Shown here: positions 1 through 64,000 of the stretch, one piece after another
How the letters are laid out: every line of letters starts with the position of its first letter
Numbering within the stretch: the stretch's first letter is position 1
From: Mytilus trossulus
Taxonomy: Eukaryota
Assembly (NCBI RefSeq): GCF_036588685.1
Contig: NW_026963302.1
Coordinates: 3,906,001-3,970,000, forward strand
Direction of reading: 5' to 3'
DNA length: 64,000 nt
Notes under the pieces: model-generated
The model's database searches: none
What the model was told of the DNA's origin: nothing
What the model saw: only the letters and a program-made list of their open reading frames with translations
Made by a program: the position numbers and the translations under genes

Positions 1-92
1 AGGAAGATGTGGTATAATAGCCAATGAGATAACTCTTCAAGCATTTAACTGTAATTTTGATTCCTTATTGACCAGTTTCCTTTATTTTTCAG

Positions 93-791
93 ATGATGCT
101 AAGTGTCCAGTAAAGAGCTTCATCAAGTACGCAACCAAACTCAACACAAACTGTGAATATTTCTTTCAAAGGCCAAAAACCACCATAAATGATGACTGTT
201 TGGTATGATGCAGCACCATTAGGACATAACACCCTAGGTGCTATGATGCCGGCAATATGTGAAAAGGCCGGTCTCGGAAAAAGATATACTAACCATTCAC
301 TTCGTGCAACAACTGTCCATGTTTTGGATGAGGCTGATTTTGCTGGAAGGCATATTATGTCAGTAACGGGTCACAAAAGTGAAAATTCTTTAAAAACATA
401 TACCGGGTTTACATCAGACAGAGTACTACATAATATGTCAAACGTAATTAGTGAAAGTCTTCGGACAGATGCTACACCTACAACTTCTACTGCTGCAGTT
501 CCTGATCGTAATGTTGAAGATATGTTCCAAATTGAGAATGACAGTGACATTATTGACTTCATGCTTTTGTCTGATTCGCAAATGAATAATGTATGCCAAG
601 ACATTACTAGTACTAACTCTTCACATGGACCGGTGGCTGCTTGTGAACAGCAACAAGTAAATGTTAACAAAACAGCAACATATTCAAGCTATCCATGTAT
701 AAACAATTTTGGAAATGGATATCCAAATTATCCTGTCATTACAAACAATTATGGGAATATCAATATCAACTACAATATCATTCCAAAGTAA
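93..791 (+). pseudogene. Crypton tyrosine recombinase (DUF3504-type) exon 2, frameshifted
   Basis: Acceptor tttttcAG at 91-92. Reads DAKCPVKSFIKY...FFQRPK, then needs a +1 shift (~176-198) into VWYDAAPLGHNTLGAMM...TNHSLRAT...TGHKS...LKTY (HxxR, H, Y catalytic residues). Confidence 0.85.
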
Positions 792-1118
792 ACTGTCTAT
801 AGACATTTTTATTGTTACATTGTGTAAAAGAACCTGTGATTATTTCAAAAACATCTTAATACCTGTTTCCAAGTCTGTTCTCTAATTTTTGCAAAATTAA
901 ATTTGTGTTGGTATTAAAAGATTAATTTCTTTTGATTATTATTCTTACAAAAAAGGATATTTCAGGGAGATAACTTAACAATAACTATGAATAAATCATA
1001 CAAATATCCAGTAAATTGCAAAAAAAACAACAAACAAATTAACATGCACATACATATACATGTATATTGAAGAGTATCAAGGACAATACACTCTTTATTT
1101 TCTGTATTATTGAATAAA

Positions 1119-1267
1119 ACAATTATTTTCTTTTGTTTCGGTAAATGTGTGGTTTTATTGACTTTTGAAAAAACTGATATTCACTTCGGCCGTTGGCCTC
1201 AGTGAATATCAGTTTTTTCAAAAGTCAATAAAACCACACATTTACCTCACCAAAAGACAATAATTGT
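1119..1267. repeat. Terminal hairpin of Crypton copy 1
   Basis: Perfect 46-bp arms at 1140-1185 and 1201-1246, 15-bp GC loop, and imperfect extension to 1119/1267. Confidence 0.95.
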
Positions 1268-1271
1268 ATAA

Positions 1272-1519
1272 TATACTTATCTTATGTCCGAATCTCCTGT
1301 CCTTTTTGTGTTCCTTCAGAGTTCAAACCACGCAATGAACAAATCACGAAAAGCATGCAATTTTATACCAAATAAAAGCGGGTAAATGTCTTATAAAAAA
1401 TGTAGGTGAACAAAAGACGCTTAAGTCCGTCAAAATTAAAGAAAAGTTAACTCTAGTTTAGCAGACGATACTCTCAATTTATTAAATTGATTTAATGCTG
1501 AACGATTAAATCTTATTAT
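1272..1519 (-). mobile_element. 5' terminal segment of decayed Ngaro-2 (duplicate of 35228-35474)
   Basis: Same sequence as 35228-35474. Joins the satellite at the TTATTAT core, 1513-1519. Confidence 0.75.
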
Positions 1520-4500
1520 ACAATTATAGACAACTTGTTACTATGATTTCAGGAGAAAGTCAAAACTTGTGCAATAATCTCACAACATAAGAATGAAAAA
1601 TGTCGGCGATTTTTAAGAAAGGTATATTCAAAAAATTATTAATAGAAAGCAAAACATCAATATCAAGATACTCAACTTTGTAATTAGGATATTATATACA
1701 ACTGCACCGTGTAATGTGGTTCAATTTTACTTACAAAATTGATAAAAAAAAATATCAACGTCAGATAATATTATCCATAAGCATTGTGAATAAAATGACG
1801 TTTTTCTATTGTTAGGAGAGACTTTAAATAGTAAAATCTAGTAACCTAGTCTGCAAACAGAAATTAGAACTGATATCATATAATGCAGTCAATAAACATA
1901 ATAATGGTAACTTCACATTGTAGGCAAATAATCATAATCGCTTTAAAACAAATATCTGCCTTCGAGGTTACTGATTTTTTTTGTAAAAAATCTAATTGAT
2001 TTTTAACAAATTTCATGTACTTTCATTGTTATTGTACATTAATTATTACTTCATAATCATACAATTATAGACAATGTGTTACTATAATTTCAGGAGAAAT
2101 TCCAAACGTGTGCAATAATCTCACAATATAAGAAGGAAAAATGTCGGCGATTTTTACGAAAGGTATATTCGAAAAATTATTAATACGAAGCAAAATATCA
2201 TTATCAAGATAATCAACTTTGTAATTATGATATTATATACAACTACACCGTGTAATGTGGTTCAATTTTACTGACAAAATTGATAAAAAAAAATCAACGT
2301 CAGATAATATTATCCATAAGCATAAGCGAATAAAACGACGTTTATCTATTGAAAGAAGAGACTTTAAAAAGTAAAAGCTAGTAACATAGTCTGCAAACAG
2401 AAATGAGAACTGATATCAAAGAATGCTTTCAATAAACATAATAATGGTAACTTCACATTGTAGGCAAATAATCATAATCGCTTTAAAACAGAGATCTGCC
2501 TTCGAGGTTACTGATTATTTTTGTAAAAATTCTAAATGATTTTAAACAAGTTTTATGTACATTCATTGTTATTGTACATTCATTCTTACTTTATTACTAT
2601 ACAATTATAGACAATTTGTAATTATAATTTCGGGAAAAAGTCCAAACTTGTGCAATAATCTCACAACATAAGAAGGAAAAATGTCGGCGATTTTTTAGAA
2701 AGGTATATTCGAAAAATTATTAATAGAAAACAAAACATTAATATCAAGATAATCAACTTTGTAATTATAATACTTCATATAACCGCACCGTTTAATGTGG
2801 TTAAATTTTACTTACAAGATTGTTTAAAAAAAAAATATCAACGTCAGATGATGTTATCCATAAACATTGTGAATAAAATGACGTTTTTCTATTTGTTAGG
2901 AGAGGCTTTAAATAGTAAAAGCTAGTAACATAATATGCTGACAGAAATGAGAACTGATATCAAAGAATGCTTTCAATAAACATAAAAATGGTAACATCAC
3001 ATTGTAGGCAAATAATCCAAAAAGCATTTAAAAAAATATCTGTCTTCGAGGTTACTGATTATTTTTGTAAACATTCTAAATGATTTTAAACAAGTTTTAT
3101 GTACATTCTTTGTTTTTGTACATTAATTCTTACTTTATTCTTATACAATTATACACAATTTGTTATTATAATTTCGTGAGAAAGTCCAAACTTGTGAAAT
3201 AATCTCACAACATAAGAAGCAAAAATGTCGGCGATTTTTTAGAAAGGTATATTCGAAAAACTATTAGTTAAAAGCAAAACATTAAGATCAAGATAATCAA
3301 CTTTGTAATTATGATATTATTTACAACGGCACCGTGTAATGTGGTTCAATTTTACTAATTGATAACAAAAAATATCAACGTCAGATAATGTTAACCATAA
3401 GCATATGCGAATACAATGACGTTTTTCTATTGTAAGAAGAGACTTTAAAAAGTAAAAGCTAGTAACATAGTCTGCGAACAGAAATAAGAACTGATATCAT
3501 AGAATGCTTTCAATAAACATAATAATGGTAACTTCACATTGTAGACAAATAATCCTAAACGCTTTAAAACAGATATCTGCCTACTAGGTTACTGATTATT
3601 TTTGTAAAAAGTCTAAATGATTTTTAACAAATTTCATGTACATTCATTGTTATTGTACATTAATTCTTGCTTAATTTTTATACAATTATAGACAATTTGT
3701 TATTATAATTTCAGGAGAAAGTCCAAACTTGTGCAATAATCTCAAAACACAAGAAAGAAAAATGTCGGCGATTTTTTAGAAAGGTATATTCGAAAAATTA
3801 TTAATAGAAAACAAAAAATTGATATCAAGATAATCAACTTTGTAATTATGATATAATATATAACGGCACCGTGTAATGTGGTTCAATTTTACTTTCAAAA
3901 TTGATAAAAAAAAAAATCAACGTCAGATAATGTTATCCATAAGCATTTGTGAATAAAATGACGTTTTTCTATTTGTTAGGAGAGACTTTAAATAGTAAAA
4001 GCTAGTAACATAGTCTGCAAACAGAAATAAGAACTGATGTCAAAGAATGCTTTCAATAAACATAATAATGGTAACTTCACATTGTACGCAACTAATCATA
4101 AACGCTTTAAAACAAGTATCTGCCTTCGAGGTTACTGTTTATTTAAAAAAAAATCTAATTGATTTTTAACAATTTTTATGTACATTCATTGTTATTGAAC
4201 ATTAATTCTTACTTCATTATTATACAATTATAGACAATTTGTTATTATAATTTCAGGAGAAAGTCCAAACTTGTGCAATAATCTCACAACATAAGAAGGA
4301 AAAATGTCGGCGAATTTTTAGAAAGGTATATTCGAAAAACTATTAGTAAAAAGCAAAACATTAATATCAAGATAATCCAGTTTGTTATTATGATATTATG
4401 TATAACGGCACCGTGTAATGTGGTTCAATTTTACTTACAAAATTGATAAAAAAAAAAATCAACGTCAGATGATGTTATCCATAAGCATTTGTGAATTAAA

Positions 4501-7500
4501 GGACGTTTTTCTATTTGTTAGGAGAGGCTTTAAATAGTAAAAGCTAGTAACATAATATGCGGACAGAATTAAGAACTGATATTAAATAATGCATTTAATA
4601 AACATAATAATGGTAACATCACATTGTAGGCAAATAATCCAAAAAGCATTAAAACAAATATCTGCCTTCGAGGTTACTGATTATTTTTGTAAACATTCTA
4701 AATGATTTTAAACAAGTTTTATGTACATTCATTGTTATTGTACATTAATTCTTACTTTATTCTTATACAATAATACACAATTTGTTATTATAATTTCGAG
4801 AGAAAGTTCAAACTTGTGCAATAATCTCACAACATAAGAAGCAAAAATGTCGGCGATTTTTTAGAAAGTAATATTCGAAAAACTATTAGTAAAAAGCAAA
4901 ACATTAAGATCAAGATAATCAACTTTGTAATTATGATATTATATACAACGGCCTCGTGTAATGTGGTTCAATTTTACTTACAAAATTGATAAAAAAAAAA
5001 ATCAACGTCAGATAATGTTAACCATAAGCATATGCGAATACAATGACGTTTTTCATTTGTAAGAAGAGACTTTAAAAAGTAAAAGCTAGTAACATAGTCT
5101 GCGAACAGAAATAAGAACTGATATCATAGAATGCTTTCAATAAACATAATAATGGTAACTTCACATTGTAGACAAATAATCCTAAACGCTTTAAAACAGA
5201 TATCTGCTTTCGAGGTTACTGATTATTTTTATAAAAAATCTAAATGATTTTAAACAAGTGTTATGTACATTCATTGTTATTGTACATTAATTCTTACTTT
5301 ATTATTATACAATTATAGACAATTTGTTATTATAATTACGGGAAAAAGTCCAAACTTGTGCAATATTCTCACAACATAAGAAGCAAAAATGTCGGCGATT
5401 TTTTAGAAAGTAATATTCGAAAAACTATTAGTAAAAAGCAAAACATTACATCAAGATAATCAATTTTGTAATTATGATATTATATACAACGGCCTCGTGT
5501 AATGTGGTTCAATTTTACTTTTAAAATTAATAAAAAAAAAAAATCAACGTCAGATGATGTTATCCATAAGCATTTGTGAATTAAAGGACGTTTTTCTATT
5601 TGTTAGGAGAGGATTTAAATAGTAAAAGCTAGTAACATAATATGCGGACAGAATTAAGAACTGATATTAAATAATGCTTTCAATAAACATAATAATGGTA
5701 ACATCACATTGTAGGCATATAATCCAAAAAGCATTAAAACAAATATCTGCCTTCGAGGTTACTGATTATTTTTTTAAACATTCTAAATGATTTTAAACAA
5801 GTTTTATGTACATTCATTGTTATTGTACATTAATTCTTACTTTATTCTTATACAATAATACACAATTTGTTATTATAATTTCGAGAGAAAGTTCAAACTT
5901 GTGCAATAATCTCACAACATAAGAAGCAAAAATGTCGGCGTTCTTTTAGAAAGTAATATTCGAAAAACTATTAGTAAAAAGCAAAACATTAAGATCAAGA
6001 TAATCAACTTTGTAATTATGATATTATAAACAACGGCCTCGTGTAATGTGGTTCAATTTTACTTACAAAATTGATAAAAAAAATATCAACGTCAGATAAT
6101 GTTAACCATAAGCATATGCGAATAAAATGACGTTTTTCTATTTGTTAAGAGAGACTTTAAAAAGTAAAAGCTAGTAACATAGTCTACAAACAGAAATAAG
6201 AACTGATATCAAAGAATGCTTTCAATAAACATAATAATGGTAACTTCACATTGTAGGCAAATAATCCTAAACGCTTTAAAACAGATATCTGCTTTCGAGG
6301 TTACTGATTATTTTTCTAAAAAATCTAAATGATTTTAAACAAGTGTTATGTACATTCATTGTTATTGTACATTAATTCTTACTTTATTATTATACAATTA
6401 TACACAATTTGTTATTATAATTACGGGAAAAAGTCCAATCTTGTGCAATAATCTCAAAACACAAGAAAGAAAAATGTCGGCGATTTTTTAGAAAGGTATA
6501 TTCGAAAAATTATTAATAGAAAACAAAAAATTGATATCAAGATAATCAACTTTGTAATTATGATATAATATATAACGGCACCGTGTAATGTGGTTCAATT
6601 TTACTTTCAAAATTGAAAAAAAAAAAAAAAATCAACGTCAGATAATGTTATCCATAAGCATTTGTGAATAAAATAACGTTTTTCTATTTGTTAGGAGAGA
6701 CTTTAAATAGTAAAAGCTAGTAACATAGTTTGCAAACAGAAATAAGAACTGATATCAACGAATGCTTTCAATAAACATAATAATGGTAACTTCACATTGT
6801 ACGCAACTAATCATAAACGCTTTAAAACAAATATCTGCCTTCGAGGTTACTTATTATTTAAAAAAAAAATCTAATTAATTTTTAACAATTTTTATGTACA
6901 TTCATTGTTATTGTACATTAATTCTTACTTCATTATTATACAATTATAGACAATTTGTTATTATCATTTCAGGAGAAAGTCAAAACTTGTGCAATAATCT
7001 CACAACATAAGGAGGAAAAATGTCGGCGAATTTTTTAGAAAGGTATATTCGAAAAACTATTAGTAAAAAGCAAAACATTAATATCAAGATAATCCAGTTT
7101 GTTATTATGATATTATATATAACGGCACCGTGTAATGTGGTTCAATTTTACTTTTAAAATTGATAAAAAAAAAAAAATCAACGTCAGATGATGTTATCCA
7201 TAAGCATTTGTGAATTAAAGGACGTTTTTCTATTTGTTAGGAGAGGCTTTAAATAGTAAGAGCTAGTAACATAATATGCGGACAGAATTAAGAACTGATA
7301 TTAAATAATGCTTTCAATAAACATAATAATGGTAACATCACATTGTAGGCAACTAATCCAAAAAGCATTAAAACAAATATCTGCCTTCGAGGTTACTGAT
7401 TATTTTTGTAAACATTCTAAATGATTTTAAACAAGTTTTATGTACATTCATTGTTATTGTACATTAATTCTTACTTTATTCTTATACAATAATACACAAT

Positions 7501-10500
7501 TTGTTATTATAATTTCGAGAGAAAGTTCAAACTTGTGCAATAATCTCACAACATAAGAAGCAAAAATGTCGGCGTTCTTTTAGAAAGTAATATTCGAAAA
7601 ACTATTAGTAAAAAGCAAAACATTAAGATCAAGATAATCAACTTTGTAATTATGATATTATAAACAACGGCCTCGTGTAATGTGGTTCAATTTTACTTAC
7701 AAAATTGATAAAAAAAATATCAACGTCAGATAATGTTAACCATAAGCATATGCGAATAAAATGACGTTTTTCTATTTGTTAAGAGAGACTTTAAAAAGTA
7801 AAAGCTAGTAACATAGTCTACAAACAGAAATAAGAACTGATATCAAAGAATGCTTTCAATAAACATAATAATGGTAACTTCACATTGTAGGCAAATAATC
7901 CTAAACGCTTTAAAACAGATATCTGCTTTCGAGGTTACTGATTATTTTTCTAAAAAATCTAAATGATTTTAAACAAGTGTTATGTACATTCATTGTTATT
8001 GTACATTAATTCTTACTTTATTATTATACAATTACACACAATTTGTTATTATAATTACGGGAAAAAGTCCAATCTTGTGCAATAATCTCAAAACACAAGA
8101 AAGAAAAATGTCGGCGATTTTTTAGAAAGGTATATTCGAAAAATTATTAATAGAAAACAAAAAATTGATATCAAGATAATCAACTTTGTAATTATGATAT
8201 AATATATAACGGCACCGTGTAATGTGGTTCAATTTTACTTTCAAAATTGAAAAAAAAAAAAAATCAACGTCAGATAATGTTATCCATAAGCATTTGTGAA
8301 TAAAATAACGTTTTTCTATTTGTTAGGAGAGACTTTAAATAGTAAAAGCTAGTAACATAGTTTGCAAACAGAAATAAGAACTGATATCAACGAATGCTTT
8401 CAATAAACATAATAATGGTAACTTCACATTGTACGCAACTAATCATAAACGCTTTAAAACAAATATCTGCCTTCGAGGTTACTTATTATTTAAAAAAAAA
8501 ATCTAATTAATTTTTAACAATTTTTATGTACATTCATTGTTATTGTACATTAATTCTTACTTCATTATTATACAATTATAGACAATTTGTTATTATCATT
8601 TCAGGAGAAAGTCAAAACTTGTGCAATAATCTCACACCATAAGGAGGAAAAATGTCGGCGAATTTTTTAGAAAGGTATATTCGAAAAACTATTAGTAAAA
8701 AGCAAAACATTAATATCAAGATAATCCAGTTTGTTATTATGATATTATATATAACGGCACCGTGTAATGTGGTTCAATTTTACTTTTAAAATTGATAAAA
8801 AAAAAAAATCAACGTCAGATGATGTTATCCATAAGCATTTGTGAATTAAAGGACGTTTTTCTATTTGTTAGGAGAGGCTTTAAATAGTAAGAGCTAGTAA
8901 CATAATATGCGGACAGAATTAAGAACTGATATTAAATAATGCTTTCAATAAACATAATAATGGTAACATCACATTGTAGGCAACTAATCCAAAAAGCATT
9001 AAAACAAATATCTGCCTTCGAGGTTACTGATTATTTTTGTAAACATTCTAAATGATTTTAAACAAGTTTTATGTACATTCATTGTTATTGTACATTAATT
9101 CTTACTTTATTCTTATACAATATTACACAATTTGTTATTATAATTTCGAGAGAAAGTTCAAACTTGTGCAATAATCTCACAACATAAGAAGCAAAAATGT
9201 CGGCGATCTTTTAGAAAGTAATATTCGAAAAACTATTAGTAAAAAGCAAAACATTAAGATCAAGATAATCAACTTAGTAATTATGATATTATAAACAACG
9301 GCCTCGTGTAATGTGTTTCAATTTTACTTACAAAATTGATAAAAAAAATATCAACGTCAGACAATGTTAACCATAAGCATATGCGAATAAAATGACGTTT
9401 TTCTATTTGTTAAGAGAGACTTTAAAAAGTAAAAGCTAGTAACATAGTCTGCAAACAGAAATAAGAACTGATATCAAAGAATGCTTTCAATAAACATAAT
9501 AATGGTAACTTCACATTGTAGGCAAATAATCCTAAACGCTTTAAAACAGATATCTGCTTTCGAGGTTACTGATTATTTTTCTAAAAAATCTAAATGATTT
9601 TAAACAAGTGTTATGTACATTCATTGTTATTGTACATTAATTCTTACTTTATTATTATACAATTATACACAATTTGTTATTATAATTACGGGAAAAAGTC
9701 CAATCTTGTGCAATAATCTCACAACATAAGAAGGAAAAATGTCGGCGATTTTTTAGAAAGTAATATTCGAAAAACTATTAGTAAAAAGCAAAACATTAAG
9801 ATCAAGATAATCAACTTTGTAATTATGATATTATATACAACGGCCTCGTGTAATGTGGTTCAATTTTACTTACAAAATTGATAAAAAAAATATCAACGTC
9901 AGATAATGTTAACCATAAGCATATGCGAATACAATGACGTTTTTCATTTGTAAGAAGAGACTTTAAAAAGTAAAAGCTAATAACATAGTCTGCGAACAGA
10001 AATAAGAACTGATATCATAGAATGCTTTCAATAAACATAATAATGGTAACTCCACATTGTAGACAAATAATCCTAAACGCTTTAAAAACAGATATCTGCC
10101 TACTAGGTTACTGATTATTTTTGTAAAAAGTCTAAATGATTTTTAACAAATTTCATGTACATTCATTGTTATTGTACATTAATTCTTGCTTATTTTTTAT
10201 ACAATTATAGACAATTTGTTATTATAATTTCAGGAGAAAGTCCAAACTTGTGCAATAATCTCAAAACACAAGAAAGAAAAATGTTTGCGATTTTTTAGAA
10301 AGGTATATTCGAAAAATTATTAATAGAAAACAAAAAATTGATATCGAGATAATCAACTTTGTAATTATGATATAATATATAACGGCACCGTGTAATGTGG
10401 TTCAATTTTACTTTCAAAATTGATAAAAAAAAATATCAACGTCAGATAATGTTAACCATAAGCATATGCGAATAAAATGACGTTTTTCTATTTGTTAAGA

Positions 10501-13087
10501 GAGACTTTAAAAAGTAAAAGCTAGAAACATAGTCTGCAAACAGAAATAAGAACTGATATCAAAGAATGCTTTCAATAAACATAATAATGGTAACTTCACA
10601 TTGTAGGCAAATAATCCTAAACGCTTTAAAACAGATATCTGCTTTCGAGGTTACTGATTATTTTTTATAAAAAATCTAAATGATTTTAAACAAATGTTAT
10701 GTACATTCATTGTTATTGTACATTAATTCTTACTTTATTATTATACAATTATACACAATTTGTTATTATAATTACGGGAAAAAGTCCAATCTTGTGCAAT
10801 AATCTCACAACATAAGGAGGAAAAATGTCGGCGATTTTTTAGAAAGTAATATTCGAAAAACTATTAGTAAAAAGCAAAACATTAAGATCAAGATAATCAA
10901 CTTTGTAATTATGATATTATATACAACGGCCTCGTGTAATGTGGTTCAATTTTACTTACAAAATTGATAAAAAAAAATATCAACGTCAGATAATGTTAAC
11001 CATAAGCATATGCGAATACAATGACGTTTTTCATTTGTAAGAAGAGACTTTAAAAAGTAAAAGCTAGTAACATAGTCTGCGAACAGAAATAAGAACGGAT
11101 ATCATAGAATGCTTTCAATAAACATAATAATGGTAACTTCACATTGTAGACAAATAATCCTAAACGCTTTAAAACAGATATCTGCCTACTAGGTTACTGA
11201 TTATTTTTGTAAAAAGTCTAAATGATTTTTAACAAATTTCATGTACATTCATTGTTATTGTACATTAATTCTTGCTTATTTTTTATACAATTATAGACAA
11301 TTTGTTATTATAATTTCAGGAGAAAGTCCAAACTTGTGTGCAATAATCTCAAAACACAAGAAAGAAAAATGTCGGCGATTTTTTAGAAAGGTATATTCGA
11401 AAAATTATTAATAGAAAACAAAATATTGATATCAAGATAATCAACTTTGTAATTATGATATAATATATAACGGCACCGTGTAATGTGGTTCAATTTTACT
11501 TTCAAAATTGATAAAAAAAAATCAACGTCAGATAATGTTATCCATAAGCATTTGTGAATAAAATGACGTTTTTCTATTTGTTAGGAGAGACTTTAAAAAG
11601 CAAAAAATAGTAAAATAGTCTACAAACAGAAATAAGAACTGATATCAAAGAATGCTTTCAATAAACATAATAAAGGTAACTTCACATTGTACGCAAATAA
11701 TCCAAAACGCATAAAAACAAATATCTGCCTTCGAGGTTACTGCTTATTTAAAAAAAATCTAAATGATTTTTAACAAATTTCATGTACATTCATTGTTATT
11801 GTACATTAATTCTTACTTCATTATTATACAATTATGGACAATTTGTTACTATAATTTCAGGAGAAAGTCCAAACGTGTGCAATAATCTTACAACATAAGA
11901 AGGAAAAATGTCGGCGATTTTTTAGAAAGGTATATTCGAAAAATTATTAATAGAAAACAAAAAATTGATATCAAGATAATCAACTTTGTAATTATGATAT
12001 AATATATAACGGCACCGTGTAATGTGGTTCAATTTTACTTTCAAAATTGATAAAAAAAAAAATCAACGTCAGATAAAGTTATCCATAAGCATTTGTGAAT
12101 AAAATGACGTTTTTCTATTTGTTAGGAGAGACTTTAAATAGTAAAAGCTAGTAACATAGTCTGCAAACAAAAATAAGAACTGATATCAAAGAGTGCTTTC
12201 AATAAACATAATAATGGTAACTTCACATTGTACGCAACTAATCATAAACGCTTTAGAACAAATATCTGCCTTCGAGGTTACTGTTTATTTAAAAAAAAAA
12301 TCTAATTGATTTTTAACAATTTTTATGTACATTCATTGTTATTGTACATTAATTCTTACTTCATTATTATACAATTATAGACAATTTGTTATTATAATTT
12401 CAGGAGAAAGTCCAAACTTGTGCAATAATCTCACAACATAAGAAGGAAAAATGTCGGCGAATTTTTAGAAAGGTATATTCGAAAAACTATTAGTAAAAAG
12501 CAATACATTAATATCAAGATAATCCAGTTTGTTATTATGATATTATATATAACGGCACCGTGTAATGTGGTTCAATTTTACTTTTAAAATTGATCAAAAA
12601 AAAATCAACGTCAGATGATGTTATCCATAAGCATTTGTGAATTAAAGGACGTTTTTCTATTTGTTAGGAGAGGCTTTAAATAGTAAAAGCTAGTAACATA
12701 ATATGCGGACAGAACTAAGAACTGATATTAAATAATGCTTTCAATAAACATAATAATGGTAACATCACATTGTAGGCAAATAATCCAAAAAGCATTAAAA
12801 CAAATATCTGCCTTCGAGGTTACTGATTATTTTTGTTAACATTCTAAATGATTTTAAACAAGTTTTATGTACATTCATTGTTATTGTACATTAATTCTTA
12901 CTTTATTCTTATACAATAATACACAATTTGTTATTATAATTTCGAGAGAAAGTTCAAACTTGTGAAATAATCTCACAACATAAGAAGCAAAAATGTCGGC
13001 GATCTTTTAGAAAGTAATATTCGAAAAACTATTAGTAAAAAGCAAAACATTAAGATCAAGATAATCAACTTTGTAATTATGATATTA
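1513..13087. repeat. ~540-545 bp satellite, block 1 (~21 monomers), with ABC trimer HOR (~1634 bp)
   Basis: Landmarks such as cacattgtag and aaaatgtcggcg recur every ~540 bp. Variant ggcgttcttt at 5937 and 7571 gives a period of 1634. Confidence 0.97.
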
Positions 13088-16000
13088 ATTGCAATACTCA
13101 TATATGAAGACCCTATTTCAATACTGAACGAATAACAATGAGATGAAAAACAACGATCCAGAGTTGTTGACGTATTTTCTAAACATATTAAAACTTAATC
13201 AAGAGTTGTCTCCCTTTTTCTGTTGTGAATTATAATTCACAAATACCAAATACTAACTAAAGACTTTCTGTATATTATACTCATTTGTGTAGAGGTTCCA
13301 TCCTCTGTAATTCATATACAACTTATACAAAAACAATCCTTTGAATTAAACATACATTTTATTACACCAACTTGTATTTACATTTTCATGACTAGAATAT
13401 ACATTTTTTACTTTTTGGCAATACTTTGGCTACAGAGTATTCTATGATATTTTGTTGAGGCGCCAGGGTGACTACTGATTACCTACACACAATGGCTATC
13501 AGCTGACCTATGTTGACATAGTGTCATAAAACCCCTGGTAGTTAAACACGGTTACACCACCACCTACCATGGGGAGTGACCGGGGAAAACACTCGTATTA
13601 CCAATGCTCCAGTTAGCGCCCCACCTGTTGGCAGGTGTAGGCCTCCCCTCTATGAGATGAGGTGGAGGAGGTCCCAGAGTCACCCATCTGTAGACCACAC
13701 CGTTACCACTAACCACATTTTCCAAACCTGCAAATTTTATAACTTGTCAGGCCCAGAGCAAGGGCCGAGTGAAATAATCCCCCAATCACTACCAGTCTCC
13801 CTGGACCTCCCCCCATTCAAAATTGACTCTGCGCCTTAGGATAAAAGAAGATAATTGATTTTTTTAAAATGTCATGTTTTTGTTCCAATTAATATAATTG
13901 TTAATTAATAAAAACTAAAATTAATGCTGGATGCTCAAATCACAATAGTCCATAATATGTTAATAAAGTGCTTAATAACGGAAATGTCCAATTCATAGAA
14001 ACGCAAGTTTATTCGAAATTATCCTGTATTGGTCCAATACTATGAAGGTTCTGCTTGGATACTGGTAACCATAATATGCCAATCAAATACAACAAACAGA
14101 TGCCTGAAAATATAAAACAAAAACAGCAGCAACTATTCTCATAGGGAGGGCGGGCGGGTTTTAAAAGTTTAACTAATTTGTGTAACACCTGCTTTCTAGT
14201 CGACAGCAAATTAACAAGTGCCCGATTCGGGAATTCCAAAATTCTAATTCAAGCTGATACGGGAATTCCAAAATTCTGATTCAAGCTGCGAGCGCCCTCT
14301 ATGGCCATGCCGAATATGGCAATAAGCTACAGGCTGCAACACCCACACACCCACACAAATATTTGATTGAATTAAACCAGATTATTGAAAATATGAAATT
14401 TTTATAATCTCTATTAATTGCAATACTCATATATGAAGACCCTATTTCAATACTGAACGAATAACAATGAGATGAAAAACAACGATCCAGAGTTGTTGAC
14501 GTATTTTCTAAACATATTAAAACTTAATCAAGAGTTGTCTCCCTTTTTCTGTTGTGAATTATAATTCACAAATACCAAATACTAACTAAAGACTTTCTGT
14601 ATATTATACTCATTTGTGTAGAGGTTCCATCCTCTGTAATTCATATACAACTTATACAAAAACAATCCTTTGAATTAAACATACATTTTATTACACCAAC
14701 TTGTATTTACATTTTCATGACTAGAATATACATTTTTTACTTTTTGGCAATACTTTGGCTACAGAGTATTCTATGATATTTTGTTGAGGCGCCAGGGTGA
14801 CTACTGATTACCTACACACAATGGCTATCAGCTGACCTATGTTGACATAGTGTCATAAAACCCCTGGTAGTTAAACACGGTTACACCACCACCTACCATG
14901 GGGAGTGACCGGGGAAAACACTCGTATTACCAATGCTCCAGTTAGCGCCCCACCTGTTGGCAGGTGTAGGCCTCCCCTCTATGAGATGAGGTGGAGGAGG
15001 TCCCAGAGTCACCCATCTGTAGACCACACCGTTACCACTAACCACATTTTCCAAACCTGCAAATTTTATAACTTGTCAGGCCCAGAGCAAGGGCCGAGTG
15101 AAATAATCCCCCAATCACTACCAGTCTCCCTGGACCTCCCCCCATTCAAAATTGACTCTGCGCCTTAGGATAAAAGAAGATAATTGATTTTTTTAAAATG
15201 TCATGTTTTTGTTCCAATTAATATAATTGTTAATTAATAAAAACTAAAATTAATGCTGGATGCTCAAATCACAATAGTCCATAATATGTTAATAAAGTGC
15301 TTAATAACGGAAATGTCCAATTCATAGAAACGCAAGTTTATTCGAAATTATCCTGTATTGGTCCAATACTATGAAGGTTCTGCTTGGATACTGGTAACCA
15401 TAATATGCCAATCAAATACAACAAACAGATGCCTGAAAATATAAAACAAAAACAGCAGCAACTATTCTCATAGGGAGGGCGGGCGGGTTTTAAAAGTTTA
15501 ACTAATTTGTGTAACACCTGCTTTCTAGTCGACAGCAAATTAACAAGTGCCCGATTCGGGAATTCCAAAATTCTAATTCAAGCTGATACGGGAATTCCAA
15601 AATTCTGATTCAAGCTGCGAGCGCCCTCTATGGCCATGCCGAATATGGCAATAAGCTACAGGCTGCAACACCCACACACCCACACAAATATTTGATTGAA
15701 TTAAACCAGATTATTGAAAATATGAAATTTTTATAATCTCTATTAATTGCAATACTCATATATGAAGACCCTATTTCAATACTGAACGAATAACAATGAG
15801 ATGAAAAACAACGATCCAGAGTTGTTGACGTATTTTCTAAACATATTAAAACTTAATCAAGAGTTGTCTCCCTTTTTCTGTTGTGAATTATAATTCACAA
15901 ATACCAAATACTAACTAAAGACTTTCTGTATATTATACTCATTTGTGTAGAGGTTCCATCCTCTGTAATTCATATACAACTTATACAAAAACAATCCTTT

Positions 16001-16465
16001 GAATTAAACATACATTTTATTACACCAACTTGTATTTACATTTTCATGACTAGAATATACATTTTTTACTTTTTGGCAATACTTTGGCTACAGAGTATTC
16101 TATGATATTTTGTTGAGGCGCCAGGGTGACTACTGATTACCTACACACAATGGCTATCAGCTGACCTATGTTGACATAGTGTCATAAAACCCCTGGTAGT
16201 TAAACACGGTTACACCACCACCTACCATGGGGAGTGACCGGGGAAAACACTCGTATTACCAATGCTCCAGTTAGCGCCCCACCTGTTGGCAGGTGTAGGC
16301 CTCCCCTCTATGAGATGAGGTGGAGGAGGTCCCAGAGTCACCCATCTGTAGACCACACCGTTACCACTAACCACATTTTCCAAACCTGCAAATTTTATAA
16401 CTTGTCAGGCCCAGAGCAAGGGCCGAGTGAAATAATCCCCCAATCACTACCAGTCTCCCTGGACC
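13088..16465. repeat. 1329-bp tandem duplication (2.5 units) of the Ngaro-1 3' split-repeat module
   Basis: The same small ORFs recur at 13576/14905/16234 and 14009/15338. No differences seen by eye. Confidence 0.95.
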
Positions 16466-16579
16466 GCCACATGAGAGCCCAAGTCAGCTTCCAAATCTGA
16501 CATGGGTTCTCACCTCCACAAAATTTTCTTTATTGACTCTAAGGAAAAGTTGATTATGTTGTGCGTAGGACCGACTCCC

Positions 16580-16991
16580 CCCTACACAAACCCTTGTATA
16601 TTATTCAAGAAAAACCTGATTTCCAGTTTGTGACAAATAAGTTCCATTTGTTTTGTATAAAGACACTTCACTTGCCCTAATGTTCTCATGTAATATAGCT
16701 TTACCCCCCTTTTCCGTAACAAAGATTTTGTTGGCCACTAAATCACTCTTTTTCTGTTCTGTTCTATTATTGCACCCACATTCAAGGGTGCAACATGCCA
16801 GTATCGCACTGTAGCAATAAAGGCCATATTATAATAACCTTTTTAAATAAAGCCTGGTTACGTAGGGTAGACCATTTTTTTTTATTTTCAATTAAACCAT
16901 TTGATGTCAATTCTAAATATGTCAAATCAATAGCTCCACAGAGAATAATAATAAAATGGGGAGATGGTAAAAACAAATATTCTTTTTGCAT
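16580..16991 (-). pseudogene. Decayed SGNH hydrolase of Ngaro-1
   Basis: PHFIIILCGAIDL...VIIIWPLL, then in shifted frames IEQNRKRV...EKGGKAILHENI...LYKTNGTYLSQTGNQVFL. Aligns by eye with PHALILHCGGNDIG...LIWSSIL...RKRIN...GGYVI...LYSDDGVHLSFIGNDIFL of 41575-42072. Confidence 0.7.
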
Positions 16992-17709
16992 CCAGTAGGG
17001 AGTTCAAATCTTAAAGAGACTATAGAGACAATAACAAGTGGAAACAAGGAGCTATCGTTCATAAACTCGTAACAGTAACTTATCTAGAAGTGACATATTT
17101 TTCAGATTCGTAACTTCATACCGCAGGAAAATAAAAACATACCAAACATACTTGAAATTACCATATCTGATATTTACACTGAATTAATAACCTAACCAAC
17201 ATGTAATTCACTTGCGATACCGAAAAATCTGAAAATAAGAATGAATCCGAACAAACTAAAATAACTGAAAACAATTGAAGTAGATGCTAATGATACTATA
17301 GTTATGCACCGCACATAAAGAGTAAGAAAGGCACCAGACTGAGAGAGACTTATTGAAAACATATATGACTGTAACTAATTGTGGTTAAGTTAGTGCAGTG
17401 ATATAACTGTAGGTTTAGGATTTCATAATTGAACATTAAAACTTGACATGTAGCTATTTAGTTCAATTGAGTGCAAAGTGAATTTATTGCTTTCATTCAC
17501 TAGAGATTAATCTTGTTTATCTTGATCTTCTTAATTAAAAGGGGGAGGATTGTTATGTTAACAACAAACAAATGGAAGTGTTTAACGACCTTGTCTGGTT
17601 ATGTTTACATTATACGTTATCACTAATTTATAGTTGAATCGGCTTATAATTAATACTGACAGTTAGGAATTTATAATCATCAGATTAGCGGATGTTGTGT
17701 ATTTGTCCT

Positions 17710-18492
17710 TTAACCCTGTGATTGCACTGACACGCTGTTTTGTACTATGGGAGATGTGATGTGTAATAGCCAATATTCACCGTGTATATTTCCCCAAGAT
17801 AAATTTGGATTCTTCTCTATTTTTAGCCTAAATTGCTCGTCATAGGTGGCCCAGTTTTCTGACCTCGTTGCCGCTAGTCTTATATCGCGCATATATTTTA
17901 ACAATTCCTGTGCCCGTGTGCAGTATTTCTCAATGTAGACACTCATAAAAACCATGAATGCTGAAGTCCATTCATTTATGGACAAATTAACACTCGACGA
18001 TCTTTTTTCAATGCAAATTTTTCCCCTTTTTAATTTCAAATCGCCCTCGTCCACCTCTTCCATTGCTTTTTGCGTTCTCAAAAGAGAATGCAGCTCAATA
18101 AACTTTCCCTCCCAAATTTTTTCCTTAATTTTAAAAGGCACGTGTTCCCCCACTGTGTCATGAATGCTAGATTCTTGTGAAGGAGTGAAATCAATGGAAT
18201 TATTTGCAATTTCAAAGTTTTTGTGTAACGGGTCGTGCCTTAAAGAGGTGAACGCTCGTGCATCCTCCTCCGACTCATTACCTGATGAAAAATCAGTAGT
18301 TTCCACCGGTCCTTCTGCCACCACGTGTCTGACCCCTTGGGTTTTCTTTGCAATTCTTCTCCGGCCAGCTCCGTCCTTCTTTTGGGTTATTTCCTCGTTC
18401 TGCATTATCTGTCCGCCTGTCCTGTTAGCCGTTCTTCTCTTCTTTCCCATGGCCCTTGATGGCGATCCTACGGCATTTCTCTTGTTTGGCAT
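17710..18492 (-). CDS. Gag-like ORF1 of Ngaro-1 (260 aa from ATG MPNKR); C-terminal zinc finger lost
   Basis: KIKEKIWEGKFIEL...INEWTSAFMVFMSVY...LLKYMRDIR...WATYDEQFR...W matches the gag of 44974-45873. Confidence 0.8.
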   Translation of the reverse strand: MPNKRNAVGSPSRAMGKKRRTANRTGGQIMQNEEITQKKDGAGRRRIAKKTQGVRHVVAEGPVETTDFSSGNESEEDARAFTSLRHDPLHKNFEIANNSIDFTPSQESSIHDTVGEHVPFKIKEKIWEGKFIELHSLLRTQKAMEEVDEGDLKLKRGKICIEKRSSSVNLSINEWTSAFMVFMSVYIEKYCTRAQELLKYMRDIRLAATRSENWATYDEQFRLKIEKNPNLSWGNIHGEYWLLHITSPIVQNSVSVQSQG

Positions 18493-18757
18493 CTTTTCTT
18501 TTTCTTTTAAAAGTTTAACTAATTTGTGTAACACCTGCTTTCTAGTCGACAGCAAATTAACAAGTGCCCGATTCGGGAATTCCAAAATTCTAATTCAAGC
18601 TGATACGGGAATTCCAAAATTCTGATTCAAGCTGCGAGCGCCCTCTATGGCCATGCCGAATATGGCAATAAGCTACAGGCTGCAACACCCACACACCCAC
18701 ACAAATATTTGATTGAATTAAACCAGATTATTGAAAATATGAAATTTTTATAATCTC

Positions 18758-21700
18758 TATTATATACAACGGCCTCGTGTAATGTGGTTCAATTTTACTT
18801 ACAAAATTGATAAAAAAAAATATCAACGTCAGATAATGTTAACCATAAGCATATGCGAATACAATGACGTTTTTCATTTGTAAGAAGAGACTTTAAAAAG
18901 TAAAAGCTAATAACATAGTCTGCGAACAGAAATAAGAACTGATATCATAGAATGCTTTCAATAAACATAATAATGGTAACTCCACATTGTAGACAAATAA
19001 TCCTAAACGCTTTAAAACAGATATCTGCCTACTAGGTTACTGATTATTTTTGTAAAAAGTCTAAATGATTTTTAACAAATTTCATGTACATTCATTGTTA
19101 TTGTACATTAATTCTTGCTTATTTTTTTATACAATTATAGACAATTTGTTATTATAATTTCGAGAGAAAGTTCAAACTTGTGCAATAATCTCAAAACACA
19201 AGAAAGAAAAATGTCGGCGATTTTTTAGAAAGGTATATTCGAAAAATTATTAATAGAAAACAAAAAATTGATATCGAGATAATCAACTTTGTAATTATGA
19301 TATAATATATAACGGCACCGTGTAATGTGGTTCAATTTTACTTTCAAAATTGTTAAAAAAAAATATCAACGTCAGATAATGTTAACCATAAGCATATGCG
19401 AATAAAATAACGTTTTTCTATTTGTTAAGAGAGACTTTAAAAAGTAAAAGCTAGTAACATAGTCTGCAAACAGAAATAAGAACTGATATCAAAGAATGCT
19501 TTCAATAAACATAATAATGGTAACTTCACATTGTAGGCAAATAATCCTAAACGCTTTAAAACAGATATCTGCTTTCGAGGTTACTGATTATTTTTTATAA
19601 AAAATCTAAATGATTTTAAACAAGTGTTATGTACATTCATTGTTATTGTAAATTAATTCTTACTTTATTATTATACAATTATACACAATTTGTTATTATA
19701 ATTACGGGAAAAAGTCCAATCTTGTGCAATAATCTCACAACATAAGGAGGAAAAATGTCGGCGATTTTTTAGAGAGTAATATTCGAAAAACTATTAGTAA
19801 AAAGCAAAACATTAAGATCAAGATAATCAACTTTGTAATTATGATATTATATACAACGGCCTCGTGTAATGTGGTTCAATTTTACTTACAAAATTGATAA
19901 AAAAAAATATCAACGTCAGATAATGTTAACCATAAGCATATGCGAATACAATGACGTTTTTCATTTGTAAGAAGAGACTTTAAAAAGTAAAAGCTAGTAA
20001 CATAGTCTGCGAACAGAAATAAGAACTGATATCATAGAATGCTTTCAATAAACATAATAATGGTAACTTCACATTGTAGACAAATAATCCTAAACGCTTT
20101 AAAACAGATATCTGCCTACTAGGTTACTGATTATTTTTGTAAAAAGTCTAAATGATTTTTAACAAATTTCACGTACATTCATTGTTATTGTACATTAATT
20201 CTTGCTTATCTTTTATACAATTATAGACAATTTGTTATTATAATTTCAGGAGAAAGTCCAAACTTGTGTGCAATAATCTCAAAACACAAGAAAGAAAAAT
20301 GTCGGCGATTTTTTAGAAAGGTATATTCGAAAAATTATTAATAGAAAACAAAAAATTGATATCAAGATAATCAACTTTGTAATTATGATATAATATATAA
20401 CGGCACCGTGTAATGTGGTTCAATTTTACTTTCAAAATTGATAAAAAAAAAAATCAACGTCAGATACTGTTATCCATAAGCATTTGTGAATAAAATGACG
20501 TTTTTCTATTTGTTAGGAGAGACTTTAAAAAACAAAAAATAGTAAAATAGTCTACAAACAGAAATAAGAACTGATATTAAAGAATGCTTTCAATAAACAT
20601 AATAATGGTAACTTCACATTGTACGCAAATAATCCAAAACGCATAAAAACAAATATCTGCCTTCGAGGTTACTGCTTATTTAAAAAAAATCTAAATGATT
20701 TTTAATAAATTTCATGTACATTCATTGTTATTGTACATTAATTCTTACTTCATTATTATACAATTATGGACAATTTGTTACTATAATTTCAGGAGAAAGT
20801 CCAAACGTGTGCAATAATCTTACAACATAAGAAGGAAAAATGTCGGCGATTTTTTAGAAAGGTATATTCGAAAAATTATTAATAGAAAACAAAAAATTGA
20901 TATCAAGATAATCAACTTTGTAATTATGATATAATATATAACGGCACCGTGTAATGTGGTTCAATTTTACTTTCAAAATTGATAAAAAAAAAATCAACGT
21001 CAGATAAAGTTATCCATAAGCATTTGTGAATAAAATGACGTTTTTCTATTTGTTAGGAGAGACTTTAAATAGTAAAAGCTAGTAACATAGTCTGCAAACA
21101 GAAATAAGAACTGATATCAAAGAATGCTTTCAATAAACATAATAATGGTAACTTCACATTGTATGCAAATAATCCTAAACGCTTTAAAACAGATATCTGC
21201 TTTCAAGGTTACTGATTATTTTTATAAAAAAATCTAAATGATTTTAAACAAGTGTTATGTACATTCATTGTTATTGTACATTAATTCTTACTTCATTATT
21301 ATACAATTATACACAATTTGTTATTATAATTACGGGAAAAAGTCCAATCTTGTGCAATAATCTCACAACATAAGAAAGAAAAATGTCGGCGATTTTTCAG
21401 AAAGTAATATTCGAAAAACTATTAGTTAAAAGCAAAACATTAAGATCAAGATAATCAACTTTGTAATTATGATATTATATACAACGGCCTCGTGTAATGT
21501 GGTTCAATTTTACTTACAAAATTGATAAAAAAAAATATTAACGTCAGATAATGTTAACCATAAGCATATGCGAATACAATGACGTTTTTCATTTGTAAGA
21601 AGAAACTTTAAAAAGTAAAAGCTAGTAACATAGTCTGCGAACAGAAATAAGAACTGATATCATAGAATGCTTTCAATAAACATAATAATGGTAACTTCAC

Positions 21701-24700
21701 ATTGTAGACAAATAATCCTAAACGCTTTAAAACAGATATCTGCCTACTAGGTTACTGATTATTTTTGTAAAAAGTCTAAATGATTTTTAACAAATTTCAT
21801 GTACATTCATTGTTATTGTACATTAATTCTTGATTATTTTTTATACAATTATAGACAATTTGTTATTATAATTTCAGGAGAAAGTCCAAACTTGTGCAAT
21901 AATCTCAAAACACAAGAAAGAAAAATGTCGGCGATTTTTTAGAAAGGTATATTCGAAAATTTATTAATAGAAAACAAGAAATTGATATCAAGATAATCAA
22001 CTTTGTAATTATGATATAATATATAACGGCACCGTGTAATGTGGTTCAATTTTACTTTCAAAATTGATAAAAAAAAAAAATCAACGTCAGATAATGTTAT
22101 CCATAAGCATTTGTAAATAAAATGACGTTTTTCTATTTGTTAGGAGAGACTTTAAATAGTAAAAGCTAGTAACATAGTCTGCAAACAGAAATAAGAACTG
22201 ATATCAAAGAGTGCTTTCAATAAACATAATAATGGTAACTTCACATTGTACGCAACTAATCATAAACGCTTTAGAACAAATATCTGCCTTCGAGGTTACT
22301 GTTTATTTAAAAAAAAAATCTAATTGATTTTTAACAATTTTTAGGTACATTCATTTTTATTGTACATTAATTCTTACTTCATTATTATACAATTATAGAC
22401 AATTTGTTATTATAATTTCAGGAGAAAGTCCAAACTTGTGCAATAATCTCACAACATAAGAAGGAAAAATGTCGGCGAATTTTTAGAAAGGTATATTCGA
22501 AAAACTATTAGTAAAAAGCAAAACATTAATATCAAGATAATCCAGTTTGTTATTATGATATTATATATAACGGCACCGTGTAATGTGGTTCAATTTTACT
22601 TTTAAAATTGATAAAAAAAAGAAATCAACGTCAGATGATGTTATCCATAAGCATTTGTGAATTAAAGGACGTTTTTCTATTTGTTAGGAGAGGCTTTAAA
22701 TAGTAAAAGCTAGTAACATAATATGCGGACAGAATTAAGAACTGATATTAAATAATGCTTTCAATAAACATAATGGTAACATCACATTGTAGGCAAATAA
22801 TCCAAAAAGCATTAAAACAAATATCTGCCTTCGAGGTTACTGATTATTTTTGTTAACATTCTAAATGATTTTAAACAAGTTTTATGTACATTCATTGTTA
22901 TTGTACATTAATTCTTACTTTATTCTTATACAATAATACACAATTTGTTATTATAATTTCGAGAGAAAGTTCAAACTTGTGAAATAATCTCACAACACAA
23001 GAAGCAAAAATGTCGGCGATCTTTTAGAAAGTAATATTCGAAAAACTATTAGTAAAAAGCAAAACATTAAGATCAAGATAATCAACTTTGTAATTATGAT
23101 ATTATATGCAACGGCCTCGTGTAATGTGGTTCAATTTTACTTACAAAATTGATAAAAAAAAATATCAACATCAGATAATGTTAACCATAAGCATATGCGA
23201 ATACAATGACGTTTTTCATTTGTAAGAAGAGACTTTAAAAAGTAAAAGCTAGTAACATAGTCTGCGAACAGAAATAAGAACTGATATCATAGAATGCTTT
23301 CAATAAACATAATAATGGTAACTTCACATTGTAGACAAATAATCCTAAACGCTTTAAAACAGATATCTGCCTACTAGGTTACTGATTATTTTTGTAAAAA
23401 GTCTAAATGATTTTTAACAAATTTCATGTACATTCATTGTTATTGTACATTAATTCTTGCTTAATTTTTATACAATTATAGACAATTTGTTATTATAATT
23501 TCAGGAGAAAGTCCAAACTTGTGTGCAATAATCTCAAAACACAAGAAAGAAAAATGTCGGCGATTTTTTAGAAAGGTATATTCGAAAAATTATTAATAGA
23601 AAACAAAAAATTGATATCAAGATAATCAACTTTGTAATTATGATATAATATATAACGGCACCGTGTAATGTGGTTTAATTTTACTTTCAAAATTAATAAA
23701 AAAAAAAAATCAACGTCAGATAATGTTATCCATAAGCATTTGTAAATAAAATGACGTTTTTCTATTTGTTAGGAGAGACTTTAAATAGTAAAAGCTAGTA
23801 ACATAGTCTGCAAACAGAAATAAGAACTGATATCAAAGAGTGCTTTCAATAAACATAATAATGGTAACTTCACATTGTACGCAACTAATCATAAACGCTT
23901 TAGAACAAATATCTGCCTTCGAGGTTACTGTTTATTTAAAAAAAATCTAATTGATTTTTAACAATTTTTATGTACATTCATTGTTATTGTACATTAATTC
24001 TTACTTCATTATTATACAATTATAGACAATTTGTTATTATAATTTCAGGAGAAAGTCCAAACTTGTGCAATAATCTCACAACATAAGAAGGAAAAATGTC
24101 GGCGAATTTTTAGAAAGGTATATTCGAAAAACTATTAGTAAAAAGCAAAACATTAATATCAAGATAATCCAGTTTGTTATTATGATATTATATATAACGG
24201 CACCGTGTAATGTGGTTCAATTTTACTTTTAAAATTGATAAAAAAAAAAATCAACGTCAGATGATGTTATCCATAAGCATTTGTGAATTAAAGGACGTTT
24301 TTCTATTTGTTAGGAGAGGCTTTAAATAGTAAAAGCTAGTAACATAATATGCGGACAGAATTAAGAACTGATATTAAATAATGCTTTCAATAAACATAAT
24401 AATGGTAACATCACATTGTAGGCAAATAATCCAAAAAGTATTAAAACAAATATCTGCCTTCGAGGTTACTGATTATTATTGTTAACATTCTAAATGATTT
24501 TAAACAAGTTTTATGTACATTCATTGTTATTGTACATTAATTCTTACTTTATTCTTATACAATAATACACAATTTGTTATTATAATTTCGAGAGAAAGTT
24601 CAAACTTGTGCAATAATCTCACAACATAAGAAGCAAAAATGTCGGCGATCTTTAAGAAAGTAATATTCGAAAAACTATTAGTAAAAAGCAAAACATTAAG

Positions 24701-27700
24701 ATCAAGATAATCAACTTTGTAATTATGATATTATATGCAACGGCCTCGTGTAATGTGGTTCAATTTTACTTACAAAATTGATAAAAAAAAATATCAACGT
24801 CAGATAATGTTAACCATAAGCATATGCGAATACAATGACGTTTTTCATTTGTAAGAAGAGACTTTAAAAAGTAAAAGCTAGTAACATAGTCTGCGAACAG
24901 AAATAAGAACTGATATCATAGAATGCTTTCAATAAACATAATAATGGTAACTTCACATTGTAGACAAATAATCCTAAACGCTTTAAAACAGATATCTGCC
25001 TACTAGGCTACTGATTATTTTTGTAAAAAGTCTAAATGATTTTTAACAAATTTCATGTACATTCATTGTTATTGTACATTAATTCTTGCTTAATTTTTAT
25101 ACAATTATAGACAATTTGTTATTATAATTTCAGGAGAAAGTCCAAACTTGTGTGCAATAATCTCAAAACACAAGAAAGAAAAATGTCGGCGATTTTTTAG
25201 AAAGGTATATTCGAAAAATTATTAATAGAAAACAAAAAATTGATATCAAGATAATCAACTTTGTAATTATGATATAATATATAACGGCACCGTGTAATGT
25301 GGTTCAATTTTACTTTCAAAATTGATAAAAAAAAAATTAACGTCAGATAATGTTATCCATAAGCATTTGTGAATAAAATGACGTTTTTCTATTTGTTAGG
25401 AGAGACTTTAAAAAGCAAAAAATAGTAAAATAGTCTACAAACAGAAATAAGAACTGATATCAAAGAATGCTTTCAATAAACATAATAATGGTAACTTCAC
25501 ATTGTAGGCAAATAATCCAAAACGCATAAAAACAAATATCTGCCTTCGAGGTTACTGATTATTTAAAAAAAATCTAAATGATTTTTAACAAATTTCATGT
25601 ACATTCATTGTTATTGTACATTGATTCTTACTTCATATTATACAATTATGGACAATTTGTTACTATAATTTCCGGAGAAAGTCCAAACGTGTGCAATAAT
25701 CTTACAACATAAGAAGGAAAAATGTCGGCGATTTTTTAGAAAGGTATATTCGAAAAATTATTAATAGAAAACAAATAATTGATATCAAGATAATCAACTT
25801 TGTAATTATGATATAATATATAACGGCACCGTGTAATGTGGTTCAATTTTACTTTCAAAATTGATAAAAAAACAATCAACGTCAGATAATGTTATCCATA
25901 AGGATTTGTGAATAAAATGACGTTTTTCTATTTGTTAGGAGAGACTTTAAATAGTAAAAGCTAGTAACATAGTCTGCAACAGAAATAAGAACTGATATCA
26001 AAGAATGCTTTCAATAAACATAATAATGGTAACTTCACATTGTATGCAAATAATCCTAAACGCTTTAAAACAGATATCTGCTTTCGAGGTTACTGATTAT
26101 TTTTATAAAAAATCTAAATGATTTTAAACAAGTGTTATGTACATTCATTGTTATTATACATTAATTCTTACTTTATTATTATACAATTATACACAATTTG
26201 TTATTATAATTACGGGGAAAAGTCCAATCTTGTGCATTAATCTCACAACATAAGAAGGAAATATGTCGGCGATTTTTTAGAAAGGTATATTCGAAAAACT
26301 ATTAGTAGAAAGCAAAACATTAAGATCAAGATAATCAAGTTTGTAATAATGATATTTTATATAACGACACCGTGTAATCTGGTTTAATTTTACTTACAAA
26401 ATTGATATTAAAAATATCAACGTCAGATAATGTTAACCATAAGCATTTGTGAATGAAATTACTTTATTCTATTGTTAGACGAGACTTTTAAAAGTAAAAG
26501 CTAGTAACATAGTCGGCAAACAGAAATAAGAACTTATATCAAATAATGCTTTCAATAAACATAATAATGGTAACTTCACATTGTACGCAACTAATCCTAA
26601 ACGCTTTAAAACAATTATCTGCCTTCGAGGTTACTGATTATTTTTGAAAAATGTCTAAATGATTGTTAACAAATTTTATGTACATTCATTGTTATTGTAC
26701 ATTAATTCTTACTTCATTATTATACAATTATAGACAATTTATTATTATAATTTCAGGAGAAAGTCCAAACGTGTGCAATAATTTCACAACATAAGATGCA
26801 AAAATGTCGGCGATTTTTTCAGAAAGGTATATTCGAAAAACTACTAGTAAAAAGCAAATCATTAAGATCAATATAATCAAGTTTGTAATTTTGATATTTT
26901 ATATAACGGCACCGTGTAATGTGATATAATTTTACCTATAAAATTAATGAAAAAAAACAAATATCAACGTCAGGTAATGTTAACCATAATCATTTGCGAA
27001 TAAACTGACGTTTTTCTATTGATAGGAGAGACTTTAAAAAGTAAAATCTAGTAACATAGTCTGCAAACAGAAATAAGAACTGATATCAAAGAATGCTTTC
27101 AATAAACATAATAATGGTAACTTCACATTGTACGCAACTAATCCTAAACGCTTTAAAACAAATATCTGCCTTCGAGGTTACTGATTATTTTTGTAAAAAA
27201 TCTAAATGATTTTAACAAATTTCATGCACATTCATTGTTATTGTATATTAATTCTTACTTCATTATTATGCAATTATAGACAATTTTTTATGATAATTTC
27301 AGTAGAAAGTCCAAACTTGTCCTATAATCTCACAACATAAGGTGCAAAAATGTCGACGTTTTTTAAGAAAGGTATATTCGAAAAATTATTAATAGAATGC
27401 AAAACATCAATATCAAGATAATCAACTTTGTAATTATGATATTATATACAACGGCACAGTGTAATGTGGTTTAATTTTACTAACAAAAATTACTAAAAAA
27501 AATATCAACGTCAGATAATGTTATCCATAAGCATATGCGAATAAAATGACTTTTATCTATTGTAAGAAGAGACTGAAATAGTAAAAGCTAGTAACATAGT
27601 CTGCAAACAGAAATAAGAACTGATATCAAAGAATGCTTTCAATAAACATAATAATGGTAACTTCACATTGTACGCAACTAATCCTAAACGCTTTAAAACA

Positions 27701-29434
27701 AATATCTGCCTTCGAAGTTACTGATTTTTTTTGTAAAAATTCTAAATGATTTTTTACCAAATTTTATGTACATTCATTGTTATTGTACATTAGTTCTTAC
27801 TTCATTATTATACAATTATAGACAATTTGTTATTATAATTTCAGGAGAAAGTCCAAACGTGTGCAATAACCTCACAACATAAGAAGCAAAAATGTTGGCG
27901 ATTTTTAAGAAAGGTATATTCGAAAAATTATTAATAGAAAGCAAAACATTAATATCAAGATAATCAACTTTGTAATTTATTACTTCATATAACGACACCG
28001 TGTAATGTGGTTCAATTTTACTAACAAAATTGATAAAAAAAAATATCAACGTCAGATAATGTTATCCATTAGCATTTGTGAATAAAATGACGTTTTTCTA
28101 TTGTTAGGAGAGACTTTAAAAAGTAAAAAATAGTAAAATAGTCTGCAAACAGATATAAGAACTGATATCAAAGAATGCTTTCAATAAACATAATAATGGT
28201 AACTTCACATTGTAGGCAAATATTCCTAAACGCATTAAAACAAATATCTGCCTTCGAGGTTACTTATTATTTTTGAAAAAAAATCTAAATGATTTTAAAC
28301 ACGTTTTATGTACATTCATTGTTATTTGTACATTTATTCTTATTTTATTATTATACAATTAAAGACAATTTGTTATTATAATTTCAGGAGAAAGTCCAAA
28401 CGTGTGCAATAATCTCACAACATAAGAGGCAAAAATGTCGGCGATTTTTAAGAAAGGTATATTCGAAAAATTATTAATAGAAAACAAAACAACAATATGA
28501 AGATAATCAACTTTGTAATTATGATATTATATATAACGGCACCGTGTAATGTGGTTCAACTTTACTAACAAAATTGATAAAAAACAATATCAACGTCAGA
28601 TAATGTTAACCATAAGCATTTGTGAATAAAATGACGTTTTCTATTGTTAGGAGAGACTTTAAAAAGCAAAAAATAGTAAAATAGTCTACAAACAGAAATA
28701 AGAACTGATATCAAAGAATGCTTTCAATAAACATAATAATGGTAACTTCACATTGTAGGCAAATAATCCAAAACGCATAAAAACAAATATCTGCCTTCGA
28801 GGTTACTGATTATTTAAAAAAAATCTAAATGATTTTTAACAAATTTCATGTACATTCATTGTTATTGTACATTAATTCTTACTTCATTATTATACAATTA
28901 TGGACAATTTGTTACTATAATTTCAGGAGAAAGTCCAAACGTGTACCTTAATCTTACAACATAAGAAGGAAAAATGTCGGCGATTTTTAAGAAAGGTTTA
29001 TTCGAAAAATTATTAATAGAAAGCAAAACATCAATATCAAGATAATCAATTTTGTAATTATGATATTATATACAACTGCACCGTGTAATGTGGTTCAATT
29101 TTACTTACAAAATTGATAAAAAAAATATCAACGTCAGATAATGTTATCCGTAAGCATATGCGAATAAAATGATGTTTATCTATTGTAAGAAATACTGTAA
29201 AAAGTAGAAGCTAGTAACATAGTCTGCAAACAGAAATAAGAACTGATATCAAAGAATGATTTCAATAAACATAATAATGGTAACTTCACATTGTACGCAA
29301 CTAATCCTAAACGCTTTAAAACAAATATCTGCCTTCGAAGTTACTGATTTTTTTTTGTAAAAAATCTAAATGATTTTTAACAAATTTCATGTACATTCAT
29401 TGTTGTTGTACATTAGTTCTTACTTCATTATTAT
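18758..29434. repeat. ~540-bp satellite, block 2 (~20 monomers)
   Basis: Resumes at the exact base where block 1 was interrupted (gaTATTA|tatacaacggcc). Confidence 0.97.
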
Positions 29435-29944
29435 CAAATATTCGAAATAAACCAACAGAAGTCAATTTAGGAATACGATATACCAGATAAAAGATAACCC
29501 AAATTCGTTGAAATCCCTGTTAATATTTCCAACGACTCCAGATTACCTTCGTTGTACAAATGTGAACAAATTGTAAGACAAACTAATATATGATCATAAT
29601 ATAAAAAATAACAAATAGTAAGTTTGAATTTTTGGCAATTTTTTGTCATGGATTTATAAGGACAGTTCAACTATGTATCAACCGGCCAACGAATTTGCAT
29701 TCATCGACACTTTCTCATTAATGTCCAAGATAAAAACATTGAAGGGCAACCATCATATGTTTTCTCCAAATGGCGACTGGGCTACCAGACGCCAACTGTG
29801 ATAAATTCAGCCAAATGCTAGCAAACTTCGTTTGTGAGCATCGCCAAACAAAATTTATCAATCCATGACAAAAAATTCAACACTTAAACAAATTCTGAAG
29901 TTACATAGGTTTTCAACTCAACCATTTCAATTGAACTTAGTAAA

Positions 29945-30305
29945 TCAACCATACTTACAACAGTTCAACGTTGTAATCAACCATACTATAAAACAGTTGA
30001 ACGTAGTTTATCAATCATACTGTACAACAGTTCAACGTAGTATATCAACCATACTATACAACAGTTCAACGTATTATATCAACCATACTATACAACATTT
30101 CAACGTAGTATTAAACCATACTATAGAACAGTTCAACGTAGTATATCAACCATACTATACAACAGTTCAACGTAGTATATATCAACAATACTATAGAACA
30201 GTTCAACGTAGTATATCAACCATACTATACAACAGTTCAACGTAGTATATCAACCATACTATACAACAATTCAAGGTAGTTTTACAACTATACTATACGA
30301 CAGTA
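29945..30305. repeat. 34-bp minisatellite (~10-11 copies) inside Ngaro-2
   Basis: Unit atcaaccatactatacaacagttcaacgtagtat; acagttcaac occurs at 30027 and 30061. Confidence 0.9.
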
Positions 30306-30399
30306 CAAATATAAGCAACGTGTACAACTCAACATTAACTTGACCGGGTTCCTATGTTAAAACCAATTTGAAACTGAACTCTTATAAAGGATTTCTCAT

Positions 30400-31020
30400 A
30401 AATAGGTATAAAAGCGGACCATTATTTCCAGGTCGTATTTGCAAAAAAGTTATCAAACTACGTAAATGTAGAGGACACATCTCATTTGTTTATTTTTATC
30501 AACAAACTTTTAGAGTAATGGATCTCCCTTTTTTACAGTTTAGAAAAAAACTATAGTAATAAAAATCTGACTTTACATGATCAATATATATATCTCGCCT
30601 ATGTTCATCATGTGATGGAGTGGCAAGTTCATTCGCACGTAAAAATGCAGCAAATGCTGTTTGAAGCTTATAATTTTTATATTTCAATTTGCAACAATAG
30701 CCAAATTAACACAATGAAATTCATTTAAATGCATAAAAAAGATGACTAAAGCATAGGTATTATTTTTATATAAGTAATGTCAACTAATAAAACTTTGTCC
30801 CAATTATATGGCTATTTTGAAAATGTTCATGACTCATTTGAATAAACTGCACAACCACCTGCACTGTCAGCATACAAATGTAAATCAGCATTAGAAAAGA
30901 GTTCATTTACATTATATGTAAATTATCTTTTGTTAACTTCCTTTTGGGTTTTGTCTATTACCAGAGTTGTTTAGGAAAGGTGCAATGTCATTCCTATTAT
31001 AACTAGATGGATCAGTATCA
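30400..31020 (-). pseudogene. RNase H and YR fragments of Ngaro-2
   Basis: LHLYADSAGGCAVY (~30840-30900), TAFAAFLRANE (30499-30687) and MCPL...IRPGNNGPL (~30400-30485). Most of the RT is deleted. Confidence 0.7.
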
Positions 31021-31022
31021 AT

Positions 31023-31893
31023 TTAATTGTCCATAAATCGACGACATCTTAAGGAAGAGTGATCTAAACCACATTTGAGACATGTATGTCTGTATTGGCA
31101 ATTGCGTTTATTGCAAAAAACTTTGAAATTAAAATCGTAGCATTTATAAGTAACATCAGCGTGTTGTTGTTTTGAAGTATTGGCTGTTAAAATACGTAAC
31201 CACAAAAAAACCATCTATTGATGACCATTTCTATGTATGGTCCCTTGATACCCTTAAACGGAATTGTTGGTCATAAGAATAGCATTTTTCAAAAGAATGA
31301 TCAGCTGCTGCACCCCTTATGATGGACATATACGAAAAAAGTGCACTTGCCTTTCCAGGATACCTTTCGACAAGGACCTGGGCATAGGCAATAAATGAAT
31401 CAGTCCAATCTTCAACAGAACTTACAGTATGTTTTTTTTAAACTCTGTTTTGTATAACTAGCATACCCTCATTGATGCCAATTGTATTTTCGGTATTTGT
31501 TTGGCTGTTAAAATTCTTACGGTGCATAAGAGACAAATCAATGTATTCAAAATTCCAAATTTTGTCCTTAAGTTTTTGGCTTATAAATATGTCAACTTCA
31601 TTAAAGCCAGGTAACATTAGAGGTTCATCATAAACTTCATCTACCTCACCTAATGCAGCTAATTGTGGCTCATTCACTCGAATGTCAACAGGTCGCATGG
31701 CAACTACTTCGGGTTCATCAACCCGCTGTCTTCTTTCTATATATGCTTCTTGTTCTACATCAGCTGGTGGACGCCTTCCCACATTTCTCACAACTGGTTG
31801 TGGCTGTTGTACTTCCCTGGGAGCCCTCCTAACCCGAAGCTCTGGACCTCTAACCTGGTCCTGTCGGCGACGTCTTCCTCTACCTCTTGGCAT
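31023..31893 (-). pseudogene. Gag of Ngaro-2, frameshifted
   Basis: MPRGRGRRR...ISQKLKDKIWNFEYIDLSL, a shift at ~31438, then VEDWTDSFIAY...YMSIIRG...YDQQFRLR and the zinc finger CYDFNFKVFCNKRNCQYRHTCLKCGLDH. Confidence 0.85.
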
Positions 31894-32804
31894 TGTTATA
31901 ACTATTATAATCATAAATACAGATTAGATACATACATCAAGCTTTAAAGTTCAGATCATATTTAAACATGTATGAATTTAAAATAAGATAAATTGAAATA
32001 AATTGAAATACCAAAATGTTTACACTGCGTAATCTTAACTGAACTTTTGATACATTTTTATGCATCAAAACAATGGAAGTTGATTTAAAACATAACTCAA
32101 AACAGCTTTCTTAACAAAATAAATATCGTTTTGAAAACGTTTGATAGCTTCTATTACCAAGCTTAACTTAATTAAACTATGTTACCGCAAATTAAACACA
32201 CATGTATTAATCATGTAACGTTTAATAAAATTAAACGTTTCCGGTCATGTTAAATATAACACGGCACACACAACATACATTGTAATTACCTGTTCAAAGT
32301 GTATCGCTAATACATTTAAAACAAAATATATCACCGGTAGTAAAGCATTTAATTTTAATGCTAGTCAATGAAATATACGTGTGCACAGTGTAACATAACT
32401 ATTATTATTAGTTATAGTTTGTTCCGTGATATTTGCTATGCAAGTGAGAGAAAAATTGAATTAATGAATCGAACTGTTTGCAAGAAATAACTTTAATTAA
32501 AACTCAAATAATTTCTTTTACAAATTACAGAAATAAAATAATCCAGAAAATACAATTGCAGTAACTAATCTAACATCAATAAAACATGTTATTCAATAAT
32601 TTATATAATTTAATAGAAAAGTTACATAGAGCTCAATTTGAATAAAAAAGCATATTCACCGGCGAAAAAGGATATTCACCGCGGGAAATTGTGCAAGCGG
32701 TTTATTTTTAGATTTCGGGAATTTCCCTAATTATATTATCCAATGAAAATTAATCTGCTATTTCTCACGTGATCTTGTCGTCTGTCATTACAACGACAAC
32801 AAAA

Positions 32805-34744
32805 ATGGCAGGTGTTCACGACGAATCAACTGAAAATGTAAAAAAACCACGGTTTGCAAGTATAAATGACGACAAATATCAACAAATTTTAAGGGAAAAA
32901 GATTCAATCAACACCCAAAAAGCCACAAAAAGAGCAATAAAGCTATTCATAAATTATTTAGAGGAAAAAGACCTGCCGAGTGACATCGAAAATTACCCCG
33001 TCAATGAACTTGACAGAGTTCTCTCCAAATTTTATGCAGAAGCACGGAATAAAAATGGGGAACTTTACAAAACCACAACATTAAAGAACACCAGATACGG
33101 GATAAACATGTATTTAACTGAAAAAAGAGATATTGACATTATGAAAGACCCAGACTTTATGAAATCAAACAAAATGTTCAAGGCTATGTCGGTTCAACTG
33201 AAACGTGATGGATTAGGAGGGATTGAGCATTATCCACCCATTGAAGAGGACCATATTAAGACAATTTATAGTTCTCTAACACAAATGGATCCAGTGTCTC
33301 TTCAACAAAAGGTTTTCATAGATTTAATGCTGTACTTTGGTCGACGAGGACGGGAAAATCTCCGGGATTTAAAAGTAAAGGACTTTGAATTTTCAAAACA
33401 AGGTGGTGGTGACAAAGAACACAGATATATAAGAATACAACGGGATGAACTAACAAAAAATCACAAGGAAGATACAAATACTGCATTTGGAAAAATGTAC
33501 GAGGTGAAAGGTAGGTACAAAATAATTTTGACATTTAGTTACATTTGTAATCACTCTGAAGCAATCACTCAGTGTATATAAATACTAAAAAAGTTTTAAA
33601 AAATCCACCAAGTGATTGTTTAAACATTATGGCAAAAGATTGAAGTAAATAAGGCCGTCCGTAAAACAAAACAAAAGTAAATAAGACCGTCCATAAAACA
33701 AAACAAAAATAAATATTGATCAATTTGAACTCAGGTACTGTGCTCCAGTTTTTGGTGATACATTTGTACATGTACATGGACACGTTCTTATAAACAAATA
33801 CAAATTCAATATGGTAGTAATGAAAACACATTCAAAATGATAGTAATAACATCAAAACATGAGCAAAAATTTCTGTTATCTTAATTTGATTTATTTCATT
33901 GTGGTTTGAAGGTACACACTACATAGAGTAATACATGTATTTAAATATGAAAAAGGAAGATGTGGTATAATAGCCAATGAGATAACTCTTCAAGCATTTA
34001 ACTGTAATTTTGATTCATTATTGACCAGTTTCCTTTATTTTTCAGATGATGCTAAGTGTCCAGTAAAGAGCTTCATCAAGTACGCAACCAAACTCAACAC
34101 AAACTGTGAATATTTCTTTCAAAGGCCAAAAACCACCATAAATGATGACTGTTTGGTATGATGCAGCACCATTAGGACATAACACCCTAGGTGCTATGAT
34201 GCCGGCAATATGTGAAAAGGCCGGTCTCGGAAAAAGATATACTAACCATTCACTTCGTGCAACAACTGTCCATGTTTTGGATGAGGCTGATTTTGCTGGA
34301 AGGCATATTATGTCAGTAACGGGTCACAAAAGTGAAAATTCTTTAAAAACATATACCGGGTTTACATCAGACAGAGTACTACATAATATGTCAAACGTAA
34401 TTAGTGAAAGTCTTCGGACAGATGCTACACCTACAACTTCTACTGCTGCAGTTCCTGATCTTAATGTTGAAGATATGTTCCAAATTGAGAATGACAGTGA
34501 CATTATTGACTTCATGCTTTTGTCTGATTCGCAAATGAATAATTTATGCCAAGACATTACTAGTACTAACTCTTCACATGGACCGGTGGCTGCTTGTGAA
34601 CAGCAACAAGTAAATGTTAACAAAACAGCAACATATTCAAGCTATCCATGTATAAACAATTTTGGAAATGGATATCCAAATTATCCTGTCATTACAAACA
34701 ATTATGGGAATATCAATATCAACTACAATATCATTCCAAAGTAA
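32805..34744 (+). pseudogene. Crypton tyrosine recombinase, ~467 aa; exon 1 32805-33510, intron 33511-34045, exon 2 34046-34744, one +1 frameshift
   Basis: AAG|GTAGGT donor and ttcAG acceptor in phase 1. Motifs NTQKATK, FYAEARNKNGELY, FGRRGRENLR, TKNH, CPV, FQRP, HSLRAT, GHKS, Y. Confidence 0.85.
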
Positions 34745-35073
34745 ACTGTCTATAGACATTTTTATTGTTACATTGTGTAAAAGAACCTGTGATTATTTCA
34801 AAAACATCTTAATACCTGTTTCCAAGTCTGTTCTCTAATTTTTGCAAAATTAAATTTGTGTTGGTATTAAAAGATTAATTTCTTTTGATTATTATTCTTA
34901 CAAAAAAGGATATTTCAGGGAGATAACTTAACAATAACTATGAATAAATCATACAAATATCCAGTAAATTGCAAAAAAAAAACAACAAACAAATTAACAT
35001 GCACATACATATACATGTATATTGAAGAGTATCAAGGACAATACACTCTTTATTTTCTGTATTATTGAATAAA

Positions 35074-35222
35074 ACAATCATTGTCTTTTGTTTCGGTAAA
35101 TGTGTGGTTTTATTGACTTTTGAAAAAACTGATATTCACTTCGGCCGTTGGCCTCAGTGAATATCAGTTTTTTCAAAAGTCAATAAAACCACACATTTAC
35201 CTCACCAAAAGACAATAATTGT
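35074..35222. repeat. Terminal hairpin of Crypton copy 2
   Basis: 46-bp perfect arms spanning 35095-35201, plus an imperfect extension. Confidence 0.95.
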
Positions 35223-35467
35223 ATTTTATACTTATCTTATGTCCGAATCTCCTGTCCTTTTTGTGTTCCTTCAGAGTTCAAACCACGCAATGAACAAATC
35301 ACGAAAAGCATGCAATTTTATACCAAATAAAAGCGGGTAAATGTCTTATAAAAAATGTAGGTGAACAAAAGACGCTTAAGTCCGTCAAAATTAAAGAAAA
35401 GTTAACTCTAGTTTAGCAGACGATACTCTCAATTAATTAAATTGATTTAATGCTGAACGATTAAATC

Positions 35468-38400
35468 TTATTATACAATTATAGACAACTTGTTACTATG
35501 ATTTCAGGAGAAAGTCCAAACTTGTGCAATAATCTCACAACATAAGAATGAAAAATGTCGGCGATTTTTAAGAAAGGTATATTCGAAAAATTATTAATAC
35601 GAAGCAAAATATCATTATCAAGATAATCAACTTTGTAATTATGATATTATATACAACTACACCGTGTAATGTGGTTCAATTTTACTTACAAAATTGATAA
35701 AAAAAATCAACGTCAGATAATATTATCCATAAGCATAAGCGAATAAAACGACGTTTATCTATTGAAAGAAGAGACTTTAAAAAGTAAAAGCTAGTAACAT
35801 AGTCTGCAAACAGAAATGAGAACTGATATCAAAGAATGCTTTCAATAAACATAATAATGGTAACTTCACATTGTAGGCAAATAATCATAATCGCTTTAAA
35901 ACAGAGATCTGCCTTCGAGGTTACTGATTATTTTTGTAAAAATTCTAAATGATTTTAAACAAGTTTTATGTACATTCATTGTTATTGTACATTCATTCTT
36001 ACTTTATTACTATACAATTATAGACAATTTGTTATTATAATTTCGGGAAAAAGTCCAAACTTGTGCAATAATCTCACAACATAAGAAGGAAAAATGTCGG
36101 CGATTTTTTAGAAAGGTATATTCGAAAAATTATTAATAGAAAACAAAACATTAATATCAAGATAATCAACTTTGTAATTATAATACTTCATATAACCGCA
36201 CCGTTTAATGTGGTTAAATTTTACTTACAAGATTGTTTAAAAAAAAAATATCAACGTCAGATGATGTTATCCATAAACATTGTGAATAAAATGACGTTTT
36301 TCTATTTGTTAGGAGAGGCTTTAAATAGTAAAAGCTAGTAACATAATATGCTGACAGAAATGAGAACTGATATCAAAGAATGCTTTCAATAAACATAAAA
36401 ATGGTAACATCACATTGTAGGCAAATAATCCAAAAAGCATTTAAAAAAATATCTGTCTTCGAGGTTACTGATTATTTTTGTAAACATTCTAAATGATTTT
36501 AAACAAGTTTTATGTACATTCTTTGTTTTTGTACATTAATTCTTACTTCATTATTAATAATTATACACAATTTGTTATTATAATTTCGTGAGAAAGTCCA
36601 AACTTGTGAAATAATCTCACAACATAAGAAGCAAAAATGTCGGCGATTTTTTAGAAAGGTATATTCGAAAAACTATTAGTTAAAAGCAAAACATTAAGAT
36701 CAAGATAATCAACTTTGTAATTATGATATTATTTACAACGGCACCGTGTAATGTGGTTCAATTTTACTAACAAAATTGATAACAAAAAATATCAACGTCA
36801 GATAATGTTAACCATAAGCATATGCGAATACAATGACGTTTTTCTATTGTAAGAAGAGACTTTAAAAAGTAAAAGCTAGTAACATAGTATGCGAACAGAA
36901 ATAAGAACTGATATCATAGAATGCTTTCAATAAACATAATAATGGTAACTTCACATTGTAGACAAATAATCCTAAACGCTTTAAAACAGATATCTGCCTA
37001 CGAGGTTACTGATTATTTTTGTAAAAAGTCTAAATGTTTTTTAACAAATTTCATGTACATTCATTGTTATTGTACATTAATTCTTACTTAATTTTTATAC
37101 AATTATAGACAATTTGTTATTATAATTTCGGGAGAAAAACCAAACTTGTGCAATAATCTCACAACATAAGAAGGAAATATGTCGGCAATTTTTTAGAAAG
37201 GTATATTCGAAAAACTATTAGTAGAAAGCAAAACATTAAGATCAAGATGATCAAGTTTGTAATTATGATATTTTATATAACGACACCGTGTAATGTGGTT
37301 TAATTTTACTTACAAAATTGATATTAAAAATATCAACGTCAGATAATGTTAACCATAAGCATTTGTGAATGAAATTACTTTTTTCTATTGTTAGAAGAGA
37401 CTGATATCAAAGAATGCTTTCAATAAACATAATAATGGTAACTTCACATTGTACGCAACTAATCCTAAACGCTTTAAAACAAATATCTGCCTTCGAGGTT
37501 ACTGATTATTTTTGTAAAAAATCTAAATGATTTTAACAAATTTCATGCACATTCATTGTTATTGTATATTAATTCTCACTTCATTATTATGCAATTATAG
37601 ACAATTTTTTATTATTATTTCAGGAGAAAGTCCAAACTTGTCCTATAATCTCACAACATAAGGTGCAAAAATGTCGACGATTTTTAAGAACGGTGTATTC
37701 GAAAAATTATCAATAGAATGCAAAACATCAATATCGAGATAATCAACTTTGTAATTATGAATTGATATTATATACAACGGCACAGTGTAATGTGGTTTAA
37801 TTTTACTAACAAAAATTATTAAAAAAAATATCAACGTCAGATAATGTTATCCATAAGCATATGCGAATAAAATGACATTTATCTATTGTAAGAAGAGACT
37901 GTAAAAAGTAAAAGCTAGTAACATAATCTGCAAACAGAAATAAGAACTGATATCAAAGAATGCGTTCAATAAACATAATAATGGTAACTTCACATTGTAG
38001 ACAACTAATCCTAAACGCTTTAAAACAAATATCTGCCTTCGAAGTTACTTATTTTTTTTGTAAAAGTTCTAAATATTTTTTTACCAAATTTTATGTACAT
38101 TCATTGTTATTGTACATTAGTTCTTACTTCATTATTATACAATTATAGACAATTTGTTATTATAATTTCAGGAGAAAGTCCAAACTTGTGCAATAATCTC
38201 ACAACATAAGAAGGAAAAATGTGGGCTATTTTTTAGAAAGGTATATTCGAAAAATTATTAATAGAAAACAAAACATTAATATCAAGATAATCAACTTTGT
38301 AATTATAATACTTTATAAAACGGCACCATTGAATGTGGTTAAATTTTACTTACAAAATTGTTTAAAAAAAAAATATCAACGTCAGATGATGTTATCCATA

Positions 38401-40306
38401 AGCATTGTGAATAAAATGACGTTTTTCTATTGTTAGGAGAGACTTTAAAAAGTAAAAGCTAGTAACATAACATGCGGACAGAATTAAGAACTGATATCAA
38501 AAAATGCTTTCAATAAACATAATAATGGTAACTTCACATTGTAGACAAATAATCCTAAACGCTTTAAAACAGATATCTGCCTTCGAGGTTACTGATTATT
38601 TTTGTAAAACATCTGAATGATTTTAAACAAATTTTATGTACATTCATTGTTTTTGTACATTAATTATTACTTCATTATTATACAATTATAGACAATTTGT
38701 TATTAATACTTTAAGGGGAATGTCCAAATTTGTGCAATAATCTCAAGACATAAGAAGCAAAAATGTTGGCGATTTTTTAGAAAGGTATATTCGAAAATCT
38801 ATTAGTAAAAAGCAAAACATTAAGATCAAGATAATCAAGTTTGTAATTATGATATTTTATATAACGGCACCGTGTAATGTGGTTTAATTTTACTTACAAA
38901 ATTGATAAAAAAAATATCAACGTCAGAATATGTTATCCATAAGCATTTACGAATAAAATGACGTTTTTTTATTGTCAGAAGAGACTTTTAAAAGTCAAAG
39001 CTAGTAACATAGTCTGCAAAGAGATATAAGAACTGGTATCAAAAAAAGCTTTCAATAAACGCAATAATGGTAACTTCATATTGTAGACAACTTATCCTAA
39101 ACGCATTAAAACAAATATATTTCTTCGAGGTTACTGATTATTTTTGTATATTAAGGTAAAATGATTTCAAACAAATTTTATGTACATTCATTGTTATTGT
39201 ACAGTAATTCTCACTTCATTATTATACAATTATAGACAATTTGTGACTATAATTCAAGAAGAAAGTCCAAACTTGTGCAATAATCTCAAGACATAAGAAG
39301 CAAAAATGTTGGCGATTTTTTAGAAAGGTATATTCGAAAAACTACTAGTAAAAAGGAAAACATTTAGATCAAGATAATCAAGTTTGGAATTATGATATTT
39401 TATATATCGGCACCGTGTAATGTGGTTTAATTTGAAATACAAAATTGATAAACAAATATCAACGTCAGATAATGTTATCCATAAGCATTTACGAATAAAA
39501 TGACGTTTATCTATTGTTAGGAGAGACTTTAAAAAGTAAAAGCAGGTAACAAAGTCTGCAAATAGAAATAAGAACTGATATCAAAGAATGCTTTCAATAA
39601 ACATAATAATGGTAACTTCACATTGTAGACAAATAATCTTAAACGCTTTAAAACAGATATCTGCCTTCGAGGTTACTGATTATTTTTGTAAAACATCTAA
39701 ATGATTTTAAAAAATTTTTATGTACATTCATTGTTATTGTACATTAATTCTTACTTCATTATTATACAATTATAGACAATTTGTTATTAATACTTTTAGG
39801 GGAATGTCCAAACTTGTGCAATAATCTCAAGACATAAGAAGCAAAAATGTCGGCGATTTTTTAGAAAGGTATATTCGAAAATCTATTAGTAAAAAGCAAA
39901 ACATTAAGATCAAGATAATCAACTTTGTAATTATGATATTTTATATAGCGGCACCATGTAATGTGTGTAAATTTTACTTACAAAATTGATAAAAAAAAAT
40001 ATCAACGTCAGATAATGTTATCCATAAGCATTTGTACATAAAATGACGTTTTTCTATTGTCAGAAGAGACTTTTAAAAGTAAAAGCTAGTAACATAGTCT
40101 GCAAACGGATATAAGAACTGATATCAAAAGAATGCTTTCAATAAACACAATAATGGTAACTTCATATTGTAGACAACTAATCGTAAACGCATTAAAACAA
40201 ATATATGCCTACGAGGTTACTGATTATTTTTGTATAAGCTAAAATGATTTCAAAGAAATTTTATGTACATTCATTGTTATTGTACATTAATTATCACTTC
40301 ATTATT
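35468..40306. repeat. ~540-bp satellite, block 3 (~9 more divergent monomers)
   Basis: Same monomer. Phase is continuous with block 2 across Ngaro-2. Confidence 0.97.
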
Positions 40307-41574
40307 GAATATATCATTGGATCAAACATACCACTTGGTGTAAATTACCAAAACAGAATTGACGAACAGACGCCATTGATGCCTTGATTTGTATTTCAGT
40401 ACAACAAATAACAAACACTGATTTTGTTTGGATATTGAATTGTCATGGCAACATTTAATCAAAATTCATTCATAAAACAACAACAACTGTTACAACAACA
40501 GTACACAACCAAAATATTTGTCAATCAATAAAATGTTGATGACGATTGAACTAATCATTATATCACAGCTGGGCGATCCAAAGCTGGTGTACTGAAGGGC
40601 GGTCCATTCAGCAATATTTCAGAATTAGCAGCTGGGCTTTCCATAGTCTGCATAAAATGAAGTAAATTTCGCTCCGGTTGTGTGACTGCTTCAGCATGTT
40701 ACCATGACGGATTTGTGTTTGAAGACTGGAGCATCTGAAAAATAAATAGAGCCAGCAGCAAACAAAGTTCAATTCTTAAGGGTGGGCGAGGAAGGTCTTA
40801 ATTTTTTAACGTCCTCTCCGTTCAATTTTCAAGGTAAAAGAGACCGTTAAATTGCACGGACTTTTACTACTCGGCTGTCACATGCTCAAATTAGCATAAT
40901 AAGAGTAAAGGACGACTCGATTTGTCGAGTCTCAATACATGTATATATGTTAATTCAATAAATGAATTTAATTTTCATTTAATTAAATTCTATTATTGAA
41001 TATATCATTGGATCAAACATACCACTTGGTGTAAATTACCAAAACAGAATTGACGAACAGACGCCATTGATGCCTTGATTTGTATTTCAGTACAACAAAT
41101 AACAAACACTGATTTTGTTTGGATATTGAATTGTCATGGCAACATTTAATCAAAATTCATTCATAAAACAACAACAACTGTTACAACAACAGTACACAAC
41201 CAAAATATTTGTCAATCAATAAAATGTTGATGACGATTGAACTAATCATTATATCACAGCTGGGCGATCCAAAGCTGGTGTACTGAAGGGCGGTCCATTC
41301 AGCAATATTTCAGAATTAGCAGCTGGGCTTTCCATAGTCTGCATAAAATGAAGTAAATTTCGCCAAAATTATCAATCGGACTTTAGTACAGAATGATAAT
41401 CCGCCACAAAATTTACCCATGACAATTCAGTTATCTCCAATTCTACGATCAACTTACAACTGATTTAAACAATCAAAATGATAAAAGATATTACGAATTC
41501 AACATTTATGTAACAACCAAATTTCATAAAATACATGTATTTAATCCATTAGATTATGAACTGTTTATTTTAAA

Positions 41575-42191
41575 TTAAAGATGATCGTGGGGAAATACAA
41601 CACAATGTGGATACTTTATGAATGTTTCTAGTGCTGACTGAATTTGATTCAAGAAAATATCATTTCCAATAAAAGATAAATGTACTCCATCGTCAGAATA
41701 TAGCGCTGGATGACGATCATCAAAATCGGGATATTTGATAACGTATCCTCCATGTTTGAGTATATAAGATCTCACTCCCCTATTTATTCTCTTTCTTGTA
41801 ACTTCCATGGCATGGTCATCACTTGAGTAACGCCATGATCGCCTGGGAAGAATGCTTGACCATATAAGAGAACAATTTGGGAGCATGCGAGACAGAATTA
41901 CTATTGTGAATTTAACATGATATAGCAGAGCACCACATGGTACATTTCCTATGTCATTCCCACCACAATGCAATATCAACGCATGTGGAATTTTGTTGCA
42001 TAAATTAATGATGCTGTTAACTGTGCCAACAACATCGTCCCATTTCATACCAGATTTGCCTGCCCATCGCAAAAAACAATTATTATTTTTTAAAAGACCT
42101 AAATTACTACCTGAAGGTCTGTTCTCCGAGTGATCACGAGCACTGCATATTATTGAAGAACCAATAATCCATATTTCATTACTAAGACAAG
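41575..42191 (-). CDS. SGNH/GDSL hydrolase of Ngaro-3
   Basis: The frame is open upstream of the called ORF: IWIIGSS (block I), GKSGM (II), HCGGND (III), DGVH (V). Begins at a 3' splice site, ttataatttCAG. Confidence 0.88.
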
Positions 42192-42204
42192 CTGAAATTA
42201 TAAG

Positions 42205-43116
42205 TTATTTGGTTAGCTCAATTCTTATATAACGTTTAAAGGATGCAGATTTCCAACGACCTAAAGTCATAATTTCTTCATCAGTATGACCGTTCATAGC
42301 AAAATGTGTAGCTGCTCCTATTCGAAATGAATGTGTGTTGTACTCATTTGGATTACAATCAATAAATTTCATGGTTTTGCATAGTACACTAGAAAATTGA
42401 TATCGTGTTACACCAGTTTTGTTAAAATGACAAAAAAATGGTCCATTGTTTTGGTGTCTGATTGAAATAAAGTTTAATAACAATCTCACCGGGCAAATAT
42501 CTACTTGATTAAAACTTTCAACTGTTAATGTTGTAGATAAACCTTTTTGGTCTGTTTTCGAAAAGGGAATTGTGATATATGCAGATTGTGAATGATGTGA
42601 AACATTGACATCATCATTGTTAATGACATGTGGCGTATTTCTATTAATTGTAATTTCACCGATTCTCAAAAATGCAAAAAATGCTAATGAAAACATGGAT
42701 CTAAATAAAGTACATTCATATACTGAAGAGCAGACAAATTGCAACGAGTTTATTAATCGAGCTAATATTTCTACAGTTATAGGTTTGCGACTATCCACTA
42801 CGCCATATAATTTGTCCATTCCTTTCAACATTTTTTGTATAATGAACGATGAAGTCAAATCAGTGAGTTTATTTATTCGTAAATAATAGCTTAAGCCTGA
42901 CAAGTACACCTTAACCGTTGCAGGGGCATATCCTAATTTTGATAAATAAGCAACATAGTTAACTAAATGCGAAATACTGGGTGGCCATGTATTTCCTAAA
43001 CCTTCTTTTAATCTAAATGAAACAAATGAAGTCAGTCCATTATTATACGTTTTCCATGTATTCTGAGAATTCGAGGCGTCCAATAACTTTGCTATTTCTG
43101 GTCTAAAATGTTCCAA
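42205..43116 (-). CDS. Tyrosine recombinase of Ngaro-3 (intact)
   Basis: AFLRIGE, SKTDQ, CPV, HSFRIGAAT, GRWKS..FKRYIR. Confidence 0.95.
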   Translation of the reverse strand: MEHFRPEIAKLLDASNSQNTWKTYNNGLTSFVSFRLKEGLGNTWPPSISHLVNYVAYLSKLGYAPATVKVYLSGLSYYLRINKLTDLTSSFIIQKMLKGMDKLYGVVDSRKPITVEILARLINSLQFVCSSVYECTLFRSMFSLAFFAFLRIGEITINRNTPHVINNDDVNVSHHSQSAYITIPFSKTDQKGLSTTLTVESFNQVDICPVRLLLNFISIRHQNNGPFFCHFNKTGVTRYQFSSVLCKTMKFIDCNPNEYNTHSFRIGAATHFAMNGHTDEEIMTLGRWKSASFKRYIRIELTK

Positions 43117-44724
43117 AATTCCTCCGGAATTGTAGCTGGATGTGTATCTACTGTTAGAGCCAGACTTTTGAATTTCTGAAATTTTTTACGAGAAATACAA
43201 TCTGCAATTATATTTGTATAACCAGGAATGAACTGTGCCTTAATGTTAAAGTTGCCTAATAATGACCAATATACTATGTGTCTAACAAGGTTCATAATTC
43301 GTATATATTTTGACATCTTCTTATTTAAAATTTCAACTACGGCATATTATCCGAATTAAATAAAATTTTCTTTTTTTGAAAAAGATTACCCCATAAGTAA
43401 ACAGATAGTGCAATAGGTATCATTTCTAAATATGATATATCCCTGAGAACTTCAGTACCAGACCACTCTACAGGCCATTTAAGAAAAGCCCATTTACCTT
43501 GGAGATAGCAGCCACACCCTTTTGTTGAACCACCAGCGCTGTCAGTAAATAGTTGTAAAACTGAATTTGAAGTCCAATCAATGTCGAGCATGTAACTAAT
43601 ACCGTTAAATTTGTCTAAAAACAATTCCCATACCAATAAGTCTTGATACATGCCTTCTGTGATTCTAACATAATGATGTGGTTTCTTTGCGTGACTACTT
43701 GCCAAATAAATTCGTCTGCTAAATGCTCTGCCTGCAGGTAGAGCTTTTGTACAAAAAGCTAATGACCCACACAAAGATTGTAGGTCCCTTAAAGTTATCT
43801 TTTTCCTACCTAATACCCACTTAATTTTTGACTTTAACTCCAATACTTTGTCCTCCGGAATTTGTATAAGCATTTTTTCTGTGTCTATAAGCAAACCTAA
43901 ATAACTAAGTTTTGTTGTTGGGCCTTCTGTTTTTTCATGAGCAATTGGGACTCCAAGACGACAACATACCCTATCAAAACTATTCATCAAATTTTTACAA
44001 TCCTCAGTATTGCTTTTACCAGCAAATAAAAAATCATCCAAATAATGATCAAGATTATCTGAATTGGACTCAGTCATGACAGCCCATTGAATAAAAGTTG
44101 AAAATTTTTCGAATAAGCAATTTGATTCTGAATACCCCATAGGCAATAATTTATCTATGAAATAATATTCATTAAGTTTAAACCCTAATAGATCAAAGTC
44201 CCTCGGATAGATTTTTAACAATCTGAAGGCGGATTTAATGTCCTTTTTTCCAATTTCAACATTTGAACCCAACCTTTTAATCATATCAATAGCATTATCA
44301 AAAGACGAATACTTTACTGTAGTAAATTTTTCATCAATAAAGTCGTTTACACTCAAATTCGGCGGAAAAGATAAGTGCGTAATCAATCTAAATCCACCCG
44401 TTTTTTTAGGAATTACACCTATAGGCGAACACCTTAGATTAGATATAGGTCTAGTCAAAAAAGGACCAGCTATGCGACCATTTCTTACTTCACTCATGAC
44501 TTTTGCCCATGCCACCCCAGGATTTTGGATGACTGAATGTAAATTTTTTGATTCAATCCTACATCGGGGTCCAAAATAATTTAACCTAAAACCTTCAGAA
44601 AATCCCTTGCATAATATCATTGCATCATATTGATTTGGGTAATTGAAAAGAAGTTTATTTAATTCTGTGATATTGATCGGAGTAAAGCCAAGACACCATA
44701 TGTCCAACGGATTAACTACAGATT
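43092..44724 (-). pseudogene. Reverse transcriptase-RNase H of Ngaro-3, 1-nt frameshift at ~43342
   Basis: FRLITHLS, DIKSAFR, LPMG, YLDD, YLGL. RNase H LFTDSAGG, LEM, SDN, then NIIADCISR in the shifted ORF 43092-43316. Confidence 0.93.
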
Positions 44725-44740
44725 CTGAAAAATATAAAAT

Positions 44741-45861
44741 TTAATTGTTAAATGTATGTGGTGCGACCATTCGAATGGCAGGGAATCTGCTTCCTCGAGG
44801 TCTAAATCCTTGATTCAAATTCGCTCCTCTTTGAAAATTTGTTTGACTTCTAGGTGCAAAATTTCTAGCACCTCTATTTTGATATGTGTCTCGGGCTGCA
44901 TTTTGAGAACGAGCATATGCCTGGTTGCTATTTACTTGTTGACAGCCAGCGAAAGGGTGGGCCATTCCGCATTTCATACATAAATGGGTGTAAAACAATT
45001 TTGACGATTACAAGCTCCCTTGAAATTATAATCATAGCATGGTCGATTACCTACACTTGTCTGTTGAATTGTATTACCCTCCGGTTCCCCATTAGCTATG
45101 ACGGTGTACCATACAATGCCATCAATGGAAGACCAAGATCTTGTTGGATTATTTGCCATTCTTAATCTAAATTGCTGGTCATAACAATAAATCTTCTCAA
45201 AAGACACTTGTGTACCTCTAATGATTGACATATAAGTGGTCAATTCACTAGCTAAATTTGGAAAACGTTGAATAAATATTTTCATATAATTTATAAATGC
45301 ATCAGTCCATGACTCAATGTTTTGAATAGATTTAACTTTGCTGTTTTTGTTTGATGTAATTACAAGTGAACCAGCTGCATTATCATAACTTATAACATTT
45401 TGAGGTCTGTCAACTTGGCTAATAAAATTTTGATAAAGAAGTAATGACAAATCTATAAATTCTCTATTCCAAATTTTTTCTTTCAAATTTTGGGATACGT
45501 AAACATCACATTCTGATTGATTAGGTATATGCATAGGATCATTATTTATCTCACCATTTTGATTAGGCATTGGCACAGGAGCTGGTATTTCAACTTGCGC
45601 AAATGGCGCTTGTACGTTCATTGCTGGTGCTACAGGACCTTGCAAGGCAGGTTGTCTTTCAATTGGCAAAGGAGGAGCCTGGATTTGTAGAGGAAGAGGT
45701 GCTTGTACCTGTACTTCACCAGCAATTGCCCCCACATCTTGATTTCTTGGTGCAGCAACTGCACGGTTTCTCCTTCCGCGTCGTCTCTCTGGTGGTTGCG
45801 CTTCAACAACGGGCACTCGTACGCGCCCATTCCCATTTCTTCGTCGACCAATTCTAGGCAT
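44741..45861 (-). pseudogene. Gag of Ngaro-3, 1-nt frameshift at ~44995 splitting the zinc finger
   Basis: MPRIGRRR...KEKIWNREFIDL...WTDAF...YDQQFR...CYDYNFKGACNRQNCF | YTHLCMKCGMAHPFAGC. Confidence 0.88.
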
Positions 45862-46634
45862 TTGTATAAACAAAATAGGTTAAAAAATTGAAGTACTTAC
45901 TAACATCACATAGCTAGTATTCTGTCTTTTAATTTGATTTATTTTTGTAACAGTTTCAATGCATCAGTATTCATTTTATTCATATATATCAACTCTGTCA
46001 TTTGAGCTTAATAAATTAATTCCTTAGATTGTCTCTTATCTACACATATTTTTATTTATTTAATTTTTTTTGTACATCACGAATTGTGATATGTAAAATA
46101 TATAAATTATTTATGATCAACTTAACCTGTAAACATGCACCTACCTGTCTCTACGCATTATAACAGGTGTACTTTAACATTCTGCATCAAGGATAAATAA
46201 ACTGTGAGATTAAACATGTCTAGGCAATGCATATACTAATAAAAAAGTATTCATTTAGAATTTCAATGCCACGTGGCTCAACCGCATATTTAATTCGACG
46301 AAGTAATAAGTTAATTTAAATATTAAAATAAAAACAAACATAAATAAAATCATTAAATCCGAATCAGATTTAAAATATGAATTCTTAAATAAACTTATTA
46401 AAACAATACTTATCTTGATAGTGTATGAAAAATCTTTCTCTTAATTTTTTAACGTCCTCTCCGTTCAGTTTTCAAGGTAAAAGAGACCGTTAAATTGCTC
46501 GGACTTTTACTACTCGGCTGTCACATGCTCAAATTAGCATAATAAGAGTAAAGGACGACTCGATTTGTCGAGTCTCAATACATGTATATATGTTAATTCA
46601 ATAAATGAATTTAATTTTCATTTAATTAAATTCT

Positions 46635-48475
46635 ATTATTATACAATTATAGACAATTTGTGACTATATTTCAAGAAGAAAGTCCAAACTTATGCAATAA
46701 TCTCACAACATTAGAAGCAAAAATATCGGCGATGTTTTAGAAAGGTATAATCGAAAAACTACTAGTAAAAAGCAAAACATCACTATCAAGATAATCAAGT
46801 TTGTAATTATGATATTACATATAACGGCACCGTGTAATGTGGTTCAATTTTACTTACGAAATTGATAAAAAAAAATATCAACGTCAGATAATTTTATCCA
46901 TAAGCATTTGCGAAAAAAATGACGTTTTTTTTTGTTAGGAGAGACTTAAAAAAGTGAAAGCTAGTAACATAGTTTGCAAACAGAAATAAGAACTGATATC
47001 AAAGAATGCTTTCAATAAACATAATAATGATAACTTCAAATTTAAGACAACTAATCCTAAACGCATTAAAACAAATATCTGCAATCGAGATAACTGATTA
47101 TTTTTGTAAAAAATCTGAATGATTTTAAACAAATTGTATGTACATTCGTTGTTATTGTATATTAATTCTTACTTCATTATTATACAATTAAAGACAATTT
47201 ATTATTATTATAATTTCAGGATAAAGTCCCAACTTGTGCAATAATCTCACAACATAAGAAGCATAAATGTCGGCAATTTTTTTGAAAGGTATATTCGAAA
47301 AACTATTAGTAAAAAGCAAAACATTAAGATCAAGATAATCAAGTTTGTAATTATGATATTTTATATAACGGCACCGTGTAATGTGGTTTTATTTTACTTA
47401 CAAAATTGATTAAAAAAAATATCAACGTCAGATGATGTTATATATAAGCATTTGTGAATAAATGACGTTTTTCCTTTGTTAGGAGAGACTTTAAAAAGTA
47501 AAAGCTAGTAACATAGTCTGCAAACAGAAATAAGAACTGATATCAAAGAATGCTTTCCATAAACATAATAATGGTAACTTCACATTGTAGGCAACTAATC
47601 CTAAACGCTTTAAAACAAATATCTGCCTTCGAGGTTACTGATTATTTTTGTAAAAAATCTAAATGATGTTAACAAATTTCATGTACATTCATTGTTATTG
47701 TATATTAATTCTTACTTCATTAATATGCAATTATAGACAATTTGTTATTATAATTTCAGGAGAAAGTCCAAACTTGTGCAATAATCTCACAACATAAGAA
47801 GCAAAAATGTCGGCGATTTTTAAGAAAGGTACATTCGAAAAATTATTACTAGAAAGCAAAACATCAATATCAAGATAATCAATTTTGTAATTATGATATT
47901 ATATACAACGGCACCGTGTTATGTGGTTCAAATTTACTTACAAAATTGATAAAAAAAAAATATTAACGTCAAATAACGTTTATCTATTGTTAGGAGAGAC
48001 TTTAAAAAGTAAAAGCTAGTAACATAGTCTGCGAACAGAAATAAGAACTGATATCAAAGAATGATTTCAATAAACATTATAATGGTTATTTCCCATTGTA
48101 GGCAAATAATCCTAATAGCATTAAAACAAATATCTGCCTTCGAGGTTATTGATTATTTTTGTAAAAAATCTAAATGATTTTAAACAAGTTTTATGTACAT
48201 TTATTGTTATTGTACATTAATTCTTACTTTATTATTATACAATTATAGACATTTCAGGAGAAAGTCCAAACTTGCGCAATAATCTCACAACATCAGAAGC
48301 AAAAATGTCGGCGATTGTTTAGAAAGGAATATTCGAAAAATTATTAATAGAAAATAAAACATCAATATCAAGATAATCAACTTTGTAATTATGATATTAT
48401 ATATAAAGGCACCGTGTAGTGTGGTTCAATTTTACTTTCAAAATTGATAAAAAAGAAAAAGAAAATATCAACGTC
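46635..48475. repeat. ~540-bp satellite, block 4 (~3.4 monomers, small deletions); right end of the array
   Basis: Monomer similarity ends after aatatcaacgtc at ~48475. Confidence 0.95.
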
Positions 48476-49133
48476 GGAGCTGGTTTTTTTATTATTATTT
48501 TCGTCCTTAATACTCTGTTAAACTCGGAATCGCTTCTATTATCATAGCTTTTTACTGTACAACATATCATTAAACAATTATTCATTTTACACAACGGTGC
48601 GTTTAAAGACCACCAAAGTCGCCAACGTCAATGAAGCTGATCATGATACTGCATTCAGTCTTAGTCGAGACAGTGTTTAAACTATAAACTATCGTATACA
48701 GATTTTCATTCAAATAATTAGTGTATATGTATATCCTTATGCTTATTGTCTAACCCATATGCACAAGTGGCAGATTACCCGTCCGGGGGCACAGCCCCCC
48801 TAAAAAAAACCAAAACACACACACTTCTTCTCTACAGCGGAAATTAATCATAGCTTGATTTGACTTCTTAAACTGGCCGTTAATTCATATAAACGTCCGC
48901 ATACGTGATTAATGACAACTTATCGGTGGGGTGTAAATATTGACACTTGTGTGTAATGTCTCTGCAAAATTAAGTTTTAATGTAAAATACATGTACATGC
49001 ATGTTGGTTTGAATAGTACGTTATATTAGTTTATAATACAATACAGATTAAGATTTATTTACAAGTAAAACTTCTGATCTGTGTTTTTAAAGAATAGGTA
49101 CAAATATATGTTTAATGTATTTCATTTTTTTTA

Positions 49134-49226
49134 CCGTTAGTTTTCTCGTTTGAATTGTTTTACATTTTCTTATCGGGGCCTTTTATAGCTGACTATGCGG
49201 GAAGGGCTTTGCTCATTGTTGAAGGC
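49134..49226 (+). repeat. Fragment of an abundant dispersed repeat (probable Penelope-like 3' end)
   Basis: Matches 55757-55849 (tatcggggccttttatagctgactatgc). Confidence 0.75.
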
Positions 49227-49749
49227 ATATTTTAAAACTGGCTAAATTTGTTTTGAATACCATACATGTACAATATTTGTTTTTATAAACGGAATGTTGT
49301 ATTGCCTTCCCTCTTATTTCCTCCGGTCCAGGAAAATTTATTGACAATAATCAAATGCTATTTTTGTTCACAAGATCTACTTTGGAGCAGGATCTCGGAC
49401 TTATACATTTCTCTAAAAGCATACAGTTCTAAAAGTTGTGTATTTTCTTGTCTAAATTACCATGTACATGTATGAGGATAAGAATAGGTCACCATTTATA
49501 AAGATAGAAAGAATATATAGATGATGAAATATAAAGAATAAATTGATTGATTGTTTGGTTGTTTTACATCCAGTGGCAAATACTTGATGCATTTAAGGCA
49601 GGCACATATTCAGTATAAAGATAAATGGTATAAAAATAAAAGATATATAGAAATGATGATCTGAGCTCCCCTCCCCGAAAAAAAATCACTCGTACTTGCA
49701 TATATTAATCTAAAGTAAAATCGGGATCCGCACCTGTTATATTTGGCGT

Positions 49750-50247
49750 AAATTAATCTACAAGACCGTTTATGTATTTTTTTGTGATAGTAGCCAAATT
49801 GAAGATGAAAAACACTTTCTTTTTAATTGTTGTTTTTACTCTGATATCAGACATGAATTATATGCCAAAGCCTGTCTTTTAAATGTTGATTTTGAGAATT
49901 TATGTGATGTTGAAAAACTTCGTTATCTTATGTGTAATGAGAATATGGTTCCTCTTTTAGCTAGTTCCCTTTATCATATGTTTTATCGACGAAAACATGT
50001 CATCTAGAAATTATATATGTTTTGCAATTTTATTATTTTTTTAATTTACGAAATACATTTTAAATGTATCAAAGCTGTCTATTTATGTATGTATTAGATG
50101 TTTGTTTTAATGATAGTGTCTCATAAGTCGTTTTCGGCTGTCATCCTTTTACATAAATGTTGGGTTCTTATGACTTTATGTGTATATATATATATATATT
50201 GATATTGTAATGGGTGGTGACACTTTAATAAAATCAATCTTATCTTA
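49750..50247 (+). mobile_element. 3' fragment of a LINE (RTE-X-like C-terminus)
   Basis: DRLCIF/CDSSQIEDEKHFLFNCCFYSDIR CCHC knuckle, stop at ~50007, then AATAAA and an (atctt)n tail. Confidence 0.6.
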
Positions 50248-50697
50248 CTAAACATTTCTGTTTTAGCTAAAATACTTGAGTTCAATGGCACGTGCTAGTA
50301 ATCAACCGAGGCAACAGGAAACAAAATCAATGATCCATTACGCAAAAAGTAAATAACTTTTTTATAATATACAATAAAAAGGTGCCAAATATATTCATTT
50401 TCTCCGTGTCAGATATTTTTATTGACTGTACAATCGCTTGCAAGCTAACTGTACAATTAATCGGAGCCTTCATGTACAATCACTCTGAGCTTTCCTGTAG
50501 AATTGCTTGGCCAAATTTATTAAATACATTGCATATGCATTGCATTGGTTGTTCCTTGTCTGTCCTATTACATTCATCCATGTTATTTGAAATGAAAATA
50601 AGCACAAAATCAGTCATTTTGACAATGAAGATTCTATTAAGGAACCCTTTTAAGGTGACTATACCAGAGACAAAAACAAAATGTGTACAATACATAT

Positions 50698-50838
50698 AAA
50701 AAAAGAATATTTGCCAAAGAGACAACTCTTCACAAGAGACCAAAATGACACAGAAATTACAAACTATAGGTCACCCTACGGCCGTCAACAATGAGCAATA
50801 CCTCATAGTAAGCTATAAAAGGCCCCGAAATAACAATG
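50698..50838 (-). repeat. Fragment of the same dispersed repeat family
   Basis: Reverse complement of ~55785-55942. A shorter piece also lies in the Crypton intron (1-37; ~33950-33990). Confidence 0.7.
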
Positions 50839-52559
50839 ATTGATGTAAAGTTTGTTAACACCACAACCACAGAAGAAGGGTGGCTGCTTTTATATTTCCA
50901 TATGTCGGGGTTTAAATCCCATTCAAAAGAAGTAGATGGGGGGAAAGGTGTTTGGTTATATTTATATCATGTCTATCATGACGGGGGGAACTGCTACATA
51001 GTTGTTTATAATTCGTAAATCATAATTTAGATTTCACCAATAATAGGGAGCATTAAGTCGCAGAAATAATTAAGGGCAGTCTCTTTATGTAAACAATATA
51101 CCACATTGAGCTTTCAGAACTTTCTTCTTTCTTCTAGTAATTTCCGGACTATTTCGAAATATGTAGCTTAACGTCTGACATATAAGTATGCAAATTCAAT
51201 AATTACATGTAGTTTATTTCTTTATAATGCATAATTGGGACAAATTCGTTGTTCAAAATTATTTTCCAAGTGTTATTAAGAATTCAAGTATGCATATTGA
51301 AAGTAAATTTTAGTATTGTTTATTGAATCACTTAAAATTCAGATCAAATCCGCTTAAAGAAAATAAAACCGGCGAATGACACTCATTTTTGTTGAATTTG
51401 AGTTTGACTGACCTTAATTGATATTTTGTTTAAAAATAATTATTCAAATAAATATACAACTAATTTACGTTTTTAGGGGGGGCATTGAACCGGGAATAAA
51501 TAATAGTAACAACAGTACAGGCTTATAGTATTTTGAATCGTTTTTGAAGTGTTTCAATATAATAAACCAGAGACACATAACTTGTTATTTATGTCTCTGA
51601 ATGAACGAATGATATTTTTTACGAATAGAAAGAAAAAAGCAAGTCTGTCCGAAAGGTGATTGTCAATTTGATATTTCAAAGGCAAATGTATAACTATAGT
51701 GTGTTCATTGTATACTTAAACTTAAACCAGAATGCGTCGAAATGTCTCTGTATGTTTATAACAGTCACAAGTCACTTCTAGAATTAAAGATCAGCGATCG
51801 ATTAAAAATTCTTGCAATAACATTTTGTCAAAAGTGATCGCGATGGCCTTATCAGGTAATTCAAATAATCGGACCCTTATATTTTTTTCAAAAACACGTT
51901 AAAGTTAATATCAGAGCCATGTAATTCATGTTTTATATCTTTGACTATTATGCTAGTACTAGTATAATTTTCTCAGGTTATATTCTCTTTTGATATGCAT
52001 CTTTCTTTTAAGGTCTTTAAAAGTCTTGTTTTTCTCTAACACTTTAGAAAAGTATATCGGGACCGTTTCTGAAAATAATCTTTCAAAATGCAAATTTAAG
52101 TTTTAGCCTTTAAAACTTGTATGCCAGATAATTTGACCACATGACATGAAATTCTACAATATACATTGGTCACGCACGACAGATTTCCGATGTGAGACAG
52201 TCACACGTGCCGTTACAATAGCCAGTGTACACACATCGGCGCACACATGGATGTCAAATAGGTCAGTTGATTGGAGGAATGTTACCGAAAACACGCCTAC
52301 CTCAAACTAATACCCAATCAAACGCCTTTACCAGAAACATAAATAATACATGGAGATTTGGTTGCGTATTCAACATTTGAAAAAGTAATTTGAGCTAAGA
52401 AGCAAAGAATATGCCCGAAATGCAAGTTTCCCAATAAATTTCAGCTATCTAGTGATGAAAAAATATAAATTTAAAAACAAATACAAATTAAAAGTTTTTC
52501 GAATTTTTCCGTAGTCTATTCGCTATATAGGTTGAAGTGTTCCAGCTCCATACCAGTCT

Positions 52560-52860
52560 ATTCTTCAAACGCATGTCCGTCGTCGCCTGTCATCACATTC
52601 AAGCACGCGTGCAAGCAATAATAAACAGTATAGAGATACGGGTACAATACACATTATAGATAATTTGTCCGATCACCTGAAAAATAAAATTGGTTCCAAC
52701 GACAAAAAACGCTACGAAGTATTAGATTCAATTTTCGGTTCTACCGGACTTTTCACAGACCAATTTCAAGATGAGTTTAATAAAAAAAAAAAAAAAAAAA
52801 GCAACAAATACCTCTGCCGGCTATCCAAACTTCAATACGCACTTAAAAAAAATATATATA
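52560..52860 (+). pseudogene. Possible decayed MULE-like transposase fragment
   Basis: DHLKNKIGSNDKKRYEVLDSIFGSTGL resembles the ...L..K.G.....R..I...IFG..GL segment I recall from invertebrate MULE-like proteins. Weak. Confidence 0.25.
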
Positions 52861-54658
52861 TAAATGTGAAATAAATATTTATAATATTATAATATTTTAA
52901 TATATTTTAGTCACTTATTAATATGAACATTCGATATATTGCTCCAGTGACAATTATTTACCAAAAAATTACACTTGAGGAAATACTTCTTCATTCTGAA
53001 AAAAAATATTAATAAAATTTCAACAATTCATTTATTAGTATCCAACTTTACCAAACTTGTCGATTAGACAAAAAAAAACAAGACAGAACCAATTTAATAT
53101 TTCCTATTTTTTATATAACTATAAGCATGATACAGGTAAGTCTTTTATTTGGCAAGAACAACCCTATTTCATGTGTTTAGCGGACAAGCAGTGAAGTTAT
53201 TCTTTTTGCTGTTACTGAATATACGAAGAAAGAAAATAATTCCCGAAATTAATTTGAAACTTTTATACTCAATACTTTTCCCGCAAAATATTCACATCCC
53301 TTGGGACGTTCATTGACATATATATAACAAGCATGTCGAAACAGAAAATTTGGCATACAGTATTTTCAGAACGATGTTTACAATATAAAACATTATACCC
53401 AAAAATTGTGATGACGAATTTCTTCCTTTGTTCGAGAACAATTTTATTTAAATAGAAATCTGTGATTTCATTTTGACCATTACTTCGACGAACCAGAGCA
53501 AGTTAAATATCGACCTGAATTTCATTCAAATTTGTTCTCTTCTTCTTCTTTTAGTATACAATAGTCCATCGACATCCCATGATAACATTCTGTTGTCATA
53601 AGAGGACTAGTCTATTTACAAAACTGTTAACCCAAATTAAACAAAATGCATGTTTCTTTCTTATGTTCAATGTAAAAATGTATATAACTTTAAATTACAA
53701 CTATCTATAGTTCCGCAACTTTCTATCAAAGCGTATAAAAGAATGGTCGATAAATGCGTATATTTTTGTTATTTCAATATTTCTTGTATATTCCAAACTG
53801 TCCTTCACTTTTGACCACGAATACTTACATGTCCCCAAATTTACCATTGGAAAAAATGCATGTGTAAGCAGATTTTTATTTTATCAAATCTCTTTTTGGA
53901 ATTATTTAGATTTTTATAATTAATATTCTTTACACCAGAAATGTTATTTATTAACAGTAATGACTAGTATATCACTATCAGACACGCAAGACAGAGATGT
54001 ATATTTATCAAATGATTATACACCTGAATGATAGTTTCGGTCGTGTACACTGATGGATACGCTCAGAAGTGAAACTATGCATGAACTTGCAAGTCCGACA
54101 GAAAATCGCTTGAATACCTGGCCGTGTCACCTCACAATACATTCGGGAGTAATACCTTTAGCAATGCAGGTGGTCAGACAAGGGAAGGTCTGAATTTATT
54201 CAAATAAGTTTATTACATAAAAGAATTATGGACAAATTAGGTTTTAGAAAACTATTTTCACGGAACGTCAGGGGTGATACTTTTACAAGTTATTTTTTTT
54301 TACTTTACATATAAGTAATATAAGTAAATAAATAATGTTTGAATAATCTCCCGTTAATTTTGCCTGTAGTGTTTTTGTTGATAGCTGTTTGTCATATATT
54401 TGTTTGTTTGTAGCTCCTGTACACTAGTATCATATAAACCAAGTTGTCATCACTGTTGGGTTTCTCGTCTGAATATTTACATTAACTCTGTTAGATGCCT
54501 CTCTCCAAGCCGAGCCTTTTATAGGGTCTCATTATGAAGTTTAAGTTTTTGGTCATTGCTGAAGGGTGTGCAGTGACCTATTATATAGTGGCTAACAAGA
54601 AAATCACTTGGTCTACATGTATTATAGTTATGATAGTCGTCTCATCAAAATTCAAACC

Positions 54659-54814
54659 CAGTGGCGGATCCAGGGGAGGGTTCCAGGGGTTGGAACCCCC
54701 CCCCCCCCCCCCCCATATTTGGGACGATCAATGCATTTGAATTGGGACATTAAGTTGGACCCCCTTTGTCCTGGATTGGGAACCCCCTTTTTAAGATTGC
54801 CGGATCAGCCCCTG
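54659..54814. mobile_element. MITE with hAT-like TIRs
   Basis: Imperfect TIRs CAGTGGCGGATCC...GGATCAGCCCCTG with internal G/C runs. No TSD found. Confidence 0.55.
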
Positions 54815-55510
54815 ATACCATATCTCCTTAGGCAAAAATAAAAATTATGTTTGTTTCCCCTCCCCCCACCCGGGTCAAAAAATTATGTTCCATTAAAAAT
54901 CGAAATTATTTTCGTTCCCAAAAATCTTCAAAATAATCTTTTCTATTTTTGAAAAGTGTTGAAGGCAAAAGGATTTATCATCTCAAATTCAGCACAAACA
55001 ACTCAAAGGATGCGCTGACTGGACAAGTCAATCCATTCATGTAACCATGCTATGACAGCCATTTAAAAAAAATTAACCTCAAACCTTCCTGGTCTGTTTA
55101 CAAGGGTAGACCATGGGGATGGGAAACAGACATTCTTTAAAATGTGGCCTTATTCATAATTTTTTTTATTGAAATTCTGTAATAAGAAGATTTTACTAGT
55201 CTATAAGTATCACATATACTTTACATTATCAATAATCCATTAAAAAAAGTCCAGTCAAAACAACCATGCCAGACAGAGATGACAAATAATGTACACTTTA
55301 CAGTTCTTCCATACCCCAAATATATAGTTAACCGTTTATAGTAACCATGGTAACAGAGAAACAGACTAAACATAAAAAACATGAAAATGGTGTCATTGTC
55401 AGATGAAATCAGATAATCAAAAATGTCAAACATGTTCACCTTACATTCGTTCCATATGCCAAAAATAGTGATCCTATACATGTACAATGTAGCTTATAGC
55501 AATTCAAACA

Positions 55511-55942
55511 TTGATGACCTTCTGCTGTTGTCTGCTCTGTAGTCGGGTTGTTGTCTTGTTGGCACATTCTCCATTTCCAGTCTCTAATTTTATTACAAAG
55601 TATATGAGAAACAAACCTTATCCCACTAACATGTTTAACCCCACCACATTATTTATGTATGTGCCTGTCCAAAGTCAGGAGCCTGTATTTCAGTGGTTGT
55701 TGTTTGTTTATGTGTTACATATTTGTTTTTTCGTTCATTTTTTTACATAAATAAGGCCGTTAGTTTTCTGGTTTGAATTGTTTTACATTGTCTTATCGGG
55801 GCCTTTTATAGCTGACTATGCAGTATGGACTTTGCTAATAGCCGAAGGCCGTACGGTTATCTATAGTTGTTAATGTTTGCGTCATTTTGGTCTTTTGTGT
55901 ATAGTTGTCTCATTGGCAATAGTACCACATCTTTTTTTTTTA
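55511..55942 (+). repeat. Two adjacent Penelope-like 3'-end fragments
   Basis: 55511-55592 matches the 3' tip of the element at 57488-57570 (reverse complement). 55622-55942 shares the acatgtttaacccc...cctgtcc(c/a)aagtcaggagcc motif with 57728-57776. Confidence 0.7.
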
Positions 55943-57083
55943 TATACTAACCATGTTAACATTGTATTAAACTGAAATAACCTTAATCATTTAAATTATC
56001 CATGAAATAAAGTCAAGGTCAGGTCAACCTAACCTGATAGACAAGTAGACCTTGGAAGGTACAGTATAAGAGATCACGTCACTGATTAAATAACAGTATA
56101 TTTTACATGCAGTCACTGAATCATGAAAATGAGGTCAAGTGCAATGGACATGACGATATAATGACAGACTGAAACATCATAACATATTAGCTACTAGTAC
56201 ATGTATCTGAATACAAGACAAGAAACATCCAGCTCTTTTAGCTTTTAAAATGTAAAGCTCTATAAAAATAGCTTACATCATCCCCCTAAGACTGTAATAC
56301 ATATTTCTGGCATACAACCAACTTTCATGACTTTCCTGTAAGGCAAGACAAAATAAAATGATACTTTGAAGAACATGTATTGTTTAATATGTTCGACTAC
56401 TACATGTACATGTACTAGTATAAAATGCCAGTTTTAGAATGAACAGTGATTTAGAAGATTATCAAAATACATGAAGATACATTCAGACTATTATAACTAC
56501 AAATGTATACAGCAAGCTGTCATTTGACTCTAACCAACAACCGTACAAGGGCTGTAAAGCTTGTCTAGGTTGGTGAAACTTCCATCATGATGCATATGAC
56601 ACTAAACAATAGTGACGGACCGTGGCAGACCCTCATGGAAGGTCAAGAAGGTTTAACACACCATGGTGGTACATGTAGCCAACAGTAGCAATGGAAGCAT
56701 AGAAATTCTTATTATATCCATCATTTCACAATTTAAAGCTACAGGTACAAATGAGGTACCGTATTTGAGAAATTTAGTGACACTATATATTTCCTATGTA
56801 TACATGATATATGCCCCTTCATAATCTGGCTGGGAATCATGCTCAAACCAATGTGATATCTTATCTACAAAACAAATATACATTAAGAATTAAGTATTTA
56901 TTACATGTATCTAAAATTAAATAAGTCAATAGCATTAATACTATTTTATATATAACTACATGTATTTGATTTGTCACAATTGTAGTAATAATAATTCAAC
57001 AAATTCTTTTAATAATACTTTTTTATTTTAAAATAGAATTTGTTGAATATTACTTCAAACATGACAATGCAAATAGTATGTAT

Positions 57084-57436
57084 AGATTATAACATGCCCT
57101 TTTCCATATTGGCCCTGGTATCATCCCGAGACTCTCATATTGGCCTCGAGGCTTTAGCCGAGGGCCGATATGGGTCGAGGGATGATACCCGGGCCAATAT
57201 GAAAAAGACATGTTTTAATCTGTGTATCACATATTTCAGTTCTGCAGAAAAGAGAAAAAAAGGTCAATTATAACAATTTAATGAAACATAAAATGTAAAA
57301 TCTTAAACATTTTATCACAAATGTGGCATTAAGGAGGCAATGACGTCACATCATTTGGAATCAGGGAACAATATCAATATACTCTTTTTTTGCCCCGGGC
57401 AATTTTGAGGTTATTGCATATGCAAAAAATGTGATA
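57084..57436. mobile_element. Non-autonomous Crypton-like hairpin element
   Basis: ~138-bp imperfect palindrome at 57084-57221. TATCACAT at 57225 is inverted relative to ATGTGATA at 57429-57436. The layout mirrors the coding Crypton. Confidence 0.55.
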
Positions 57437-58003
57437 AATTATAATTATTGTACATCACCCACCAGTGACTATATAAATAGTAAAATTTAAAATTGAGAAT
57501 GGAAATGGGGAATGTGTCAAACAGACAACAACCCGACCAAATAAAAAACAACAGCAGAAGGTCACCAACAGGTCTTCAATGTAGCGAGAAATTCCCGCAC
57601 CCGGAGGCGTCCTTCAGCTGGCCCCTAAACAAATATATACTAGTTCAGTGATAATGAACGCCATACTAATTTCCAAATTGTACACAATAAACTAATATAA
57701 AAATAATACAAGACTAACAAAGGCCAGAGGCTCCTGACTTGGGACAGGCGCAAAAATGCGGCGGGGTTAAACATGTTTGTGAGATCTCAACCCTCCCACT
57801 ATACCTCTAACCAATGAAGAAAAATAAACGCATAACAATACGCACATTAAAATTCAGTTCAAGAGAAGTCCGAGTCTGATGTCAGAAGATGTAACCAAAG
57901 AAAATAAACAAAATGACAATAATACATAAATAACAACAGACTCCTAGCAGTTAACTGACATGCCAGCTCCAGACTTCAATTAAACTGACTGAAAGATTAT
58001 GAT

Positions 58004-58077
58004 TTCATCATATGAACATCAGGCACAATCCTTCCCGTTAGGGGTTTAGTATCATACCATCATAACATATATGAGAA
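58004..58077 (-). promoter_or_regulatory. Type II eukaryotic SECIS element
   Basis: Sense strand: UCAUAU-auguu-AUGAU-GGUAUGAUACU-AAA-CCC-CUAAC-GGG-A-AGGAUUGUGCC-UGAU-guuc-AUAUGA. Shows helix I, the GA quartet core, an 11-bp helix II (1 mismatch), apical AAA and a mini-helix. Confidence 0.88.
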
Positions 58078-58124
58078 GAACATAACCCGTGTCATGCCAA
58101 CAACTGTTTTTAGAATAAATGTCT

Positions 58125-59789
58125 TTAGTTCCGACGCAAAGACCTTATCAGTGACTCAATATTAACGCCAAAATATGCAATCTTTAATGACTTGACAACA
58201 GTATCGTAATTATATCCCTTCTTAATCAGTCTATTTAAAGGTTTTGTAAGTTTCTGAGGTGAATACTGACACCTTTGTGCTTTATAAAGAATATTTCCAT
58301 AAAAAATTGGATGTGAAATACCTGAACGTATAAAAAGTCTGCATGTTGAGCTATATTTACGAATGATGTCTTTATACCGATGATAAAATTTAGTAAAAGT
58401 TTTGACTAGTTTGTGATATCGAAAACCCTGGTGTAATAATTTTTCAGTAATACATAAATTTCTCTCGTTAAAATCTAAAACATTGTTACAAACACGAGCG
58501 AATCGTACAAGTTGAGATATATAAACACCGTAAGATGGTGACAAGGGAACGTCACCATCTAAAAACGGATAATTAACGATAGGAAATGAAAAATCATCCC
58601 TTTTATCATAAATTTTAGTATTCAGCTTTCCGTTAGTGATATAGATATCAAGATCGAGGAAAGGGCAGTGGTCATTATTAGTATTAGCTTTATTTAAAGT
58701 AAGTTCAGCAGGATAAATTTCATTAATATACATACTGAAGTCGTCATTATTGAGAGCCAAAATATCATCCAAATATCTAAAAGTATTATTAAATTTGTTT
58801 ATCAGATGTTGTTTTGATGGGTCTTTGCTTATTTTTGTCATAAATTGTAACTCATCACAATACAAAAAGAGGTCCGCAATAAGTGGTGCACAGTTAGTCC
58901 CCATTGGAATTCCGATTATCTGACGATATACGGAATCCCCAAAGCGAACAAAAATGTTATCTAGTAAAAATTCAAGGGCATATATAGTATCAAAACATGT
59001 CCAATTAACATAGTTGTTTTGTTTATTGCTACTAAAAAATGACCTAAAAGAGTTTGAACATATATATTCACATTCTGATTTTTTGAATGCCCATTTAATT
59101 AGGTGTGTGAATTTTTTCTTAATGAGAATGTGAGGCAATGTGGTATACAGGGTAGAAAAATCAAAACTTTGAACAGATTCAAAATCACCAATATGAGCAT
59201 GCAATTTATCAAGTACTTCCAACGAGTTCCTGACACTCCAAAAGTAATTTATTCCACTATTTTCGAAGGCCTTATTTGAACAATTTATTATAAGGTTTTT
59301 AATTGTACCAAGTGTGCTGGTAAGAAGAATAGACAATTTAGTAGTTGAACAATGGCTTGAAGACGAAATAAATCTATATTTGTAAGGGGTTTTGTGTAGC
59401 TGTGGAAGCCAATACATAGTTGGGACTTTCATTGTATTTGGCTCTGCTTGTAAAGCGGTGGCTAAAAGGTTATGTTTGTTACAGATTTCGTTTTCTGAAA
59501 ATGGAGTCAGTTGGAATGTTGGTGAATTGGTGATTTCCCTTTTCAGAACCTCAATGTAAAATTTACGTCAAACAATAATAATATTATTAGCAGCTTTATC
59601 GGCCGGGACAAAAACAAATTCCTTGGCTAGTTCTTTTAGTTTATGTTTGATACGAGAAATAGGTTTATTGTGGTTATTGTTAATAGTAAAATGTTCTTTA
59701 AAATGTTGAATACGTATATCAACTATCTTCATTACTGAATTAAAAAAAGAGTCCAAAGATTTTTTGTCAGCTTTTTCCCGTTTTATCCA
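58125..59789 (-). CDS. Penelope-like reverse transcriptase with in-frame UGA (putative selenocysteine) at 59568-59570
   Basis: ORFs 59568-59756 and 58125-59432 are one frame: VPADKAANNIIIV-UGA-RKFYIEVL...MKVPTMYWLP..HK...FDFSTLYT...GIPMG...RYLDD...YDKRDDF. Confidence 0.85.
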
Positions 59790-61176
59790 TCATCATCGCA
59801 ACATGTGAAGATTGGTTGGTTATGGGTTATAAAAATCCAGTGACAAATATTTCATGCAAATTTTAGGACGTGACAGTTATCCATACATTATTAAACATAC
59901 AATACAAAGAATTCCAATTTTTTCTATACTTGATAATCAGCATAAATTTATTTATTTATTAAACTGTGAAGACAATCAGGTCCTTAATGATGTTGGTAAA
60001 TTTAAAAAAGTGAATATTTAGCATTAGGAGTTAGTAATTGTATTGTATCTGTATGTAAAAAAATTGTTTGTATCTATGCAAATCAATATTCTTTTTTTCC
60101 CCTTATACATGTATGCTCTGTGTGCCCCTTGTGGGCCCTCAATTGGAAATAAAATATGTTCTGTTCTATAAATATGGAGGGTAACTCGATCAGGGGGTTA
60201 GGTCTTGTAATAGGCCATCCCGCACAACCAAACCATTGTGAATACCCCACATGTTAGGCAATAAACAGGTGTGGATCCAGCCCTTTATAAAAGGGGGCTT
60301 TAAACCAGAGTTTATATGTACCTAAGTCCTTTTCAAATCATGCATTGATCTTCCAAAAAAAGGAGGGGGTCCATCACAGGAACAATTTTTTAACAAGCCC
60401 AAATTCTTACTTTGCCTTTGAACAAGTTACTGTGCAAGAATGTGGTGTATTAAAAAGTCGATTCATACCTGTATGCACAAATGTAACAAATGTAAACATT
60501 TTCCCTTCAACTGTTCAAACTCTTGCCTGGATCAATGATTATTCTCATGTCGGATAGGCATGTTTTAAAATATAATTCATTTCTACTCAACAATTGTAAT
60601 TTCCAGTTCAGCTTATATTGTACTGCAGTGTCCATCTACCATGTCAACGTCACGATATTGTGTAAAAAAAGTTTGCCATTTGAAGCGCTGACAGACACTT
60701 TGTTATTTGATTTTGCCATGTGATTATGGACTTTCCGTATTGATTTTCCTCTGAGTTCAGTATGTTTGTGATTTTACGTTACACTGCCGGCATGCGACAG
60801 GTATAAAGAGGGTACGGTAACGTTAAATCGTTTAATTATTTTCCGTTTTTAATAAAACTCGTCAGATTTGATTGATTATCGTCGGAAAATTTCCCTAATG
60901 GATAGTACTGTATAGCGGGTTATTTTCTCGGAGTGTTTATTTTCGCTTATTTTGGCGGATAAATGAAAATCGCGAAAATAAATTCCGCGAAATGTTATGC
61001 ATACGTTCGGTACTTTCTCAAAGGTAAAGTGAGAACGATAATGTATTTCCGGTCGTCAGGTCAATAACGGAACATTTTAGTTTAACATTATAAATGCCAA
61101 AGGGCATTGTACATACTTGTATTTTATAAAATGACGTCGTGAGTTCTAATTAAACTGAGTTTCTTTTTCACACATG

Positions 61177-63361
61177 TCTTCTTCTTTCGTTAATCAGCAA
61201 CGGAAAATATACCATCACGCTGATGCTGTGTCATCAAGTGCAGGTGCTGTACAAGTTGTGATTAACCAAATCGGAAAAAAAAAAAAAAATTAACTATATA
61301 CAAGTTTAAAATTGTGGTTGGTGCAGAATAAAAAACAAGGATGATCTTTACAGCATCACTGTGTCTCTGGTCTCAGGATGGAAGTGTGACCAGAGGTTTT
61401 CCTTAAAAGTGTCCGAGTCAGTGTCAGTTGCGATGTTTCCTGGTAGATGATTCCAGTCTCGGATTGTTCTCGGGTAGAAGCTGAATTCGTACTCGGAGGT
61501 GTTGCATTGTGGCTGCATGATGCTGACTGTGTGGCTATGACGAGTTTTCCTATTGTTGACTAGGTAGTAAGTCGGAATTTCTGTGGCTACTTGGTGGTAA
61601 AGTATTTTCTGAAATAGTATCAAACGATTTGCTGTTCTTCTCGTTTCAAGAGTCGGCCAATTCAAAGATCGTATAGTTGAGGTCATAGAGCCGGGTTGGT
61701 AGTTGTAGTTCTTGGTTACAAATCTTGCCGCCCTGTGTTGTACCATTTCTATCCGTTTGATATCCTTCTTCCAATGTGGGTCCCATACTGAGCTACTGTA
61801 TTCCAGATGTGGTCTTACCAGAGCAATGTATGCATGCTGTTTAATTTCTTGAGGGCATCTATATAAATTTCTTCTGACAAAGTTCAGTTGTTGTGAAGCT
61901 TTGTTAATTTTTGAGGTTATGTGATGGTTCCAATTGAGCTTGCTGTCCAGCTCCACCCCTAGGTATGGGTTATGTTCTTTTAGTTCCAGTTTTGTAGAAT
62001 GTAAGAAGTATGGTCTTATAATTCTTTTACGGATGTTATGTGTTGTCTGTAGAACGTAGCATTTCTTTGGATTAAATGACATTTTCCAATCAATAGACCA
62101 TTTTTCTAATTCAGTTAAGTCTTTCTGTAATATTTCTGTATCATTATTGGTTTTGATGTCTCTATATAATAAGCAATCATCTGCAAAGAGTCTTATGCTG
62201 GTACCAGTTGTTAAATTATCCCCAATGTCATTGATGTATAACAGAAATAGAAGCGGACCTAAAACGGTGCCTTGTGGAACTCCGGATCGTACGGCTGCAG
62301 GTTGTGATTTACATCCATCCAGGAGTACTGTCTGTTTTCTATTTTGAAGCCAGTTGTCTATCCAATTTACTGTGTACATGTCAATACCTTTGTTCCTTAG
62401 TTTGTGTACAAGATGGCGATGTGGCACGGTATCGAAGGCCTTACTAAAGTCCAGTATCAGTATATCTGCTTGTCTTTTATTATCTCTTATTCTAGCTAGA
62501 TCTTCTATGGTGTTTATAAGCTGTTGTTCGCACGAGTGGTTTTTCCTGAATCCATACTGGTATGATGACAGAAGTTTGTTGTTATCCAGGTAGTTCATTA
62601 TGCTACTAAATATGATATGCTCCATAATTTTGCACGGGACAGATGTAAGAGAGACAGGACGGTAATTTGCTGGATCTGTTTTATCACCTTTTTTAAAAAT
62701 CGGAATGACATTACCGATGAGCCAGTCTGTTGGTACTGTTCCTAATTTGATGGATTTGTTAAATATTATCTCCAAATATGGTGCTATTTGTTCTGCTGTT
62801 TCTTTCAGGACTCTGCAAGGTATTAGATCGGGTCCTGTTGCTTTATTAGGATTTATATTTTTAAGCTGTTTGATAATTCCAGGTATTGTTATGTTAATTG
62901 GTTTCATGTGTACCATAGGTCTTGGTAATTTTGGTAGCCTAAATTCAACATCTGTATAGAATCGTATGTCTATGTACTGGTTAAAATCAATATCAGAAAA
63001 TGCTGATTCGTACTGCTGATTGAGGATGTTTGCTTTTTCTTCTGCATGTATGATGTCCTTACCATTCTTATTAAGCATGCTGATGTTACTACTATCCTTC
63101 TTCATACCTTTTATGTACGACCAAAATTTCTTGGTTGTAGCATATATTTGTTCTCTGCAACTGTCTGTATGTGCTTTTGTTGGTTCTTCTGGGGTCAGAA
63201 TGTCTTTGACATATTGGTCATGGTTGTTTTGGAGTTTCTCTTTTACTATTTTTCTATAAAATTTAAAATCTTTCCAGTGTTTCTTTTCATTTGAGTTTTT
63301 GGCTTTGTTGTAAAGTCTCTGTTTCTTTCTTATCATTTGTTTAGTTTCTGTTGTTATCCAT
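61177..63361 (-). mobile_element. 5'-truncated CR1-group non-LTR retrotransposon
   Basis: RT ORF, short 3' UTR and a (GAA)n tail at ~61177-61188. Truncated at WITTETKQM, so no endonuclease. Possible CATGT TSD (61173-61177 / 63359-63363). Confidence 0.85.
61348..63336 (-). CDS. LINE ORF2 reverse transcriptase (partial, uninterrupted 662 aa)
   Basis: KATGPD, YRPVSLTS, QYGFR, LDFSKAFD, GVPQGTVLGPLLFLLYIND, LFADD, YLGV, FYPRTIRDWN. Confidence 0.93.
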   Translation of the reverse strand: MIRKKQRLYNKAKNSNEKKHWKDFKFYRKIVKEKLQNNHDQYVKDILTPEEPTKAHTDSCREQIYATTKKFWSYIKGMKKDSSNISMLNKNGKDIIHAEEKANILNQQYESAFSDIDFNQYIDIRFYTDVEFRLPKLPRPMVHMKPINITIPGIIKQLKNINPNKATGPDLIPCRVLKETAEQIAPYLEIIFNKSIKLGTVPTDWLIGNVIPIFKKGDKTDPANYRPVSLTSVPCKIMEHIIFSSIMNYLDNNKLLSSYQYGFRKNHSCEQQLINTIEDLARIRDNKRQADILILDFSKAFDTVPHRHLVHKLRNKGIDMYTVNWIDNWLQNRKQTVLLDGCKSQPAAVRSGVPQGTVLGPLLFLLYINDIGDNLTTGTSIRLFADDCLLYRDIKTNNDTEILQKDLTELEKWSIDWKMSFNPKKCYVLQTTHNIRKRIIRPYFLHSTKLELKEHNPYLGVELDSKLNWNHHITSKINKASQQLNFVRRNLYRCPQEIKQHAYIALVRPHLEYSSSVWDPHWKKDIKRIEMVQHRAARFVTKNYNYQPGSMTSTIRSLNWPTLETRRTANRLILFQKILYHQVATEIPTYYLVNNRKTRHSHTVSIMQPQCNTSEYEFSFYPRTIRDWNHLPGNIATDTDSDTFKENLWSHFHPETRDTVML

Positions 63362-64000
63362 GTAAAAATATCAGTTGTTCATTAAAGTCCGAAGATGAGT
63401 ATCTTAAATTTCTTTAAACCTAAGAAAATAATACCGGCTGAGAATTCTGAACTATACCCTTATTTTATTAAATAGTGTCAAATAATTTTAGTGTGTAAAG
63501 TACTTTGTCAGGTATTTCACCCTTATTAATTAGTGTCAAATTACATAAGAGAAGTAAATTCCTATTGTTAATTGTATAACCTAATTAGTACATCAAAGGT
63601 CCGATCAATTTCATAATTTATCAACCGTAACATTTACAAGAAGTTTTAACACCTGTGACAAATATCGATCTTTGTTACCGGTATTCTAAGGATTAACTGC
63701 ATCAGTAATTAATACATCAGAGGTCATTCAGGTAACAAAAAATAATTAACTTTAACACTTATCTGATTTAATAACAATAAAGAAACTCACTTATAATTAA
63801 AAGCAGTAAAAAATAAAATGCGTAACTTATTTGAACAATGGTATTCTAATGAAATCGTTAAACAGTTGGATGGAAAAGAAATTGTTGATTCCGAAAATGA
63901 ACCTATTGTGCCGGTTGATTTGTCTCTAACAAGAATTAAACCATTATCAGCAAAATGGTTAGTACAGATGTTCCAACACATAAAAAAACAATCCGGATAT

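What the first reader, a model, noticed from the sequence alone, without database searches (positions are those of the whole stretch)
13083..46640. A satellite array acting as a sequence-specific landing pad for three different Ngaro YR retrotransposons
Seen: three elements with different terminal repeats and divergent gags sit in the ~540-bp satellite in the same orientation, and the monomer resumes in exact phase after each. Ngaro-2 (core TTATTAT) and Ngaro-3 (core ATTATT) use the same monomer site, cttcATTATTATacaatt. Ngaro-1 uses the look-alike site gaTATTAtatacaac. In Ngaro-1 and Ngaro-3 the same core also occurs at the internal B/A junction (ctcTATTAattgc 14412; tctATTATTgaat 40992), which equals the predicted circle junction. 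I recognised no Ngaro in the 15 kb outside the array. Established: YR retroelements are thought to integrate circular DNA by recombination across a short shared core. Inference: the TATTA(TA)TACAA motif is a preferred attachment site, making this satellite a repeated safe-harbour target for a guild of Ngaro families.
Basis: partly seen in the sequence, partly recalled or inferred. Interest (0 to 1): 0.85.

Follow-up and report, generated by a model that had tools for sequence, protein, structure and literature searches.

The report
Ngaro elements clustered in a mussel satellite
Three families of tyrosine-recombinase (Ngaro-type) mobile elements really did insert cleanly into one mussel satellite array, but genome-wide they insert wherever 3-7 bases match their own circle junction, so the satellite is a crowded spot and not a dedicated landing pad.

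Summary
A 543-bp satellite (window 1513-48460) is interrupted by three Ngaro-type elements, all with gag on the minus strand. Each is flanked by one short core (TATTA, TTATTAT, ATTATT), and the monomer resumes in exact phase. The same core sits at the internal B/A junction of E1 and E3, and of E2-family copies elsewhere.

Corrections:
- Only E3 is autonomous (gag, RT, YR, weak hydrolase hit).
- E1 and E2 carry only gag.
- E2 holds a nested Crypton-like element on the opposite strand.
- Window 1-1512 is a fourth copy (E2'), probably a duplicate of E2.

The landing-pad reading is only partly supported. About 70 genomic loci of the three families were examined. Only the window copies and one more E3-like copy in the same array lie in the satellite. 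All others lie in unrelated DNA sharing 3-7 bp with the circle junction, with no TACAA and no extended similarity.

The satellite is a single array of about 136 kb. Four independent insertions there are far above uniform expectation, and three of them cluster within 15 bp of the monomer. However, other interruptions use other monomer positions, and decayed Ngaro relics lie just outside the array. That favours regional accumulation.

Earlier scan notes report similar junction cores elsewhere in this genome.

The parts
1513..48460 (+). Satellite with a period of about 543 bp and a 3-monomer higher-order repeat of about 1630 bp. It is the right-hand 47 kb of a single array spanning about C27:3,818,094-3,954,460.
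   Evidence: Self-BLAST. Monomer identity matrix. Three genome-wide anchor searches gave 130-137 forward hits, and every listed one lies in this array.
1..1512 (-). E2': right end of a second copy of the E2 element, cut by the window edge. It sits at the same monomer site, with core TTATTAT at 1513-1519.
   Evidence: It is 99.3% identical to 33954-35475. Its left end is at C27:3901482 and its length is the same, about 6.03 kb. One flanking monomer is 99.8% identical to one beside E2, against a median of 89.4%, which suggests duplication within the array.
13088..18757 (-). E1: non-autonomous, gag-only Ngaro-type element. On the plus strand it reads B-A-B-A-B-internal-A, that is, one extra 1329-bp A-B unit. 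Core TATTA lies at 13083-13087, 14412-14416, 15741-15745 and 18758-18762.
   Evidence: Repeat families at 100% identity. Junction sequences. Only gag-like similarity and no RT or YR. About 27 genomic loci at 99-100% identity.
17710..18585 (-). E1 gag-like ORF of 291 aa.
   Evidence: 32% identity to E3 gag over 165 aa, E 6e-20. No Pfam hit.
29435..35467 (-). E2: non-autonomous Ngaro-type element in single-unit form (B at left, A at right, no internal junction). Core TTATTAT lies at 29428-29434 and 35468-35474. A 34-bp tandem repeat lies at 29928-30308.
   Evidence: Junctions. Other family copies have B-A-B arrays and the circle junction AAATC-TTATTAT-TAAATATTCG. The usual family unit is about 3.36 kb.
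31098..31914 (-). E2 gag remnant.
   Evidence: tblastn gives 47% identity to E3 gag, E 4e-40. The 158-aa ORF piece finds 13 close family loci.
32588..35229 (+). Nested Crypton-like element inside E2, about 2.64 kb. ORF 32769-33581 has a QRICH1-type domain and ORF 34142-34744 a Phage_integrase C-terminal part. A 76-nt inverted repeat lies at 35071-35225.
   Evidence: Pfam. Boundaries come from query coverage: E2-family copies join query positions 988 and 3630 directly, and one separate copy lies at C5:38049667. Its YR is unrelated to the E3 YR. Inverted repeat.
40307..46634 (-). E3: autonomous Ngaro. On the plus strand it reads B2 (from 40307), A2 (40796-40991), junction core 40992-40997, B1, internal region, A1 (46439-46634). 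Core ATTATT lies at 40301-40306 and 46635-46640.
   Evidence: Repeats. Junctions. ORFs and Pfam. About 30 genomic loci.
44974..45873 (-). E3 gag ORF of 299 aa.
   Evidence: ORF list. Homologous to the E1 and E2 gags.
43337..44707 (-). E3 reverse transcriptase ORF of 456 aa.
   Evidence: Pfam RVT_1, E 4.7e-9.
42205..43116 (-). E3 tyrosine recombinase ORF of 303 aa.
   Evidence: Pfam Phage_int_SAM_1 and Phage_integrase, both weak. 1089 first-look relatives in the genome.
41575..42072 (-). E3 SGNH/GDSL-like hydrolase ORF of 165 aa.
   Evidence: Pfam Lipase_GDSL_2, E 2e-4, below the curated cut-off.

Best explanation
These are ordinary Ngaro-type tyrosine-recombinase retroelements of a mussel genome: one autonomous family (E3) and two gag-only families (E1, E2), the latter presumably mobilised in trans. 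They integrated by conservative recombination between the short core at their circle (A/B) junction and a matching 3-7 bp stretch in the target.

The junction cores of the three families are near-identical: ...TC-TATTA, ...TC-TTATTAT and ...TC-TATTATT. Any AT-rich TTATTA-like stretch is therefore a usable site. The 75% A+T satellite offers many such stretches per monomer, including a perfect ATTATTAT.

The satellite is not a specific target, because more than 90% of the copies of each family sit elsewhere at generic sites. The cluster in this array is best explained by four things together:
1. The monomer is rich in core-like stretches.
2. The neighbourhood (C27, about 3.72-3.95 Mb) accumulates Ngaro elements inside and outside the satellite.
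3. Element-bearing blocks are copied within the array (E2 to E2').
4. The window was picked for follow-up because it looked striking.

Shown: anatomy, cores, precise junctions, the genome-wide distribution of flanks, and confinement of the satellite to one array. Inferred: the circular intermediate, trans-mobilisation, and the cause of the local excess.
For: Precise junctions, each with one core also present at the internal junction.

The shared stretch is always a substring of the element's own junction:
- E3: 4-6 bp within TATTATT in 12 loci.
- E1: 3-7 bp, mostly TTA, in 17 loci.
This pattern fits recombination and not a staggered-cut duplication.

The E2-family circle junction AAATC-TTATTAT-TAAATATTCG is seen in copies on C5 and C6.

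Genome-wide flanks:
- Only L011 of the 40 fetched E1 and E3 loci matches the satellite.
- Flanks are about 31% GC and mutually unrelated, apart from one duplicated pair. One insertion lies in an (ATT)n microsatellite.
- E2-family right junctions are non-satellite except the two in this window.
- There is no extended similarity of the satellite sites to the A-end or B-start.

Core density: TTATTAT is 7 times denser, ATTATT 3 times and TATTA 2 times denser in the satellite than in the 15.5-kb flank.

Regional signal:
- Decayed E1-like gag at C27:3742346.
- E2-like fragment at C27:3717838. Both lie outside the satellite.
- Other array interruptions lie at other monomer positions.

E2/E2' duplication: the elements are 99.3% identical and share the rare nested insert. 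One flanking monomer is 99.8% identical, against a median of 89.4%.

Literature: integration of DIRS-like elements by recombination between a 3-bp circular junction and an identical genomic sequence, without target-site duplication, is the published model (PMC3266345).
Against: - The array is only about 72-75 kb of satellite within a 136-kb span of a 1.30-Gb genome. It still holds 4 independent insertions among about 70 family loci, where about 0.008 are expected under uniformity.
The family-specific expectation there is about 0.002.
- Three independent events (E2, E3, L011) fall within 15 bp of a 543-bp monomer. That monomer has about 18 clusters of core matches of 5 bp or more.
- All four independent events share one orientation, although an equally long reverse core (ATAATAAT) is present in most monomers.
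- Core density explains only 2-7 fold of the excess.
- The contents of three further gaps in the array (11.4, 12.9 and 8.3 kb) could not be read. I therefore could not test whether the array collects Ngaro elements specifically or transposable elements in general.
Confidence: 0.72

Rival explanations
1. The monomer carries a preferred attachment site (TATTA(TA)TACAA, or some wider feature of the monomer) that the recombinases of several Ngaro families recognise. This would make the array a repeated safe-harbour target.
For: - Four independent insertions of three families lie in 0.006-0.01% of the genome.
- E2, E3 and the L011 copy lie within 15 bp of each other in the monomer.
- All are in one orientation.
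- One contig of another sequencing run carries 255 nt of foreign sequence ending at the E1-type TATTA site.
Against: - More than 90% of each family's loci are outside the satellite and show no TACAA and no conserved flank.
- The satellite sites are not outliers in similarity to the junction arms.
- E1 needs only TTA at most sites.
- Gaps 1 and 3 of the array lie at other monomer positions.
- Ngaro relics lie just outside the array.
- E2 and E2' are probably one event.
Confidence: 0.13
2. The cluster is a chance coincidence that stands out only because the window was picked for looking unusual. Ngaro-type elements are numerous in this genome, so a few 50-130 kb stretches with 3-5 of them are expected.
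For: - At least 1089 first-look YR candidates, plus gag-only families, exist in the genome.
- With 1,500-3,000 copies spread uniformly, roughly 0.2-5 windows of 47 kb in the genome would hold at least 3 copies (my estimate).
- Many scan notes in this genome concern Ngaro elements.
Against: - Only about 4% of the genome had been scanned.
- A second E3-lineage copy in the unseen part of the array has a family-specific probability of about 0.002.
- Two more relics lie within 100 kb.
- Three events cluster within 15 bp of the monomer.
Confidence: 0.1
3. The flanking short repeats are target-site duplications made by a staggered-cut integrase or endonuclease, and not recombination cores.
For: Each element is flanked by a short direct repeat of 5-7 bp.
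Against: - The repeat is always a substring of the element's own internal junction. Its length varies from 3 to 7 bp between copies of one family.
- The same core sits at the internal B/A junction.
- The only integration enzyme encoded is a tyrosine recombinase.
Confidence: 0.02

Closest known systems
Ngaro retrotransposons (YR retroelements with split direct repeats A1 ... B1-A2-B2; features as summarised in PMC13465315 and PMC7192593)
   Same: E3 has the order gag, RT, YR, the split repeats, no room for a methyltransferase domain, and an extra SGNH-like hydrolase ORF as described for some Ngaro elements. E1 and E2 share the repeat architecture and gag.
   Different: E1 and E2 are gag-only derivatives. 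Copies vary in the number of A-B units: E1-family lengths are 3011 + n x 1329 bp. Single-unit forms such as E2 lack the internal junction.
DIRS1-like integration model: a 3-bp circular junction recombines with an identical genomic sequence, with no target-site duplication (Piednoel et al. 2011, PMC3266345)
   Same: The element ends and the internal junction share a short core that is also present once in the empty target. The minimal homology seen here is also 3 bp (TTA, E1 family).
   Different: The junction core here is longer and A+T-only (5-7 bp). Observed homology ranges from 3 to 7 bp. The repeats are split direct repeats, not inverted terminal repeats with an internal complementary region.
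Ngaro types 1 and 2a of Cafeteria burkhardae, which insert mostly into endogenous virophages (Hackl et al. 2021, PMC8547959)
   Same: It is a case where Ngaro families show a strong bias for one kind of repeated host DNA.
   Different: There, 82-91% of copies lie in the preferred target and the bias depends on ORF1. Here fewer than 10% of copies of any family lie in the satellite.
DIRS-1 clustering in Dictyostelium centromeres (PMC7192593)
   Same: YR retroelements pile up in a repeat-rich chromosomal neighbourhood, which may act as a safe site.
   Different: There is no evidence here that the array is centromeric. The families are mostly dispersed.
[quoted passage not shown]
   Same: The element nested in E2 encodes a YR unrelated to the Ngaro YR, plus a QRICH1-type domain, and has no RT.
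   Different: It is decayed and its exact ends were not resolved.

Membership tests
Ngaro (YR retrotransposon) | Split direct repeats: A1 at the 5' end and B1-A2-B2 at the 3' end | tested here: met
   E3 reads B2-A2-B1 ... A1 on the plus strand, which is A1 ... B1-A2-B2 on the coding strand. E1 is the same with one extra A-B unit. The window copy of E2 lacks A2-B2, but family copies on C6, C5 and C2 have them.
Ngaro (YR retrotransposon) | Encodes gag, RT(/RH) and a tyrosine recombinase, in that order | tested here: met
   E3 has gag at 44974-45873, RVT_1 at 43337-44707 and Phage_integrase at 42205-43116, all on the minus strand. This is not met for E1 and E2, which keep only gag and are non-autonomous derivatives.
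Ngaro (YR retrotransposon) | No methyltransferase domain (this separates Ngaro from DIRS1-like and PAT-like elements) | tested here: inconclusive
   No such Pfam hit was found in any E3 ORF at E <= 0.01. Only 220 bp separate the RT and YR ORFs, so there is little room. The DIRS methyltransferase domain was not searched with a dedicated profile.
Ngaro (YR retrotransposon) | Optional SGNH/GDSL hydrolase ORF downstream of YR | tested here: inconclusive
   ORF 41575-42072 hits Lipase_GDSL_2 at E 2e-4 with 22.3 bits, below the curated cut-off of 32.9.
YR-mediated integration at a shared core | One short core at both ends, at the internal (circle) junction, and once in the empty site, with no arbitrary target-site duplication | tested here: met
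   The circular intermediate itself cannot be tested with these tools.
Target-specific retroelement (landing-pad specialist) | Most copies of the family lie in the proposed target sequence | tested here: not met
   E1: 1 of about 27 loci. E3: 2 of about 30. E2: 2 of about 13-17, probably from one event.
Target-specific retroelement (landing-pad specialist) | A conserved target motif beyond the crossover core | tested here: not met
   Reconstructed targets show no conserved flanks. TACAA follows the core in 2 of the right flanks read by eye (L037, one C2 copy). Similarity of the satellite sites to the junction arms lies within the range of generic sites.

The most novel reading that the evidence does not exclude
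The array is a true hot spot for tyrosine-recombinase elements. On this reading, Ngaro circles integrate into this single 136-kb satellite, and especially into the ATTATTAT-ACA-ATTAT stretch of the monomer, at least 100 times more often per core-matching site than elsewhere. The cause would be something other than the core, such as chromatin state, DNA structure or the avidity of many tandem sites. Inserted elements would then spread within the array by duplication or gene conversion, as E2 and E2' suggest.
Probability: 0.25. Interest if true: 0.6.

Novelty: new member of a known kind. Interest (0 to 1): 0.35.

Why it matters
Target choice of eukaryotic tyrosine-recombinase retroelements is poorly documented, and this locus adds concrete data. 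Filled and reconstructed empty sites for three mussel families show that 3-7 bp of identity to the circle junction is enough. The families share nearly the same core. Gag-only derivatives are the most recently active: E1 copies are 99-100% identical.

The result also serves as a caution. A striking local cluster of insertions in a satellite does not show sequence-specific targeting once genome-wide copies are examined.

If the residual local excess proved to be an integration preference, it would be a second example of a preferred harbour for Ngaro elements, after the Cafeteria virophage case.

Tried and rejected
1. A satellite derived from an expanded Ngaro A-B unit: the monomer shows no significant similarity to E1, E2 or E3. 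Rejected for these three families.
2. Extended homology or recombinase-binding arms shared by the monomer site and the junction: none found beyond the core.
3. A TACAA motif downstream of the core in genome-wide copies: absent apart from 2 flanks.
4. E2 as a Crypton instead of a Ngaro, suggested by the plus-strand YR and QRICH1-type ORFs: rejected. Those ORFs belong to a nested 2.64-kb element, and E2 itself has a minus-strand gag and Ngaro-type ends.
5. A simple 34-kb tandem duplication to explain E2 and E2': rejected. Only about 1.9 kb of right flank is closely related and it is offset by one monomer. A smaller block copy or gene conversion is more likely.
6. Reading the three other gaps of the array (C27:3818651-3830005, 3842489-3855693 and about 3875476-3883837):
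- Searches with gag and YR proteins found no hits there, but only the best candidates are scored.
- The content remains unknown.
8. Read laying on one monomer: only low-coverage contigs were available. They show that the satellite exists in other runs, but the loose ends were too noisy to map insertion sites.
9. PDB sequence search with the E3 YR: no hit.
Full report
**What is there**

The window is G000:C27:3906001-3970000 of a 1.30-Gb assembly. Earlier notes of this scan identify the organism as a mussel.

A satellite with a period of about 543 bp runs from 1513 to 48460. It has a three-monomer higher-order repeat. Median monomer identity is 89%, but pairs about 1630 bp apart reach 98-100%.

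The satellite is interrupted three times:
- E1 at 13088-18757
- E2 at 29435-35467
- E3 at 40307-46634

The first 1512 bases of the window are the right end of a fourth element, E2'. It is 99.3% identical to E2 and sits at the same monomer position.

**Anatomy of the elements**

E3 is a complete Ngaro. On the minus strand it encodes:
- gag (44974-45873)
- a reverse transcriptase (43337-44707, RVT_1)
- a tyrosine recombinase (42205-43116)
- a small ORF with a weak GDSL/SGNH hit

It has the split direct repeats A1 ... B1-A2-B2.

E1 has the same repeat plan with one extra 1329-bp A-B unit, and all of its copies of that unit are 100% identical. It encodes only a gag-like protein, 32% identical to E3 gag, with no RT and no YR. 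This agrees with scan note s1-827594.

E2 also keeps only a gag remnant, 47% identical to E3 gag. It is a single-unit form with B at one end and A at the other.

The plus-strand ORFs in E2 have a QRICH1-type domain and a Phage_integrase hit. They belong to a nested 2.64-kb Crypton-like element at about 32588-35229. Ordinary E2-family copies join the two sides of that stretch directly, and one separate copy of the insert exists on C5. Its recombinase is unrelated to the Ngaro YR.

Calling all three "YR retrotransposons" holds only for E3.

**Junctions**

Each element is bounded by one copy of a short core on either side: TATTA (E1), TTATTAT (E2), ATTATT (E3).
- The same core lies at the internal B/A junctions of E1 (14412, 15741) and E3 (40992).
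- It also lies at the internal junctions of E2-family copies on C5 and C6, which read AAATC-TTATTAT-TAAATATTCG.
- Empty sites rebuilt from left flank, one core and right flank align without a gap across the junction to intact monomers.

This is the signature expected of conservative recombination between a circle junction and a target sharing the core. It matches the published model for DIRS-like elements, in which a 3-bp circular junction recombines with an identical genomic sequence and no target-site duplication is made (PMC3266345).

The three families have almost the same junction (...TC-TATTA, ...TC-TTATTAT, ...TC-TATTATT). This by itself explains why E2 and E3 can use one site.

**Genome-wide test of the landing-pad idea**

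I searched the whole assembly with the A ends of the three families. I fetched 20 E3-family and 20 E1-family loci with their flanks.

- Of these 40 loci, only L011 (C27:3861179-3868479) has satellite flanks. It is an E3-like copy of about 95% identity in the same array, 84 kb upstream.
- L011 used a different sub-site, the ATTAT that lies 9 bp downstream.
- All other flanks are about 31% GC and unrelated to one another, apart from one duplicated pair. One insertion lies in an (ATT)n microsatellite.
- Among the E2-family right junctions whose letters I could read, only the two in this window are in the satellite.

The stretch shared by target and circle junction:
- E3: 4-6 bp within TATTATT in 12 loci.
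- E1: 3-7 bp in 17 loci, and mostly just TTA.

TACAA follows the core in only 2 of the right flanks I read by eye. Over 15 bp on each side, the satellite sites are no more similar to the A end or the B start than generic sites are.

The half about generic TATTA/ATT sites without a downstream TACAA is met.

**The residual excess**

The other half of that criterion, no enrichment for the satellite, is not met.

Three independent anchors of 24-26 bases give 130-137 forward hits in the whole genome. Every listed one lies between C27:3,818,094 and the end of the array in this window, and the controls give 0-1 hits. The satellite is therefore a single array: about 72-75 kb of monomers within a 136-kb span, or 0.006-0.01% of the genome.

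| Family | Loci in genome | Loci in the array | Source |
|---|---|---|---|
| E1 | about 27 | 1 | |
| E3 | about 30 | 2 | |
| E2 | about 13-17 | 2 (probably one event) | |

That makes four independent events (E1, E2, E3, L011), where about 0.008 are expected under uniformity.

Part of this excess is ascertainment:
- The window was chosen because it looked striking.
- Ngaro-type elements are numerous, with at least 1089 first-look YR candidates.

The family-specific expectation there is about 0.002.

Core density explains only 2-7 fold of the excess.

Three independent events fall within 15 bp of the monomer, which has about 18 clusters of core matches of 5 bp or more. All four events share one orientation, although the reverse 8-mer ATAATAAT is present in most monomers.

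**Why I still do not read this as sequence-specific targeting**

1. The elements have no need of the satellite, as shown above.
2. The spacing of two anchors that flank the E2/E3 site is +77 bp when the site is intact. By this measure, two further interruptions of the array lie at other monomer positions:
   - a 12.9-kb insert somewhere in monomer positions 65-374
   - an 8.3-kb insert in positions 398-506
   - the interruptions therefore use at least four different monomer positions
3. Two decayed Ngaro relics lie outside the satellite on the same contig, so the neighbourhood and not only the monomer collects these elements:
   - an E1-like gag at C27:3742346
   - an E2-like fragment at C27:3717838
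4. E2 and E2' are most simply one insertion copied within the array. They share the rare nested insert. They differ by 0.7%. One flanking monomer is 99.8% identical, in the top 0.2% of monomer pairs, although offset by one monomer.

**Limits**

I could not read the three other gaps of the array or the left flanks of E2-family copies.
- The only sequencing runs available were low-coverage contigs. They show that the satellite exists in other samples. One contig carries foreign sequence ending at the E1-type TATTA site, but the data are too noisy to map insertions.

**Comparison with the known**

- The elements are Ngaro by architecture (features as summarised in PMC13465315).
- The integration signature is that of the DIRS-order model (PMC3266345).
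- True target bias of Ngaro elements is known from Cafeteria, where 82-91% of some types lie in endogenous virophages (PMC8547959).
- DIRS-1 piles up in Dictyostelium centromeres (PMC7192593).
- The present case is much weaker, because fewer than 10% of any family lie in the array.

**Verdict**

The mechanism of short-core recombination is supported. The claim of a sequence-specific landing pad is not supported. A real but unexplained local excess remains and is worth a proper genome-wide, per-site test. Other notes of this scan (s1-818583, s1-827269) report the same kind of shared junction core for other YR elements of this genome.

Noticed in passing
L021-L040 (E1-family loci); C11:66590908-66596976; C3:80419550-80423736: Copies of one Ngaro family differ in the number of terminal A-B units. 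E1-family lengths are 3011 + n x 1329 bp, with n = 0, 1, 2 or at least 3. One locus (L022) has whole units in tandem, 3017 bp apart. An E3-related locus on C3 has at least 5 A ends on a grid of about 692 bp over 4.2 kb. Such arrays could come from circles recombining into resident junctions and could seed satellites.
   Followed up: partly
window 32588-35229: A decayed Crypton-like element is nested in E2 and E2' on the opposite strand. It has a QRICH1-type domain ORF, a Phage_integrase ORF and a 76-nt inverted repeat at 35071-35225. Only one other near-full copy was found in the genome (C5:38049667, 93%).
   Followed up: partly
window 1513-48460: The satellite has a three-monomer higher-order repeat. 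Pairs 1627-1634 bp apart are 98-100% identical, against a median of 89%. One monomer has a deletion of about 42 bp near 37402.
   Followed up: partly
C22 (for example 290666, 292111, 832608, 834858), minus strand: Two different satellite anchors each have about 12 weak reverse-strand matches (2-3 mismatches), scattered at intervals of 100-500 kb along contig C22. Their spacing does not fit the monomer. This may be a dispersed repeat sharing pieces with the satellite.
   Followed up: no
window 35907 and 35940-35942: In all four laid runs, contigs break away from the satellite at these same two places, and the loose sequence is consistent between runs. A piece of the monomer of about 34 bp seems to be shared with another repeat in these samples.
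   Followed up: no
window 58125-59432 and 61348-63336, minus strand: The flank outside the array holds non-Ngaro retroelement ORFs: a 662-aa ORF with RVT_1 (E 5e-37) and a 435-aa ORF without a clear domain. The neighbourhood is therefore rich in transposable elements in general.
   Followed up: no
window 29928-30308: An 11-copy tandem repeat of 34 bp lies inside the B region of E2.
   Followed up: no
C27:3717838-3718137 and C27:3742346-3742985: Decayed Ngaro gag relics, E2-like at 84% DNA identity and E1-like at 63% protein identity, lie 100 and 76 kb to the left of the array, outside the satellite.
   Followed up: partly
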